This document shows, in pieces, positions 1-64,000 of a DNA stretch of 64,000 nt; positions within the stretch are counted from its first letter, which is position 1; each line of letters opens with the position of its first letter. The notes beneath the pieces were generated by a model. The model was not told the origin of the DNA. It did no database searches and was given only the letters and a program-made list of their open reading frames with translations. Source of the stretch: a virus; IMG/VR virus record IMGVR_UViG_3300020438_003204, positions 3,759 through 67,758 of that record; one strand, given 5' to 3'. Made by a program: the position numbers and the translations under genes.

Positions 1-24
1 CAATATGCAAAAAGTATCACTCAT
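1..24 (-). CDS. 5' end of a probable further N-terminal-twitch radical SAM protein (runs off the window)
   Basis: Reverse complement of 1-24 reads ATG AGT GAT ACT TTT TGC ATA TTG = MSDTFCIL, matching paralog starts MTDTFCVLPF and MSKTFCLHPF. It overlaps the stop of 17..1327. Confidence 0.65.
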
Positions 25-1327
25 ATTGTTGCCTCTTCTGCTCATATAGTCCGCCCATGCGTTGATTTATTTGTTCTAGTTCAGGAAACAACTGCATACT
101 ATTTTTGTTTCTGTGTGTATCCAACAATGCACATCTTAGTAATAGCATTTTCATACCGCCGTCTGTTACTTCAAGTTGAGGTTCTTTTAGCTTGTGATAA
201 ACTATATCCATTTGATTTCTATCAGCTATTAGATGTTCTAACTTTTTTAATGGATCAATTAGTGCAAGTCTATGTGATCTATCAATGAGTTCTAGACGCC
301 ATTCAGGATTATAAACTAAATTTATACATATTTTGTGTTTAAATAAATCATATAATTCTTCTAATAGTGCAGGCAGTCTGACGATATTATAAACTGCGAC
401 ACTTACGATAGGTTGTATCTTAACACCTGCATCTCTGACAGTTATGATATTTTGTTGTACAGTTTGCCATTCAGTGCCATAGCGTATCCATTCTGCACGT
501 TCGCCTGTTTCATCTATACTGCTTTCGACTGCTAGCTTACCATAATTCCAATCACACCAATAGTCTAGTGCATGTTTGCCTTGATGGGACAGTTTGAGCA
601 TGTTACTATTGTATTTTACTTTAACATCAAAACGCTTTGCACTGTGTAGTTTTTCTAATATATACCAGTGACTGGGCATTATCATTGGTTCCCCACCTGC
701 AAAGTATATGTTTTCAACTTGATCAATATATTCGTCTATCCATTGAAAGCTGGGCTCGTCAACTATTTTTGTTTTTCCTAAGGTATCGTGTTGGCGTTTA
801 AAATACCCTAAATTAGGATCACGTTGAATTGTTTTTTCATCAAACTTTTTGATATAGTCTTTGGAATGTTTGATCCACATACTACTCCAATCACTGTTAC
901 ACATCACACAAGCCATATTACATACATTACTGAACCTAAGGTCCCAATACTTTAAATTGTATTCTGCTGTGCCATCTGGTTTGGTTTTATAGATGTAATC
1001 TTGTCTTATTTGTTCACTGTACAATCTTGTGTGTTCTCTTACTCTAGGTGACCTAGCATTCATATCCTCTATTATAGCACATTTACCGCATTCCTTAGGA
1101 ACTTGATTGTTCAACATCTGTCTTCTAACACGCCGCATTGATTCACTGTTAAAAATTTCTTCAACAGTATTTTCATTTAAATTTCCAACGTCTGGTGCGT
1201 TTTTTGTATGACAACACAGTCTAACTCCTCCTTTGGGTGTAATAGCAAGATGACTCCATGGATGTATACATATCCATTCGTCTGATCTAACACGGTACTG
1301 ATCTGCTATAGTTTGTGCGTCAGACAT
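17..1327 (-). CDS. Radical SAM protein with N-terminal twitch/SPASM-like domain
   Basis: N-terminal CIHPW..G.VRLCC..CGKC, CxxxCxxC (CNMACVMC), FAGGEP. Start taken at MSDAQ (1327); the ORF track starts at 1336. Confidence 0.9.
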   Translation of the reverse strand: MSDAQTIADQYRVRSDEWICIHPWSHLAITPKGGVRLCCHTKNAPDVGNLNENTVEEIFNSESMRRVRRQMLNNQVPKECGKCAIIEDMNARSPRVREHTRLYSEQIRQDYIYKTKPDGTAEYNLKYWDLRFSNVCNMACVMCNSDWSSMWIKHSKDYIKKFDEKTIQRDPNLGYFKRQHDTLGKTKIVDEPSFQWIDEYIDQVENIYFAGGEPMIMPSHWYILEKLHSAKRFDVKVKYNSNMLKLSHQGKHALDYWCDWNYGKLAVESSIDETGERAEWIRYGTEWQTVQQNIITVRDAGVKIQPIVSVAVYNIVRLPALLEELYDLFKHKICINLVYNPEWRLELIDRSHRLALIDPLKKLEHLIADRNQMDIVYHKLKEPQLEVTDGGMKMLLLRCALLDTHRNKNSMQLFPELEQINQRMGGLYEQKRQQYE

Positions 1328-2501
1328 AATCAGCAAACTCCGGTATTACTTCGATCATATTAGTACTTCTTGTACGGTCAAGTGTTTTTGTAAAACGTAT
1401 AAACTGTTCAAAGTGTTGGCTTTCGTCTTTTGCATTTAAAAAGTTCAAATTTTGATTTATAAATCTATGTATACGTTTATTGCGTTCACCTTTGGGCTCT
1501 ATAGTATTTAAATATTTTTTATATTTTAGTGTAGCCTTTTGCTTTAGCTCTTGGGGTAATACTTGCGGATTAATGAATATAGGATCCCATGCTATGTTGC
1601 CATGCACTGGTGTGTCCAATACACGTTCGAAGTATTCATAGCTTTCTGGTAATCCAAATACATTCCAAGCACTGTAACACAGTGCCGCTCTGCCATCATA
1701 TTTGTCACCTAGTTCGGCTCTAACTAGTTTTAAATTTTCTGCTAGTACATCTGTATCTGATTCAGTTCTTATATAATTGTTTAATTCAGGGTGTCCGTCT
1801 ATGCTTAAACTTAGATCTACTTTTCTAAACTTTGCCCAGCTGGCTATAGTATCAAACTTTCCAAACTTGACTTTGCTGAGATTTGTGCTATACTTAACTG
1901 TAATATTACTTGCAAAAGGTTCAAGAGCATGTAGTACTTTATAGTGCAAGGGATCCATAAGTGGCTCGCCTCCTGCAAATTCCACTATTTCAATAGTGGG
2001 TGCTAGCTTTACTATGTCCTCTACAAATTGATCATTATCAAAATTTGTTTGACGTTTTGTATCATTTTGCAAATCTAAACTTTCATATTCATGTTTAACT
2101 GCATTCCAGTCTTTGAGCCATGTTGTGCTTAGATCAGGCTTGCATGTTCTGCATCTAAAGTTACACAAGTTACTCATTTTTAATTCTAATACTGGAACAA
2201 CAAACGGCATCTCCGCTGTACAAGAGTCTGGAATCATATATTCTCTGGTCTTGTTCATGCTTTGTCGCATACTAACTGAGCCTTGATCTTCCATATCCCA
2301 ACACTGAAAACAGTGTTTGTTACGCACACCAGACAGTAAATCTTTTCTTAATTGTTGTTGACGTTCACTGTTCCATGCCTCTTCAAAGGTCATGTCTTTG
2401 ATGTTGCCCAACGTATCTCTGCTACGACAACAAGGTGTTATTGCTCCGTCTGGTCTAGTACTTAGATGTGTAAATGGTAATACGCAAAATGTGTCGGTCA
2501 T
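1320..2501 (-). CDS. Radical SAM protein with N-terminal twitch domain
   Basis: FCVLPF..PCC..CFQCW, CNFRCRTC, FAGGEP. Start at MTDTF gives an ATGA overlap with the upstream stop. Confidence 0.9.
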   Translation of the reverse strand: MTDTFCVLPFTHLSTRPDGAITPCCRSRDTLGNIKDMTFEEAWNSERQQQLRKDLLSGVRNKHCFQCWDMEDQGSVSMRQSMNKTREYMIPDSCTAEMPFVVPVLELKMSNLCNFRCRTCKPDLSTTWLKDWNAVKHEYESLDLQNDTKRQTNFDNDQFVEDIVKLAPTIEIVEFAGGEPLMDPLHYKVLHALEPFASNITVKYSTNLSKVKFGKFDTIASWAKFRKVDLSLSIDGHPELNNYIRTESDTDVLAENLKLVRAELGDKYDGRAALCYSAWNVFGLPESYEYFERVLDTPVHGNIAWDPIFINPQVLPQELKQKATLKYKKYLNTIEPKGERNKRIHRFINQNLNFLNAKDESQHFEQFIRFTKTLDRTRSTNMIEVIPEFADYV

Positions 2502-3469
2502 GCAGTCTCCAACCATTTAGTTGTATTAAGGTCTGCGGCACAGTTGCACCACTGCTTTGCACATATAACAGGATCATTTTCAAGTGTGAATCCAGTTTCA
2601 ATATTGCCCAACACTCCGCCTTGTTTACAAGTTGCTCTGTACACACTACCGTCATTGTCTATCATCAGTGTTTCAATGCCAGCCATACACTTCCATTTTT
2701 TAAATGTATTCCATTTGTTTTTGGTTAGTGTATTCACATTGTCTAACCATTGTTCTTCTTGTGTAAACAATTCACAGTTTAAGTCTGCTGTACCGGCTTT
2801 GTTAAAGCTGTCCATATAGTCTAGTTCTGCTTGACTGTAGTATCCTTCTGCTCCTCCAAACTGTATTCCTTCAAACTCCATACCACTAGCACCGGGAGGA
2901 TTAAACTCGCCAGCTTGATTGGTCATTGGTCTAATACGTCTTATATTAAATTTAATACCGTTGTCTTTGAGCCATTCAACTACGTTGTGTATCTCTTCTA
3001 GTCTGCCTGGCAAATACATCAAATGAACTTTTACTTTGTTGTTGGGTAATTCAGTTAATACTGATTTCATATGGTCAACACGCAAGAATTCAAAGTGCCA
3101 ACTGAATATTAAATTATCGATATATTCTAATGCTTGTTGATATTTCTTTAAAGGTAAACTTCCATTGGTAATTGTACTAACTTCTTCTACTCCGTACTTG
3201 GGGAATAGTTTTAATATGTCTAATATTCGTGGGTGTACAAATGGTTCTCCGCCTGTTAAACTCATGCGTATTTGTTTGTCAGCATAAAATTCTCTCAGTG
3301 TTCTTATGGTATATTCAAACTTTTCATAAGGAAAGTGCTTGCTGGTGTTGTCATGCAAATCTCTGCCACAATAACTGCAATCAAAGTTACAGCGTCTACC
3401 CATATTCCATTCAATGCGTACCCATTGTTTATATTTTTTAGCACTGTGTTCTACCCTGATCAGTTTCAT
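2498..3469 (-). CDS. Radical SAM protein with C-terminal Cys-rich (SPASM/twitch-like) domain
   Basis: CNFDCSYC near the N-terminus, LTGGEP, C-terminal CMAG..CKQG..CAKQWCNC. Paralog of 27578..28585. Confidence 0.9.
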   Translation of the reverse strand: MKLIRVEHSAKKYKQWVRIEWNMGRRCNFDCSYCGRDLHDNTSKHFPYEKFEYTIRTLREFYADKQIRMSLTGGEPFVHPRILDILKLFPKYGVEEVSTITNGSLPLKKYQQALEYIDNLIFSWHFEFLRVDHMKSVLTELPNNKVKVHLMYLPGRLEEIHNVVEWLKDNGIKFNIRRIRPMTNQAGEFNPPGASGMEFEGIQFGGAEGYYSQAELDYMDSFNKAGTADLNCELFTQEEQWLDNVNTLTKNKWNTFKKWKCMAGIETLMIDNDGSVYRATCKQGGVLGNIETGFTLENDPVICAKQWCNCAADLNTTKWLETA

Positions 3470-4755
3470 AGTTCACCTACCAGTTCAGGTATATGATCCA
3501 ATACACTTTCACCTCTGATACGATCCAGTTCTCGAGTATATTGTTTGAATAGTTCCCATTGCTCAGGATCGTATTCAGTTCTTAGCATTGCTTCTCTGAG
3601 ATGCTCCATGTTGTGATAGTTTTTATTCCATCGATTTAATACTTTTTGTTTCATATGCGGAGGCATATTATTAGGATCTAAATAAGCAGGATCACTAACA
3701 ACACTATTAAAGTTATTGGGCTTCTCATAACGATTTTTGTGATCGCTGGTTCTATTAGCAAGTAATGTTTTAAATGATCTGGTACTTGATGTTATCTGTT
3801 CAATCCACTCACCTAATTCTTGTAGGTCGAAAATAGTGTATGTGCTAATAGCAATACTAAAGTGTGCATTAACATTATCAAATTGATCAAACCAATATAT
3901 ACTCTGTTCTAGTTGATCAATGTTTTGTATCTTACCGCCTCTAAAATATTCATATAATCCTGGCTTTGAAGTTTCTACACTTATGTTTAAATTAATACGT
4001 TTAAAGTAGGGCCATAGTTCTTCTAGTTCCTCAGGATTTTTCGTGCCATTGGTTACATATCCCAATTCTACATTCTTTGCACTGCCATTATCTATTAGCA
4101 TTCTTAGTACATCATAATGTCCTTGTTGCATAAAAGGTTCACCGCCTTTGAAGTCAATGCGTTCCATATCTTCAAAATAGTGTTGCCTTTCAATCCAATA
4201 ATTGGGATCAACATCTCTAACTTTGGCGTGGTTCACTGCTCTTTTAAATTTTTTATTAATATCATTTAATTTTATATCTTCTTTAAACCAATTTGTACTT
4301 CCCCAACTGCCACAGTGCCTGCATTTTAAATTACAAGTATTACCAAAATTTAAATCCATGTGTTTTAATTTTAAAGGTGATTCGACTGGATAGCTTTTGG
4401 GTTTATTTTTAACTTTATCATATACCCAACTGCGTCTACTATTGTTAAGTGTGCTTTCATTCTTCCAACACTGATTACACTGTATTGGTTTTTCTTGGTT
4501 AGCAAATGCTTTTCTCAGCCATTCAAATCCTTGATGTGCATCTTCTAATGTGTCACCATAATAGAAATTAAAATGTTTGTTATCATTGTCTGCATCATAA
4601 GCACAACAAGGTTTTATGTTGCCATTTGCACTAAGACAAATAGTAGTCCATGGAACAATACACACAGGATCACCTTCTGGTATAGCGTCACCTTGTCTAT
4701 AACTACGTGGATCTTTTTCCTCTGACCACTTTTCGTTAGTATCTAACGTTTTCAT
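3466..4755 (-). CDS. Radical SAM protein with N-terminal twitch domain
   Basis: CIVPW..KPCC..CNQCW, CNLKCRHC, FKGGEP. Confidence 0.9.
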   Translation of the reverse strand: MKTLDTNEKWSEEKDPRSYRQGDAIPEGDPVCIVPWTTICLSANGNIKPCCAYDADNDNKHFNFYYGDTLEDAHQGFEWLRKAFANQEKPIQCNQCWKNESTLNNSRRSWVYDKVKNKPKSYPVESPLKLKHMDLNFGNTCNLKCRHCGSWGSTNWFKEDIKLNDINKKFKRAVNHAKVRDVDPNYWIERQHYFEDMERIDFKGGEPFMQQGHYDVLRMLIDNGSAKNVELGYVTNGTKNPEELEELWPYFKRINLNISVETSKPGLYEYFRGGKIQNIDQLEQSIYWFDQFDNVNAHFSIAISTYTIFDLQELGEWIEQITSSTRSFKTLLANRTSDHKNRYEKPNNFNSVVSDPAYLDPNNMPPHMKQKVLNRWNKNYHNMEHLREAMLRTEYDPEQWELFKQYTRELDRIRGESVLDHIPELVGEL

Positions 4756-6158
4756 AGTAGCTCACTAAGTATAGGAAATACGTCATGAAACTTATTTCCC
4801 CAGTTGCGTTGTTTATTAACTAAGTTTAACCATTGTTTAGTTTCAGGAAGTCTAGCACTCCAGTCTTCTTGATTCATAAAGTTAATAACACCTTTAAAAC
4901 GTTTGATGCCATAAGGTGCATCTAAGAAATCTTGTTTGCTTATACCTGATTCGGCAACTCCTGTAAAACGATCCCAGTTGTCTTCTATCCAAGGATAAAA
5001 CTCTTGTTCGTACTTGTCTGTTATCTGCTGTTTAATATGTTGGGGCAATACTTTTAAATTAAGTTGTGGTGGCCAATATGCATAGTGCATGTTAATACCG
5101 CCGGCACCCAAAGGCCATTTATTGATCTTTTTAAAGTTTTGATTTACTTTCCACTTGACAAACTCTGGTATATACGCTACATTGAGTGCCATAATGGTAG
5201 TAGCTGTAGTAACTTCTACTTGTGGAGCAGTTTCGTCCAATAGCCAAAACACTTTCTCTTGGTGTTCCCATACACTTGGATAGCGTATATAATCGTTGTG
5301 TTCACCATGTGCATCTATGCTGTAGTGAAATCGAACACGTTTAAACTCTGCCCACAGATCAAATAAGTCGTCACGCCATTCAACTGCATTTGAGTTGTAG
5401 CGTAGTTCTATGTTCTTAGCATAACCTTGTTTAATACATTCTTCTAATAGATCGTAGTGTTGTTTAATAATTAAACTTTCGCCACCTGCAAAGTATAATT
5501 GATACATGTGAGGAACCTGTTCCATTAGCTCTTTCCAAAAGCGTGGATTGTTCATGTGCCAATTGTATGTTGCTCCGTGATTCTTTCCTTTATTATCCCA
5601 ACCACTAGTACCTTTAAGATTAGGATTATCTATTTGCGGGTACATAGCTTTCCAGTCTTTGACCCAGCCACTCGAATCATGTGGGCTACACATAACACAA
5701 GCCAACTGACACTTTGTACCCATACGCAAATCAATGTAGCGTATCTTAGGATCTATTGTGCCATCTTCCTGTGTTTCATTTGCTAGGTCAAATAGATCAT
5801 ATCTATTGCCCCAATACTCTGTCTCCCAGTTGCGTTTGCTTAGATGACCAGCTTCTTCCTCTTTGTAACACTTTAAACAAGGTGCTGGCTTTTCACCACG
5901 CAACATCATTTTGCGAACATTACGCATGTAATCCGAATTCCATGCATCAGTTAAACTGGTGTGATTGAAGTTTGCCGGAACACCGTCGTCGTTTTTAACT
6001 ACGCCAACTTCACCGCCGCCTACTTTTTTACTACTGTCTGGGTCTTGAACACTGCTGGCATTTGATGTACAGCATGTTCGCATTTTGCCATCTGGTCTGC
6101 TTGATAAATGTAACCAAGGTAACGCACAAAATGTTGGGCTAATTTTGTCAGTTTTCAT
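4752..6158 (-). CDS. Radical SAM protein with N-terminal twitch domain
   Basis: FCALPW..RTCC..CLKCY, CQLACVMC, FAGGES. Confidence 0.9.
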   Translation of the reverse strand: MKTDKISPTFCALPWLHLSSRPDGKMRTCCTSNASSVQDPDSSKKVGGGEVGVVKNDDGVPANFNHTSLTDAWNSDYMRNVRKMMLRGEKPAPCLKCYKEEEAGHLSKRNWETEYWGNRYDLFDLANETQEDGTIDPKIRYIDLRMGTKCQLACVMCSPHDSSGWVKDWKAMYPQIDNPNLKGTSGWDNKGKNHGATYNWHMNNPRFWKELMEQVPHMYQLYFAGGESLIIKQHYDLLEECIKQGYAKNIELRYNSNAVEWRDDLFDLWAEFKRVRFHYSIDAHGEHNDYIRYPSVWEHQEKVFWLLDETAPQVEVTTATTIMALNVAYIPEFVKWKVNQNFKKINKWPLGAGGINMHYAYWPPQLNLKVLPQHIKQQITDKYEQEFYPWIEDNWDRFTGVAESGISKQDFLDAPYGIKRFKGVINFMNQEDWSARLPETKQWLNLVNKQRNWGNKFHDVFPILSELL

Positions 6159-6163
6159 AACTA

Positions 6164-6170
6164 TATTTAA
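6164..6170 (-). promoter_or_regulatory. Putative late promoter (TTAAATA) 5 nt before ATG
   Basis: Minus strand reads TTAAATA-TAGTT-ATG in a 15-nt intergenic gap, the same spacing as three other sites. Confidence 0.5.
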
Positions 6171-6173
6171 CTG

Positions 6174-7256
6174 CTAATTGAATTGCTCTGCAAACGGATC
6201 AAACTCCGTGCCGCACTTCATAGCACATACTCCTAGTTTTCCTTGCTCTACGCTAGGTAAGTCCCAACTTTTTTCGATATCTTTAAGCAAGGATCCTTGC
6301 ATTACTTGTTGTAAGTCATTGTTTATTACATCAATTCCTTGTTTGCCACCGGCTCTGTCGATAAAATCCCATATTTGTTCTACTTTAGGATCTTGATGCC
6401 ACCATTTGTACATACGTCCAGCGGCCCAACAGCAAGGCATAAGCAAGCCTTCTGCTGTAATAAAGATATTTTTTTCTTCTGCTACTTTGCATTTGATTGA
6501 ACATTTATCATAATAATTCTTCATACCGCCATAAGTTTTGGCTATTTCTTTTTGCTTTAACAATGCTAAGTTTTGATTGCCTAACTGTTTAGGTTTTTCT
6601 ATCAGTTGTGTTTCAACACCTTTACGATTCTGTGCTTGATGGCTGTCTTTACTAACACTTTTAGCACTAAAGAAACGTGCTGACTTTTTCTTTTGGAAAC
6701 GTTCTACACCCCATTGCTTAGAAAGTGCTTCGGCTTCTTCAACCTGATGTTCGTTGTGTCCAAATATAATGTAGTCCCAACGAGCTCTACCGCCTGCATC
6801 AATGAACGCTCGCATGTTGCGTTCTACATTGGCCCAAACAACATTTTGCCTATACAAATGATTAGTGTCGCTAAGACCGTCAACACTGAATATAACGGCA
6901 CCTTGTCGACCAATTGTCTTTGCCAGTTCTTGCCACCATTTAACATCTTTTGCTCCAGCGTTTGTGTTCATACTTAACCACATATCTGTGTTGTATTGTC
7001 TGAAGTATTTGAATACTTCTAGTGTATCCTTAGCTACTATAGGATCACCCAAGTTGCCACACATAAACATTCCAGTGAGTTGTTGAATAAATGCGGGTGT
7101 AAAGATTGCTTGACAGTCTTGTAAACTCAATTCACTATTATCTATATGACGATTGTCAACACCGCCATTCTCATTTCTGTCACACATAGGACAAGCGGCT
7201 TGACACTTTTGCGTAATTTCCAAATGTACCATACGCACATCTTCATAATCATACAT
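6174..7256 (-). CDS. Radical SAM protein with C-terminal SPASM-like cysteines and variant GGE motif
   Basis: CQAACPMC; GNLGDP at the GGEP position; C-terminal C..PCC..CAMKC. Confidence 0.88.
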   Translation of the reverse strand: MYDYEDVRMVHLEITQKCQAACPMCDRNENGGVDNRHIDNSELSLQDCQAIFTPAFIQQLTGMFMCGNLGDPIVAKDTLEVFKYFRQYNTDMWLSMNTNAGAKDVKWWQELAKTIGRQGAVIFSVDGLSDTNHLYRQNVVWANVERNMRAFIDAGGRARWDYIIFGHNEHQVEEAEALSKQWGVERFQKKKSARFFSAKSVSKDSHQAQNRKGVETQLIEKPKQLGNQNLALLKQKEIAKTYGGMKNYYDKCSIKCKVAEEKNIFITAEGLLMPCCWAAGRMYKWWHQDPKVEQIWDFIDRAGGKQGIDVINNDLQQVMQGSLLKDIEKSWDLPSVEQGKLGVCAMKCGTEFDPFAEQFN

Positions 7257-7473
7257 CTAGTATCAACTCTACATCTTTACCCGGGCCTACTTGGCTGGGC
7301 AAGTCACCATATTGTTCAACATACCAGTCAATGACTGCTTTATACCATAACTGACTATTGTGATGGGCTAGCTTATTAAACTGGCTAATGTTGTTATTAG
7401 TAGCTTGCATAGTACTTAGTGCCCTAGCGGCTTCAGTTTGCATCTGCCTAAGTGTCATTTTTTCAGTGGTCAT
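7249..7473 (-). CDS. Small hypothetical protein (74 aa)
   Basis: Fills the gap between two genes, overlapping both neighbours (ATGA at 7470-7473). Confidence 0.7.
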   Translation of the reverse strand: MTTEKMTLRQMQTEAARALSTMQATNNNISQFNKLAHHNSQLWYKAVIDWYVEQYGDLPSQVGPGKDVELILDV

Positions 7474-8513
7474 TTTCTACCAATCAGCATAAACCTGTTG
7501 TATACTTCAGTATCAAGTTCACCACTGTACAACAATTCGCTCATTGGATATTTGGCTTCTGTATCTGCAAGATCTTTACAACAATTTGAGTGTTGCTCGT
7601 TGCTGAAATAATCATTTGTTTGTAAACATATTAACTGTCCATCAGGCAAGTTATGAAACCAATCTTCGTTCATATGCTCGCAACTGGTGTTTATAATTAA
7701 GTCAGGAGTATGACAAAACTCAATGACTTTGCCATCCATACGAGTAGTAGTAAACTCTGTGTCTCCTGATGGACCATAAATTAACTTACCGCAATCGTAA
7801 GTAATACATTTATAGTTCCATTCATTTTGATACTGTTCGTAATTAAAATCTTCACTTATTTGTGTACACTGCGGATCTAATTCAAAATTAAAATATTGTT
7901 TTACCCTAAAATTATCAAACAATAGTTTAGCTATTGTAGCATACCAACCACCATAATGAAATACCATACCTAAATAATCTGTTTCTAAACACACATTTAA
8001 TTGATCTATCATCCACATCTTGCTTCGCATTTGACCTCTACTAAAGTGATCATTTAGATTTGCTTTAGCTTGCCATCTAATACTCCAACTGCTGATCTTT
8101 CTAATAAAATCATCATCAATACAATGTGCCACATAGCGTAATATCTTTCTGTGTCTTGCATAGTCCCAGCCACTGTAGTGAGCAAGTAATATATTAACAA
8201 ACTCTACACTCAACGGGCTTGCATTTGGTGCATCTTTCTCATCTAACCATCCACGCTGTATTTCATGTATTAAACGTCTTCGAATCTTCCATATATTGCC
8301 ATGCATTACTGCTTTTTTAATATCTAAATATTCTTCTAAATGATAATGATCAATATGCTTTAGATACTCTTCTAAACCATTCATCCAAAAAAAGTTTTCA
8401 GTAGGCTTGTATGCTTTTACTTGTTTACCGTCGGGAGTAAGTGCAGAGTATTCTACACCTTCTTCGCTTGATCCTTCGTTTTTGGATACATCTTCTTCAT
8501 TATACGGCTTCAT
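7470..8513 (-). CDS. Putative class I SAM-dependent methyltransferase-like protein
   Basis: Motif-I-like FHYGGWY, acidic FELDP, DLIINTSCEH in the C-terminal half. Confidence 0.6.
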   Translation of the reverse strand: MKPYNEEDVSKNEGSSEEGVEYSALTPDGKQVKAYKPTENFFWMNGLEEYLKHIDHYHLEEYLDIKKAVMHGNIWKIRRRLIHEIQRGWLDEKDAPNASPLSVEFVNILLAHYSGWDYARHRKILRYVAHCIDDDFIRKISSWSIRWQAKANLNDHFSRGQMRSKMWMIDQLNVCLETDYLGMVFHYGGWYATIAKLLFDNFRVKQYFNFELDPQCTQISEDFNYEQYQNEWNYKCITYDCGKLIYGPSGDTEFTTTRMDGKVIEFCHTPDLIINTSCEHMNEDWFHNLPDGQLICLQTNDYFSNEQHSNCCKDLADTEAKYPMSELLYSGELDTEVYNRFMLIGRK

Positions 8514-9204
8514 CGTAAGTCTCCTTTAACCAATCGAAATCATTTATCTGACTTAGTACGTCAGGTTGCGCCTTGTATTGTGTACCAAAGTCAGCGCCTT
8601 GCTTTGCTCCTAGTATTGCATATTCACCGTTCTGTCTATCAGCACCTTTGGTCTGCCATACTTTTAATCTATATTCGTTGTCTGTGTTGTCATTGTTAGG
8701 GATAATAGCACTGGCTAGTTTTGTACATTCTCTAAACGCACTGCGCCATGCATTATAAGGATCTGTATTAAATGCTGTAATATTACTAACTTGAAACTTG
8801 GGTACAAATGGACAACCCAGTGTTGTGGTCATATCAACACTCCAGGTTGTTGCGTCTCTTAGTGCTTGTGTGGGGAATAATTTTGCTCCGCCGTATCCAT
8901 AAAGTAAATCATTGACAGGATTACGACTGCGCCACACATAAACACAATCAGTTTCAGGCACACCAGGGTATGCATCTTTGCGTTGATTCGGAGTGAAGCC
9001 AAAGTTAAACTGTTCATCAATGATAGCATCAGCATCAATTACATAAAAGTTTTTAGTTTCAGCTAGATTAGCTGCCTCCTGGTGTGCCGCAAATATACCT
9101 CTAACACCTTTAATTTGTTTTGCTAGTGGTGCAAAAAGTTGCAGTAATTCAAAGTTATCGTCTGCATAAGGCTCGTGGTAGCTAATCTGTATTACATCTA
9201 ACAT
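8500..9204 (-). CDS. GT-A fold (GT2-like) glycosyltransferase
   Basis: ISYHEP start, DxD (VIDADA), N.VN.L.YG.GG.K, AWR..FRE. Paralog of 36277..37254. Confidence 0.7.
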   Translation of the reverse strand: MLDVIQISYHEPYADDNFELLQLFAPLAKQIKGVRGIFAAHQEAANLAETKNFYVIDADAIIDEQFNFGFTPNQRKDAYPGVPETDCVYVWRSRNPVNDLLYGYGGAKLFPTQALRDATTWSVDMTTTLGCPFVPKFQVSNITAFNTDPYNAWRSAFRECTKLASAIIPNNDNTDNEYRLKVWQTKGADRQNGEYAILGAKQGADFGTQYKAQPDVLSQINDFDWLKETYDEAV

Positions 9205-9212
9205 GTGGCTTC

Positions 9213-9329
9213 CTATTCATATATAAAAGGATCTTTTTTGCGTAATTCCTCTAAACGCTTCTTTATCATTTGTCGTTGTTTATATCTCGTATACGGATAC
9301 ATTAAAAAGTTCTTAATTTTATTAAGCAT
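9213..9329 (-). CDS. Small basic protein (38 aa), not in the ORF track
   Basis: MLNKIKNFLMYPYTRYKQRQMIKKRLEELRKKDPFIYE*. ATG directly follows the carbamoyltransferase TAG and the ORF fills the gap. Confidence 0.65.
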   Translation of the reverse strand: MLNKIKNFLMYPYTRYKQRQMIKKRLEELRKKDPFIYE

Positions 9330-10295
9330 CTACTCACTCCATATTGTTTTCTTAACTCGTATTTTTGATTTGGTATGTGCTAATACACAACCTAATGCAC
9401 TACTAGCATCACCGGGACTTGGCATAATCCAAGTTTTATCAAAATATTTATTGGCTGATTCTCTACAAACACTGTTCATAGAACAGCCACCCATAAGTAC
9501 AATATTTTTACTAGTGGTCAATTTTAAACTGCATACAATTAGTAAGTCAACTATCTCTGCAAATATACGCTGTGTAGCTGCGGCGATATCTGTTAGGTCT
9601 TGTACTGTATTTAACTCAGGTCTCCAATCTCTACATCCTCTGTGACAATTTCTTTTAAACAGTAATCTAGGATCATCAATACTTGGCATCTTTTTAATAA
9701 ATTCTGTTTTAATTAATTCATAAAATCTATCACTGTTTCCAACTTGTGCCATTTCAGATATCATATGCTCTTGTGTCTGTGGCTGTAGTCCTACTCGTTG
9801 TGTCATTGCACTATACCAAATACCTATACTGTGTGGATAATTTTGTACAAACTTACGAGTTAGTTCAGTATCTTTACCTTCCCATATAGTAATTGTATTC
9901 CATTCTCCAATACTATCCATTACTAGTATAGCAGCATCATCAAAGCCACTGGTATAATATCCTGCGGCGGCGTGACTCAAATGATGACTAACTGTGGTGC
10001 TTTTAGGTGCATCTTTCCAAAAACCACGCATATATTTTGTAGGTGATTGTTTGCCTAACAGTGTGTATTGTCCTGCCCATAACTGTCTTGTCTTTTTAAG
10101 CCAAGGGTGTTCATAAAAATATACTTGCTTAGGCTTACCAAATTTTAGTGCATCATTGAGTAATGGCAAACACAGTGTCTTGTCGTTGACCACATGCGTA
10201 TATTGTTGTGTACGCCTAGCCCATCTAAATTTATCACCAACAAACACTGCTAGGCTTGCATCGTGGCTCATACCTGTCCATCCCCAAGTAATCAT
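9330..10295 (-). CDS. Carbamoyltransferase (NodU/CmcH/TobZ family), N-terminal Kae1-like domain only
   Basis: HDAS, HHLSHAA metal site, DSIGE, DIAAATQ, GGCSMN, PSPGDA. Ends at 321 aa without the C-terminal domain. Confidence 0.85.
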   Translation of the reverse strand: MITWGWTGMSHDASLAVFVGDKFRWARRTQQYTHVVNDKTLCLPLLNDALKFGKPKQVYFYEHPWLKKTRQLWAGQYTLLGKQSPTKYMRGFWKDAPKSTTVSHHLSHAAAGYYTSGFDDAAILVMDSIGEWNTITIWEGKDTELTRKFVQNYPHSIGIWYSAMTQRVGLQPQTQEHMISEMAQVGNSDRFYELIKTEFIKKMPSIDDPRLLFKRNCHRGCRDWRPELNTVQDLTDIAAATQRIFAEIVDLLIVCSLKLTTSKNIVLMGGCSMNSVCRESANKYFDKTWIMPSPGDASSALGCVLAHTKSKIRVKKTIWSE

Positions 10296-10471
10296 TAGTA
10301 CATCCTAATACACATAGCTTGTTGACCTGACTTAAAATATCCTGAACCTTTGCCTACTTCTTCGCTAAGTTTTTCTCTAGCATAAAAACAAGTGGTTATA
10401 TCTTTATGCTGACTTACCTTTTCAACATAAGGAGTTGCATCATAAAAATATACAAATACCAATACCCACAT
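10295..10471 (-). CDS. Small hypothetical protein (58 aa) with hydrophobic N-terminus and two Cys, not in the ORF track
   Basis: MWVLVFVYFYDATPYVEKVSQHKDITTCFYAREKLSEEVGKGSGYFKSGQQAMCIRMY*. TAATG overlaps at both ends. Confidence 0.7.
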   Translation of the reverse strand: MWVLVFVYFYDATPYVEKVSQHKDITTCFYAREKLSEEVGKGSGYFKSGQQAMCIRMY

Positions 10472-10845
10472 TAAATCTCACCTCTCTGTCTCATTTCAGC
10501 ACGAATTTTTGTAGCACTTATATTGTGTACACGCTCTCCCAAATCATGTTCAGTGAACGTATAACCTACGCCTCTGCCGTAACTAATGTTTACAATATTT
10601 GGCACAAGTGATATTTCATAATCATGTGCATACCTAAAACCTTCAGCAAATAGTGCGTTATTAATCTTTGTTCTAATATCGTGGTAGTCAAAAGGATTGT
10701 CTTCCCATCCTTGTACGTTTCTTACTGCAATCCAAATTTGATCATATTCACTGCGAATACGTTTGAACAGCTCTGTATGACCTTCATGCCAGGGTTGCCA
10801 TCTACCTAACATTTGTGCAGTGGGCTTGTTATTATGAAAAGCCAT
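10471..10845 (-). CDS. HxGH-family nucleotidyltransferase (cytidylyltransferase/ATP-sulfurylase-like)
   Basis: GRWQPWHEGH and ISATKIR motifs. Confidence 0.8.
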   Translation of the reverse strand: MAFHNNKPTAQMLGRWQPWHEGHTELFKRIRSEYDQIWIAVRNVQGWEDNPFDYHDIRTKINNALFAEGFRYAHDYEISLVPNIVNISYGRGVGYTFTEHDLGERVHNISATKIRAEMRQRGEI

Positions 10846-11260
10846 TATGTTGCCTCCATCTTTCTACAACTGGTTTAAGTTGCTCAGCTGTGTCTGTAAA
10901 CCATTGTGCTACATGATAGTCTACTTGTGTAGGCTTCTCAAAAATAGCATTTGTATCCGCATAGCGTCCTTGTTCAATAGTATCCATCCACACTGTGTAG
11001 TCAGGTGCAAATTCTTGTCTTGCACGTTCTGTTGGACAAACAAAGTCAGCTACTGCTATACCGCCATTGGCAACAACACCATCTGCTAGGTCTCGCATAC
11101 GTTTTGCTTGACGCATTCTACCTTCCAGTGTAAAGTCCCAATCGTTAGCTTGTTCTCTTACTTGATCAGCATTTAACCACACTGCATCTATTAACTCAGC
11201 AAAAGGTTTCGCTAGTGTACTTTTGCCACTGCCTGGTAGTCCAAATATTAGGATTTTCAT
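10832..11260 (-). CDS. Adenylylsulfate (APS) kinase-like P-loop kinase
   Basis: GLPGSGKST, NADQVR, DF..EGR..Q..R, FVCP, FEKP. Start at MKILIF (11260) has a GGAG RBS upstream. Confidence 0.8.
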   Translation of the reverse strand: MKILIFGLPGSGKSTLAKPFAELIDAVWLNADQVREQANDWDFTLEGRMRQAKRMRDLADGVVANGGIAVADFVCPTERARQEFAPDYTVWMDTIEQGRYADTNAIFEKPTQVDYHVAQWFTDTAEQLKPVVERWRQHNGFS

Positions 11261-11285
11261 TTTAACTCCATTAAGTACATAGTTA

Positions 11286-11300
11286 ATAAATATATTTATG
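11286..11300. promoter_or_regulatory. Bidirectional late-promoter palindrome ATAAATATATTTAT(G)
   Basis: 14-bp perfect palindrome between divergent genes. It gives ATAAATA on both strands and runs into the ATG at 11298. Confidence 0.7.
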
Positions 11301-11651
11301 CTTATATATGTTGACATTGACGGCACCATCTGTGAAGATCTTCCTCACAAAGGAAAGACTGAACAACAGTATCGTAGCCAAAAACCTTTCAAAGATAGAA
11401 TAGAAAAAATTAATAAACTTTACGAGCAAGGTCATACCATAGTGTACTGGACTGCCAGAGGTGCTACTAGAGGCATCGACTGGACTGACATGACCACTGA
11501 ACAACTTGCTGAATGGGGTTGCAAGTATCATGAACTTGTTATGAATGCAAAGCCAAACTTTGACATGTACATTTGTGATAAAAGTTTTAACAGTGAACAT
11601 TGGTTTACTCAAAGTTTGTATGAACAAATTGATCCTGTGGAAGCAAACTAA
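11298..11651 (+). CDS. HAD-superfamily phosphatase (capsule-biosynthesis-phosphatase-like)
   Basis: DIDGT motif I, WTARG motif II, KP..D.YICDK motifs III/IV. Confidence 0.85.
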   Translation: MLIYVDIDGTICEDLPHKGKTEQQYRSQKPFKDRIEKINKLYEQGHTIVYWTARGATRGIDWTDMTTEQLAEWGCKYHELVMNAKPNFDMYICDKSFNSEHWFTQSLYEQIDPVEAN

Positions 11652-12111
11652 TAATCTTTTCAAATATATAAATGAATCCTATCTCGTAATAGCTTTTCAT
11701 TAGTCCTGGTGTTTGCGGCTGTGGATAACTTACTATGTTATCACACTGTGTACATATTGTACCTTTTGGATTAAATGTAATTGCTAGTGTACGACACCCT
11801 GCATTTGTTGCAACCATTGTGTACGCCAAACTGCTAAGTGTTGATCCACTTGCTGTTACAAATACTGCTAGATCATTTTCATCTATAGGAGTTATTAGTA
11901 TATCTTCGCTATGACTTACAGTATATCCCAACTGACTAAGACGTTGCATAAACATTTTAGTTGCAAGTCCAACTCTACCTTTAGCGATAAACACTATGCG
12001 TTTTGCACGTTTAATTTCGCTAATGATTGTAACTTCATTGTCAGTATCGTCTAAGTCATTTACATAACTAGTCCATGTTTGTTCAAAGTCACTCTTTGTA
12101 CGTTGTGTCAT
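11605..12111 (-). CDS. SIS-domain sugar-phosphate isomerase (6-phospho-3-hexuloisomerase-like)
   Basis: I..AKRI.F...GR.GL...F..RL..LG, TASGST, M...YE pattern of the HxlB/SIS family. Confidence 0.75.
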   Translation of the reverse strand: MTQRTKSDFEQTWTSYVNDLDDTDNEVTIISEIKRAKRIVFIAKGRVGLATKMFMQRLSQLGYTVSHSEDILITPIDENDLAVFVTASGSTLSSLAYTMVATNAGCRTLAITFNPKGTICTQCDNIVSYPQPQTPGLMKSYYEIGFIYIFEKIISLLPQDQFVHTNFE

Positions 12112-13495
12112 ATTTCTTCAATTGTTGTATAGCCAACAAGAACAAAAATTTGTTTAATTCTTTATCAACATTTAGAGGACTCATACTAAGCCAAATACAT
12201 CCAACTCCTAGTTCTATCTTGCGTTTGTTTAAGCAATATACAGGACTAAGGTGAAACTGATTAAGTCGAAGTTCATCCTCATCGCTCGGCGATAGTTTAA
12301 TTATATAACCATCGTCTGTTTGTGTCAAGTGATATTTTTCCAAGTTACGATTGTGCAAATGCAAACTATGATAAAATTTACAAATATCATAAAATATATC
12401 GGTGACAACACCCGGGCGATGATCTATATAGTGTATTGCGTCTTCACTGACTATAATATTATCTACTACTAAATCGCCATGACATGCACCAGTTATTCCT
12501 GTGCTTACTAGATCCCAATCAATGTTCTCTACCGTTCTTGTACAGTCTATTGTTTCGCCGTTTAGTTTTATTGTTCCACTAAACTGTGGAAACTGTTGTA
12601 CTATTTGATCAAAACGTTGCCATGTTTTGTCTTGCCACAGCGTTCTATCTACACAAGGTATATTGTTATACATACTAAAACGCCAAGTGTCTTGTAGGTT
12701 GTTAAACAGTTTGTCGAAGTCACCGTTGACTGGATTAACTTTGCCCTCTACACGACTATAGCTTAATCCGTGTGTACTGTGTTGGATAGGATGAGGGTGC
12801 GGATAGTTTGCATTAGGTTGTATAGCAGGCTTGTCGGTAAACAGTTTAATTATTCTTCCATTTACACTGTATATCTCCTGATGTGTTTTATCTAGAACAC
12901 TAAAACTAGCGTCTTGTCTAACACTGTGATAACTTTCAATATTACCCACATCGTTCCAGTTGTCCAAAGGTTCACTTTGTAAGTTGTCAAGTTTTTGTAG
13001 TAACAATAAATCATTTCTGCTTATGTCTGTTGCTTGTAATATATCATAATACTCCAATGAATCTTTTATAAAACTAATACCACTGTAAACACCCCATTCA
13101 CTAGTGTCATAGTATTCATCATTTTCAGGTTTACAAGTATAATAGGTATTGTGTTTAGCTGTAGGAACATGATTGCTCCAGTTGTCACAAGCATTGTAGT
13201 ACACAGGTTCATCAAATACATGACGGGGTATTTGTTTAAAGCTGGCTATCTGACTGCTATTCCAATTATCTATTTCGACAAATTCTACATTTTTGCGACC
13301 CGTGTGTTGTATATACTCACGTATATACTCGGCTTCATAACCTAGTGTAATGTATATCTTTTCTATATCTTCAAAGCTATCAATGATATGATCTATCACT
13401 GCATTGTCGCCTATGCGTATTAATGCTTTGTGAAACTTGGTATAACCAATACTGCGAGTACCTGGACCACTGCAAGGTATTAAGAGATTAGGCAA
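12089..13495 (-). CDS. Nucleotidyltransferase fused to an APH/choline-kinase-like phosphotransferase
   Basis: N-terminal LIPCSGPGTR..K.L NTP-transferase motif, ACD, W.DVG; C-terminal HGDL..DNI and YID kinase motifs. Confidence 0.8.
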   Translation of the reverse strand: MPNLLIPCSGPGTRSIGYTKFHKALIRIGDNAVIDHIIDSFEDIEKIYITLGYEAEYIREYIQHTGRKNVEFVEIDNWNSSQIASFKQIPRHVFDEPVYYNACDNWSNHVPTAKHNTYYTCKPENDEYYDTSEWGVYSGISFIKDSLEYYDILQATDISRNDLLLLQKLDNLQSEPLDNWNDVGNIESYHSVRQDASFSVLDKTHQEIYSVNGRIIKLFTDKPAIQPNANYPHPHPIQHSTHGLSYSRVEGKVNPVNGDFDKLFNNLQDTWRFSMYNNIPCVDRTLWQDKTWQRFDQIVQQFPQFSGTIKLNGETIDCTRTVENIDWDLVSTGITGACHGDLVVDNIIVSEDAIHYIDHRPGVVTDIFYDICKFYHSLHLHNRNLEKYHLTQTDDGYIIKLSPSDEDELRLNQFHLSPVYCLNKRKIELGVGCIWLSMSPLNVDKELNKFLFLLAIQQLKKYDTTYKE

Positions 13496-14088
13496 TTTAA
13501 ATTTTCCTCATAGTTTTCATTGAACAATACTTTACTGCCTACCACCAGTGTTACTTTTCTATCGTCCTTAAATTTTCTAACAGTATCTATTGTAACACCA
13601 CCATCTACTGTAACATGACGTTGTGTGTCTGCAAGTGTATCCAAGTTGTAGTATGCGTCTTGTACTTTAATACCTGGAGCATATGCCATTAATAAAAATT
13701 CATCCACATCTAATCTATCGCAGATAGTATCTATTTGTTGTATAGTATGATAAGGTTTGAATGCTAGTTTTAGTCTACTATCTCTTGTTAAAAAGTCAAC
13801 ACATTGTTGTTCACTGTGAAAACTTTCGTAGTGTGCAAATATAACGTTTGCTCGTGTTTGTAGTATTGCTTCCCATGCTGGGTTGTTGCAAGTTATCATT
13901 GCATGTATATCAATATAACTAGGATAACTCAGTTCGTCTACTGCTTCTGGATGCACACCCAAACGTGGAACAAAGTGTCCATCCATAAAGTCCATGTGTA
14001 CACTCATATCGTAATGAGGCTTTAGCTTTTCGTAGCTTTGATAGATGTTGTATGGTCTATCACATATATAACTTAAACTTAACTGCAT
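13480..14088 (-). CDS. rpe: Ribulose-phosphate 3-epimerase-like protein
   Basis: HMDFMDGHFVP, DIHAM, HYES, LLM..PG, VDGGV, VVGS..F. Confidence 0.8.
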   Translation of the reverse strand: MQLSLSYICDRPYNIYQSYEKLKPHYDMSVHMDFMDGHFVPRLGVHPEAVDELSYPSYIDIHAMITCNNPAWEAILQTRANVIFAHYESFHSEQQCVDFLTRDSRLKLAFKPYHTIQQIDTICDRLDVDEFLLMAYAPGIKVQDAYYNLDTLADTQRHVTVDGGVTIDTVRKFKDDRKVTLVVGSKVLFNENYEENLNCLIS

Positions 14089-15122
14089 TGCTGTCTAATC
14101 TCCTGTACCATTTCTTCTGTCCAATCATACCAATGGTATCTGTATTGGTCAGTTATTGCTTCTGGAAAATCTATTCCATCTCCTCTGCTGAAATATTCTG
14201 TCCCTAATTCTTGCCGACCCCCTGCATGATACATAGTGTAGTTGTACTGCAAACTAAACCCAGGAATACTTTGTTCTGGTATATGCCAATCAACTCCATT
14301 TGCACCTAAATCTTTTTCTTCTACTGGAGCTTTATCCCAATGTTCCTGTTTTTGTTTTAGATAATTCACATACTGGTGAGCAAATAGTATAGCACCAGGT
14401 CCATCCCAGGCAGTCCAAACATCATCTGCACACAGCTTACCTCTAATAACATTTAGTTGAGGTAATAATACTCTAGGACTGAGTTGAAATCCTAGGTCTG
14501 CATATTCTTTGTCAAACAATTTTTCAGCAAATAACCATAAATCAAATCGAGGTTGTAGTCCTATATCATATCGTTGTCTATATACCATATCATCAGCTGT
14601 TAAACTATCAAAAAATTCTTTATTTTGATGATAGGCACTAACAAATAGCAAATGTTGATTTTGCCATGTTGCAGTATCTTGAATAGGTGCAGAAAAATGT
14701 TCAGCCATTTCTTTGCTTATTTGATAACTATCCCAATAAACAAAAGTTAGGCTATCAGCCCATGCCCAACATTCACGATGATACTTTTCCCATTTGGATT
14801 TATTAAGAGGTATCTTTCCTTTTACAACATTGCCATCGCTATCTCTTTCAATCAATAACGTGTTGAGTAAATTATTTGCTTTTCGTCTTTTCTCCAGGTC
14901 ATTATAGTCTATGTAAGGTTCTTTATCCAATCCTGCTAGATTCGGATCTTCTCCTACTAGGTATCTGTCAGCACTATCATAATTACTAGCACAAATGAAT
15001 ACGTGAATTTCGGCACCTTGTGTAGTACCAAAGTTTTCCGGCACCCATTTGCGCCATAGATCCAGGCTCACAGCTCTAGGAGCACCAGTTAGTACTACTG
15101 CAAATTTTCTTTTGTTATTCAT
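14079..15122 (-). CDS. Hypothetical protein of the RxRYD paralog family (possible glycosyltransferase)
   Basis: AVVLTG.PR start and RQRYD; collinear motifs shared with the N-half of 16391..18592 and with 18592..19929. Confidence 0.55.
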   Translation of the reverse strand: MNNKRKFAVVLTGAPRAVSLDLWRKWVPENFGTTQGAEIHVFICASNYDSADRYLVGEDPNLAGLDKEPYIDYNDLEKRRKANNLLNTLLIERDSDGNVVKGKIPLNKSKWEKYHRECWAWADSLTFVYWDSYQISKEMAEHFSAPIQDTATWQNQHLLFVSAYHQNKEFFDSLTADDMVYRQRYDIGLQPRFDLWLFAEKLFDKEYADLGFQLSPRVLLPQLNVIRGKLCADDVWTAWDGPGAILFAHQYVNYLKQKQEHWDKAPVEEKDLGANGVDWHIPEQSIPGFSLQYNYTMYHAGGRQELGTEYFSRGDGIDFPEAITDQYRYHWYDWTEEMVQEIRQQCS

Positions 15123-15142
15123 AATTAAATACTCATTTAATG

Positions 15143-15157
15143 ATAAATATATTTATG
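15143..15157. promoter_or_regulatory. Second copy of the bidirectional palindrome ATAAATATATTTAT(G)
   Basis: Identical to 11286-11300 (16 bp identity counting the next C); again between divergent genes and ending in the + strand ATG. Confidence 0.7.
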
Positions 15158-15529
15158 CGAAGAATTATCAAGTTAGATCCTCAGATAAATCCTGTTACTT
15201 TCAAAGACGGCAGAGGTATTATACAAACCTATTTGCCAGAAGAGGATAGTATTAAAGAATGGAACTATATAGTTACTCTAAAAGGCAGTGTAAGAGGACA
15301 TCATTATCACAAAGAATTTGATGAATATATTATGTTTGTAGAAGGCGAAGGTGTTTACACAGAAATTACAGATGGTGAAGAGCTAGTAACTCCAGTTAGT
15401 GCAGGAGATTGTTTGTATTTGCCTATGAATGTTCCACACACTTTCTATCCCACAGCCGACTGTAAAATGATAGCACTGCTAACTAAACGCTGGGACAAAT
15501 GCAAGGAACCATTAACAAGATGCGAATAG
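15155..15529 (+). CDS. Cupin-fold NDP-sugar isomerase/epimerase (FdtA/WxcM/RmlC-like)
   Basis: F.DGRG.I, RGHHYH..E, P.NVPH cupin motifs. Start placed at MRRII (15155) from the promoter geometry. Confidence 0.75.
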   Translation: MRRIIKLDPQINPVTFKDGRGIIQTYLPEEDSIKEWNYIVTLKGSVRGHHYHKEFDEYIMFVEGEGVYTEITDGEELVTPVSAGDCLYLPMNVPHTFYPTADCKMIALLTKRWDKCKEPLTRCE

Positions 15530-16416
15530 CAATAACAGGCGGAGCAGGCTATATAGGCTGTAGACTCAGTGAATATTTTTTACGTCAAGGTCATACTGTT
15601 GATTGTATAGATTGGCTCAAATGGGGTATCGAACCCATACTAAACATAGTGGACAACGATAACTTTCATTTACATTGTGTAGACATTTGCACACCTGAAG
15701 TTGAACCTATACTCAAACAAGCTGACGCTGTGGTACACCTAGCTGGCATAATTGGCTTTCCAGCTTGCAATGCAGAGCCAGACCTAGCATATAGAATTAA
15801 TGTAGAAGGCACTAAAAGAGTTGTTATAGCTAGTGATGATAAACCTTTTGTGTATGCAAGTACCGGCAGTGTGTATGGAGCACTAGATAGTGTATGTACC
15901 GAGCAGGTAAACACCAATCCTATTAGCACATATAGTGTCTACAAACTGGCAGGTGAGCGTATGCTGGATAGCAATGCTGTAATACTCAGACCTGCGACAG
16001 CATTTGGTGTTAGCAATAGACTACGCAACGACTTGTTGATAAACGACTTTGTACGCAAAGCCTGTATGGGTGAACACATGGTGTTGTTTGAAGGACATTT
16101 CAAAAGAACATTTATTAGTATAAACGATTTAGTACGCTCATTTGCTTGGGCTATAGAAAAACACGATCAAATGCGTGATGAGATTTGGAATGTGGGTGAC
16201 GAAACACTTAACCACACCAAACTAGAAATATGCGAAACAATACGAAAGCATATACCCGCTTGGACTTATGAAAACAATACTACATTAGAACATGACCAAG
16301 ATGGTAGAAATTATTTCGTAGATTATACAAAAATTAAGAACTTGGGGTTTACTGCTACAGAAACACTAGACCAAGGTATACAAAATTTAATTAAAGTTTA
16401 TAAAAGTCAAGTATAA
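15520..16416 (+). CDS. NAD-dependent epimerase/dehydratase (extended SDR)
   Basis: ITGGAGYIG, HLAGI, YASTGSVYG, YSVYK (YxxxK), R.ATAFG. Confidence 0.9.
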   Translation: MRIAITGGAGYIGCRLSEYFLRQGHTVDCIDWLKWGIEPILNIVDNDNFHLHCVDICTPEVEPILKQADAVVHLAGIIGFPACNAEPDLAYRINVEGTKRVVIASDDKPFVYASTGSVYGALDSVCTEQVNTNPISTYSVYKLAGERMLDSNAVILRPATAFGVSNRLRNDLLINDFVRKACMGEHMVLFEGHFKRTFISINDLVRSFAWAIEKHDQMRDEIWNVGDETLNHTKLEICETIRKHIPAWTYENNTTLEHDQDGRNYFVDYTKIKNLGFTATETLDQGIQNLIKVYKSQV

Positions 16417-18592
16417 CATTACATATTTCATCAATGTCATAGTTTGACAAATCTGCTTGTGCAGGCAGTTGTAATCCAGTCTTAGCTACTTTGTCTGTTA
16501 CAGGAGTCGGCGTTGCCCACTGACTGTGATATGGTTGATTGCTTAAACTATCGTAAACTGCTCTACAACCTATCTGTTGTTTACGCAAGTGTTCTGCTAG
16601 TTCGTCTCTGCGACTTACAATTATCTCAGGGTAAGTTGGAGTTACTGTAGTTAAATCAGTATTAATAAATTCTACATGTCCTGTTAGATTATTCACATAC
16701 CTTTGGTATATTTGCTTTTTACGTTTTACTACTTCGGGTAATCTACGCATTTGTGCTATCCCAAAACTTGCTTGTAAATCAGTAAATTTAAAATTCATTC
16801 CCATTACGTTGTAGGTTTCTCCTACGCCTACTGTACGTCCAAAGTTCTTTATAGCATGTATGCGTTCACTTATCTCCTCACTGTTGGTGATTATACAACC
16901 GCCTTGTCCTGTAGTAATAATTTTAGGAGCACCAAAACTAAAAACACCTACATCACCAAAAGTACCTACATGCCAATCTTTGTGCCGACTGCCTAACGCT
17001 TGTGCGGCATCTTCAATAACAAAGTGTCCAGCATCACGGTGACGTTTAATATCTTCACCATATGAATCAGGTGTTCTTCCATTTATACTGGTAACAAATA
17101 CAACTCTTTGTGTAACATGTTCCCAATCAATGGTGTAAGCTTCTGGTTCAACATCACAAAAATTAGGTATACCTCCCATTAGTATAGCACCATTTGCTGT
17201 AGCGGCTTGTGTGTATGCAGGACAATTAAAATGTTCATCTTTTTTTACATCAGCTAACATGCTTGCTAGTAACAATCCCATAGTGGCACTGGGTACCATG
17301 TGTGCATGTTTTGCACCAGTATAGTCACAAATCATTTGCTCCATTTCTCTGGTCTTGGTGTGTTCCATAATCCAACCGCCACTGTTGATATATTCTTTAA
17401 CACTGTTGCATTCATCAATGCTATAAACTGGATTCATATGACTGTTAGGTGTCATCCTTTTTTGCCCCCTATAATAATAATGTAGCTTTTGTACTTGGTC
17501 TTTGGTGTAGTTGTACCATTGTTGTCTGCTGGAATCATAAAGACCATTGTTGTGAGCCTCGTAAGTTCTTGCAATATTTTGTGATGCATGATGAGTAAAA
17601 TGTATGTTGTAATTATAATCAAACAAAAATTCTGTCAAGTGCCTATGAGCTGTAAATTCGCCAATGGTAAAGTTTATTTTGTCATTTGGTTTTTGCATGT
17701 TTGCATCGCGTTCATTTTTTACAAAATTACGATTATATCCATTTTTTTCTTGTTTTGTCCATTGCTCATAGTCTTTAACTAAAGTCTTTATTCCTTCACC
17801 ATCGAATCCTACCATCATATCAGACATCCAAAATTGTTTTCCTGCAATGATCGACATGTTAGCACTATTAGCCCATTTGTCTTCACTCTTATCTTCACCT
17901 TTTTCTAATAGAATATTAGGACAACGTGAAGCTATATCTAATTCACTTGGGTGTAGTTTAAATTTATATTCATTTAATTTACCAGCATAATGTTCTAGTA
18001 AACAACGAATGCCTCCAACACTGAAAACATTATCATATCTTATTTTTAAAATAAAGCTATCTTTGGTATACCTATCAAACATATCAGGGTTAAGTCGATA
18101 TGCTTCAGTCAATTGATAATACTGTATTTGCCATCCTGGATTATAAAGAGACTCGTCGTTGTATTCTTTTCGTAAACGCTTTACTATATCAAAATAATCT
18201 ACATAATAAGTTGTAAATGTGTCAGCAAAATCAAATTGATCTCGCAGATATTTTTCTAAACTGGATTTTACTTTAATTTTACCCGTAAAAGTTTCTGCAT
18301 CAACTTGAATACCGTACATTTGTTCAGAAAATTCATCCATACCATTGCGTTCATCCATATCTTGCAAAGGAAAAAAACCTGACATCATAGTTCGACCATT
18401 GCCACTCCATGTTGCATCTGTTTTCCATATTATGGATATTACATCTACTGGTTTTTCCAACGTTTCGATATTTTTCTTAAGAGCTTGTACATGTTGTTCA
18501 CACCAATATGTTGTTCCTACAAAACTAGGTTTTCCAACTAACAAGATACAATATCTATCAACATCTTTTACAAATTCACCAGGTTCTAACAT
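16391..18592 (-). CDS. Fusion of an RxRYD-family domain and a DegT/DnrJ/EryC1/StrS PLP aminotransferase (perosamine-synthetase-like)
   Basis: C-half: SAT.GL, IEDAAQALGS, FSF..PKIITTGQGG, GMNFKFTDLQA, GLQLP. N-half: KIRYD paralog motif. Confidence 0.85.
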   Translation of the reverse strand: MLEPGEFVKDVDRYCILLVGKPSFVGTTYWCEQHVQALKKNIETLEKPVDVISIIWKTDATWSGNGRTMMSGFFPLQDMDERNGMDEFSEQMYGIQVDAETFTGKIKVKSSLEKYLRDQFDFADTFTTYYVDYFDIVKRLRKEYNDESLYNPGWQIQYYQLTEAYRLNPDMFDRYTKDSFILKIRYDNVFSVGGIRCLLEHYAGKLNEYKFKLHPSELDIASRCPNILLEKGEDKSEDKWANSANMSIIAGKQFWMSDMMVGFDGEGIKTLVKDYEQWTKQEKNGYNRNFVKNERDANMQKPNDKINFTIGEFTAHRHLTEFLFDYNYNIHFTHHASQNIARTYEAHNNGLYDSSRQQWYNYTKDQVQKLHYYYRGQKRMTPNSHMNPVYSIDECNSVKEYINSGGWIMEHTKTREMEQMICDYTGAKHAHMVPSATMGLLLASMLADVKKDEHFNCPAYTQAATANGAILMGGIPNFCDVEPEAYTIDWEHVTQRVVFVTSINGRTPDSYGEDIKRHRDAGHFVIEDAAQALGSRHKDWHVGTFGDVGVFSFGAPKIITTGQGGCIITNSEEISERIHAIKNFGRTVGVGETYNVMGMNFKFTDLQASFGIAQMRRLPEVVKRKKQIYQRYVNNLTGHVEFINTDLTTVTPTYPEIIVSRRDELAEHLRKQQIGCRAVYDSLSNQPYHSQWATPTPVTDKVAKTGLQLPAQADLSNYDIDEICNVILDFYKL

Positions 18593-19929
18593 TAAATTTT
18601 TCCGAACTTTTCTTCTATTAGATATCTCAGATACTCATACCCGCTATACCAATTTACTTTATAATTATCATCAGTGTCACTGACAGTTTCTTCACAATTT
18701 GGATCGTAGTGAGCAGGTATTATTAGTTCACGTAACATTCCCCCAAAAGCATTAATAGGGTTGTCTTCTATGTCTTTAGGAGTATACTCCAATTGATTAA
18801 ATTCAATAAAATTAAAAAACTTGCCAAGAGATGCATGTATATTCAATCCCAAATAATAGTTACTATTGTTGATAAAGTCCTTAAAGTTAATATCGTGTGT
18901 TTGTGTAGCTTGCTCTAATATAAAGTCTGTATAATGCTTTGCATAATGTATCATGCCTTCTTTGTTAAAAATTAAAGACATATCGTGTGGGAAATGATGT
19001 ATGTGTAGTTTTTTATCTGCTCGTTGTCTTGTATACATTACTGTGGGTAATTGATAGATGTCAAAAACATCTGGCTTTAATGACCGTCCCACTTGGAAAA
19101 AATTTTTAAATGTAGTATCATCTCCCACACTATAAAAAACATTCTTAAACAGCTCAGGATCGAGTTGAGTTGGATTTATTGATGAAAAATGTTTATTAGC
19201 ATTAAAATAAACGCCGTCATATCTAACTTTCATTACTATTGTATTATTATCAATATCATCGAACATGTCTGGATATTTTTTATAAGCAGATCCAACTTGA
19301 AAGTGTTGACCAAATCCATAAACACTTTTTATGTCTGGATTGTTTAACGTTGTTTGTATTCGGGCAAGCACTTCTTTATTATCAGCATAGTAAAAATCTA
19401 TGTTGTCTGCCTCGCTAAACACACTCTTACAGTATTTCTCAAAATCGTCTTGTTGTATTTTAAAGTGATAAACATCTTCTGTCTGTTCATGTAGGTAAGA
19501 AACAACATCATTATACTTTTCGATGTCATCGGTATCAAATGTTTTGTTAGTATTGTATTGATTAGGATAAAAAATTTGTGTTACATCATCTGAGTTTTTT
19601 ATAGTGTTAAATAATTTATAATAGATGTCGCCAAATCCAGATAGTCTGTTACAGATATGACCGCTTAATAATTCGTCAGTTTCATAAACAATAAATTTAC
19701 AGGTAACTTTTATATTTTTACTTTTGCATTGCTGAAAAAAACGGTTGTATTGTGTTAGTGCATATTGTTCCCATTTTTCTGTTCCAAAATAATTTAACTT
19801 TCCTACGAATAATAAACAGTAGTGGTCAAAGTCATGATTTGTTTCTTTAACATCTGATATATTATCACTAACTGTGACATGAAAATTTGGGTAGTGACTA
19901 GGAGCGATTGTATATTTAAAGTTTATCAT
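18592..19929 (-). CDS. Hypothetical protein of the RxRYD paralog family
   Basis: YCLLFVGK, AY...PDMFD, KVRYD shared with the N-half of 16391..18592. Confidence 0.6.
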   Translation of the reverse strand: MINFKYTIAPSHYPNFHVTVSDNISDVKETNHDFDHYCLLFVGKLNYFGTEKWEQYALTQYNRFFQQCKSKNIKVTCKFIVYETDELLSGHICNRLSGFGDIYYKLFNTIKNSDDVTQIFYPNQYNTNKTFDTDDIEKYNDVVSYLHEQTEDVYHFKIQQDDFEKYCKSVFSEADNIDFYYADNKEVLARIQTTLNNPDIKSVYGFGQHFQVGSAYKKYPDMFDDIDNNTIVMKVRYDGVYFNANKHFSSINPTQLDPELFKNVFYSVGDDTTFKNFFQVGRSLKPDVFDIYQLPTVMYTRQRADKKLHIHHFPHDMSLIFNKEGMIHYAKHYTDFILEQATQTHDINFKDFINNSNYYLGLNIHASLGKFFNFIEFNQLEYTPKDIEDNPINAFGGMLRELIIPAHYDPNCEETVSDTDDNYKVNWYSGYEYLRYLIEEKFGKI

Positions 19930-20813
19930 TGTTTACAGTACCATTCGTATGTTTCTTCAAGTGCATCTTCAACTGTGTATTCAGGTTGCCAACCCAGCGA
20001 CTGCAAACGCTTGTTACAGATAGCTCTGTTTTTGATACCTTCTGGTCTGTCTGTGTTATACCATAACCTACCTTTAAAACCGCTTATTGTTTTTAATGTT
20101 TCAGCAAGTTGTTTAATTGTAATCTCTACACCGCTTGCAATGTTAACTGTGTCAAACATATCGTTGTTTAATGTTAAATCCATTGCACGAACTGCATCTT
20201 TGATGTATAGTATGTCTCTGCTTTGATTACCGCTACCCCATATTTCTACTTCAGTGTGATCATTACGCACTGCGTCTACAAACTTTTGCATCAATGCACC
20301 AATTACATGTGCATGTTCACCTACACGGTCACCAGGACCAAACATGTTTGTATTGATAGCTGTACGCCAACGATAGTTGCGTTCTCTGTTTATAGCTCTG
20401 CACTGATACATGCCTACCAACTTGGGTAACGCTGTGGTCAAGTAACCTTCGTAAGGTTGACCAACCATAAGTTGTTTTTCGTCAAAAGGTTGTTCACCGT
20501 ATTGTGGATAGCTACATGTACTGCCTTGCAGTAATAGATTTTGTACACCTGCTTCCATACACACTTCGAATATATTGTTTTGTATTTTCAAATTACGCAA
20601 CATTAATTCACTGCCACGATCTAAATCTTCTTGTAATCCTCCCACAGTTGCGGCATTGATAACAACATGTGTAGGATTCTTTTGTAGTATATCTGTATAT
20701 GTGCTTAGGTAATGTGTATAGTCTGTTGTACTAGTATTACCACCATGAGCTTGTTTATACTCAGTATAATACTTTCCTACCAGTCCTCTATTGCCTGCAA
20801 TATAATAAGTCAC
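19926..20813 (-). CDS. fcl: GDP-L-fucose synthase-like epimerase/reductase
   Basis: IAG.RGLVG, AATVGG, GSTCSYP, NMFGPGD, HVI.AL..KF, EIWGSG...RD.LY..D, KP.G-like TDRPEG. Confidence 0.8.
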   Translation of the reverse strand: MTYYIAGNRGLVGKYYTEYKQAHGGNTSTTDYTHYLSTYTDILQKNPTHVVINAATVGGLQEDLDRGSELMLRNLKIQNNIFEVCMEAGVQNLLLQGSTCSYPQYGEQPFDEKQLMVGQPYEGYLTTALPKLVGMYQCRAINRERNYRWRTAINTNMFGPGDRVGEHAHVIGALMQKFVDAVRNDHTEVEIWGSGNQSRDILYIKDAVRAMDLTLNNDMFDTVNIASGVEITIKQLAETLKTISGFKGRLWYNTDRPEGIKNRAICNKRLQSLGWQPEYTVEDALEETYEWYCKQ

Positions 20814-22255
20814 GGGAAAACCACCAGATATTTTGAAAGTTCATTTAGTTTATAATCTTCTTTATAAACTCCAGTCCTTTCTAACCATTGCTTTGTTTCG
20901 CCGAGATTTTCAAAACTATCATATACCCAAGGTTCAGGATTTATAATAGCAACTCCGCCAGGGTTGAGATGTTTTCTTAAATTTTTAAACAGTATATCCC
21001 AATCGCGTTGATCGTAAACAGTAAAGTAAGTATGATGCTTGTCGTCTTTGCCCTGTGTTTGCCATTCTCTGTTTAATGTTTTGCCATCATAATGTATTAC
21101 GTCTTGTGTTTTCCAATATAAATTACTTTTAAATATTGTAATTAAATCATATTTTTTGTTTAGTTTAAAATCTTGTTGAGGCAACACTTCTAGTTCTTGT
21201 GGATTTAAATTAAACAGTTTCCACAGTTGCTGAAACTCACCGTCAAGTGAAGTTCTGTGATTGTAACAATCCGTAGTATCTATATTAGTAAATCCTAACT
21301 TTTGCATAATATAAGGCATTACACCGAACCACACACCAATATCAAGCCATTGAATATCTTTACTCATAACATTAATACCTATTTTATCAAGTGCTTTCAT
21401 ATGCACTTGCCAATAGTCCATACTGGTTGTGATTGATTTGAGATATCCAGTATCGGATACTATATCATAGTATGAGCTCCAGTCGGTGTTTAGTAATTCT
21501 TTTTCAAATGATTCACTTATATTCATTGCTTGGCCTTGTTTGTCTAAGAATGTATTAACTATATTAGAACATATTTGTCTATCATAGTCAACTTGTATAT
21601 TGTTTTTTTGCCAGTTACTGGTTGACAAATCTAAATCTTCATAGTACTCAGTAGTAATATGGTCAAATGAACTGGTCCATATATCATCTTTGGTTGTCTC
21701 TTGAACTATGCCTCTGAAATATTCATAGTCTATACTGTGTACTTCTTCGTCTTGTGCATTGTGCCAAATGTTGTCGTATGTTGCAAGATATTGACTAATG
21801 CATTGATCTACTTTGCTCTTACGTTGTAACTTAATAGTTTTATCACTGATATTTAATAACTGTTCTATATGGTGTTGTTTTAATCCGTGATATCTCATAA
21901 TTTTAACACACCAGTTGTCTAGTAGTTTGAGTCTATCTATTCTTATTTGTATGATGTTTAAAACATATTCTTTACTTGGGTACTCGTATCTTTTTATTTG
22001 TTGCATATTTTCATCATAGTCTAGTATATGATGATTGTCTGGCATATTAGGTTTAAGATCATATGCTGTGTCCCAGTCTAATATTCCTAATGCTTTGTTA
22101 AAGTCATCACTGAGTATATCTAAATTTAATTTAGAGCTCTCCTCTCTAGGCAATAACAAATCCATTGGACTTAAACATTCGTACAGAGGATTATCAAACT
22201 GACTACAACGAGCGTGACTACCTGCTCTCGGTGTGCTTATCAATATTGTCCGCAT
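20810..22255 (-). CDS. Fusion of a sulfotransferase-like N-domain and a class I SAM methyltransferase
   Basis: N-terminal STPRAGS loop and L.RK...DQCIS..LA (Stf0-like); C-terminal WLDIGVWFG, YDLIT, HLNPGG. Confidence 0.65.
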   Translation of the reverse strand: MRTILISTPRAGSHARCSQFDNPLYECLSPMDLLLPREESSKLNLDILSDDFNKALGILDWDTAYDLKPNMPDNHHILDYDENMQQIKRYEYPSKEYVLNIIQIRIDRLKLLDNWCVKIMRYHGLKQHHIEQLLNISDKTIKLQRKSKVDQCISQYLATYDNIWHNAQDEEVHSIDYEYFRGIVQETTKDDIWTSSFDHITTEYYEDLDLSTSNWQKNNIQVDYDRQICSNIVNTFLDKQGQAMNISESFEKELLNTDWSSYYDIVSDTGYLKSITTSMDYWQVHMKALDKIGINVMSKDIQWLDIGVWFGVMPYIMQKLGFTNIDTTDCYNHRTSLDGEFQQLWKLFNLNPQELEVLPQQDFKLNKKYDLITIFKSNLYWKTQDVIHYDGKTLNREWQTQGKDDKHHTYFTVYDQRDWDILFKNLRKHLNPGGVAIINPEPWVYDSFENLGETKQWLERTGVYKEDYKLNELSKYLVVFP

Positions 22256-23408
22256 GTACTACCTCCACTTCTGGCATTGCAAACACTAGTCTACCACCAT
22301 CCAGTATCCAATCTTTTAATTTTTCAACAAATATATCTTTGAATCCAAAGTTTGGAACAAAAAGTAAATCTGCTTTTTGTAATACTTCTTTTTCATCCTC
22401 TATTAGAATATCAGTACCTACTGTATATCTACCAATCTTATCTGGATGTATCTCTGCGGCTCCTTCGAAGTATTCGCCTAGTTTCCATATTTGTAGCATA
22501 GTATTACCTTTTGTACTTGCGCCATATACATAACATTTACTATCATTCTTTTTTGCATCGCTGAGAATTGCTCTAAGAAGTACTCCGTGTTGTTTTATTT
22601 TTTCAAAAAATGATCCAATAGTTGCTATCTCTTCAAAGTAAGTTATACTACCACTATGATATAGTCCTGCATATATTTGGTAGCTACCGCCTTGTATGTC
22701 ATTCTCTTTAACTTCATTTATTTGTAAGCCATTACGTTCGTATAGTTCTACTAAACTTCTATAGCTGTAGTATTCTAAATGTTCGTGACAAACATTTCCC
22801 AAGTCTGTTTTAGCTAGCATAGGAGCAAGTGTCATTAGCTGTGCAATAAACACACCATCTTCTGTGAGTACATCTGCAACACCTTTTATAAAGTCATTGG
22901 GATCATCCATATCATAAAACATGCCAATAGCTGTAACTACTTTGCATTTGTGATGTAGCTTTGAACTATCCCACATTGTGGGCAACACTACATCAGCATG
23001 TTCACATAGTTTTGACCACAAATTGCTAGCAGGTTCACATCCTATGCGGACTCTATCTTGTTCTACACCACTTAATAGTGTACCATCATTTGCTCCGATA
23101 TCTAACACACAATCGCCAGTCTGTGTGTGTTGGTTTGCAATATCAGCAATGTCTAGTAGATTTTGTTTTAGTTTTGGATTTAATGCACTTTCGTACCAGT
23201 AGTGATCTCCATATAATATTTGTGGATCTACTGTGTGTCGCATTTGTACTAGACTACAACTCAAACATTGATCTAGTATCATAGGCGCTTGGCCTTTATT
23301 CTTCTGTGGCTCGATAGGAAAATCGTTGATATAGATTTTACCAAAGTCGATGATTTCCATAACGTCTCTGCCGCAAACACGACATTGTTTTGCTTCATTG
23401 ATTACCAC
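22218..23408 (-). CDS. NDP-hexose C-methyltransferase (Zn-binding N-domain, class I MTase)
   Basis: CRVC..CLSC.LVQ, VLDIGANDG, CHEHLEYYS, YGASTKGNT, KIGRY..G..I.I. Confidence 0.88.
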   Translation of the reverse strand: MVINEAKQCRVCGRDVMEIIDFGKIYINDFPIEPQKNKGQAPMILDQCLSCSLVQMRHTVDPQILYGDHYWYESALNPKLKQNLLDIADIANQHTQTGDCVLDIGANDGTLLSGVEQDRVRIGCEPASNLWSKLCEHADVVLPTMWDSSKLHHKCKVVTAIGMFYDMDDPNDFIKGVADVLTEDGVFIAQLMTLAPMLAKTDLGNVCHEHLEYYSYRSLVELYERNGLQINEVKENDIQGGSYQIYAGLYHSGSITYFEEIATIGSFFEKIKQHGVLLRAILSDAKKNDSKCYVYGASTKGNTMLQIWKLGEYFEGAAEIHPDKIGRYTVGTDILIEDEKEVLQKADLLFVPNFGFKDIFVEKLKDWILDGGRLVFAMPEVEVVHADNIDKHTESR

Positions 23409-24931
23409 GGATTGATCACCTTACTATTTTCAGACGGCTCATGTCCGTACCATCTATCATGTGCTATTATATAACAATAATCGCCTTTTGTCAAATGGTC
23501 TTCGTAGTAGACAGTGCCTCCAAGTTTTTCTATATAGTCTGCAACTACTAAACTGTAACTGCCTTCAGTACTATCAACACCCGGCTTGTAACTTTTACCC
23601 AGTATAATCACAGGCAATTCAGTTGCTACTGCACGTTGCGCCATCAGTTCAGCTTGTGCTAGTCTGGTTGTGTGTTGATTCCATGCAGGGTCATAGTTTA
23701 ATTTCCTACTTACATAACTCATCATTAAATTGTCTCTTGGATGACAAGGACCTCCGTCACCCCAGCCTGGTTTCATATATGCATTACTTGTTATTAATTG
23801 GTCTGACGAACCTAACCATTGCATTACATTTGTAGCATTCGCATTGCCTACTGTTTCAGCTAGGTCACCTGCCCAATTGGCAAAGTTTATTTTTTGTATT
23901 ATCCATGCATTATACAATGCTTTGGCTAGCTCTGCTTCTTGCCATGTTCCCCAATGCTGTACTGCATAACTGATGCGTTCAACTAGTGTTTGAATTCTTT
24001 GGTCATACTCGCCGCCTATAAACCAACAGTCGGGTGTTGTTATACCTTGCATAACATTACCTTGACTTATTAAAAAAGGCATGTATATTAACTTGCAATC
24101 AGTTTCAATTTTAGCACAAGTACCCGGACTAACTGTGCAACCAACAATAACTGTTTTGTTTGAAAAATTGCTTAGTGCTGACTTTAAGTTTGTGTAATCA
24201 AAATCTTTTTCACCTTCAACTGTTGGAGTGTCAACACAAATCCATATTATATCACATTTTTTTACACTGTCAAGTCCGTCATATTCATTTCTTGTATCAT
24301 ACCTCTTGACAACAACGTTGTGTTGTGTTAGAGCATCATACAATACACTTCCAATATTACCAACTCCTACAATACCTACACTGGGCACAACTAAGTTTAT
24401 ATCTGGTCTGTATTTTATTATTGCACTACTTTTGTGCAACTGTTTTTCAATTTGTTTTTTAGCATCTGGATCTATTGCACTGCGAACTTGCTTTGGTAAT
24501 TTCATTTGTTCAATAACACTGTCTATATGTTTGTGTCCGACAGGATTTAGATAGTCTAAGTTTATAAAATATTTTATATTATATGGATCTAAAAAACTTT
24601 TTTGTGTTCTAAAGTGAGGATCTCTGGTTAGGTCATTGCTGTTAATAAAATGTAAGCATTCTTGTAAACTGTAGTTTTGGTTTTGCATTGCCCGCCATAT
24701 TTGTCCTGCTATTCTTTTATTTGGATGTCTAACAAATGCATATCCTGTATAGTCTGACAGATCGTAGTCGTATTCTAGTGTATATCCAAACTGTTCTGCA
24801 AGGTGCATAAACTCAGTATTAGCATTTCTCCAAATTGGTACAAAGAATACTTTTTCCACAGCATTAACCCATATAGCATTTTCCCATATTGCCATATCAG
24901 TAACTTGTTCTATTACTTGTTGTGGTTTCAT
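23402..24931 (-). CDS. Fusion of a sulfotransferase-like N-domain and a UDP-glucose/GDP-mannose 6-dehydrogenase
   Basis: N: FVPIWRNANT, FVRHP..R, DPHFRTQ. C: GIVGVGNIG, ICVDTP, AELAK...N....KI.FAN, GGPCHPRD, LGKSYKP. Confidence 0.8.
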   Translation of the reverse strand: MKPQQVIEQVTDMAIWENAIWVNAVEKVFFVPIWRNANTEFMHLAEQFGYTLEYDYDLSDYTGYAFVRHPNKRIAGQIWRAMQNQNYSLQECLHFINSNDLTRDPHFRTQKSFLDPYNIKYFINLDYLNPVGHKHIDSVIEQMKLPKQVRSAIDPDAKKQIEKQLHKSSAIIKYRPDINLVVPSVGIVGVGNIGSVLYDALTQHNVVVKRYDTRNEYDGLDSVKKCDIIWICVDTPTVEGEKDFDYTNLKSALSNFSNKTVIVGCTVSPGTCAKIETDCKLIYMPFLISQGNVMQGITTPDCWFIGGEYDQRIQTLVERISYAVQHWGTWQEAELAKALYNAWIIQKINFANWAGDLAETVGNANATNVMQWLGSSDQLITSNAYMKPGWGDGGPCHPRDNLMMSYVSRKLNYDPAWNQHTTRLAQAELMAQRAVATELPVIILGKSYKPGVDSTEGSYSLVVADYIEKLGGTVYYEDHLTKGDYCYIIAHDRWYGHEPSENSKVINPW

Positions 24932-26067
24932 AGTATTTTTTTAAATAACTCCAATTGACTTTGCATCCATAATGTATTATAGTGCTTGCGATTATATTCT
25001 AATATTTCTATCATATCGTTGCTATATCCTTGTGTGATATCAATATTATTTCTTATCCAATCTAACGTTTGTAGTGCGGTATCTATACGCTGTTTTGCTG
25101 TATCAAGTTTATCATAACGTTCATCCCAAAAGTCACCAAATGTGCGAAAACCTAAAGATCTAAGTTCATGCAAACTTCCTCTATCTCCAAACACTACAAA
25201 AGGTTTTCCTAATACAATACTCCTACTTACTTTTTCAGTTAGAAATACTTTGTGATTACTACAATTAAATTCGCCAACAATATCTAAATAAGTTTGGTCA
25301 CTGTAGTATTTTAAATCTGTTATCTCAGGCATATGCTGTTTGTCTGTAACTGCACTATAACCATGATCCAATCTCTTTTTTAATTTTCTAAACGTTAGAT
25401 CAATATCCTTAGAATTCAAATACTCGCTTAGGAACTTAGTAAACTCTTTGTTAGAAAAATTTTCTAAATCGTGTAAACTATATATACAGTTATCAAACAA
25501 GTCCATTTTGTATGCCTGATGTAGTGCATATACTCTGTGTTCTCTGCACCTTCTATTAAGCCATAAAAAATGTTTTTGCATTGGTGTTGTATTGTACAAC
25601 ACCTCAATGTTATGAGAGAATTCAAAGTATCTATTAAATGGTTCGTTATAATTTACTATGGGCCAATCGTCAAACTGTTCTACATATTGTATACTACTAG
25701 GACTTACAAAAGCACTGTTATCTAAGATGCTGTAGCGTTTACAAAGTTCATAACAAATTTTATAAAGGTCTAAACTAATTAAATTACCACTCAGCTGATT
25801 GTGCGTTTCATTTACATTTACTGTGTGCCACCAATCTGTAAACATGAATATAAGTTTTGTTTTTCTATCTAATATATCCTGCCATACATCTGGATAGATA
25901 GTATCTAAATTTGAAAAATAATGTACTTGATCAAAAGGTATATCAGTGTGTGCTAAATGAAAAGGTGTATCCAACACCAGACAATGTTTACTGCCTTGAG
26001 AAATAAGATCAAGTGTAGTTCCACGCAACGGTCTGTGAGATTCACTAATGGGATGTAAGTTATTCAT
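24928..26067 (-). CDS. Hypothetical glycosyltransferase-like (GT10/GT-B-like) protein
   Basis: FLWLNRR.R.HR, IV.E...FLTEK..R.I..GKPF...G....L..LR.LGF.TF..FWDE.YD. Start at MNNLHP (26067) preferred over 26127. Confidence 0.55.
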   Translation of the reverse strand: MNNLHPISESHRPLRGTTLDLISQGSKHCLVLDTPFHLAHTDIPFDQVHYFSNLDTIYPDVWQDILDRKTKLIFMFTDWWHTVNVNETHNQLSGNLISLDLYKICYELCKRYSILDNSAFVSPSSIQYVEQFDDWPIVNYNEPFNRYFEFSHNIEVLYNTTPMQKHFLWLNRRCREHRVYALHQAYKMDLFDNCIYSLHDLENFSNKEFTKFLSEYLNSKDIDLTFRKLKKRLDHGYSAVTDKQHMPEITDLKYYSDQTYLDIVGEFNCSNHKVFLTEKVSRSIVLGKPFVVFGDRGSLHELRSLGFRTFGDFWDERYDKLDTAKQRIDTALQTLDWIRNNIDITQGYSNDMIEILEYNRKHYNTLWMQSQLELFKKIL

Positions 26068-27286
26068 GCCAGTATTCCTCAAATTCAGGTATAAACGAAA
26101 GTATGCTTTGTTTGCGTACTTTGTCAAGTTGATTTGTTTCTACTATAAACTGTTCCCACTTATCCGGATCACGCTCTGTATTCATTACATGCTCTAATAA
26201 ACTGCGATTGTTTGACACCTCCCAATCTTCTGCATCAGCATTTTCTATTGCTGTGATAGCTTGTTCATAGCCTTTGTCTTTGAGTGATTGTGGCAAATGT
26301 ATTGCATCCATCTGTGCAGGTTGTGTTACTTGTATTAGAAAAGGTAGAGTTGGGCCTATAGGCAATGTTGCTGTATAGTTGTACAAGTTACCTAAGTCGA
26401 GCCATGTTAAACTACTCAATGTACTGTGTACCTGTAATCGTAGTTTGTCCTCTCCTAGTTCTTGCTGTAGTTCAAATACTCTATTGAGATTACGTTCCCA
26501 CTTGCTCCATTTGCCGGGCCATCTAACATATTCATTTACGCCTTCAACACCATCACAACTCATGTTGATGTGTATGCTTTTGAACTGCTTCCACAAGTCG
26601 TATACTTTAGATTGTATTGCTAGCATGTTGCTGTTGAACTGTACTACAATATCTTTGGATCTTCCGCTATCAATTATATGTTGTAGTATCTCATAGTACT
26701 TTGCATTAAACAATGGTTCGCCGCCTAGCATGTTTACATGTTTAAGTGTGGGTAATATTTCTGCAAATATTTTATCAAACTGTGGAGTGTAGTACCATTC
26801 AAATTTATCTTTGTTTAGATGTGGTGCAGTATCCCAAAAATCTAACTGAGGATTTTTATAAATCTCATCAGCCCACATACTGCTACTCCAAGGGTTACAC
26901 ATTCTACATTGTATATTACATTTGTTGCCTAGTGTAAACTCTACATATTCAATTTTTATCTCATGTTGAAACTTATCTTTGGTACCACATTTAAAAATAT
27001 CGTTCCACATATTACGATAGCTTTCGCCACCATTAAGTTCACTTACCCAACATCTATCACAGAACGTGTGCTTGTGATTTTTTTCTATGTCTTTTCTTAA
27101 TTCTACATGCGGTTGCCCTGTTAACAAGTCAGCAAGATTATCACTATTCCATATGCTTTTAAATTTCCATTTGGTATCTCTAAAACTTTGCTTGTGAAAG
27201 TTATAGTTACAACAAGGACGTACTTGACCTTGTGGGTCAATACTCAAATGATTGTAAGCCAATACGCAATAGGTTTCTTCTTCCAT
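26060..27286 (-). CDS. Radical SAM protein with N-terminal twitch domain
   Basis: YCVLAY..RPCC..CDRCW, CNIQCRMC, MLGGEP. Confidence 0.9.
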   Translation of the reverse strand: MEEETYCVLAYNHLSIDPQGQVRPCCNYNFHKQSFRDTKWKFKSIWNSDNLADLLTGQPHVELRKDIEKNHKHTFCDRCWVSELNGGESYRNMWNDIFKCGTKDKFQHEIKIEYVEFTLGNKCNIQCRMCNPWSSSMWADEIYKNPQLDFWDTAPHLNKDKFEWYYTPQFDKIFAEILPTLKHVNMLGGEPLFNAKYYEILQHIIDSGRSKDIVVQFNSNMLAIQSKVYDLWKQFKSIHINMSCDGVEGVNEYVRWPGKWSKWERNLNRVFELQQELGEDKLRLQVHSTLSSLTWLDLGNLYNYTATLPIGPTLPFLIQVTQPAQMDAIHLPQSLKDKGYEQAITAIENADAEDWEVSNNRSLLEHVMNTERDPDKWEQFIVETNQLDKVRKQSILSFIPEFEEYWHE

Positions 27287-27606
27287 TATTTTTTATATGC
27301 CTTGATACTTGTTATTTTGTCGTTACTAATAGTTAGTACGTCAATAACTGATAATTGTTCTTGTTCGTTGACATGCACTGTTATTTGTGCCATAACTTGA
27401 TTTGTACTTGTAGCCATATCGTGTACAGTAACATGTATTCCTGGTACTGCATCAAATATTTTTTGATTAGCACTGATAACTGCTTCTAGTCCACTTTCAC
27501 TAATTTCCCAATCTGTTAGTGTTACTGCATCATGCAGTAAAGGTCTTAGTTGTTCTACGCTGTTTGCATTCCATGCATCAAAGTATTGCTGTACTAGTTG
27601 TTCCAT
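27286..27606 (-). CDS. SnoaL/NTF2-like protein
   Basis: LVQQYFDAWNA...L..LL...V...D......G...V pattern; about 106 aa; ends KI..I.AY. Confidence 0.8.
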   Translation of the reverse strand: MEQLVQQYFDAWNANSVEQLRPLLHDAVTLTDWEISESGLEAVISANQKIFDAVPGIHVTVHDMATSTNQVMAQITVHVNEQEQLSVIDVLTISNDKITSIKAYKK

Positions 27607-28585
27607 AATTTCTATCCTTGTATTTTGTTATATAAATGTCTGTACCACAGTGACAGTGACTTTTTGGACATATCACACTTTCTGGCAAATCTAACTGTAA
27701 ATTAGGATCGTACAAGTTTCCTACCTGAGGCATAACACCACAACTACCCATATCTATTTTACCTTCACAGTTAATAAAAATACTTTCCATTGGTATCAAA
27801 CATTTCCATCCTTTGAAGTAATTACGACTTTCTGCTACCAGTCTATTACAATTAATAGGCTGTACTGATCCATCGTCATATACTTCAACACTTGCCATAC
27901 CTTCAGCTTTAGCAGGTACACCAAACTTTATATCTTGTTCTAGGTTCGTAGTTTCTAAAAACTTTTTATGCTCTGGATTTTTATAGTTGTACGGTCGAGT
28001 GGTATGACTTAGTTCTTCAAATATCGGAACGTATTCAATACGCCAGTTTTCATCTTTCATCTCTTGCTTTATACGTTTGCTGAAATCTATTACTTGATCC
28101 CATGTGGGTTCATGCATCATCATACGACCACACAAGTAATTTACTTTATCACTTAGGTATTTGTATATTTCCAAATAGTGATCACTGTCTACAAACTCTG
28201 GATGATAGCTTGCTACTACGTCATCAAAGTAGTGTACATTCTTTTCCCACCATTTTAGTTTACTGCTTAAATTTGTGTTTACTGCAAACTTGACTTCACT
28301 CATTCCGCTTGCTAATATATGATCCATTACTTTAGTAAGTGGTTTCCAATAGCAAGGTTCACCTCCACTAAAGAATACTTTTAGTCTTGTATATCCTCTA
28401 GCAAGTTCATAGTCAATCAGTTTGGTCAATCCTGCTTTTATAGCTTCAACATCTAAATTTAAATTACTACCATTCCAGTTGTATTCATTACAGTAGGTAC
28501 AGCGAAAGTTACACAAGTTGCTTACTTGCCATGTAATATTAACAAACGGATCACCTGCTTGTTCTATTCTTGTTAGTTGATTCAT
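27578..28585 (-). CDS. Radical SAM protein with C-terminal Cys-rich domain
   Basis: CNFRCTYC, FSGGEP, C-terminal WKC..SC..ICPKSHCHC. Paralog of 2498..3469. Confidence 0.9.
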   Translation of the reverse strand: MNQLTRIEQAGDPFVNITWQVSNLCNFRCTYCNEYNWNGSNLNLDVEAIKAGLTKLIDYELARGYTRLKVFFSGGEPCYWKPLTKVMDHILASGMSEVKFAVNTNLSSKLKWWEKNVHYFDDVVASYHPEFVDSDHYLEIYKYLSDKVNYLCGRMMMHEPTWDQVIDFSKRIKQEMKDENWRIEYVPIFEELSHTTRPYNYKNPEHKKFLETTNLEQDIKFGVPAKAEGMASVEVYDDGSVQPINCNRLVAESRNYFKGWKCLIPMESIFINCEGKIDMGSCGVMPQVGNLYDPNLQLDLPESVICPKSHCHCGTDIYITKYKDRNYGTTSTAIL

Positions 28586-29859
28586 ACCAACACCTTTGCG
28601 GCAATATTAGGAAATGTACTAATCCAGTTTGTATTTCTATTGCGGTCCATAGTATCGTTAAATTCTCTAAATCTACTCAGTAACTTTTGTCTCTTTTTTT
28701 CTTCCATTGCATCAGATTCTAATAATTTAATTGCTTGCTGTACTCCATGATTCCAATATAAGTTTAAGTTATCGTAATGAGGATCATAATTTTTAAGTCT
28801 ATCAGCGGCTTCTTGTCTTACTTGTTTATCTACTATACGAATATCTAAGTACGGGGGATTATCTAAGACTATGGGAGACCATATATAAAGTAAGTTTTGC
28901 TCTTTGTGATTATTTTTAAACTGTACAACCCAATCTAAAATTTGTGGAATATCATCATAATTATAATTTTGTAATACAGTATAATGTTTTATTTTCCATG
29001 TATGGGGAAGTTTATACCACAGTTTGTTTATGTTCTTTTCTACATGATCCCATTTAGTTGGGAATCTAATATATTCGTTTCTATCATACACACTGTCTAT
29101 ACTGATCTGCACTTCTCCGTTTTTAAACTGAGTAAGTGTATTGTAAAAATCTTCGTTCCAATGTGTTAAGTTTGTTGTTAGTGCAACATAACATTCATCA
29201 TTGCCACTGCGGAGTATTATATTCATTATTTCTATATTGCGCCGTATAAGTGTTGGCTCGCCTCCAGTCAAATAAAGTCTTTTAAGTGTTGGAGCAAGTT
29301 TTTGTATTGTATTGTCAAAGTCTTTACTTTGCCACCAATTCATGTTACTAGCACTTGCCATGTTAATTTCTTTTGTCCATTCGTCACGAATCCAACCAGG
29401 CAAACTATGATCTGTATCTAATATTTTCATACGCTCATCATGTATTCTATCACTGCTTAGACTCCAACAGCTATTACATCTTAAATTGCAAAAATTACCC
29501 AATCTCAGTTCTAAACTGTTTGGCAATGGAGGTCTACTGTGCATACTACTATCACGCCTTAGTCCGATATCGTTGTATTCAGTAAAAGCACTTTGTCTAC
29601 TGCTTTGTATTCCTAAATCTTCTAAACGCCAACATACATCACACGCTTTAGGCTTTTCACCTTTTAGTAATTGTGATCTTATATCTACCATATAATCACT
29701 ATACCAAATCTCTTCTATACTGTTAGTGCCAAAATTAAATTCGCTACCGTCGGTATTTTTTGCATGTATGTTTTCTGTAATGCTACAACACAACTTCACA
29801 CTGCCTTCAGTATTGCTGTTTAAATTTACAAAAGGATGTAAGCAAAAAGTTTTACTCAT
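28582..29859 (-). CDS. Radical SAM protein with N-terminal twitch domain
   Basis: FCLHPF..KLCC..CDVCW, CNLRCNSC, LTGGEP. Confidence 0.9.
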   Translation of the reverse strand: MSKTFCLHPFVNLNSNTEGSVKLCCSITENIHAKNTDGSEFNFGTNSIEEIWYSDYMVDIRSQLLKGEKPKACDVCWRLEDLGIQSSRQSAFTEYNDIGLRRDSSMHSRPPLPNSLELRLGNFCNLRCNSCWSLSSDRIHDERMKILDTDHSLPGWIRDEWTKEINMASASNMNWWQSKDFDNTIQKLAPTLKRLYLTGGEPTLIRRNIEIMNIILRSGNDECYVALTTNLTHWNEDFYNTLTQFKNGEVQISIDSVYDRNEYIRFPTKWDHVEKNINKLWYKLPHTWKIKHYTVLQNYNYDDIPQILDWVVQFKNNHKEQNLLYIWSPIVLDNPPYLDIRIVDKQVRQEAADRLKNYDPHYDNLNLYWNHGVQQAIKLLESDAMEEKKRQKLLSRFREFNDTMDRNRNTNWISTFPNIAAKVLV

Positions 29860-31115
29860 GCTAGTGCCTCTGCTAATTCAGGTATTGCTACACGCCAATC
29901 TTCATGTCTAATAGGATCCCATTCTTCAAGCTGGTGAATAGTTTTTTCTAATAAGTCACTGCGATCTTCGCTGTGTAAAAAATTAAGCATACCTTCTGCA
30001 CTGCGAACAAAGTTTTGTCCTGAATCATATTGAGGATGATTTTGAACCCAATGAATATGCTGTTCCCATTTAGCTGTAATTTTATCTTTGAATGTCTTAG
30101 GCAATACTTGCATACAAAAGTAATCAGGATCTAGTAAGTTGTTGATACGCATTTGTCCTACTTTAAGTAATCCTTTGTTTACCCAATCTTCGTGAAAGTC
30201 TGGTAAATGATATACGTTCATACAACTTACTGTTGGTGTAATATCAAAATTAATGTTAGGAGTTTGTTCCATCATTAGTTGTCTATTAGCAACTATGTCA
30301 CTCCATACTGTGCCTTTTCTAATATATTCAGCACGACTTCCCATACCATCTAAACTTGCTGTACATTCTACACTTTTAAATTTTTTCCATAAGTCTAATA
30401 CATTTTGTCTTTTGTAAGTAAGCTGACTAAAGTTGGTTGTATACAAAACATTTACTTCATGAGCTCTGTTAGTCTCAATCCAATAGTTCATAATTTTCCA
30501 ATGCATATCAGTTACAAGCGGCTCACCGCCTGCCCAGTAAACTTCCTCAACAGTATCCAAGTAGGGCCAAAGTTCTTCTTCAAAGCCTTTTTTGTTTTTA
30601 AGTTGTATAAATTTTTGAGGTGCAATATCGTTAGGTACCTCACCAAACTTTTTCATAAAGTCGTCATACCATTGTGTACTAAATGTAGGACTGCAACTTC
30701 TACAACTCATATTACATAAATTACTAAATCTAAAATCCATGTATGTGAAGTTTACATTATTGTGCGTTCCGTCTTGTTGTGTTTCAAGAGTTTTGCTATA
30801 GTGCTTTTCACCAAACTTTTTGTTCATATTAATGCGTAGTGTATGTGCATCGCCGTCAGCTTCTAATCTATAACACCTTGTACAAGTAGGGTGTGGTTTG
30901 TCTGCTAGCATATTAAGTCTAAGTTTTTTAGCAACATCACTGTTCCATAATTCTTTAAGTGTACTTTGATTTGTATTTCCGTAATCTCCTTTAGCAGGAT
31001 CTGCCAAACAACAAGGAAATGCACGACCATTGGGCCATACATGCATATGAATCCACGGAGCCATACAAAAGAATTTGCTCTCAGTTAGATTATACTTTTT
31101 GTCGTTCATTACCAT
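29856..31115 (-). CDS. Radical SAM protein with N-terminal twitch domain
   Basis: FCMAPW..FPCC..CTRCY, CNMSCRSC, WAGGEP. The start may be 31109. Confidence 0.9.
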   Translation of the reverse strand: MVMNDKKYNLTESKFFCMAPWIHMHVWPNGRAFPCCLADPAKGDYGNTNQSTLKELWNSDVAKKLRLNMLADKPHPTCTRCYRLEADGDAHTLRINMNKKFGEKHYSKTLETQQDGTHNNVNFTYMDFRFSNLCNMSCRSCSPTFSTQWYDDFMKKFGEVPNDIAPQKFIQLKNKKGFEEELWPYLDTVEEVYWAGGEPLVTDMHWKIMNYWIETNRAHEVNVLYTTNFSQLTYKRQNVLDLWKKFKSVECTASLDGMGSRAEYIRKGTVWSDIVANRQLMMEQTPNINFDITPTVSCMNVYHLPDFHEDWVNKGLLKVGQMRINNLLDPDYFCMQVLPKTFKDKITAKWEQHIHWVQNHPQYDSGQNFVRSAEGMLNFLHSEDRSDLLEKTIHQLEEWDPIRHEDWRVAIPELAEALA

Positions 31116-32395
31116 CCTCTGTTAACCACTTTCTCATAGTGATCACCGTACTCTTTAAGTTTTTCCAACTCAGTATAGACTTCATAGCAATCGTTGTTAC
31201 GGATTTTATCCATCCAACGTTGTTCATCATGAAACCTGTCTATAAGTTGAGAATTATCTTCACTCCATAGATATTTAAGCAATCCGTCAATCATACTTTG
31301 TACTATTGAAGGATCATACTTCCAATCTGGGTGTGCTATATGAAATGCACGTTCAATATATTCTTGATGTTCAATCCAACGCTTCTCAATACGTTTTTTC
31401 AATTCTTGTGGCATAACAGTCATACTTAAATATTCAGGATGTGTAAGTAATGTGAGGTTGAACTCTATAGGATCTACTAGACCTTCTTCTATCCATTCTT
31501 TGTGAAAATCGGGCCAATGTAGTGCATTAAAGATGCTAATAGTACTGCTTAAAAAGAATCTTGTATTAGGACTTTCTCTAATCATCTCTTTGCGATTTTT
31601 TACAATATCAGTCCATATTGTATCTTTACGCAAATATTCTGCACGTTGCCAATTATCATCTAAACTAGCACCCACATGTACATTACTGAACTTATTCCAG
31701 TAATCAAATATATAACGTTTACCTAATCTAGTTTGTGTAAAATTGGTTGTATAACTTATTTTTAAATCAGTATTGCCTGACTCAATCCATGTGTCTAACA
31801 TCTCATAATGCTCTTTGGTCATCAGAGGTTCGCCACCTGCAAAATAAGCATGTTTGACTTCACCTATTAAAGGGAGTGCTTGTTTCCAAAAACTCTTGGG
31901 TAATTGTAGTAGTGCAGGTCCATCATACTCGTGTCTTTTGATACTGTCTTGATACCAACTACTGCTAAATTTTACACTACAACTCAAACATCTTAGATTA
32001 CAAAGATTATTAAATCTAACATCCCAATAGTATATTTTTGGATCGTCGTGACTTCCATCTGCACTAGTAGCTTCTGTCCTGTGAAAGTAATCTGCAAAGT
32101 TTTGGTTTAGTTCTCGTCTTAGTGTGTATTGATTACCTGCTTGTTCTTGTTGTATGCAACGTTCACAAGTTTGACTTGGCTTGTCAGCAAGCATATTAAC
32201 ACGCAACTCTTTCATTAGACTGCTATTCCACAAATCAGATATACTATTGTCTCTGATATTTCCTAACTTTCCACTGAAAGGTTTATCTTCATCTGGCAAT
32301 ACAACACAACAAGGAAACGCTTCCCCACTGGGCCAAAGATGCATTGTTATCCAAGGTGCCATACAAAAGTTTTTACTATGTAACAGCTTAGACAT
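31109..32395 (-). CDS. Radical SAM protein with N-terminal twitch domain
   Basis: FCMAPW..FPCC..CERC, CNLRCLSC, FAGGEP. Closely similar to its neighbour 29856..31115. Confidence 0.9.
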   Translation of the reverse strand: MSKLLHSKNFCMAPWITMHLWPSGEAFPCCVVLPDEDKPFSGKLGNIRDNSISDLWNSSLMKELRVNMLADKPSQTCERCIQQEQAGNQYTLRRELNQNFADYFHRTEATSADGSHDDPKIYYWDVRFNNLCNLRCLSCSVKFSSSWYQDSIKRHEYDGPALLQLPKSFWKQALPLIGEVKHAYFAGGEPLMTKEHYEMLDTWIESGNTDLKISYTTNFTQTRLGKRYIFDYWNKFSNVHVGASLDDNWQRAEYLRKDTIWTDIVKNRKEMIRESPNTRFFLSSTISIFNALHWPDFHKEWIEEGLVDPIEFNLTLLTHPEYLSMTVMPQELKKRIEKRWIEHQEYIERAFHIAHPDWKYDPSIVQSMIDGLLKYLWSEDNSQLIDRFHDEQRWMDKIRNNDCYEVYTELEKLKEYGDHYEKVVNRGW

Positions 32396-34070
32396 AGCCT
32401 ATCTGATCCTTAAGTTCATCTTTGTCATAAATTTTTGTAGGTAAGTTTCTAATACGCCGCCAATTTAAAATACTTTTTGCTAGCTTTGGGTGTTGCCAAA
32501 CAAAATCATCGTCCCAATGAAACTCTACAGCGGTTCCATCTATAGTATCTTTCATTAGGTATTGCTTACATTCATTATTATATTCAATGTTTTTAATATC
32601 TTCTAATGTAGCACACAAGTCGTAATACTGGCTCATTTCAGGGAACACTTGTTTAAAGTTAGTACCTCTTCTTTTATCTGTTGCTTTGATAAACAGTATA
32701 AAATTTCTTCTAGCATCATCAATTTGTCTACACTGTAGATATTGATTCTCATCAGTTTGTCTTACTTTTCCTCTTTGTTCTACAATACTGTGCCAATAGC
32801 TAATTACCCTATCCCACATTTTAACTTCTTCTTTACTAAAGTAATTACTCCAAACTGTATCATGGTGATGTTTTGTATATTTGTCTTGATTATTTGCCCA
32901 ACTCCATTCTGCAAAATATTCAGTAATATACTCAAAATAACTTTCGTAATCATCTGGTAACCCTATCAATGAAAACTGATTTGGTTCTGTACAGTGTGGA
33001 ATATCAAATGTAATCTTAGGACAATATGCTCTGTTGTGTAACTTACCTCTCCAGTATCTTATTTTTTCTAAGAACTTGACGTAGCTTGTAACACTTAGTA
33101 TATTGAATGTATTCATTATCTTAACACCACTAAAAATATGCTCGTCGTGATGTTCTAATCCTCTCATTACACTTTCTAAATTTGTTTCAAATAAATCCAA
33201 GTCTAATCCATTCCTAGCATATGCGGCTTGATCGCCCCAACTTTCAACACTTGTGAATACTGCAAACTTTTTTATTTTTTTCTCTTTGAGTAACTTATCA
33301 ACTTTTTGTATTAACCTATGTACAAGTTTGTTTTTAACATTTAGGTTAGTATTGAGTTGAAAAATCATATCTTTACAATCGTCCGATTGTTCTAACATGT
33401 CTAGCCATTTCCATACGTTTTGCTGTAGTAATGGTTCACCACCAGTTACCCTAATTACTTTGAGATCTTTTCTTAAACTGGGCCACCATTCCCAAAATGC
33501 ATCTACATAAGGATTGCTTGTTTCTTCGTAAATTTCTTGTTCTACCACTTGTAAGTGTTCTGCATTTTCCAGTGGTCCTTTTAGTTGCATCTCTTTCATC
33601 CAAGCACTGCTAGCCTTAGGATGACAGTATGCACACCGCATGTTGCACTCATTGCCAAAACTTATTTCTAAGTATGTAGGATTGTAATCATGTTTCCAAC
33701 CATTTTCTAATATAATTTTGTGTGCTTCGGGTGTTAGCAGTGTTTCGTTTTTACTTTTTATAATCCTATCACTTATGTGTTCTTCGCCCATTGCTTCAAC
33801 ACGCCAACAGTAGTTACATTCGCTAGGTCTATTACCTTTAAGCATTTGTTCTCTTCTGTCTTTTTTAAACTGTGTATTGTGTAATGCACTCGGATTCTTT
33901 TTAATTTCCGCTAATGGAATTTTATGAGGTAACGGATGATAACAACTGTGTGTTTCACCTGTTTGTAAATATATTGTACTACTTAAAAACTTTGCTGTAC
34001 ACATGGTATCACAGCCGTACACTTTTTTCATTACGTCACGTTCAGTATAGTAATCAATATTTTTAAACAT
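32388..34070 (-). CDS. Radical SAM protein with variant N-terminal twitch domain
   Basis: MCTAKF..G.THSCYHP..CNYCW, CNMRCAYC, VTGGEP. Confidence 0.9.
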   Translation of the reverse strand: MFKNIDYYTERDVMKKVYGCDTMCTAKFLSSTIYLQTGETHSCYHPLPHKIPLAEIKKNPSALHNTQFKKDRREQMLKGNRPSECNYCWRVEAMGEEHISDRIIKSKNETLLTPEAHKIILENGWKHDYNPTYLEISFGNECNMRCAYCHPKASSAWMKEMQLKGPLENAEHLQVVEQEIYEETSNPYVDAFWEWWPSLRKDLKVIRVTGGEPLLQQNVWKWLDMLEQSDDCKDMIFQLNTNLNVKNKLVHRLIQKVDKLLKEKKIKKFAVFTSVESWGDQAAYARNGLDLDLFETNLESVMRGLEHHDEHIFSGVKIMNTFNILSVTSYVKFLEKIRYWRGKLHNRAYCPKITFDIPHCTEPNQFSLIGLPDDYESYFEYITEYFAEWSWANNQDKYTKHHHDTVWSNYFSKEEVKMWDRVISYWHSIVEQRGKVRQTDENQYLQCRQIDDARRNFILFIKATDKRRGTNFKQVFPEMSQYYDLCATLEDIKNIEYNNECKQYLMKDTIDGTAVEFHWDDDFVWQHPKLAKSILNWRRIRNLPTKIYDKDELKDQIGYV

Positions 34071-35523
34071 TATGCTTTTCTTTCCAATCTAAGAACAACT
34101 GTGCAAACTCCGGAAATGTATGACTAAAATCTGTTTTACGTCTATAGTCATGTGCTCCAAAGAATCTAACAAAATTTTCTTCCGCATCTTGTTTCTGCTG
34201 GTCGTTATCAAATCCTTGCTTCATAAATTCAATACTACGATCAAATCTTTCAATTTGATGTGGTTTGAATCCTATCCATCTACTAGCTCTGTGCCTGTCT
34301 TGATTCTCTTTCATAAATGCTAAACACTCGTCAGCAAGATACCAATGACTCTTAGGCGTAAGCTGTAAACTTTGCCACTCCGGATGTCTTAACATAGGTG
34401 TATCCAAAAATACTTTACTGTGACCATATACTACAATTTTACCACTATCATCTCTTCTACTTTTTGTTACATTGTGAATACGCTGTAATTCTAATATACC
34501 TTCCATTAAACGTTGTATGCTAGGTAAACTAAGCATGTTGAACGTTACAATAAACGTTACCAATCCTTCGTCCACTCTAGTTAGATAATTATTTACATTG
34601 TTCCACATGCGATCAAAGTCTAATCCATGACGCATATATTCAGCTTGTCTACCCCATCCATCTACACTAACAAACATACGAAAACGTTTTAGTTTTTTAT
34701 ACTCACTTATGAAACTTACTTTATCAACAAAGTTATTCCACAATTTATCAGGTACACTACAATTTGTAGTTACAGCCATTTCTAAATCGTCTCTGCCATT
34801 GTCAATAACATGATCTAAAACTTTGAATGTATTTTTATCCATGAGCGGTTCTCCGCCTGTCATTCTAAAGTTTTTTAGTTTTGGATAAAGTTCCGGCCAC
34901 CATTCCCAAAATGCATCTACATAAGGATTGTGATCTCTATTTTTAATAGGATATTGTCCTATTTGTTTAAAGTAGTCAATGCTATTGTGAGGTACTTTGG
35001 TTGGATAAGGTCCATTTTGTTCAATATCTTCTGCCCACTTACTGCTTAGATGCGGACTACAATAACTACATGCTAAGTTGCAAGCATGATTAAAATTGAT
35101 CTCCATGCTTGTAGGTTCTATATCGCCATCTGCACCTTTTTCTAATACATCTTTCCAACCAGCTTGTGCCCAAGGTTCGCTACTTCGATAGTGTCTATCA
35201 CTATTAAAATTACGATCCATCTTTTCAATATTCCAACAGTAGTCACACCCGCTAGGTTGTTCTCCTTTGAGCATCATAGCTCGTTGTTCTTTTTTCTCTG
35301 GTGTATTGTGTAATGCTTTTGGATTATTTTTTAGATCTTCTGCATTAATTTTATGTATAGGAGGTAGGTAGCAACTATTAGTTGTTCCATTGGTTAAATG
35401 AATACTGGTCCACAACCATTTAGCCATACACATACTATCACTTATTTCAGCAAGTTTTGGCTTTACTAGTTGTGCGGCTGTTTCCGGATCTGGATCAAGT
35501 TCGTAATTGTTTGTGTTTGTCAT
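34063..35523 (-). CDS. Radical SAM protein with variant N-terminal twitch domain
   Basis: MCMAKW..G.TNSCYLP..CDYCW, CNLACSYC, MTGGEP. Shares NPYVDAFWEWWP with 32388..34070. Confidence 0.9.
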   Translation of the reverse strand: MTNTNNYELDPDPETAAQLVKPKLAEISDSMCMAKWLWTSIHLTNGTTNSCYLPPIHKINAEDLKNNPKALHNTPEKKEQRAMMLKGEQPSGCDYCWNIEKMDRNFNSDRHYRSSEPWAQAGWKDVLEKGADGDIEPTSMEINFNHACNLACSYCSPHLSSKWAEDIEQNGPYPTKVPHNSIDYFKQIGQYPIKNRDHNPYVDAFWEWWPELYPKLKNFRMTGGEPLMDKNTFKVLDHVIDNGRDDLEMAVTTNCSVPDKLWNNFVDKVSFISEYKKLKRFRMFVSVDGWGRQAEYMRHGLDFDRMWNNVNNYLTRVDEGLVTFIVTFNMLSLPSIQRLMEGILELQRIHNVTKSRRDDSGKIVVYGHSKVFLDTPMLRHPEWQSLQLTPKSHWYLADECLAFMKENQDRHRASRWIGFKPHQIERFDRSIEFMKQGFDNDQQKQDAEENFVRFFGAHDYRRKTDFSHTFPEFAQLFLDWKEKHNV

Positions 35524-36293
35524 CGTCTTATGATGTCCTCTTCAATACAATTTTCACCATATTGTACTTCTAATATATGTGCAGGTTTATCACCTTCGTT
35601 GGTTACTTTATGCCACCAATTATTCTGTATCACAAAGTTTGTGTGTTCAGTTAGCATTTGTATTTGCCAGTCTCCATTGGGAAATTCTAAGTTAATTGTA
35701 ACATCACCTTTTAACACATACCAATGTTCACTTCTCATTTTATGTTTCTGGTCGCTTAAACTAGCTCCTGGGTTAATAACTAATTCTTTTACTTTTATAG
35801 TTTTCTTATCATCTAATACACGCCAGTAACCCCATTCACGTTCAGTCTTTTGTGTCCGCCATTCATCTAATATCCAACTGCTTGAATTCTTTTTATCATT
35901 GCCGCCAACTCCAAATGCAAATTCTACATCTGGATGATTACCGTACTCTTCGTATTCTGGAGTTGTAGTATTGCTTCTATCTCCACCATTTGCAAATATT
36001 AATTTACCAGCGTTGGTACATAGTGCTAAAAATATTCCTTGATTCGCTGTATCATCACTATCATCAAATCCAATTATTTTATCTACTACTTCTAATTCTC
36101 TGATAATTGACGCACGTTCTGCAAAAGGCATGAACGCTTTTCCTTTTTTACGCATTAGCCATTCGTCACTGTTTACACCAACGACTAGCTTGTCGCCTAA
36201 TGCTCTAGCGGCTTTGAAATATGCTATATGTCCACTGTGTAGAGGATCAAATCCGCCAGTAACCAGTACTGTAGATTTATTCGATACTGTCAT
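35520..36293 (-). CDS. Cytidylyl/adenylyltransferase (RfaE/TagD-like) fused to a mannose-6-phosphate-isomerase-type cupin
   Basis: TGGFDPLHSGH, GVNSD.WL.RKKG, FANGGDR; C-terminal R.WG, LS.Q.H..RSEHW, WH, EVQ.G....E.DI.R. Start at MTVSNK (36293). Confidence 0.85.
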   Translation of the reverse strand: MTVSNKSTVLVTGGFDPLHSGHIAYFKAARALGDKLVVGVNSDEWLMRKKGKAFMPFAERASIIRELEVVDKIIGFDDSDDTANQGIFLALCTNAGKLIFANGGDRSNTTTPEYEEYGNHPDVEFAFGVGGNDKKNSSSWILDEWRTQKTEREWGYWRVLDDKKTIKVKELVINPGASLSDQKHKMRSEHWYVLKGDVTINLEFPNGDWQIQMLTEHTNFVIQNNWWHKVTNEGDKPAHILEVQYGENCIEEDIIRR

Positions 36294-37254
36294 CAACTTG
36301 GTTTTCTCTAACCATTGCACCAAGTCTGTGTGGATTTTTATAAACCTTCTTAAAGAATCTACTAGCAACTTTGTCCATATCTGAAATTTCTAAATCTAGC
36401 TCACCGCGAAGATCTGCACCAAGTTCTACTGTTTTCTTTTTAAGTTTATCCCAATCCCATGTTACTCCAGTGTTCACACACATTTCAGTTCCGTCTTCAA
36501 ACTCAGGAAATAATTCTGTATTAAAAAAGTTAGTTAACCAATCAAAATCTCTCACATTACGCCAGTCCCACTTGCGTCTTTCAACATTGGTCATATGACA
36601 ACCTAGTCTTGCACCATAAATTGCCCATAAACCGTTTGTTGCATCTTCGCCTACACTCATCCATACTAATAGTCTTTTGTAATTTTCGTGAAATATTTTT
36701 TTGATATCTTTTGCTTCAACTACATCTCCACCTTCTAATCCCATCTTTACGCCTTCACGAAAACCTGCTCTCCATGCTTGTAGTGGACTAGCATTGTTAG
36801 CAACATCACAATAGATGTTATTCATTTGTACATACTGTATGTTCCAACAAAAATCAACCTGTGCGGCTTTATCACTTTCAGGAGCAGCTTCATGTGTACG
36901 CATCTTGTTTACTACGTCTACGGGCCAACATTTGATGCCGCCGTTGCCATATACCAATCCGTTTACTGCATTTTTTCCTGCCCAACTAATAACATCTGTA
37001 TCCTTAATTCTTTCCATGTCTAGTTCGACATTAAAGAAGTCATCTCTAACTACATTATCTGCATCAACTGTAACAAATCTATCTGTATCACTCATTGCCG
37101 CAGCCGCTTTGTGTGCGGCATCACTGCCCCATACTCCATGACTACGTTTTGCCCAAGGACATTTTTCTAATAGATGTGCATAATTTTGTTCAGCGTTTGG
37201 TTCGTCATAGCTGATGAAGACTATATCAAATTCTGTAATTGGTATTAGTGGCAT
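36277..37254 (-). CDS. GT-A fold (GT2-like) glycosyltransferase
   Basis: FISYDEPNA, VDADN, NGLVYGNGG.K, AWRAGFREGVK. Confidence 0.72.
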   Translation of the reverse strand: MPLIPITEFDIVFISYDEPNAEQNYAHLLEKCPWAKRSHGVWGSDAAHKAAAAMSDTDRFVTVDADNVVRDDFFNVELDMERIKDTDVISWAGKNAVNGLVYGNGGIKCWPVDVVNKMRTHEAAPESDKAAQVDFCWNIQYVQMNNIYCDVANNASPLQAWRAGFREGVKMGLEGGDVVEAKDIKKIFHENYKRLLVWMSVGEDATNGLWAIYGARLGCHMTNVERRKWDWRNVRDFDWLTNFFNTELFPEFEDGTEMCVNTGVTWDWDKLKKKTVELGADLRGELDLEISDMDKVASRFFKKVYKNPHRLGAMVRENQVDDSIE

Positions 37255-37258
37255 ATGG

Positions 37259-38257
37259 CTAGCTTTCTGTTATATCAAATGTTGTGTTTCTATTTTCTTC
37301 TCGCAATAGAAATGCACTATTTTTAAGGTCTAATTCGGACTCAATCTCTAATGTGACGTTATATCCGATATCTTTTTTAGGTAACATTAGTGTTCCTAGT
37401 AGTCTATTAGGGTCGTTTTTATCTGTAACATATAAACCCACATCATTATAAATTTTAACTGTTGACGGATCTTTAAAATTACTTCTCAAACTAAAAGAAT
37501 TATCTTTAGATATTATTGTAAAATCACACAGTACTTCGCTATTACTTATCTGTGGAATAATATGCCTTCTTCTAATACTTCTTCTACTTGTATAATCAGC
37601 ACCAACAAATGTTGCTTTCTTTGTAACACGATAGGTCTTAAAGATTTTCTTTGTTAGGATACTCATTTCTCCAAGTCCGCAAACATTTCTAAATGCACTC
37701 ATATCAAATAGCAAGTACCCTTGTTCAACGAGTTCACCCGGATCAATATCAATTTTTTTAATTAAGAAGTTAGGATCTTTGTCTTTAATAATGTATAATG
37801 TAATGTTGTCGTATTTTCCATCTTTCTCTGGATTAATTGTTGCTTGTTTAAAATATCGTTTACCAGTCATTTTATAAAGTGTATCTTGGTCGAAGTTTAC
37901 TTCCATCTTCCAACTGTTGATATACATAATAATGTTTACATCTGCTTTGGTTTTATCATTAACAGGAATCATACTAAGAGACTGTTCAGCTTCTTTGATA
38001 CGCAATACTGCTGACTTTTCTGCTAGTATAAAACTATCTTCTGTTTCAAGTATAGAGAATTTTTTAGGGTCTTGTATACCCATAAGAATTTTTCGTGCAT
38101 CATCATTTTCTGTAAAAAAATGAGGAGACTTAATTTCATCTAACACACGGTTAGTGACTGTTATAACTTCTCCAGAATCATCATCATAGTATACACACCA
38201 TTTTTTAGGTGCTTTTTCTTTTTTTAGATTCTGTAATAAACTTGGTTCTGTAGACAT
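37259..38257 (-). CDS. Hypothetical protein
   Basis: 332-aa ORF inside the GT cassette; internal repeat LY(I/V).DKxDPN.L; no recognised catalytic motif. Confidence 0.7.
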   Translation of the reverse strand: MSTEPSLLQNLKKEKAPKKWCVYYDDDSGEVITVTNRVLDEIKSPHFFTENDDARKILMGIQDPKKFSILETEDSFILAEKSAVLRIKEAEQSLSMIPVNDKTKADVNIIMYINSWKMEVNFDQDTLYKMTGKRYFKQATINPEKDGKYDNITLYIIKDKDPNFLIKKIDIDPGELVEQGYLLFDMSAFRNVCGLGEMSILTKKIFKTYRVTKKATFVGADYTSRRSIRRRHIIPQISNSEVLCDFTIISKDNSFSLRSNFKDPSTVKIYNDVGLYVTDKNDPNRLLGTLMLPKKDIGYNVTLEIESELDLKNSAFLLREENRNTTFDITES

Positions 38258-39083
38258 GCATCACTTCGTCGGTTAAAAATGTTTCGTCGCTATAGTGAAT
38301 AATTCCACTAGGTAGTATATGGTTTTCTATTTGTATCCTTTGGTGATTGGTAACCCAGGTATTCATAAACTCAGTCCATCTTTCTGGAACATCTTCGTCA
38401 AATATTCCATGTGAAAATTTATGTAGATCTATATGGTTGTTTACATAAATTCTTGAATCTATTTCTGCGTCTAAAAAATGTGTTACTAAGTTACACAGTA
38501 CATTTTTCTCAAAATCTTGAGGTTTTTTATCAGTAAACACTTTATTGTATACATCTCTCCAATACTGGAGAACTGGATCTGCCATCTTAAACCATTCAAT
38601 AGCCAATGGAGATTTTTGCTTCCAATATATCATATTATAATATAGTTTAGGAAGTTTATATTGTAGTTCGTATTGAAATCTTAGACCTTGTGCTGCAGAA
38701 TATCCTCTATAGTTATTAGCATTGCCAGGAAAACTAATGTCATTGGTTGACATTAGATCCCATAAAGTCTCTAAATCAGTATTAATCAGCAGTGTGTCGT
38801 AGTCTAAATATATGGTTTCGTCAAAAGGTGTACAATGATAAAGTTGCCATAAATTCATGCCATGGAAACCATCTTTGTAAGCACTGTTACCATAAGGTAA
38901 TTCAACAATGTAGTCAAATATATGTTCATAATATTGGCTTACCATATCTAAACGACCTTTGTCAACTACTAAACAAATTTCAGCAGTAGGATCGATTATT
39001 TTTAAACTACAAGCTAGTGTATAACAGTACTTGATTTTATCTTCGCCTGTGTCAATACCTAATGTAATAAATCCTCTACTCAT
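38205..39083 (-). CDS. GT8-like glycosyltransferase
   Basis: Y...LA.SLK, TPFDETIYLDYD (DxD), IHY near the C-terminus. Confidence 0.7.
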   Translation of the reverse strand: MSRGFITLGIDTGEDKIKYCYTLACSLKIIDPTAEICLVVDKGRLDMVSQYYEHIFDYIVELPYGNSAYKDGFHGMNLWQLYHCTPFDETIYLDYDTLLINTDLETLWDLMSTNDISFPGNANNYRGYSAAQGLRFQYELQYKLPKLYYNMIYWKQKSPLAIEWFKMADPVLQYWRDVYNKVFTDKKPQDFEKNVLCNLVTHFLDAEIDSRIYVNNHIDLHKFSHGIFDEDVPERWTEFMNTWVTNHQRIQIENHILPSGIIHYSDETFLTDEVMHVYRTKFITESKKRKST

Positions 39084-39993
39084 TTACTTTTTCCGCCTCA
39101 TCTAAATTTTCTAATAGACCAAAGTAATGTCTATCTAATGCCCGCTTGTTCATAATGTGTAGATTATTTTCTTTATGTCTAACTAATATATTTTTCCATT
39201 GTTCGACTCTGTTGTGTTTTAAAAATATAATGTCGTCGTGTCCGTTCATTCCTATAATATCATCTTTTTGATCCATGTTTAACAGCGGTGTATTTAGAAA
39301 GTCATGTACAAATTCTTCATTCGTAAACCCATTCATCAGATGTGTGGCAATACTTACACAAAAGTCTGTTCTAAATAATGATTTAGGAAACTGATACAAC
39401 AAACTGTAGTACTCCCAATGTTCTTTTACATGAGCCCACATATCAAAGAATATCTTACTTTCTTCACTTTGATCAAAGTAAACCACAGTACTCCACCAAT
39501 GCTGAATGCCACCCTCATTTAATGTTATCTCATTTATATAAGGACGCTCGCTACCAATATATTCTGCATACCTGTGTAATCCAACAGGAATATCTGTTTC
39601 AAACAGATACTGGTAAAAGTCGTTCATAATTAAAAAGTCTGTGTCTAATAGCAATGTTTTTTCAAAAGGTGTTAGTTCAAAAACTTTATGCTTATTTGTA
39701 TTGGTAAATTGTGCGTTAAACTCTGTCCAAGGACTATCCATGTGTTTACGCATATTTTGTTCGTGTTGCACATTGTTAATTATAATGTAATCAAACAACG
39801 ATTTTATTTCTTGCTGTGTCTTAGTTTCGTTCAGCCAGTTTTCAGTACCTTCGTCAGTTATGAGAGCTACTTTTATTCCGTTCATATAATGCTTGGCATA
39901 ACGTGAAGCCAGACTAGCAAATTTAGTATAATCTAGTTCTTGGTTATTGTATGCGAACATACATATGCCTTGAGGTTCAAATTTTTCTGCCAT
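39076..39993 (-). CDS. GT8-like glycosyltransferase
   Basis: G..MFAYNN..LDY, TPFEKTLLLDTD (DxD), W.TVVYF, FRTDF..S, H.MNK. Confidence 0.7.
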   Translation of the reverse strand: MAEKFEPQGICMFAYNNQELDYTKFASLASRYAKHYMNGIKVALITDEGTENWLNETKTQQEIKSLFDYIIINNVQHEQNMRKHMDSPWTEFNAQFTNTNKHKVFELTPFEKTLLLDTDFLIMNDFYQYLFETDIPVGLHRYAEYIGSERPYINEITLNEGGIQHWWSTVVYFDQSEESKIFFDMWAHVKEHWEYYSLLYQFPKSLFRTDFCVSIATHLMNGFTNEEFVHDFLNTPLLNMDQKDDIIGMNGHDDIIFLKHNRVEQWKNILVRHKENNLHIMNKRALDRHYFGLLENLDEAEKVNE

Positions 39994-40340
39994 TACCAGT
40001 CCATTAATGTTTTAATATTTCTAGCTTTTTTAATTTTATCTAGTTGTACTTTATATTCATTTGTGGATTCGGTATAAGCACTAAGTAATGATTCTAAAAA
40101 ATCAGATAGATCAGTAATCTCAATAGGATTTTCTTTAGTGTCTAATATGATACTAAACGTTTTTCCTTTATCGATCAATGTTTTTATAAAACTGATTGTG
40201 ACAGGATCAGCATGAAACACACCATTATTATAGTGAACAGTTTGTAATACTAATGCTCGTTGCTTTAGTGTATTCTTCTGATTACTTAGAGTGATGCGAT
40301 AATTTGCAAAGTCTAGAGCTTTCTCGAGTCTCTCATCCAT
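39993..40340 (-). CDS. Hypothetical protein (possible fibre-assembly or adaptor protein)
   Basis: 115-aa ORF with a strong AAGGAG RBS; D...NP..I.D...F motif; first gene after the fibre genes. Confidence 0.7.
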   Translation of the reverse strand: MDERLEKALDFANYRITLSNQKNTLKQRALVLQTVHYNNGVFHADPVTISFIKTLIDKGKTFSIILDTKENPIEITDLSDFLESLLSAYTESTNEYKVQLDKIKKARNIKTLMDW

Positions 40341-40347
40341 AGAGTTT

Positions 40348-40395
40348 CTCCTTTAGTTAACTACTACTATAACTTATTTATGCTGTGGTTGTCAA
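40348..40395 (-). promoter_or_regulatory. Composite promoter: sigma70-like TTGACA-N18-TATAGT with nested GCATAAATA, followed by an AAGGAG RBS
   Basis: TTGACA at 40395-40390, CATAAATA at 40382-40375, TATAGT at 40371-40366, AAGGAG at 40353-40348. Confidence 0.6.
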
Positions 40396-40401
40396 GTGTT
40401 T

Positions 40402-41577
40402 TTAGCTGTCGTCTACACTTGTAAATGAATTAACAATCGAACATGCTGGATTTGGCGTGACATCTAAACTAGTTGCACCGCTTGTGATTGTGTCAGGCAT
40501 TAAGATACTTAATGCAGGTGAGATTGTACCATCAATAATATTTGCATGAGCAGTATCGTCTAGTACAATTTTAAACTGTACACTTGCACCATTATCTACA
40601 TATTTGCCGTACATTCTAAATTTTAACTGTTGGTAACTACTGTAAATGCTATAACTACTAACATAGATAGTATTACTATATGTACCGCCAATAACAGCTC
40701 TTTCAGCCCAATTTGGATATATACCTTTTCCAGTTATATAACCATATGCTTGTCCGCCGCCATATCCGTAACCGTATCCATAACCGTAACTGCCTATTTG
40801 TCTACCTAGCGTAACACCACTACTTTGAAATAGTAGTCCTTCGTTTGTTGCGGCTCCGTCGCTACCATCTCCGTACTTGTCTGTTAAATCGTAAAAACCT
40901 TTGCCTTCACTAGTACCAAGTGTAGTTGCTGTACTTTGTGTCACTGTATCCCAGTCAAAGTTTAATACACCCATTTCATTGATAACATCTGCCCAGTTAT
41001 AGTATCCTGCTGTACTACCGCCGCTCATAGTTAAACTAAGTCTAAGCTGACCGCCTGCATTAAAAAAGTATCTTGCTTTGTTATAACTTCCCCATGTAAA
41101 TTTGTGTTCACCTACTAGTTTAGTTTGCCAACCTGTGGTTCTATCATATGAGCCTCCGCCAGGTGTAATAGGTATCGCACTTGCATTTGTTGGATCAATA
41201 GTTAAATGTTTGTTATTAAGTAAGACTGGGGAAAACTTGTCATCAATTTTATTTAGATCTTCTGCTCTTATAAGAGTTCCAACTCCTATATCAGTTCTAT
41301 TAGTTGGTATTGTAAAAACTAATATACTGTCTGTTAGATCTGTGTGATTAATTGAAATATTCGTCTTTGCTACTAATCCTTGTAATTGTGCCGCTGTGAT
41401 ATCATCAGCTACCGCTACAACTACGTTGCCTGATCCCCAACCATATTTGTGTGTATCAATTCTATTTGCATCTGTTACAGCCGCAGTAGAGTATATATCG
41501 CCAAATACTTTATTAACTTTTGAACCAACTGCATTAAAATGTACAGCGGTTGCAATATCACCTGGGGAATTCGCCAT
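40402..41577 (-). CDS. Virion structural (tail/fibre-associated) protein with a Tyr/Gly-rich segment
   Basis: YGWG, ARYFFNAGG..R motifs as I recall from jumbo-phage structural proteins; position after the baseplate genes; contains SYGYGYGYGYGGGQAYGY. Confidence 0.65.
   Translation of the reverse strand: MANSPGDIATAVHFNAVGSKVNKVFGDIYSTAAVTDANRIDTHKYGWGSGNVVVAVADDITAAQLQGLVAKTNISINHTDLTDSILVFTIPTNRTDIGVGTLIRAEDLNKIDDKFSPVLLNNKHLTIDPTNASAIPITPGGGSYDRTTGWQTKLVGEHKFTWGSYNKARYFFNAGGQLRLSLTMSGGSTAGYYNWADVINEMGVLNFDWDTVTQSTATTLGTSEGKGFYDLTDKYGDGSDGAATNEGLLFQSSGVTLGRQIGSYGYGYGYGYGGGQAYGYITGKGIYPNWAERAVIGGTYSNTIYVSSYSIYSSYQQLKFRMYGKYVDNGASVQFKIVLDDTAHANIIDGTISPALSILMPDTITSGATSLDVTPNPACSIVNSFTSVDDS
40759..40788 (-). 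repeat. (Tyr-Gly)5 coding repeat
   Basis: Codons TAC GGT TAT GGA TAC GGT TAC GGA TAT GGC. Confidence 0.9.
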
Positions 41578-41580
41578 GGT

Positions 41581-42492
41581 TTACTTCGCTCCAACTACTA
41601 CTTCTATCGTACCTGCTTCATCGGTAGTTTTATCTTCTAAAGCTCGTCCTACGACAAACTTCCAACTGTAATCATCTCCTGCTACCATACCCGTACCGGC
41701 TGTAGCACTTGACACAATTCTATCACCTTTATCTACTTTTCCAATTACTTTGCAAGGTACTCTACCTGCTAGTGCAATATATGGATGTGTAGCATCTGTA
41801 CCGGCACTTGCATTCATTTCAAATGCTGGTGCAGTACTTACAACTCCAAAAACTTTAACATCATTTTCTGCTGTAGTTTGTGTGACTTCTTTGTCTCCAC
41901 CTAGTCTGACTATTGTTCCAGCTGCATATTCTGCATCAGCTTCATAACGTTCTGCCAAATCAGCATATTCTGCTGTGGTTGCTGTACCCCTAAACTTATA
42001 GTCTGTTGTGCTATTCATTTGTATGCCTGCTTGAATGCTTGCAAACTGTGTGCTTAGTAGTGTAACACCATCTTCTAGTTTTTCATCATTGTGAGGTGTC
42101 CATGCTATCGTATCATCTGTCGTAATACTAACAATACTTCCGTCAACAATATGTTCTATTGTTTTATGAAAGTTACCACCTGTGTCTTTTCTGTTTCTAA
42201 ACTCAATCTTTGTTGTACCAGATCCGCTTATAATAACACTCCATACACCATTGTCATATATTTTAAGTTGACTATTTGCTGAATCATACCAAAGTTGACC
42301 TTCAGTTGGATTACTAGGAGCTGTACCGTTTGCAAAATTTTCTAACAAGTGCAACATATTTTCGTTTAGCGTTTCACCAAAACGTGTATAGTTTTTACCA
42401 ATTAGTCCAATACTAGTGCTGGTATCTATCGTTCCGTCATTTACAACTATTGCTGTTTTTCCGCTGTTGCTATAATCTATTGTGTATGGCAT
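41581..42492 (-). CDS. Short tail-fibre-like protein with a C-terminal intramolecular chaperone/autocleavage (peptidase G2-like) domain
   Basis: N-terminal GKNY..FGE..NEN..HLLENFA...P..P..GQLWYD; C-terminal YADLAERY, GVVST.P, ALAGRVPCKV.G...KGD.IVSS...G. Confidence 0.7.
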   Translation of the reverse strand: MPYTIDYSNSGKTAIVVNDGTIDTSTSIGLIGKNYTRFGETLNENMLHLLENFANGTAPSNPTEGQLWYDSANSQLKIYDNGVWSVIISGSGTTKIEFRNRKDTGGNFHKTIEHIVDGSIVSITTDDTIAWTPHNDEKLEDGVTLLSTQFASIQAGIQMNSTTDYKFRGTATTAEYADLAERYEADAEYAAGTIVRLGGDKEVTQTTAENDVKVFGVVSTAPAFEMNASAGTDATHPYIALAGRVPCKVIGKVDKGDRIVSSATAGTGMVAGDDYSWKFVVGRALEDKTTDEAGTIEVVVGAK

Positions 42493-42503
42493 ATCTTTTC
42501 CTT

Positions 42504-43103
42504 TTACAAGTCTGCAAAACTTGATCTAATTCTTAATGTGTATATAACTTGTATTTTTCTGTTAGCACTTTTTTGTACTGGGTGAAAAATAACATGGGTT
42601 AACAAATCGTTGTTGCCCGAGTATAATGCAAGTTCATCAAATACATATGTTCCGTCCATGTTAGTAGCTGTATCTAAGGTATCTTGTCCTGTTACGCTAC
42701 CATAGTCAAGTGTGCATGTTGTTACTACATCACTGTATGTATTAGGGCTAGTATGAGAAAACTCTGTACCATTATCTGCACTACCTGTTACTGCTTCATC
42801 AACTGTTTGACTAAACGTTTGATTGTATAATGCTCCACTAGCACTGTTGGTGTTAGTTGCTTTATATGTTACTGCGCCAAGACCGTCTATTGTAGTTCCG
42901 CCATTACCAAATCGCATTGTAGCAACTTGATGTGTGCTGGTTGCACCACTTTCATTGGCTAACAGACTAGCTAATGCAATGCTCATATTTTCGTAATTAA
43001 TTGCATTACGTCGACGTACTAGTACTTCGCCAGATTCTGGGTCAAGGATTTTAATATGTCCTTCTATCCCTATTAATGATGTGTCTATCTTTTCCAAGCT
43101 CAT
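42504..43103 (-). CDS. Virion structural/baseplate-associated protein
   Basis: GHIKI.D...GEVLV...NAI, FDELAL, LLTHVIFHPVQKSANR...YTLRI. Start at MSLEKI (43103), downstream of TATAAATA. Confidence 0.7.
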   Translation of the reverse strand: MSLEKIDTSLIGIEGHIKILDPESGEVLVRRRNAINYENMSIALASLLANESGATSTHQVATMRFGNGGTTIDGLGAVTYKATNTNSASGALYNQTFSQTVDEAVTGSADNGTEFSHTSPNTYSDVVTTCTLDYGSVTGQDTLDTATNMDGTYVFDELALYSGNNDLLTHVIFHPVQKSANRKIQVIYTLRIRSSFADL

Positions 43104-43122
43104 TGTTCTTTCCAATTTAAAG

Positions 43123-43130
43123 TATTTATA
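43123..43130 (-). promoter_or_regulatory. T4-type late promoter TATAAATA
   Basis: Exact T4 late consensus overlapping the stop codon of the 3765-aa gene, 19 nt upstream of the next ATG. Confidence 0.7.
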
Positions 43131-46100
43131 TCGATCCTTGCCCTGCATTTCTAATGAACGCATGTTCAGGTGAAATTCCTGCAGCACTTAGGCTTATTCC
43201 GCTGTCATTGTACGCTAAACGCAATCCGTCCTCATAATGTGAGAATTTTTGTACTGTTGGTATACGTTGACTTGGTCCTGCATTAGTAACAGTTGCACCG
43301 CTGGTGTGTGCTTGAGATGAAGTTCCTCTTGTTCCTCTAGTGCAAAACACAAGATTTTCTCCACTTACTGCATTGTATTCTATTCTTTCAGTTCCTATCC
43401 AAACCACTCCAGGTACTAATCCTATATCTCCGTCGCCTCTGTCTACTCGATCCATCAAACCAGCATCTACTAGTGGTATGGTTGTATCGGTTGCTGTTAT
43501 ATTAGCAGTTGTTGTAGTTTTGTAGGTATCAACAATAGCAACACTTTCTTGTAATCCTTGCGGTTCGTACATGTTAATTCTAAATGTTCTGGTATCTGCT
43601 GTCTCTGTGCTTCCGCTAGCATTTGTTTGTACTAGTATACTAATATTTTCTGTGTAGTCCACAGGCATTAATTCTTCTCCCCAACCTTCTTTATCTGGCT
43701 GGTCAAAAATATTACCATCATAATCAAATTCAAAGTCTGCTGGCTGGAAGTTAAACATTGAATAATCTTCATCAGTCGGAACATTACTAGAAAATCCGCC
43801 GCCACTTAATACAGTATCGCCTGCCCATGTTCTTAAGGTGTGATCTCCATGTTTGATAGTTATACATGTATTCCTACTTACTTCGTCAACTTCAATATTT
43901 GTTGATTCGCCATGTGTATTACTATCCATACTACTTAACAGTTTTGTATGGAAGGGTTTTACACTATTAAAAAAGTCTTCAACTGGTTCTATTGATGTTG
44001 GCTGATAAAACTTTTTGTTTAGTAACAGAGGACGTTTAACGTTTAAGTGTGTGTAAGTCGTTTTGAAAGCGAAATCATCTGCTGTGTTTTGTAGTAGTGC
44101 AGTAAACAACATTTTAAACCATAGCTTGTTATATTTCACTTTGTGGTGATTAATGAATATTTCTGTTCTCAGTAAGTCAAACAATTTGCTAATAACATTT
44201 TCACTTCCGCTATCAAAAGGAACAACATCAAAATTTGCTACATCAAACCCATGGCCAAACTTGCGTTGGAACCAAACTTCTTCACTTAGTTCTATTGTTG
44301 CTTTTTCCTTGAACACAAGTTTATCAGCACCATTGATAAAGTGATACATTTCACTTCTAATAATATCATCACCCGAAGTGTTTTTAATTAATATATAGCT
44401 TCCATCTATTGGTTCACCTGCATCAACATAGTCCTGCTTTGTATTGTATACTAAGTCTGGTACTGTGTTTGTAGGAAACTGGTAAGTTATATTATCATCA
44501 GCATCTCTTTCAATTAATTTCCAGTCAACTAATGCAATATAATCGTTTATATCATAAGTTATCACACCTTCAGTGAACTTTGTTGTAAATGCATTTTCCC
44601 AGTTGTTAATCTCGTCAATTACATTTACTTCACTTAGTAATGAGTTTACAGTATAAACAAAGTTTTGTCTAGCTTCTTCTAACTCTCTATACAAACTTTG
44701 TCTAGGTCTTACTTGATGTCCATATCTATTAAACTTATGTAGCTTTAAGTTAGGTATAGGCTGACTTCTTAAAATAGTTATATCGTTAATTTGTGTATTA
44801 TTCTCGAATGAAAAATCATACACTCTTTGCCAATGCGACATGTCGTTGTCGATGCTAGGTTTATTATTCTGATTACTTGCAACTCTACTTATGTAAAAAT
44901 TTCCATCATTATCTCTCACTACTGCATCTGCCGCATAAGAAGTAGAAGGTGACCAAAGGCTATATGTTTTAGTAACACTAAATCGATTGAAGCCAGATAA
45001 ACTGTCTCTAATTTTAATATGTAAGTACTCTGGGATAATACTTTGAGGATCATCTTCTGCTAACATAAGCCAGTCTTGCATTGGTAGAGCATTAAACCTT
45101 CTATCAACATCTAATTGTACTACTGTATTTTCTGTAACTGAATTACTAATACCGGACAATAATAATGTATCTGTGCCTGCTGTGGCGCACCAACTTAAAT
45201 TATATCCACTAGGGTCAGTTAATAATTGACTTAGTTGCAATACATTGTACTGTCTAACACCACTAAAGTTTGTTTTGTTTTTAACCCAGAAATAATATAC
45301 TGATTCGTTTCTTTTTGTTCTGTTATTGTAATAAGATTCTTCTGTCCAGTTGTAAACTATTTCGCTATTAATCACTGTAGTAAATGCTTCTCCGCTTGCT
45401 ACTTTTCCGTCAATAACAATTTCTTGGTCTACTAGTTCAATCCATTTTTCTGGCAATACAGGAGATCTTGTCCATTCATATATATCTATAGTTGCACCGT
45501 CAAATAGCTTGCCCCAGTTGTTTTGCATATAATCTATGCTACCTTGTTCATAGTCTAAATAAACTGCGGTACTCAAATCCCACCAACGTTTTCCAACATA
45601 GCTACTTTGCCATGCATTAATGTTCTCAACTGATCCGTCCAACGAATTGTAATTGTAATTTGCAACATCATTAGTTAGAATATAATCAATCTCATTCTTA
45701 ATAAATCCAAATATAATTCCCTTGACCGGGTCATATGTTTCTAAACTAGTAATAGTTGTTTGCTTAACAGCATCATATAGTTTAACATTATTAACCAAAT
45801 CATTTCTTGCTTGCTTATTGCCACTTCTAACTATTTGCCATTCGCCAACATTGCCGTTTGTATCGTTCCATGTTCCTACCCATTTGTAAACTTGACTGCT
45901 AGGATTGCTAGCACTTCCATCATTGTCTACAAAAGCATATATAGGATGCAATGAATTATTTTGTCTAACACCTGAAAAATTATACTTGTAAATTCCATTT
46001 ACTTTGGTTTGTCTATCTGCTTCTAGTGCAGCGTAAGTACTAAACCTCATTTTTCTTAACGGATAAATGTTACCTGTGTGTCCTGTTTTTTCAATATATT

Positions 46101-49100
46101 GATCAATATAGAATCTTCTAATGTTGTTTGGATCTACCCTAGTAACTCGATGAATGCCATCGATACTAGGTACACTATCACTACCTCTAATTAAAATGTA
46201 ATCACCAACTACTAGATTATGTGCTTGCGTTTCACCATTCTGTCTAGTTACATCAATTTGTGCTTCGTCTGCATCTTCAATTCCGCCACAAGCATCGTGT
46301 GTGTACATGCCAAAGTCCATTGTTTGATAAATTTCATGTCCTAAGTTATAGTTTCCGAATTCACTATCATCTGCAACCCAAATACTAAAAATGTTTGGAT
46401 CATTGGTCATTTGTTGAAATACTTGATTTCCATCACTTCCTACAATAGCATTAAACACATTACTTACATTGCCTGTTGTAGCACTATAAGTTTGTGCAGT
46501 TAAACCTAAGGTAGAGTTCGCAGTACCAGCTCCGACTACCAGTGTTGAATTTGTGCTTACAAGTTTAACTTTATTATTAGCAGATATCGCTGTCACACCT
46601 GTTATTGTAGCAAGATTAATACTTTCTAATATGTCAGGCAAACTTAAACTTGCACTAGTTGTACTTGTAGTTGTACTAGCAGGTGTTATACCACTACTAA
46701 GACCTATAGTTGCATTTGCTGTTCCTGATCCTATAAAGAATTGACTCAAACTACTTTGCAATCTAATTAAATTTCCTAACACACTAGCAGTAACGCCTGT
46801 AATACTAGCATTGTTAATTTGATCTACTACCTGTTGCTGAGTTAAATTAGGTGTTGATTGTACATTTGAACCTTGTGATTGTATAGTTTCTTGAGCACTA
46901 TTAAATCCTACAGTGCCATTCATTGTACCAACACTAATTGTTAAATCAAATGCAACAGAAGGAGTACTAGTTGTTTTAGTAATTGTTAGTTGACTACTCG
47001 GATTGTTGCCAGCTGTAATGTTACTAATACCTGAGGCATTAATTCTGTTTACAATGTCAATCACTGAATACTGTTTAAATCCACTGCCAGATTGTGTTGC
47101 AACCACTGTGGTTACTGCAAAGACAGCTGGAGCATTAGCTTGTAGATATATTGCAATGTCATCAGTGAATACACCGTTATTCATTCGTCCTTGACAGGTT
47201 GCTATCTGACTTGGACTAATTATCTCTGATCCGTTCGCTACATTTGTTCCTATGAAACTTGTACCCAACATATTGTTAATAAGAATTACGTCTTGGTCTA
47301 AAAATTGCTGTGCGGCTGTTGCTGTAGTGCCACCTAATTGTACTAGCGTTATTACATGAGAAATGTTTAGTCCTGCATTATTTGTATAGTAAGTTCCTAG
47401 CCATGTTGCCCATGCCGCTGCACTATTAGCCGCAATATATGCTGATCTTAAACTCTCAATTCTTGCAATTCTAGTTGTTGCTGTAGTTGCTATTGTGCTT
47501 TGGTTTTGTATCCAACTGCTGCTATTAAAAGTATTCTCATATGCTTGTTGAGCTGTGATATTAGTATTTGTTGTAATTAATTCGTTAAAGTTAACTGTAG
47601 TTCCATCAATAATTAGTGTAGCAGTTGCACTACCTTGTATCATTGGGTTAACTGTAGTTCCTGTTTTAACAATATCATTAAACGTTGTTGTTATAACACT
47701 GTTACTAAATGTTATCGTTGAGCTTGATGCACTTGTTTGTCCTAATACCAATGTACTGTCATGTGCTACTTCATTATTAGTTCTAACATCTTGCGACCCA
47801 TCAACTGTGATTACATTTAATGTTGTACTTGTTGCACTTTTGGTTAAACTGATAGTAGTACCGTCAATTACTAATGTTTGTCCTACACTAGGAATAATAG
47901 GTAGAGTAACTGTACCAACAAGTTCAATAGGATTATTAGCTGTAGTCAACCCACTAGCACCATCCGGATCTAACATCTCCCATACTCTACCAGTATGAAT
48001 TACTTTATCTCCTAGTTTATAACTAGTCTTGCTATCCCATTTGTCATAGTCTTGCCAATCCCCGTCAAAGTCATATGCTATTCTTGTTTCTGAAGGGAAA
48101 AGTAAGAAATCTTCTTTATTAAGTGCCCTATAGTCTGTTTCAGTTAATAACGGAGCACCAGCATTGATAAAGTCATTTGCAAACATACTGTTTTGATTTT
48201 GATCGTCATATGTTTTTATTTCTCTGGTTGTAAATTGTTCAGAATCTGGATTGTAAACATTTAGCGGACTAGTATCATCAATATCAATTACAATATCACT
48301 GAGTACATCATATTTTTGCCCACTTGTAAATCTAATAGGCTGAGGATCTGTTACTAATAGTCGAGGTGTTATTTGAAACTCAGTTAATTTTCTTTTGGCA
48401 GTATCTCCAAAGTCAGCCATTCTAACTGCCCACATCTCATTGAGATCAGCTGTAGCATCTCCGTTGAATAAACCTCTGTTTCTCATAAATGCATCTAATG
48501 CATAACGTGTACCTTTGTATTTGTATGTTCCTTTAACAAATTCATATACACTATCATCATCTAAATCTAGTGTATTGGCCCAATTTGGTTTATTGTATCC
48601 ACTATTAAATCTAGCAACATCACTAATTTGTTTATTGCTTAATGTATTTGTCTTAGCATAGTATTGATCTAATTGTCCAGCTACACTATCAAAGTTTGGT
48701 AATATACTATCACCATTAACTATGTGTCCTGGTGTAAACAATTTACCATTCCAGTTTTTAGTTCTGTTGCCTCTCCATATAATTCTTTCGTGTATTTGTC
48801 CTATTTCACTCGAAGCTATAACATCATCAAAGTTAGTTACATTATCAAATATAAAAACATGCTCCATTTGTACTTTGTAAAGTCGCAAACCAAACATATT
48901 AGTTGTAGTTTCTTTAGTTTGAAACACAGTTTCTTCGTCCAATGACATTGAGCTTCTGTTAATAGCAATATCACTAGCACTAATTTGTTTACCTAAGTTA
49001 CTAACAATATTATACACACCGTCATATCTTGTGTTTAAATTATCAAAGTATCCTAATCTATCATCTTGTACTGTTACTTTGTTTGGATCTGGAATCAAAT

Positions 49101-52100
49101 ATAGTATTTCTGTACTATTACCAGTTGCCCAATTACCAAAGTTACTGCCTGCGTTCTTCCAAGACTGTGTAAAACCTAAACTAGTTAAGTAATGTCCGTA
49201 TCCTTGAATAAAGTCATAAACTTCTTGTATTGTCTTTAGTTCTGTGTTATAGTCTAGTTGACTAATAGCAGTTTCAAAGTCTGTGTATCTTCTGACATCT
49301 ACTTGTAATGTTCCACTAAATGTTACTTTAGCACTCGAACTATTTGTTGCCGGTGCATTATAGTTAAAATAACCTAAGCTATTGTCATACCCATTAACAG
49401 TATAACCATTGGCTGTTTTAGTTACAATAATGCCACCAAAGAAATATTCAATGTCGGGTTTATTAACATATAAGTGTGTACTAAAGTTTTCTTCTGGCAC
49501 AAACACTCTACCTTTATCTTGACTACTTTCTAGAATAAAATTTTGATTATTGTTTACAAATCCGCCTGCTTTAATAATAGGATTGAATGTCATATTTTTA
49601 AATCTTTGTAGTATTACGTCGGATGTTGTTCCACTTAATAGAGCATATGATGTAATACTATTACTAAATCCACTAAAGTAACGTCTAGTATCTTTTTCAA
49701 TGACAGCCTCTAGTACACCATTGCCACCACTCAAAACTAGCCTAGGTGTATTAAAGTATTCCTGTCCTTGCTTTGTAATTCTAGCAGCAACTAATTTACC
49801 ACCTTTAATACTAATTGAAATTTCTGCTCCTGATCCAAAGTTGTCATAAACTGTTACAGTTGGAGCACTAGTATAACCACTGCCTGCATCTTTTATTCTA
49901 ACACTTTCGATAATAGCACCAATAATTTTAGCATCACTGAGATCTATATTGCTCCAGCTTGTTAGCTTTCTTTGATCCGAGTCACGTACTTGTGGATTAT
50001 TATATCCTAAAGTGCTTATGATAGTTCTTTTATCAGTTTTAAAATATAAGTTAGTACCAATTAACGGTCTTGTTCGTAGCAATGCTAAAGCTGATGCAAA
50101 TTTAAATTCACTACTTCTACGCCATTGCTCTTCTACCGGACCCCAATCTCCGTATACAAAATCTTTTTGTCTATCTGCAAGTACAGGAGTTGTTACTACA
50201 CCTGCTGTCACTGGATCATTTAATACTCCTAGTAGTGTTACTAATGTATTTGTTGACCAATCATATGAAGGGTAACTATAGTCTAAATCATATACTTGTA
50301 AATTACTTGCTAGTCCAGGATCACTGATATTACCATATTTTAATGCTGTAATCAATGCTGTACGTTTACTCGCATCTGTCCAACTATAGTTTGCGTCCCA
50401 CCATGTAGGTTTTTCATTATATCCCATCATCTCCCAAGGATCAGTATGAGGTTTGTCAGTATTAAAGAAGTATCGGTATAGCCCTCTCCATCCTCCAATA
50501 TTCGGAGTAACACTACTGTAGTTCCAAGTGAACTTGTCAGACCCGCTATAGTAAGTAGATGAATTAAAATTAGTTACATTGTTTTCTGTTTTCCATTTAT
50601 TGTATTCGCTTCTAATAGTATCTTGAAAGTTTTTCCAAGTATAAGGAGTATTTCTGCTTGCATTGGGCCAATACTGTTTTGAATTGACAACTAATGGTAA
50701 CTCGACACCTAAGTTATTAGATATCCGCAATTCTAAATCCCAAAGACCTGCGTCTACTGGATCAAAGCCTACTACTTGTCTATCAAATAATTCTGTTCCA
50801 TTGCGTACATGAACATTACCATCATGTCCAATAATTACACTATCAGTTGCTGTACCTGTACTATCTTTACTATAGTTACTTCTTAGTTCAGGTGTAACAG
50901 GTCTTGTTAATCCTAGCTTTACACTACTTGGTGGTACAAAACTTACACTATCTCTTTTGTACCATCTAAAATGTAGGTTATTTTGACCACTACCCGGAAA
51001 TGTAATTCCACTAAGTGTAATAATAATCTGAAAATTATTGAATGTATATTCTTCTGGATACTTCAATGCTCTCCATGTGTGAGCACCTGCTGCATCTGGA
51101 ATTTGTACCCATGCTTGTGTGTGATTAAAGGTATCATCATACTCATTAACAGTAAATGGTAAGTCAAATGTAGGCGTTTGATTCAATACCCAACTAAAAT
51201 TAGCTTCTTCATAATCTCTGTACATTGCCATTTGACTTCTAGCAAATGCACTTGTTTTGTTTCTGCCAATGTTTATTGCTTCTAATGTTTTGTCAACTAG
51301 TTTATAAACAGGCTCTGTAATATCAACGCTTTCATTTAACTGTGTAATTTTTGTTTTGAAAGATCGAATAAAGTTTTTATAACTGTTACTACTATACTGT
51401 AAACTACTAATTGGATCGGTGTCATTCTCAGTAAACAACTGATTAATAAGTTCAGTTGAATAAGGTTGTTGCCTAATTATGCCGCCAAATGTATGGTCGT
51501 GTGGAATATTTCTATAGTTATTAAATCCGGCCCATTCACCTGTAAAAGTTGGAATCTGTGTCATCTGAGATTTTAAATGTAATAGTAGATCTCCATAGCT
51601 AACTTTTCCAAATGTTGAATTTTGTGGATTAAATTTATGTGTATCTACTACTTCAAAATTACCTTCAGCAGTATCACTATATTTTGCAGTAGTAAACACT
51701 GAAACTTGATATTGATCTTCTTTTCTAAGACCACTACTAATTTCTAGTATATTCCCCGTCAACGTGTAGTTTGTAAAACTAGCACCGTTTTTAGTAACTT
51801 TAATATTTGTCTCTTGTGTACTTGTATGTAGATATACAACACCAAAGTTATCTGGACTTGCTGCTAATCTATATTTAAAACTGTTAATAGTTGGGCTTGC
51901 TATTACAAGATTAAAGTCATCTCCCGACCCTGGTGTTCTTGTGATTCCGCTACTTAATGTTGTCCCATCCATATCAACAAATTCTAGTTCGGCTTGTGGA
52001 AACTGTGTACGAATAAAGTAAGTTGTGCTTGTGTTCAAATACAAGTTTGGAAGTTTACCATCTAATCTGTTGACTCTACTAGTATCAATAATATCATTGC

Positions 52101-54423
52101 TCTGCACTGCTAGCAAGTCGTTTTCTTTAAATATTCTATAATATCTATCTTTATCAAAGTTATTGTGTCCAACATCAAACTTTAAAGGAACAGTTGAATT
52201 TGTAACTGTCTTATCGATTACTCTTCTTACAGGCTGTCCGTCTCTAATAGTGGACCACCCATTATAATATCTGTTGTTGTTTAAATTTTTATAGTAGTAG
52301 TGTCCAGTTATTTCTCTTGTTAAATTCTTTTGGAAGTCTGGACTTTGCTCAGTATAATTAAATCTAGTATGTAGTAGTTCTACTTGAAAATTTAAACCTG
52401 GATTATTTCCGTAGTCTACATATTCTGGTTTAAATCCAAGTGCATCATCATATATATTAGTTGTACTGTGTGTGAAATTAAATATACATCCACCAGTATA
52501 ATCACTAAGTGGATAAGTTGTTGTATTATCCAATTTGATCAAATTAACATCGTAAAGTTCGTTTCGTATTCCAGCACTTCTATGTTCTTTTTGCTGTCCA
52601 TATATCCATGCTGTTCCGTTCCAATATATCTCTGCACCGCTAAAAGGATCATCTTTTTCGCCTCTATCAGTATTAACAATATTTGAAATATCTAGTGTGT
52701 TAAACCCGTTTAGGATAACAATCTTGTCTCCTGAAACTAATTGTGTAGCACTGTTAGAACCGTCACTGTTATAAACCTCTGTAAGTGTAATACTAGATTG
52801 TACTCCTCCTACTCTAAAAATTTTATTTTTGTATGCAACATTTGCACTCTCAAAAAATATAATTAGATCATCATTTTCTAACTCAACAGGAACAATTTGT
52901 TGCCAAACGTCTTGGTTTGTTGAATCTTGTGGATTTGTTGGTGTTGCATGATTCTGTATACATTCCCAATATGTAATAACTTGATTTGGTGCTATACCAT
53001 TTGTAACTTTTACTTTGTCTTTTTTAGTTGCACCTGATACCCTACTCCACTCAGTTGTTATTCCACTAACTGTTACACTATAATTTGCTTTACCAACAAT
53101 AGTTAGTGCTGGATCTTCTATGCTTTCTAATGCATGGTCAATATTTGTTAGGTGTCTAATACCAGTGTTATATTTTTCAATATTTTCTTTAAATTCAATG
53201 ATAGGTCTTACACCTCTACACTTGTCTAACAAGTATGTAGAACTATCTAATCCACTAAATGTAAGCATAGCTTGAGCCGCATCTTCGTGTATCCACAAGT
53301 TGCTTCTTGCCCATGCACTTTGATCTGTGCTACATCTTTGCTCTACTAGGTAATCTCTTGTTGTTAATCTATGTTCTCTAAGGTCATAAGGTCTGAAATC
53401 AAAACTGCTATCGTCTGCATCAAATCCGCTAGGCTCTTGGTTATTATAAACTGTAACATTTACCCATTGTCTTTTTCCATATTGTCCTGCGGCAATTCCA
53501 GCATCAAATTGTTTTGTAAATTTAATACCGCCGGGTTGACCTACATTATCTACAATGTAGATTTCATCAATATTATTTGTTCCACTATTACTTGTTGCAT
53601 AGTATGTGTGTATCTCTACTTCTTGTTGTAGTGCTGGTGCTGTGTTTAATGTTACAACACCAGTTGTATTGTTGTATGAATAAGTTGACGGTGCTAGTAG
53701 TACATTATCTAAAAATACTTTTACTCTTACTGCACCATTTGCCATGCCGGCTGTAAAAGTAGCATTGCCTACTACTGTCTGAATTCTTCTTGTAATATCT
53801 GTTGGAGAGAATACTATACGCATTCCGTCTTGTAATGTCAAGTCTTTTCCGTCAAAAAGATTTGTGTATGTGTATGTTGTTTCACCTATTGCATCATCAA
53901 TATCAATGTTAAAATTTGGTTTACCTTTAATCTCACAGGGAGGAATTACATCTACTAACCAAAAATACTTTTGGTGATTTACAAACATGTCATAGTTAAT
54001 TGGTAAGTCTAATGTATATCCTAGTTCACTTAAAACTCTATTATGATTGTTAGTTTCTACTTCATTATACTTCAATGATTTAAGTAAATCGTCATATGCT
54101 AATGTTCCACTAACAGTTTTATCTTCGTTTCTATTAACAAATCCTTGAGCAAACTGATATGGATCATTGCTTCTGTTATCTATTAGATAATCGTCAGTTA
54201 TATCTCTATTGGCAGTTTTCTTGCCAACAATATTCCTAATAGGCTGTAAACTACCACTTGACATTAGTTGTTCAAATGTGCTATCAAAAAACTGTTTGTT
54301 TACTGTAGTCTGTAAAATACTTGGGAGTAACTTAGTAACTTCTCTAGAACCTGTATGCTCTAAAGATTCGCCGGGCCTAGTGGATAAAGGTTTTACAATT
54401 GGTTTTGCTTGACGTTCGCTCAT
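43126..54423 (-). CDS. Giant baseplate wedge/structural protein (gp7-like position), 3765 aa
   Basis: Directly follows gp6; PI..D.FVN...YFW, RPIIEF, VKPFHTK, IGTERIEY, RGT.GT....H..GA.V motifs as I recall from jumbo-phage wedge proteins. Confidence 0.75.
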   Translation of the reverse strand: MSERQAKPIVKPLSTRPGESLEHTGSREVTKLLPSILQTTVNKQFFDSTFEQLMSSGSLQPIRNIVGKKTANRDITDDYLIDNRSNDPYQFAQGFVNRNEDKTVSGTLAYDDLLKSLKYNEVETNNHNRVLSELGYTLDLPINYDMFVNHQKYFWLVDVIPPCEIKGKPNFNIDIDDAIGETTYTYTNLFDGKDLTLQDGMRIVFSPTDITRRIQTVVGNATFTAGMANGAVRVKVFLDNVLLAPSTYSYNNTTGVVTLNTAPALQQEVEIHTYYATSNSGTNNIDEIYIVDNVGQPGGIKFTKQFDAGIAAGQYGKRQWVNVTVYNNQEPSGFDADDSSFDFRPYDLREHRLTTRDYLVEQRCSTDQSAWARSNLWIHEDAAQAMLTFSGLDSSTYLLDKCRGVRPIIEFKENIEKYNTGIRHLTNIDHALESIEDPALTIVGKANYSVTVSGITTEWSRVSGATKKDKVKVTNGIAPNQVITYWECIQNHATPTNPQDSTNQDVWQQIVPVELENDDLIIFFESANVAYKNKIFRVGGVQSSITLTEVYNSDGSNSATQLVSGDKIVILNGFNTLDISNIVNTDRGEKDDPFSGAEIYWNGTAWIYGQQKEHRSAGIRNELYDVNLIKLDNTTTYPLSDYTGGCIFNFTHSTTNIYDDALGFKPEYVDYGNNPGLNFQVELLHTRFNYTEQSPDFQKNLTREITGHYYYKNLNNNRYYNGWSTIRDGQPVRRVIDKTVTNSTVPLKFDVGHNNFDKDRYYRIFKENDLLAVQSNDIIDTSRVNRLDGKLPNLYLNTSTTYFIRTQFPQAELEFVDMDGTTLSSGITRTPGSGDDFNLVIASPTINSFKYRLAASPDNFGVVYLHTSTQETNIKVTKNGASFTNYTLTGNILEISSGLRKEDQYQVSVFTTAKYSDTAEGNFEVVDTHKFNPQNSTFGKVSYGDLLLHLKSQMTQIPTFTGEWAGFNNYRNIPHDHTFGGIIRQQPYSTELINQLFTENDTDPISSLQYSSNSYKNFIRSFKTKITQLNESVDITEPVYKLVDKTLEAINIGRNKTSAFARSQMAMYRDYEEANFSWVLNQTPTFDLPFTVNEYDDTFNHTQAWVQIPDAAGAHTWRALKYPEEYTFNNFQIIITLSGITFPGSGQNNLHFRWYKRDSVSFVPPSSVKLGLTRPVTPELRSNYSKDSTGTATDSVIIGHDGNVHVRNGTELFDRQVVGFDPVDAGLWDLELRISNNLGVELPLVVNSKQYWPNASRNTPYTWKNFQDTIRSEYNKWKTENNVTNFNSSTYYSGSDKFTWNYSSVTPNIGGWRGLYRYFFNTDKPHTDPWEMMGYNEKPTWWDANYSWTDASKRTALITALKYGNISDPGLASNLQVYDLDYSYPSYDWSTNTLVTLLGVLNDPVTAGVVTTPVLADRQKDFVYGDWGPVEEQWRRSSEFKFASALALLRTRPLIGTNLYFKTDKRTIISTLGYNNPQVRDSDQRKLTSWSNIDLSDAKIIGAIIESVRIKDAGSGYTSAPTVTVYDNFGSGAEISISIKGGKLVAARITKQGQEYFNTPRLVLSGGNGVLEAVIEKDTRRYFSGFSNSITSYALLSGTTSDVILQRFKNMTFNPIIKAGGFVNNNQNFILESSQDKGRVFVPEENFSTHLYVNKPDIEYFFGGIIVTKTANGYTVNGYDNSLGYFNYNAPATNSSSAKVTFSGTLQVDVRRYTDFETAISQLDYNTELKTIQEVYDFIQGYGHYLTSLGFTQSWKNAGSNFGNWATGNSTEILYLIPDPNKVTVQDDRLGYFDNLNTRYDGVYNIVSNLGKQISASDIAINRSSMSLDEETVFQTKETTTNMFGLRLYKVQMEHVFIFDNVTNFDDVIASSEIGQIHERIIWRGNRTKNWNGKLFTPGHIVNGDSILPNFDSVAGQLDQYYAKTNTLSNKQISDVARFNSGYNKPNWANTLDLDDDSVYEFVKGTYKYKGTRYALDAFMRNRGLFNGDATADLNEMWAVRMADFGDTAKRKLTEFQITPRLLVTDPQPIRFTSGQKYDVLSDIVIDIDDTSPLNVYNPDSEQFTTREIKTYDDQNQNSMFANDFINAGAPLLTETDYRALNKEDFLLFPSETRIAYDFDGDWQDYDKWDSKTSYKLGDKVIHTGRVWEMLDPDGASGLTTANNPIELVGTVTLPIIPSVGQTLVIDGTTISLTKSATSTTLNVITVDGSQDVRTNNEVAHDSTLVLGQTSASSSTITFSNSVITTTFNDIVKTGTTVNPMIQGSATATLIIDGTTVNFNELITTNTNITAQQAYENTFNSSSWIQNQSTIATTATTRIARIESLRSAYIAANSAAAWATWLGTYYTNNAGLNISHVITLVQLGGTTATAAQQFLDQDVILINNMLGTSFIGTNVANGSEIISPSQIATCQGRMNNGVFTDDIAIYLQANAPAVFAVTTVVATQSGSGFKQYSVIDIVNRINASGISNITAGNNPSSQLTITKTTSTPSVAFDLTISVGTMNGTVGFNSAQETIQSQGSNVQSTPNLTQQQVVDQINNASITGVTASVLGNLIRLQSSLSQFFIGSGTANATIGLSSGITPASTTTSTTSASLSLPDILESINLATITGVTAISANNKVKLVSTNSTLVVGAGTANSTLGLTAQTYSATTGNVSNVFNAIVGSDGNQVFQQMTNDPNIFSIWVADDSEFGNYNLGHEIYQTMDFGMYTHDACGGIEDADEAQIDVTRQNGETQAHNLVVGDYILIRGSDSVPSIDGIHRVTRVDPNNIRRFYIDQYIEKTGHTGNIYPLRKMRFSTYAALEADRQTKVNGIYKYNFSGVRQNNSLHPIYAFVDNDGSASNPSSQVYKWVGTWNDTNGNVGEWQIVRSGNKQARNDLVNNVKLYDAVKQTTITSLETYDPVKGIIFGFIKNEIDYILTNDVANYNYNSLDGSVENINAWQSSYVGKRWWDLSTAVYLDYEQGSIDYMQNNWGKLFDGATIDIYEWTRSPVLPEKWIELVDQEIVIDGKVASGEAFTTVINSEIVYNWTEESYYNNRTKRNESVYYFWVKNKTNFSGVRQYNVLQLSQLLTDPSGYNLSWCATAGTDTLLLSGISNSVTENTVVQLDVDRRFNALPMQDWLMLAEDDPQSIIPEYLHIKIRDSLSGFNRFSVTKTYSLWSPSTSYAADAVVRDNDGNFYISRVASNQNNKPSIDNDMSHWQRVYDFSFENNTQINDITILRSQPIPNLKLHKFNRYGHQVRPRQSLYRELEEARQNFVYTVNSLLSEVNVIDEINNWENAFTTKFTEGVITYDINDYIALVDWKLIERDADDNITYQFPTNTVPDLVYNTKQDYVDAGEPIDGSYILIKNTSGDDIIRSEMYHFINGADKLVFKEKATIELSEEVWFQRKFGHGFDVANFDVVPFDSGSENVISKLFDLLRTEIFINHHKVKYNKLWFKMLFTALLQNTADDFAFKTTYTHLNVKRPLLLNKKFYQPTSIEPVEDFFNSVKPFHTKLLSSMDSNTHGESTNIEVDEVSRNTCITIKHGDHTLRTWAGDTVLSGGGFSSNVPTDEDYSMFNFQPADFEFDYDGNIFDQPDKEGWGEELMPVDYTENISILVQTNASGSTETADTRTFRINMYEPQGLQESVAIVDTYKTTTTANITATDTTIPLVDAGLMDRVDRGDGDIGLVPGVVWIGTERIEYNAVSGENLVFCTRGTRGTSSQAHTSGATVTNAGPSQRIPTVQKFSHYEDGLRLAYNDSGISLSAAGISPEHAFIRNAGQGSI
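46490..47060 (-). repeat. Three ~70-aa protein repeats (IN.A.I.GVTA...L...G.G..N..G) in a Ser/Thr-rich region
   Basis: IVNRINASGISNITA, VVDQINNASITGVTA and ILESINLATITGVTA spaced about 200-220 nt apart. Confidence 0.75.
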
Positions 54424-57400
54424 TAATAGCCTCCTCCACTGCCACCGCTTCCACCGCCTCCGGTGCCGCCACTTACACTTACATTAGTACCAGTGTTTTG
54501 TGAAATTGTAGTACTATTTCCAGCTAGTGTTTTCGTAACAACAATATTTGAACTTGCTAATATAGGTAAAAATAATTCATCGCTATCACTAGTTATCTCA
54601 AATAATGCAGTGTTATTTTCTATACTACTAACTGGGTTAATTGTTATTTGACTTATTTCACCTATCATATTATTATGTATGAAAGCTGCCATTTCAGTAA
54701 AGTAAAACTCTTCGCCAAAGTCCCAGTTATCAATATTAAAATAAGAGTAGATTAGATTAATAACTCTCTGTTGTATTTCTGTATCACTAAGTGTACTGTT
54801 TACAGTTTTTGTTACATTAAATCTCGCTTGAAGTTCTCCACTTGCTAAATCTCCAAATAGTATTTTATACTTAACAGGTCGATATATAACTTGATCACTA
54901 ATACTTTTCTTTTCGTTTAAGCTATCAAACAACTCTCCTAGTTCACTTACAGTTGGTGGAGTAGGTTTAGTTTCAATTCTACCATCGTATTGTGCCCATG
55001 TTCTAAACTGTGTATTGTAGCTGTTTAACAATACATAAGTGTCAATGATATTTGTGGTACTTGGATCAATCACTTGATTAATGTCAGCAATTCTGTTATA
55101 CTGAACATGTAAATCACAAGCTCCATTTACCTGTGTAGTTCCATTTGTATTATCAACTATACTGTAATCGTATCCATCAACTGTGGTTGTGCCTAAATTT
55201 ATAGTTTGATTTGCTATTATCTGGTTAAATGCTTCAGGGTTATTAGGATATCCGTCATTGTCAGGGTCAGCTAAACTAACTCTCAAATTATGAGGATCTG
55301 TGTATCCGTCTGCATATGTAAATGTTCCAAATGCGTTAAACTTATAATCTATACCCATTGGGTCTGGATTTGTTTTGCTCTTAGGATTAATTTTCAATAT
55401 CTTAATATTATCTCTCAGAGGTTTATGTGTTTCGCTACTGAACGAGCTATTAAAGTTTAAGTTTGTAAATTTAAGTTTTTTAGGACTTCCTAATACAAAC
55501 TGTGTTTTTCTTGCTAACATTTCCCATTCGGTCGCACTATAGTTAAAACGTAATACCCAACTGTTATCTATTCCAGTACTTGATCCGTCTCCTTCAAACT
55601 GTCTATTCCAGTTAGTAGGATCATTTAGTGTTGCAGTATTTGCAGGCAAGTTTGAACTGTCAATAATTATCCACTGCTGACTTTCTGCACTATATCTTAA
55701 TGCAAAACTATTTCTACTGTCAATTTTATCAATAACATTTTGTCTAGTTGTAGCTGTCAAATCTATTGCAATCTTAGGAACAATACGCTTAACTCTTGCA
55801 CCAGTTGGTATAATACCGTTAATTACTACTGAGCCTTTTCCAGTATTATCAATCCCTGATGGTGTACCAGTACTATCATCTTCGCCGAGTCCATCTTTAT
55901 AAATTCTATCAATTTTAACCCATTGTATATCTGCGTTAACAATCGTTGCTACTGCACTTGCTCCAGTACCACCACCGCTAGAAAATGATATATTTGTACT
56001 CTGATCATATCCGCTTCCGGTATCGGTAATTGCAACACTAGTAACTGTACCGTTTGCTACTGTACATGTTGCTGTTGCTCCGGATCCTTTTCCTATAACT
56101 GTTACTGTAGGTGTACTAGTATATCCGCTACCTCCATTGGTAACAGTAGCTACACTAATATAACCTTCTTTATAAGGACTACTAATAAATTCCACTAGTC
56201 CATTGAGATCTGCTTTTTTCAAACTGTTTGTAGCTGTTAATCCTACTCGTTGTACATTTGAATTTAATGTAAAGTAACCACTACATCCGTTTGCGCCTTT
56301 TGTTACTTGTGTCCAACGAAATGTATTAGCATCAGATGTACCCAAGTATGTTATTCCACTTGTACTATCTGAAAAATCTGTTTGTGCATCATGTGTTGTA
56401 GTACTATAACCTTGTCTGTTATAGTAGAAATTACTTACTTCAGGATTAGCAAGGAGATGTTTGATATGTTTGTTGAATATACTTGCGCCTGACAAGTTAG
56501 TAGGTAAATTAATTACACTTCTAGTTGTTATATTATTTTCGTACAAGTAAGCGTCATCTGTATATTGTATTGCATCTGCATAAGTTGCTGTTGGATCATA
56601 TATGTCACGGAATCTACTGTGTCCACTATGTACTCTATTAATACTTTTAATTTTACGAATGTTTTCACTTACTGTTACAGGAAAAATGCTGTAATCTTCT
56701 GCTGTTACCATTCTATCCTGTGTTGCAAAGAATCGAGGAGCGTTAGCTTTAATACTTGCTACACTTTCTCTTGTACTTGCATTTGTAACATTTGTTTTTA
56801 AACTTGCATTAAACATTGCACTGTATGTGTTTCCGTTTGATCCAATATATCTAAGTGTAAAACTAGTAGTGTTAAAACTGTCTGGAGTTAAGCTGTATGT
56901 TTGATTAAGTCCAGTTCTATACCATACTCTAATAATCCCACGTGGAGTATTTCCAAAATTGCCGTCAGCAAACACAACACTAATTTGATCATCTTGTCTA
57001 CTTGCAACACTAAAAATATCTCTAATAGCATTGTTCTTTGCATTAAACAATGTTCCGTTTCCAAATAGTCTGTCTACTTGTGTCCAATTCTTTTGAATTT
57101 GACCTACTTCGTCTATTGTTTGTACCCAAACATTTCCATTTGCTACGTTATCAGCATTAATATCTAATACCAAATTTGGTAGACCTTCTGTAATTTGAAA
57201 GTCTTTGTGTTCTAGTTGTCCTTGTTTAAATCCTACAAAGAAACCTGTGTTAGGACTGCTATTACCACTACTATCGTTTTTGTACAAAAAGTCAACTACT
57301 GCATAAGGGTTAGGTGTTTTTTCGTTTACTGTCTGTGTGGTGTTGTTATACTCTGGACTATAAAAACTAAAATTAGCTTGTGCTCCATTAACTTTGTTTG

Positions 57401-58001
57401 AAAAGTTTCTTTCAGCTGTATTAGATGTGCTATTTGTTCTATAAATTTCGTTGGTAACTCCAGTAGTACTAAAACTACTATAAGGTGAACCAAATTGACT
57501 ACTTGCTTGAAATATTGCGTTCATAATGGATAGAAAGTTTTGATAGCTGTTGGTATCAGTTAAGTCTTCAAACTGTACAGTACTATTAGCTAGACTATTG
57601 CCATTTGTGTCAAACACAGCTTCGTCAGTTTTTACACTGTCAATTTTTAAATATCCGTTTGCAACAACATTTCTAGTTGGCTTGTATCCTAAAAATTCAG
57701 CAATACGCAAGGCGCTATCTCTACGTTCTGCTGTGCTAAGATAATTTTCTCTGCTAGCTAAGTCTGCTCTAAATGCTAAGTTATGTCCCAAAAATGCTAA
57801 AAGTTCTAGTAGTGCTATAAATTCACTGCTATTAATGTAGTCATTAAAGTTTTCTGGATAGTTTGTGCTTATATAATCAACCATAGCGTTTCTTATGGTT
57901 TCAAAATCATATGCTTGAAAGTTTGCTTCGCTGAAACTTTCGTATGCTACGCTAAAGTCCTCTGCGGCAAATAAACTACTCTGTCTTGCGCCTTGTGCCA
58001 T
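54423..58001 (-). CDS. Baseplate wedge subunit (T4 gp6-like)
   Basis: YDFETIR..M..Y....YPE.FND...SSE..AL, ENYL.TA.RR.S....A..LGY.P, FADG.FG..P, ES..SIK.NAP.....Q.RMVT.EDY. Confidence 0.88.
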   Translation of the reverse strand: MAQGARQSSLFAAEDFSVAYESFSEANFQAYDFETIRNAMVDYISTNYPENFNDYINSSEFIALLELLAFLGHNLAFRADLASRENYLSTAERRDSALRIAEFLGYKPTRNVVANGYLKIDSVKTDEAVFDTNGNSLANSTVQFEDLTDTNSYQNFLSIMNAIFQASSQFGSPYSSFSTTGVTNEIYRTNSTSNTAERNFSNKVNGAQANFSFYSPEYNNTTQTVNEKTPNPYAVVDFLYKNDSSGNSSPNTGFFVGFKQGQLEHKDFQITEGLPNLVLDINADNVANGNVWVQTIDEVGQIQKNWTQVDRLFGNGTLFNAKNNAIRDIFSVASRQDDQISVVFADGNFGNTPRGIIRVWYRTGLNQTYSLTPDSFNTTSFTLRYIGSNGNTYSAMFNASLKTNVTNASTRESVASIKANAPRFFATQDRMVTAEDYSIFPVTVSENIRKIKSINRVHSGHSRFRDIYDPTATYADAIQYTDDAYLYENNITTRSVINLPTNLSGASIFNKHIKHLLANPEVSNFYYNRQGYSTTTHDAQTDFSDSTSGITYLGTSDANTFRWTQVTKGANGCSGYFTLNSNVQRVGLTATNSLKKADLNGLVEFISSPYKEGYISVATVTNGGSGYTSTPTVTVIGKGSGATATCTVANGTVTSVAITDTGSGYDQSTNISFSSGGGTGASAVATIVNADIQWVKIDRIYKDGLGEDDSTGTPSGIDNTGKGSVVINGIIPTGARVKRIVPKIAIDLTATTRQNVIDKIDSRNSFALRYSAESQQWIIIDSSNLPANTATLNDPTNWNRQFEGDGSSTGIDNSWVLRFNYSATEWEMLARKTQFVLGSPKKLKFTNLNFNSSFSSETHKPLRDNIKILKINPKSKTNPDPMGIDYKFNAFGTFTYADGYTDPHNLRVSLADPDNDGYPNNPEAFNQIIANQTINLGTTTVDGYDYSIVDNTNGTTQVNGACDLHVQYNRIADINQVIDPSTTNIIDTYVLLNSYNTQFRTWAQYDGRIETKPTPPTVSELGELFDSLNEKKSISDQVIYRPVKYKILFGDLASGELQARFNVTKTVNSTLSDTEIQQRVINLIYSYFNIDNWDFGEEFYFTEMAAFIHNNMIGEISQITINPVSSIENNTALFEITSDSDELFLPILASSNIVVTKTLAGNSTTISQNTGTNVSVSGGTGGGGSGGSGGGY

Positions 58002-58363
58002 TATTCTTCACCTATAAAATTTAGAAACAATTCTTCTGCTGTTCCTGTATCGATATACTCAAGCCTTACCTTAATGTTCAATGAATGCTCATCAGGTTTT
58101 GTTAGTAGTGTTTCCAATGGTTTCCATCGTGGATCATTGTTTACTATTGTTTCGACGTCGTCGATTGCTAATTGCTCTGTCTGTGCATCAAGAGGTTCAA
58201 ATACTAGATCCGGAAGTATACTTCCAAATGTAGGATTTTGTACACGTTCTCCTCTGCGAGTGTAAAAATGATTTAATAAATCTCTTCGAGCAATATCAAC
58301 ATCAGTTAGTGTTTTACTACCGTATGTTGTGCCTACTGTGCTATATCCTATATACGTTACCAT
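58001..58363 (-). CDS. Baseplate wedge subunit (T4 gp25/GPW-like)
   Basis: DLLNHF.TR.GERV.NP.FGS.L.DL.FEP, I...DPR. Confidence 0.9.
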   Translation of the reverse strand: MVTYIGYSTVGTTYGSKTLTDVDIARRDLLNHFYTRRGERVQNPTFGSILPDLVFEPLDAQTEQLAIDDVETIVNNDPRWKPLETLLTKPDEHSLNIKVRLEYIDTGTAEELFLNFIGEE

Positions 58364-58368
58364 ACAAG

Positions 58369-58376
58369 TATTTATG
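58369..58376 (-). promoter_or_regulatory. Putative late promoter CATAAATA, 5 nt before the gp25 ATG
   Basis: Minus strand reads CATAAATA-CTTGT-ATG in the intergenic gap; no SD sequence. Confidence 0.65.
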
Positions 58377-58395
58377 GTAGAATTAACTGCTGAGT

Positions 58396-59313
58396 TTATA
58401 TTTTAATGGTAGTTGCAATGATATCGCCAGTATTCATAGTTTTACTAATTGTAAGTTGATCATCTACTATAGTAAAGTCATAAAAATGCTGTTGAATCTC
58501 TCCATTTATAGTAACTGATAGCTTTTCTACCGGACTCATACTGGCAGTTTGTTCTAATGTAAACGTACTAGTGCCACTATATGTAAAGTTCTTAGTTAAT
58601 AGCGTCTTGTTGTATTCTTTAACAACATCACGCTGTATGCTTTCTGGACTAAAAGGTAAAAAACTACCTGTTTCGGCATAATATGCAAATCTAGCTCTGC
58701 GTAATTGTTCAGGGGATAAGGCATCTCTTTCATTAAATGAACGCATTTGATGTATTCCAGTTGTCCTTGACAAGGTCCTAGATTTAAAAGATCCGTAATC
58801 TGCTAATCTTAAAACTGTAGCAGCTTTAACACAAAGAGTTCGATTTTTAGAGCTACGCATCATCATGCTTGCAATAGTATCATAATCTTTAGCTTTTAAA
58901 ACTGATAACATTTCATAGGTAGCTTCATTTGCTTCAATAGTAAAAACTCTTCCTGTTGCCCAATGATGCAATACTAGTCCATCGTAAACAGATTGTGGTA
59001 ATGCAGGTATAACTGCCGGAGATTCAATACTATTTTGTGTAATTTGTTTCTTCACAATAGTTTGTTGTTTATTAAAAGCTGTAAGCCATCTGTCGTATGA
59101 TTGTTGTTCAGTTAACCCTTGACTAAAATTACCTTCTCCGTATGCAGTTTGGTCAAAACCACTATACCCGCTGAAGAAATGTAGTGCTAAAGATATAGCA
59201 TTATCACTTGCTGTTAATTTAGTTACATCAATTTCGGTTGTATAAGCTGTTGTATCTTTTACAATATAATCGGTCCATACTGTTTGAAATTTTCTATCTA
59301 CAGTAGTTGTCAT
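58396..59313 (-). CDS. Baseplate-associated protein with a degenerate phage-lysozyme-like domain
   Basis: Lies between gp5 and gp25. AYGEG..GLTEQQS and LPQSVYDGLV...ATG resemble GH24 IGYG..IT..EA and LTQ.QFDALVS...N.G. Confidence 0.5.
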   Translation of the reverse strand: MTTTVDRKFQTVWTDYIVKDTTAYTTEIDVTKLTASDNAISLALHFFSGYSGFDQTAYGEGNFSQGLTEQQSYDRWLTAFNKQQTIVKKQITQNSIESPAVIPALPQSVYDGLVLHHWATGRVFTIEANEATYEMLSVLKAKDYDTIASMMMRSSKNRTLCVKAATVLRLADYGSFKSRTLSRTTGIHQMRSFNERDALSPEQLRRARFAYYAETGSFLPFSPESIQRDVVKEYNKTLLTKNFTYSGTSTFTLEQTASMSPVEKLSVTINGEIQQHFYDFTIVDDQLTISKTMNTGDIIATTIKI

Positions 59314-60881
59314 CTAGGACCACCTCTTCTAAATGTTTGTTTTGCTGACGACCCTGTGTATCCTTTTGAAACTGCATATGCTCTTTCTCCGTCGGTAAGC
59401 TCAACTTGAGCAGCTCCTCCACCAATTGATTCATTAAAGCCACGTAACGATTCAACTCGATCTATATCATCTTGGGTAAATGCCCTTGGGTTTTTAATAA
59501 TTTTTGGCTCAAAATAATTGGCAATAGCTTCGTCTCCTTCTAACGTTGTTGAGAAACCATCAGACTCTGATACAGTCCTAGGCGGTTGGGTTGAAGTATT
59601 TCTAATCTGACTGATATCAATATCTATAGCTAATAGATCAATGTTTGGACTAGCAACGCAAGGTAAAATTTCTTGCTCTTCGGTATGCCCGCCCCAAGGT
59701 TCGTGTTCTGGAACTCGATCAGCAATACTTTGTTTAATGTCTCGGTTAGTAGTTATATTGTTATCTTCAATTTTTGTTGACTCTGTAGCTTCAGGACCAT
59801 TCATATCAATCATCTTGGCTGTAGTTCTCATATTACCTTTACATTTGATATGTCCGTTGAGATCTGTAGTTAATTTAATATCTTTGTTTGCATGTAAATT
59901 AAATTCACCTTTAAGGTTTTCTATAGTTGTACCACCATCACCTCTAGCTTTCATATTAATCGTATCTGCATCTAAGTTAAAATCTCCTTCAACATGCAAG
60001 TTAAAATTTGTTTTGGTATGCATACTAATATCATTGTCTGTATAGATATCTAAGTTTCCGTTACCGTTAAGTTGTATCCAACAACTACCTCTATGATTTG
60101 AAAGATAAACTATCTCTGCTCCATCATGCATCAAAAGTTGTGCGCCTTTTCCACTTCTCATTCTTGTTAAGTTACTCAGTCCTTGTTTTCTATTTTTATC
60201 AGGAGTTAGGCACTCGTCAGTATTTGCTCGTGTGCCGTCATCCATAATAAATTGATGCCCGCCTGGTGTATTAAATCCAAAAACATTAGTTGGACTTTCT
60301 CTTCGTTGACTGCTACTACTCAAACCTCTAATTGTATCTAATGGTATACCTTGTTCGTTAACATAACGTTGCTCAGGATTTTCAGGTCTTTCATTTTTGC
60401 CTGGATCTTTGAGAGGACTTGGGTCAAAACAATGTGCAGGTACATCATCTTCGCCTTCTACAAATCCAGCTGGATTTGACGGAATAGATGAATTACGAGT
60501 AGTATCAGGAAGAACTCCAATTAATATACCTACATCACTATTGTGTACAAATGCTATTAATACTTCTGTACCTGGAGCAGGCGGATGACTGCTCATACCG
60601 TATGATCTAGTATGACCGGAGGATTGGTAATGTCCTCCGTACGGGCTTGCTCTTCTAACACGAACATATCGTTTTCGGTCTTCGGCGCTAGTACTATAAT
60701 CACCTAAATATTCATGTCCTATAATCTCAACATAAAGAAATCCTTCATATCTATCATCAACAATATCCATTACTTTAGCAAGAAATAATCCTGTTTGTTT
60801 GTGTATGCCACCTACGTTAGTTGATTTATCGTACATTTTAGGTACGCCGCCGCTTGTCTTATTTTTACCCATGTATCTCAT
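59310..60881 (-). CDS. Baseplate central spike (gp5/VgrG-like)
   Basis: N-terminal OB-fold-like A.V....D....G.L.V, SYGM...PP..GT.VL..F; TPGGH.F.MDDG; beta-helix repeats; RVPEHEPW.GH tip motif. Confidence 0.8.
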   Translation of the reverse strand: MRYMGKNKTSGGVPKMYDKSTNVGGIHKQTGLFLAKVMDIVDDRYEGFLYVEIIGHEYLGDYSTSAEDRKRYVRVRRASPYGGHYQSSGHTRSYGMSSHPPAPGTEVLIAFVHNSDVGILIGVLPDTTRNSSIPSNPAGFVEGEDDVPAHCFDPSPLKDPGKNERPENPEQRYVNEQGIPLDTIRGLSSSSQRRESPTNVFGFNTPGGHQFIMDDGTRANTDECLTPDKNRKQGLSNLTRMRSGKGAQLLMHDGAEIVYLSNHRGSCWIQLNGNGNLDIYTDNDISMHTKTNFNLHVEGDFNLDADTINMKARGDGGTTIENLKGEFNLHANKDIKLTTDLNGHIKCKGNMRTTAKMIDMNGPEATESTKIEDNNITTNRDIKQSIADRVPEHEPWGGHTEEQEILPCVASPNIDLLAIDIDISQIRNTSTQPPRTVSESDGFSTTLEGDEAIANYFEPKIIKNPRAFTQDDIDRVESLRGFNESIGGGAAQVELTDGERAYAVSKGYTGSSAKQTFRRGGPR

Positions 60882-60885
60882 ATTG

Positions 60886-63630
60886 TTATCCTGTCATAAT
60901 TGTTTTAAGCCACTGTGGTGCATTATCTCGTCTGATGCGTCCTTGATCATCCGGAAGTCCTCCCCAATAACTAGATCCGCCGTCAGCTTGTCCGTATTGT
61001 GCTGCATTATCAACATGTATCTTATTATTTCCCATGTATCCATTTCCAGCACCAATACCAGTTGCTCCTGCTTTCTTTGCTTCTATAATAAAATTTTGTA
61101 TTAGTGGAACATCAGCTGGATTATCTAAACTTAGTACTCTGCCATCTGCTCCGCTTAGTTCGATATCAGCTGCATGACCGTTATCGTGTCTGGTAGTTCC
61201 TACTCTATTAGTACTTGTGCCTTTAGCTGGCTGTCCGCCACTTGTAACTTTAACATTAAGTCCACTTTCTTGTCCAGCTGTTGTTAGTATTTGCTTTAAG
61301 TCACTTGCAATAAGTTGTTTTCTAACACCAGCTACGGTTGGTTGAGCTTCTGTCACAGTCCCATTTCCAGTTCCATCTGTTACTGTTCCTAGGTCATCTC
61401 CTGGCTCCGGAGCACCTGGAATAAATCCTCTATCACCTGGTCTATCTCTTTGTTCTTTGTAAGGCTCTTCTTGTCTAACTGGGTTTGTATCAATTCGACC
61501 AGTTGAAATTTCTTCCCAAAGTAGTCCAATATTAGAATTAGTATCTCTAAATGCTTCTATAGTCATATCAAATCGACCGTCTCTATAATTAGCTACAACT
61601 CTATAAACACGATACAGTCCAATTATTCCAAAGTTAGCTTCCGGAATGTTCATTAATCCAGTTTCGTGACTTGGATAAGTTGGAAAGTTCATATTTAAGA
61701 AATACATACAACCGCCCATTGTATAGTTAGCACCTGATTTACCAGTTACATCATTAACTTCGTTCAGTACAGTATGAGCTGATTTAGGTTTACCTAACCA
61801 ATACGGATCTCCTCTAATCTGTATTTGTTGTTGTACTAGATCGGCCATCGTGTTTAAGTTTAGTTCAACGGCACCTAAAAGTACTGCTCCGGCAGTATCG
61901 CCAACATCAGGACCTGCGTTAGCTTTACTGCTGATCGGTAATGGAAGATAACTGACAGGCAACTCTTGATCTTTTTCATTTTGTATATTTTGTCCTACTA
62001 GTTCACTTTGTGTTATGTATCTTTTCTTAACAGGTTGTATTTTCCTTAAAGTTTCTTTATCTTTTAAGTCTTGAACTACTTTTAGAGATTTTTTAAATGC
62101 TTCACTTAATTCTTCTTGGTTACGCTTATTTTCTTCTTCAAGTGCTTGAGCATTTTGTTCAGCTTCTCGAGCGGCTATTTCTGCTCCTTCAGTGCTGCCG
62201 AATTCTGCAGTAGCACGACCAGGACTTTGTCCTGATCGATTTTCTCTAATTTCTACTGCTCGCTGTTTAAGTTTCTCAATTTTAACTTTATTAGCATCAA
62301 TTTTTTTCTTTATAGTTTCATATTCAGTTTGTGTAACATTGATTTCGTCGTTTGATCCGCTTGCGCCGCCGATAGCTTTTGCTCTTGCACTTAATCGACC
62401 GCTGTTTATTGCTTGTAACTGATAGTATGTATTGTTTAATGTTACGTCTAATCCTAGTACTTCTGTATTCAATCCAGTATATGTATAATCAAACCGCTTT
62501 CTTAATAATCCGTTGTCAAGAATTTTTTTAAGTCTTTCTTTCTGCACACTCGCATCTGATAGCATTGATTGGTAACTAATAGCATCATGATTTAGTTCAG
62601 GAACTACAAATTTATGAAGATCATAGTGTATCGTTTTGGAATATCGTTTTGCTGTTTTATCATATAACCCAAACAGTACTTCATTATCAAATATAAACCA
62701 TTGACTAAGATCCTTAAAAGTTTTTGGCTTTGCTTCTGCATCATCTGGATGATCTTTATGAAAACCACCTTCAGCTGTGGGAAGTTTTCTAAAATAATCA
62801 GTTTGTAATAGTGCTACAACCATCGCATCACTAACACTAGTACCTGGTTTAATGTTAAATGTAAGTGTGCCATCTCCTTTAACACTAACACTACTTAAAG
62901 AAGTATCGCCTCCGGCACCAGTTGCTCCGAACGGAAGATCTAACCAAGCTGTTTCTTTACATCCTAGTTTATAGTCGTCAAATATATCTTTACTAGGACT
63001 TGCAAAAGTAGATCTTTGTTCTTGTTCGTTTACTTCTTTTTCTAAAGCAGTTAAAAATTCTCCAAACGTGCTGGCTGTTAGATTAGGTATTTCTTGTTTA
63101 ATATGTAGTGTTTGTGTTTCGTATGCTCGTTGATGTGTTTCGAGCATATCAGCCGTATATGTTGTTGATCCGTCAGCATAGCTAAAACTTAAATTTATCA
63201 TATGCGTCATGTAGTAAAATGGACCAACATCACATACTAATGGTTGACCGTTTTCGTCATATCCTAAAAACTTTAGTTCTAGTAGATAACATGCCATTAA
63301 ATGATTTTCGATTTCTAAATCTCTTGCTGCCTTAATAATCCTAGTAAACAATGTTGCGCCACCTGGTTCAGATAACTGTATGCCAAACATGTTTGCAAAA
63401 CTACTTCTATCTTGATTTTGCTTAAACGCAAGATTCATTATCTGTTCAACACCTTCAATGTTAATTTCCGACTCTACACCACTATGAGCGATAGTTTTAA
63501 CATTATTTTCAGTTATGTTTTTCTCAAACTTGCGAGCATTCGCAGGATGAACCATGTGAATTGCCCAGTTATAAGTGTAGTTGTCATACTGGTTAAGAAC
63601 ATTGTCTTGATAGATATTTTGTTTAGCCAT
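60886..63630 (-). CDS. Baseplate hub protein with a C-terminal M15/LAS-type Zn peptidase-like domain
   Basis: N.L..Y..YTY, I.EP.G, YLLELKF.G, YTYTG.NTEVL, I.GDPYWL, GLY.V..V hub motifs; C-terminal VTSG, RHDNGHAAD (HxxxxxxD), IHVD. Confidence 0.75.
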   Translation of the reverse strand: MAKQNIYQDNVLNQYDNYTYNWAIHMVHPANARKFEKNITENNVKTIAHSGVESEINIEGVEQIMNLAFKQNQDRSSFANMFGIQLSEPGGATLFTRIIKAARDLEIENHLMACYLLELKFLGYDENGQPLVCDVGPFYYMTHMINLSFSYADGSTTYTADMLETHQRAYETQTLHIKQEIPNLTASTFGEFLTALEKEVNEQEQRSTFASPSKDIFDDYKLGCKETAWLDLPFGATGAGGDTSLSSVSVKGDGTLTFNIKPGTSVSDAMVVALLQTDYFRKLPTAEGGFHKDHPDDAEAKPKTFKDLSQWFIFDNEVLFGLYDKTAKRYSKTIHYDLHKFVVPELNHDAISYQSMLSDASVQKERLKKILDNGLLRKRFDYTYTGLNTEVLGLDVTLNNTYYQLQAINSGRLSARAKAIGGASGSNDEINVTQTEYETIKKKIDANKVKIEKLKQRAVEIRENRSGQSPGRATAEFGSTEGAEIAAREAEQNAQALEEENKRNQEELSEAFKKSLKVVQDLKDKETLRKIQPVKKRYITQSELVGQNIQNEKDQELPVSYLPLPISSKANAGPDVGDTAGAVLLGAVELNLNTMADLVQQQIQIRGDPYWLGKPKSAHTVLNEVNDVTGKSGANYTMGGCMYFLNMNFPTYPSHETGLMNIPEANFGIIGLYRVYRVVANYRDGRFDMTIEAFRDTNSNIGLLWEEISTGRIDTNPVRQEEPYKEQRDRPGDRGFIPGAPEPGDDLGTVTDGTGNGTVTEAQPTVAGVRKQLIASDLKQILTTAGQESGLNVKVTSGGQPAKGTSTNRVGTTRHDNGHAADIELSGADGRVLSLDNPADVPLIQNFIIEAKKAGATGIGAGNGYMGNNKIHVDNAAQYGQADGGSSYWGGLPDDQGRIRRDNAPQWLKTIMTG

Positions 63631-63932
63631 TAGCTAGATCCTGTTACTCGATAGGTCTTTGGAACCACTATCTTTGTACCTGCCTTAAAATCAAATATTG
63701 GATCTTTTATTATGTCTCTATTATAGTGTGTGAATACCCACCATAGTCTTGCACTGCCATACAAGTTAAACGCTAGCAAATCAGGACGTCTATCAAATTT
63801 ATTCTGTATGATAATAGTGAGTGTTTCTTCGTCTAGACTATCAGCACTAATTTTAGGATTATATAAGTCCAAGTTTCTTCGATTAAGTCCGGTTGTTGAA
63901 TAGTTACTGGTGTTGCTATAAGATACTGCCAT
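63630..63932 (-). CDS. Baseplate wedge protein (gp53/LysM-like)
   Basis: RPDLLA..LYG...LWWVF...N...IKDP.FDF..G..I..P. Confidence 0.85.
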   Translation of the reverse strand: MAVSYSNTSNYSTTGLNRRNLDLYNPKISADSLDEETLTIIIQNKFDRRPDLLAFNLYGSARLWWVFTHYNRDIIKDPIFDFKAGTKIVVPKTYRVTGSS

Positions 63933-64000
63933 TAGATAAATCCATCCTTATATGCTTGTCCTCCAATAAAACTATTGGTTGTAAATTTTCTTTTTTGTCT
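63932..64000 (-). CDS. 3' end of an upstream tail/baseplate gene (partial)
   Basis: Reads ...RQKRKFTTNSFIGGQAYKDGFI*, with a TAATG overlap onto the gp53-like start. Confidence 0.55.
   Translation of the reverse strand, partial: RQKRKFTTNSFIGGQAYKDGFI

Follow-up and report, generated by a model that had tools for sequence, protein, structure and literature searches.

A gene island that exceeds 40 kb and encodes soluble enzymes which build sugars, transfer them or belong to the radical SAM (rSAM) type lies behind the tail-fibre genes of an uncultured marine giant phage, the source of the 67.8-kb contig studied here. The product of these enzymes is most likely a heavily edited sugar decoration, which is probably meant for the virus particle. 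Gene content, folds, motifs, synteny and the absence of membrane proteins were observed directly; together they point, tentatively, to a late cytoplasmic pathway that would build a glycan, edit it by radical chemistry and decorate fibre-associated virion proteins with it. Coordinates refer to the window, i.e. the 64,000 nt stretch of the contig that was analysed.

From the baseplate genes into the enzyme island

When ORFs of at least 100 aa were taken as genes, 47 of the 49 in the window were located on the minus strand, as are all features below unless stated otherwise. Overlaps were found at 33 of the 44 same-strand junctions and gaps of at most 20 nt at five more, and on this one strand the genes for the baseplate and a 3765-aa fibre protein lead into the enzyme island, as the original prediction had described. 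The baseplate module (54423..63932; Pfam GPW_gp25 and Phage_gp53, PHROGs baseplate families), given here as context, comprises a gp53-like protein (63630-63932), a 914-aa virion protein, a gp5-like hub (59310-60881), a 305-aa protein, gp25 (58001-58363) and a gp6-like wedge (54423-58001). The gp6-like protein shares 34-39% identity with those of the jumbo phages Phosso, SCTP-2, BF, GAP32 and CBB. Judged by sequence, the baseplate is T4-type and the phage a Rak2/GAP32/RsoM2USA-like jumbo phage.

The 3765-aa virion/fibre protein g43 (43126..54423) matches phrog_10938 'virion structural protein' (E 3e-216), and the available text of PMC8504454 reports detection of its RsoM2USA counterpart, ORF361, in virions by MS. 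It is followed by the conserved junction protein g42 (42504..43187; phrog_11259), translation of which probably begins with the ATG at 43103, 20 nt past TATAAATA, and to which 599 stretches in IMG/VR are related. The fibre-type protein g41 (41581..42492; PHROGs tail fibre and virion families) varies among relatives from 1 to about 6 copies. The fibre-associated g40 (40402..41577) carries a variable (GY)n repeat in an alignment of 12 sequences (the window protein and 11 homologs), and its central domain is joined to a g41-type N-terminus in RsoM2USA ORF355. Next comes g39 (39993..40340), a conserved 115-aa protein with no assigned function and an ATAAATA motif upstream (40375-40381). The island had been proposed to span positions 1-42492; its limits differ from this, as the enzymes extend leftward from about 40340 (g39/g38) and 40402-42492 holds fibre-type genes, and the left end is open, as the window cuts across an island that continues beyond it.

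ATAAATA is fivefold rarer in the window than expected (8 copies observed vs 37.5 +/- 6.1). Five of the six minus-strand copies are located 6-40 nt upstream of the starts of gp25, g42, g39, g16 and g11, which agrees with the claim that the motif precedes genes in both the structural part and the island. In 142 related loci, 264 copies were found on the coding strand vs 88 on the other, and 118 copies lay ahead of homolog starts. Based on this promoter-like motif, the island may be transcribed together with the late structural genes, a timing as tentative as the overall reading of which it is part.

Glycosyltransferase folds and sugar genes

No Pfam glycosyltransferase domain was matched in the window, even at E <=5 for ten unannotated proteins. 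The predicted glycosyltransferases gain their character instead from two structure models, a GT8/glycogenin-like (g38) and a GT-A fold (g35), with one paralog each (g37 and g08). The GT8/GT24-like GT-A protein g38 (39076..39993; DTD motif, AlphaFold pLDDT 93) matched the UGGT catalytic domain, glycogenin, GlyE, LgtC, XXYLT1 and LARGE1 in Foldseek searches against the PDB (E from 7e-8), glycogenin in a profile search of the PDB (E 0.02), and, in a viral library, giant-virus GT8 and GTs from cyanophages. The fold matches are mostly protein-directed GT8/GT24 enzymes (UGGT, glycogenin, GlyE, XXYLT1 and LARGE1). The second GT8-like candidate, g37 (38205..39083; a DYD motif, the DxD being read in the sequence), is conserved together with g38 in relatives, and its N-terminus aligns also with the RsoM2USA g38-type ORF. 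The glycosyltransferase-like g35 (36277..37254; DAD motif, pLDDT 90) matched WrtF, SunS/ThuS, PBCV-1 A64R and TarP with E of about 1e-4 to 1e-3 and a low TM of about 0.3; these predicted similarities include peptide S-glycosyltransferases (SunS/ThuS) and a chlorovirus capsid GT (A64R). Its paralog g08 (8500..9204; DAD motif) is 34% identical to g35, and the g08/g35-type alignment has 10 invariant columns.

Downstream of g35, g34 (35520..36368) fuses a cytidylyl/adenylyltransferase-like domain to a mannose-6-P-isomerase-type cupin. The sugar block (g25-g09, 9330..26127, with g18 and g17 on the plus strand) encodes an NDP-sugar dehydrogenase (g24), a sugar C-methyltransferase (g23), a methyltransferase-like protein (g22), a GDP-fucose-synthase-like SDR (g21), a DegT aminotransferase preceded by an N-terminal domain without assignment (g19), an SDR (g18), a cupin (g17), a Ru5P-3-epimerase-like protein (g15), an NTP-transferase-like protein (g14), a SIS protein (g13), an APS-kinase-like P-loop kinase (g11), a cytidylyltransferase-like protein (g10) and a carbamoyltransferase represented by its N-domain only (g09); g25, g20 and g16 have no assigned function. 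The proteins g16 and g20 and the N-terminus of g19 are paralogs of one another, and g16 lies near Atlas clusters including a viral one auto-named 'Glycosyltransferase family protein' (0.96), a lead only. The domains expected for NDP-sugar synthesis are thus present (SIS, ribulose-P 3-epimerase-like, two nucleotidyltransferase-like, three SDRs or cupin, DegT and NDP-sugar dehydrogenase), as is the expected methyltransferase with g23, although every NCBIfam match of the sugar genes and the C-methyltransferase lies under its curated cut-off and the genes are divergent. The carbamoyltransferase claim holds for the N-domain and nothing beyond it, whereas no sulfotransferase domain was found in the window, only the APS-kinase-like P-loop protein.

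Three small or poorly assigned genes accompany this block. p38 (9213..9329), a 38-aa ORF ending in DPFIYE, is conserved in 5 relatives, all of which have g09 as well. The Cys-rich conserved protein g07 (7470..8513) has no match in Pfam, PHROG or PDB and a weak methyltransferase lead from Atlas features only. s74 (7249..7473), a 74-aa ORF absent from the ORF list, overlaps g07 by 4 nt and g06 by 8 nt; it is conserved along its whole length (34 of 74 columns invariant) and represented by 1672 clusters in the protein database.

Among g01-g42, no hydrophobic 19-residue window of the membrane-helix type was found except for a Rossmann strand and one internal helix, and since island proteins have no membrane segment, their substrates would be cytoplasmic. 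Nucleotide-activated unusual sugars would then be made by a phage-encoded, wholly cytoplasmic pathway and transferred by the GT8-like and GT-A-like proteins. Alternatively, unusual NDP-sugars and transferases might change the LPS, capsule or S-layer glycan of the host during infection, which could result in superinfection exclusion or keep progeny from adsorbing to lysing cells. We regard this as unlikely. O-antigen- or capsule-type sugar genes are present, and GT8 includes LPS enzymes such as LgtC, which is among the g38 matches and speaks against a virion target; however, Pfam scans of the island revealed no initiating polyprenyl-phosphate transferase, flippase, polymerase, ligase or transporter, and a membrane segment is missing. 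Moreover, the promoter-like motif is common to the structural genes, which would leave little time for surface turnover, and the module is kept in RsoM2USA, a jumbo phage described as strictly lytic in the accessible part of PMC8504454.

Radical SAM enzymes and their possible substrates

The window contains 13 intact rSAM genes and the 3.7 kb of contig to its left three further N-twitch rSAMs, in accordance with the 13 or more enzymes noticed originally. Block 1 (26060..35523; Pfam Radical_SAM/SPASM, Cys motifs) consists of g33, g32, g31, g30, g29, g28 and g26 and includes the SnoaL-like g27 (27286-27606), while block 2 (17..7256) consists of g06, g05, g04, g03, g02 and g01 and is followed by the three N-twitch rSAMs left of the window. 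The order g08-g07-g06-g05 is preserved in most g05-centred relatives. CX3CX2C is present in 13/13 window rSAMs and GGE[PS] in 12/13. Seven of ten scanned rSAMs, among them g26, g29 and g30, scored 251-422 bits over the full model length against NCBIfam NF033640 (N-terminal twitch rSAM), which has a cut-off of 170 bits; g03, g06 and g28 belong to different rSAM types, in which Cys clusters are located C-terminally. All ten aligned N-twitch paralogs retain four N-terminal Cys, CX3CX2C and GGE. The island rSAMs share with NF033640 the N-terminal Cys-rich domain followed by the rSAM core, and the island has at least 13 copies on one contig. The family is catalogued only; a literature search for a member's reaction returned generic twitch/SPASM papers.

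The top solved relative of the N-terminal twitch domain is the twitch domain of BtrN (E 1.6e-7, profile match of about 73 positions), the 2-deoxy-scyllo-inosamine dehydrogenase of butirosin biosynthesis (PDB 4M7T/4M7S), a twitch rSAM whose substrate is carbohydrate-like. An aminotransferase partner is likewise found in the island, but the twitch of BtrN is C-terminal (chain residues 183-258) and that of the island rSAMs N-terminal, i.e. permuted. By analogy, the many BtrN-like rSAMs, with their N-terminal twitch Fe-S domain, would edit the sugars by abstracting H atoms at unactivated carbons, leading to oxidation, epimerisation or dehydration. A homolog in a Flavobacteriaceae MAG is surrounded by an ABC-2 transporter, GT1, GT2, epimerase and UDP-glucose dehydrogenase, and such a transporter-type polysaccharide locus would also suit remodelling of the host surface. 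Four more bacterial loci (38 neighbours scanned) contain PhyH (6), B12-rSAM (3), methyltransferases (3), carbamoyltransferase (1) and GT2 (1), besides a WelO5-type halogenase. The bacterial context thus comes from a single polysaccharide locus and four loci of mixed content.

Instead, the rSAMs, or a subset of them, could cross-link or epimerise proteins, with glycosylation being separate or later; candidate substrates are fibre-type proteins (e.g. the (GY)n loop of g40), s74 and p38. Most SPASM/twitch enzymes act on proteins, s74 is conserved over its full length and shows translational coupling to both g07 and g06, the DPFIYE end of p38 is invariant, g40 retains its variable repeat, and some NCBIfam peptide-maturase models are weakly matched, in every case far under cut-off. 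Nevertheless, this appears quite unlikely: the closest solved twitch belongs to a sugar enzyme, the bacterial homologs lie among sugar and tailoring genes with no obvious precursor seen in those loci, s74 is without a variable core, RsoM2USA has the GT/rSAM core without s74 or the (GY)n repeat, and Cys-His-x-Ser tails were not found in the contig.

A free small molecule, such as an aminoglycoside- or nucleoside-antibiotic-like or other unattached soluble metabolite with an auxiliary metabolic function, would account for the aminoglycoside-like set of BtrN-like rSAM, DegT aminotransferase, C-methyltransferase, carbamoyltransferase and SnoaL-like protein, and for the halogenase and PhyH dioxygenases near the bacterial homologs. 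It is highly improbable, however, given four GT-fold proteins (two by model, two paralogs) in a conserved fibre-side position and the lack of an exporter or resistance gene in the island. Furthermore, rSAM matches range from 1 to 18 per related phage, a spread more in keeping with surface diversity than with a fixed metabolite.

Linkage in relatives and the possible target of the glycan

The linkage to fibre genes that was expected of relatives was found in those that are informative: among g42-centred relatives, g38/g37 occurred in 35 of the 37 whose sequence extends 4 kb or more past the final fibre gene, and g35/g08 and rSAMs each in 10 of the 11 that extend 6 kb or more past it, counts that are not independent events because the loci are kin. 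It was also found in RsoM2USA (Ralstonia phage, MG752970), the one cultured phage to carry the core module. Here ORF347-355, all annotated hypothetical, follow the giant virion protein ORF361 in the same order: a g40/41-like fibre protein, g39, g38 (31% identity), g37, g35 (43%), a g33-type rSAM (38%), g08 (40%) and g07 (27%). In contrast to the window, RsoM2USA has only two N_Twi_rSAM genes in its genome, lacks s74, the g06/g05 pair and the (GY)n repeat, and has no sugar block at that place. The fibre-side position may also merely reflect a hyperplastic region.

RsoM2USA further bears on whether the transferases might glycosylate hydroxymethyl-pyrimidines in DNA, with the sugar, rSAM and carbamoyl enzymes elaborating the glycan. 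Its ThyA-family protein has T4 dCMP hydroxymethylase as top solved relative (E 1.4e-22 vs 1e-10 for thymidylate synthases), which weakens the original case against a DNA target and counts against a virion one. In the available text of Pyle et al. (10.1101/2023.12.21.572611), phage GT-A enzymes placing diverse glycans on 5hmC resemble TarP, a g35 match, and JGT, and phage DNA glycosylation (T4 alpha/beta-GT; GT-A/GT-B 5hmC hypermodification) likewise combines GT-A with sugar-modifying neighbours. Still, a DNA target seems very unlikely. No Pfam DNA-base-modification domain was found in the window, as stated originally, and no ThyA-like or Tet/JBP domain in the 68-kb contig. Of four marine relatives with genomes 50-77% complete, two had only a canonical ThyA (about 340 bits) and two gave no match, while Tet_JBP was not found in 5 records in a search without positive control. 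According to the same text, in which the terms rSAM and carbamoyl have 0 occurrences each, DNA-modification pathways are usually found clustered with ThyS/5mYOX and replication genes; the island adjoins fibre genes and none of these, and the hydroxymethylase-like gene of RsoM2USA is about 210 kb from the core module. The R...DDD...EDY/F motifs, taken from the published description only, are absent from the invariant columns of g35.

In print, as far as the available portions go, similar islands are mentioned in passing only. The HRC of pelagimyophages and cyanomyophages (Zaragoza-Solas et al., 2020, PMC7029224) and a T4-like EVG with 12 rSAM genes (Nishimura et al., 2017, PMC5332604) are likewise marine, large variable islands in the structural region with fibres, GT8-type GTs, LPS-type sugar genes and rSAM cassettes, but these phages are T4-like (about 150-180 kb), whereas the window phage has a Rak2/GAP32-type gp6 (about 350 kb lineage). 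The accessible parts of both papers give the rSAMs one sentence each, favour modification of the host O-chain, as a host-surface role would have it, and do not describe the conserved core (g39, two GT8, GT-A, rSAM, GT-A, g07).

As in the island, soluble virus-encoded GTs near structural genes are known from chlorovirus PBCV-1, whose A64R is a fold match of g35 (E 9e-4). To our knowledge, no rSAM enzymes are known in virion glycosylation of chloroviruses or mycobacteriophages. Soluble phage GTs near structural genes likewise belong to mycobacteriophage capsid and tail-tube glycosylation (Freeman et al., 2023, as cited in the available text of PMC12619734); for the island, attachment to virions is proposed tentatively.

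The late, tailored glycan of the original prediction is supported indirectly by GT folds, NDP-sugar genes, the BtrN-like twitch, the bacterial polysaccharide locus, the shared motif and the fibre linkage. For virion proteins as its possible target, the strongest indirect supports are the lack of an island membrane protein and the protein-directed GT8/GT24 matches of g38. On the favoured reading, decoration of the particle, the glycan would be attached to g40, g41 or the 3765-aa protein, and relatives that gain or lose rSAM and sugar genes would thereby alter it.

Genomic setting and linkage to the fibre genes

The contig comprises 67,758 bases, of which the window covers 3759-67758. Within the window, G+C is 31-39%, GC skew is negative throughout and the minus strand carries nearly all long ORFs, as had been claimed. 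Stop and start codons were also said to overlap, and this was found at 33 of the 44 same-strand junctions, with a gap of 20 nt or less at five more. The right third of the window encodes a T4-type baseplate (a gp53-like protein, a gp5-like hub, gp25 and a 1192-aa gp6-like wedge protein) and the 3765-aa virion protein g43 (43126-54423, minus strand). Residues 2129-2153 of g43 weakly match the carbohydrate-binding module CBM_5_12 (E 1.7e-4, below cut-off). The gp6-like protein shares 34-39% identity with its counterparts in the jumbo phages Phosso, SCTP-2, BF, GAP32 and CBB. In a collection of 50,697 phage records it had no closer relative, and megablast with the first 25 kb as query matched none of the entries. 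Relatives in IMG/VR include contigs of up to 275 kb at an estimated completeness of 77%, and database homologs are found on contigs of up to ~345 kb, indicating a phage lineage with genomes of ~350 kb.

The original prediction linked the fibre genes to an island of glycosyltransferase (GT), sugar and radical SAM (rSAM) genes, and this linkage is kept in relatives. At least 599 stretches related to the junction gene g42 were found in IMG/VR, and down to ~46% g42 identity the order g43-g42-g41 (one to ~6 copies)-g40-g39-g38-g37-(g36)-g35-rSAM genes is retained. Where the sequence continued for 4 kb or more past the last fibre-type gene, g38/g37 relatives were present in 35 of 37 loci; where it continued for 6 kb or more, g35/g08 were present in 10 of 11 loci and rSAM genes in 10 of 11. 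As these loci are kin, the counts measure conservation within one lineage and not independent events. Loci centred on the rSAM gene g05 revealed a second conserved block, g08-g07-g06-g05, followed by variable rSAM arrays, and the two blocks lie close together in most relatives. The sugar block g09-g27 was detected in close relatives only and therefore looks like an insertion.

RsoM2USA, a jumbo phage of Ralstonia, was the only cultured phage to match g38 and g35. Its ORF347-355, all annotated as hypothetical, encode like the window a fibre-type protein, g39, g38, g37, g35, a g33-type rSAM protein, g08 and g07, but contain an additional ORF351 between g37 and g35 without a match to any window protein. 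These genes are located directly behind ORF361, which is identified as a virion protein by mass spectrometry in the phage description (PMC8504454).

Radical SAM, glycosyltransferase-fold and sugar enzymes

Thirteen or more rSAM enzymes had been expected, and 13 window genes with Pfam Radical_SAM and/or SPASM domains were found, together with three further genes of the same architecture on the 3.7 kb by which the contig extends beyond the left end of the window. Of the superfamily motifs, CX3CX2C is present in 13/13 and GGE[PS] in 12/13 window proteins, g06 being the exception. A Cys-rich SPASM-like domain lies N-terminal to the rSAM core in 10 of the 13, and in an alignment of ten of these N-twitch paralogs C11, C29, C94, C97, C150/C154/C157 and GGE are all invariant; g31-g33 align with the same Cys residues. 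Paralog alignment, Pfam domain order and a match to the butirosin 2-deoxy-scyllo-inosamine dehydrogenase BtrN all place the Cys-rich twitch domain before the CX3CX2C core, which is the architecture of the NCBIfam family N_Twi_rSAM (NF033640). A gene-boundary artefact as the source of the N-terminal SPASM matches was rejected, since NF033640 models the same domain order at full length. With membership defined as a whole-protein score above the curated cut-off of 170 bits, seven of the ten rSAM proteins scanned (g31-g33 excluded) matched the family end to end at 251-422 bits (g01 294, g02 343, g04 251, g05 422, g26 291, g29 298 and g30 381 bits). The other three, g03, g06 and g28, scored 34-37 bits and are rSAM types of another kind with C-terminal Cys clusters. 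Cys-His-x-Ser tails were absent from the coding strand of the contig.

Searched with one N-twitch paralog, databases returned 5569 relatives at E <=1e-5, nearly all unnamed and from marine metagenomes. N_Twi_rSAM matches numbered 14, 18, 8 and 1 in the whole records of four large marine relatives (G403, G404, G406 and G405, behind loci L125, L110, L021 and L051, respectively) and 2 in RsoM2USA (W01, behind L163). When the profile of the ten paralogs was compared with solved structures, the twitch domain of BtrN ranked best (E 1.6e-7), followed by generic rSAM cores including the sugar decarboxylase BlsE (E 0.002). A search of bacterial genome contigs with a single window paralog gave zero relatives; with a 402-aa database homolog as query, two bacterial loci were obtained, one with a broken gene. 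The homolog in a Flavobacteriaceae MAG (G001) is flanked on one side by PhyH dioxygenases and an ABC-2 transporter, and on the other by a GDSL protein, a UbiA-type transferase, GT1, an epimerase, a UDP-glucose dehydrogenase and GT2. The family was present in 5 of 401 sampled genomes of the same phylum, in three of them as 2-4 adjacent copies. Among 38 neighbours scanned at four of these loci were PhyH (6), B12-binding rSAM (3), methyltransferases (3) and GDSL proteins (3), besides one carbamoyltransferase, one WelO5-type halogenase and one GT2. Taken together, the BtrN and BlsE matches and the bacterial neighbours point to a carbohydrate, or a compound resembling one, as the product that is tailored.

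By analogy with what is established for BtrN and other twitch enzymes, a subject reportedly reviewed by Grell, Goldman and Drennan in 2015, the island enzymes may oxidise, epimerise or dehydrate their product at unactivated carbons, the auxiliary cluster taking up the electron. A literature search outside most subscription journals and supplements yielded no published reaction of any N_Twi_rSAM protein.

Glycosyltransferases were claimed as well; no Pfam glycosyltransferase domain was detected anywhere in the window, but GT folds were recovered in structural models. The two conserved unknowns g38 and g35 were modelled, with alignments built from related loci. The g38 model (pLDDT 93) has a GT-A fold with a DxD motif, in which D117 and D119 are invariant, and resembles GT8/GT24 structures: Foldseek returned the UGGT catalytic domain, glycogenin-1/2, GlyE, LgtC, XXYLT1 and LARGE1 with E-values from 7e-8, the top matches having a probability of 1.0 and TM scores of 0.37-0.52. 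Its matches among viral models were cyanophage GTs and giant-virus GT8 proteins. The g38 profile reached glycogenin in the PDB at E 0.02 only, and g38 and g37 matched no Pfam family, Glyco_transf_8 included, even at E up to 5; g37 is conserved together with g38 and contains a DxD motif. The g35 model (pLDDT 90) matched the GT-A enzymes WrtF, the peptide S-glycosyltransferases SunS/ThuS, chlorovirus A64R and TarP with E ~1e-4 to 1e-3 and low TM scores of ~0.3, and g08 is a g35 paralog (34% identity). Another set of paralogs unites g16, g20 and the N-terminus of g19; one of the Atlas clusters nearest to it carries the automatic name glycosyltransferase, which serves as a lead only. For g07, g08, g16, g20, g25 and g35-g40, neither Pfam (E up to 5) nor PHROGs provided a useful match, and PDB searches (phmmer or profile) of g06, g07, g25 and the alignments A1 (with g08) and A6 gave nothing or chance matches. 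Thus, GT folds are present in two island proteins at the least, and probably in four or more; they are too divergent for Pfam.

NDP-sugar synthesis was recovered at the level of domains: SIS, ribulose-phosphate-3-epimerase-like and nucleotidyltransferase-like domains, SDR dehydratase/epimerase/reductase types, a cupin, a PseC/LegC-like DegT aminotransferase fused to an N-domain without known family, and an NDP-sugar dehydrogenase, next to a TylC3-type C-methyltransferase and a SnoaL-like protein. All NCBIfam matches of the sugar genes stayed below the curated cut-offs, so that no particular sugar can be named. Of the predicted methyl-, sulfo- and carbamoyltransferases, the C-methyltransferase was recovered as a domain; no sulfotransferase domain was found, an APS-kinase-like P-loop protein being all that was detected, and the carbamoyltransferase was reduced to its N-domain. 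The latter, g09 (9330-10295, minus strand), lines up with a bacterial carbamoyltransferase of 603 aa over residues 8-372 of that protein only. The YrdC-like C-terminal domain is absent from g09, and the gaps flanking the gene measure 125 nt and 175 nt.

A promoter-like motif in both parts

ATAAATA had been described upstream of genes in both the structural and the enzymatic part, and this was found for gp25, g42 and g39, g16, g11. The motif is avoided in the window as a whole, with 8 copies observed vs 37.5 +/- 6.1 in shuffles, and TATAAATA occurs once vs 11.6 times expected. Five of the six minus-strand copies of ATAAATA are positioned 6-40 nt upstream of start codons, namely those of gp25, g42, g39, g16 and g11. 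The g42 start is the ATG at 43103, where homologs also begin to align, and that of g11 is an ATG further downstream, from which the protein begins with the P-loop. The listed gene g12 (11283-11663) overlaps this real start region of g11 and is without any match; it is probably no gene. In 142 related loci (2.37 Mb), 264 copies were counted on the coding strand vs 88 on the other; 118 of the 264, with gene starts being approximate, lie just before homolog starts, mostly of g39-g42 and also of g03, g05 and g06. As in T4-type late units, a TATAAATA-like element is thus located shortly upstream of genes and avoided elsewhere. In its distribution the motif resembles a T4-type late promoter, common to the structural and enzymatic parts, and the island would be expressed late.

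Twice the motif forms the palindrome ATAAATATATTTAT (15143-15156 and 11286-11299), and one copy lies in the gap from which g16 (minus strand) and g17/g18 diverge. Apart from g17/g18, all island genes are on the minus strand. Contigs from RNA libraries of four seawater runs matched rSAM, GT and fibre pieces with 0 differences at a depth of 2-5; given possible DNA carry-over, and as they provide neither starts nor levels, they were set aside as evidence of transcription.

Candidate targets of the pathway

A crude Kyte-Doolittle scan detected no membrane-helix-like segment in g01-g42, and Pfam polyprenyl-phosphate transferase, flippase, polymerase and transporter domains were absent from the window. 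The combination expected of an O-antigen or capsule cluster, a membrane initiating transferase with a flippase/polymerase or an ABC transporter, was accordingly not found. The lack of membrane segments and of export or polymerisation domains indicates that the pathway works on cytoplasmic substrates. Building and editing of a glycan by the island is plausible. Its soluble proteins, its position and the motif shared with structural genes, and the mostly protein-directed best GT8/GT24 matches suggest, tentatively, virion proteins as the candidate target. Remodelling of the host surface is how the analogous host recognition cluster of pelagimyophages is interpreted in PMC7029224; for the present island we consider it unlikely. 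Release of a free metabolite is highly improbable.

Maturation of a protein or peptide would be in line with two conserved small ORFs and with a repeat in a fibre-associated protein. The previously unlisted 74-aa ORF s74 (7249-7473, minus strand) overlaps the g07 end and the g06 start and is conserved far above its neighbours, with 47-97% identity in 36 distinct homologs, 34 of 74 columns invariant and 1672 database clusters. Its homologs have no Pfam domain on record, and no solved relative was found in the PDB. The 38-aa ORF p38 (9213-9329, minus strand), between g09 and the GT-A-like g08, ends in DPFIYE, which is invariant in five relatives that also hold g09. The protein g40 (40402-41577, minus strand) contains at about residues 270-300 a (GY)n repeat of variable length, e.g. 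GYGYGYGYG and longer in locus L003; the repeat is absent from the RsoM2USA counterpart. Only the small g39 separates the g40 gene from the two glycogenin-like GT genes that follow just downstream. Peptide maturation is nonetheless a rather doubtful alternative.

Hypermodification of DNA is still less probable. The original prediction saw no DNA-base modification genes, and ThyA-family hydroxymethylase and 5mYOX are indeed absent from the 68-kb contig; Tet_JBP was not found in five records, searched without a positive control. In the RsoM2USA record (L167), a divergent ThyA-family ORF of 296 aa at ~7.7-8.4 kb, far from the core module, has T4 dCMP hydroxymethylase (E 1.4e-22) and the CMP hydroxymethylase MilA as its best solved relatives, with thymidylate synthases behind (E ~1e-10). 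By this similarity RsoM2USA may have 5hmC-type DNA; a reference to modified DNA was not found in its description (0 occurrences each of "restriction enzyme", "digested" and "modified"). Phage DNA GT-A enzymes also resemble TarP, according to a preprint (bioRxiv 10.1101/2023.12.21.572611). However, the island is not located beside replication genes, and of four partial marine relatives two show only a canonical ThyA and two none.

Returning to virion proteins as the target, the core linked to the fibre genes, with its pairs of glycogenin-like GTs and GT-A proteins, its N-twitch rSAM proteins, s74 and the DPFIYE peptide, might constitute a new virion maturation system, in which a sugar would be placed on tyrosine-rich loops such as the (GY)n of g40 and the adduct radically rewritten in situ by an expandable rSAM set; we regard this specific version as quite improbable. 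Under it, the receptor-binding surface would be varied or protected by enzymatic chemistry, not by protein sequence.

The island is real, intact, conserved and unusually large, and its kind has already been noticed in print. Marine T4-like phages with many rSAM genes (PMC5332604) and hypervariable host recognition clusters with fibres, GT8 enzymes, LPS-type genes and rSAM cassettes (PMC7029224) have been described, the rSAM genes receiving one sentence in each case. No paper on a jumbo-phage island of this type or its conserved core was found in a search outside most subscription journals and supplements; a moraphage paper (PMC12619734) concerns another lineage, with 0 occurrences of radical SAM and RsoM2USA.

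The cultured phage RsoM2USA, with its minimal core, makes the question approachable by experiment. The N_Twi_rSAM family has thousands of members, and finding what they act on would lead into a new field of rSAM chemistry on carbohydrates (or proteins). Should the product be carried by the virion, the island would be the first example of radical SAM chemistry underlying glycan editing in a phage, and it would add a second, non-protein layer of host-range or stability determinants in abundant marine jumbo phages.
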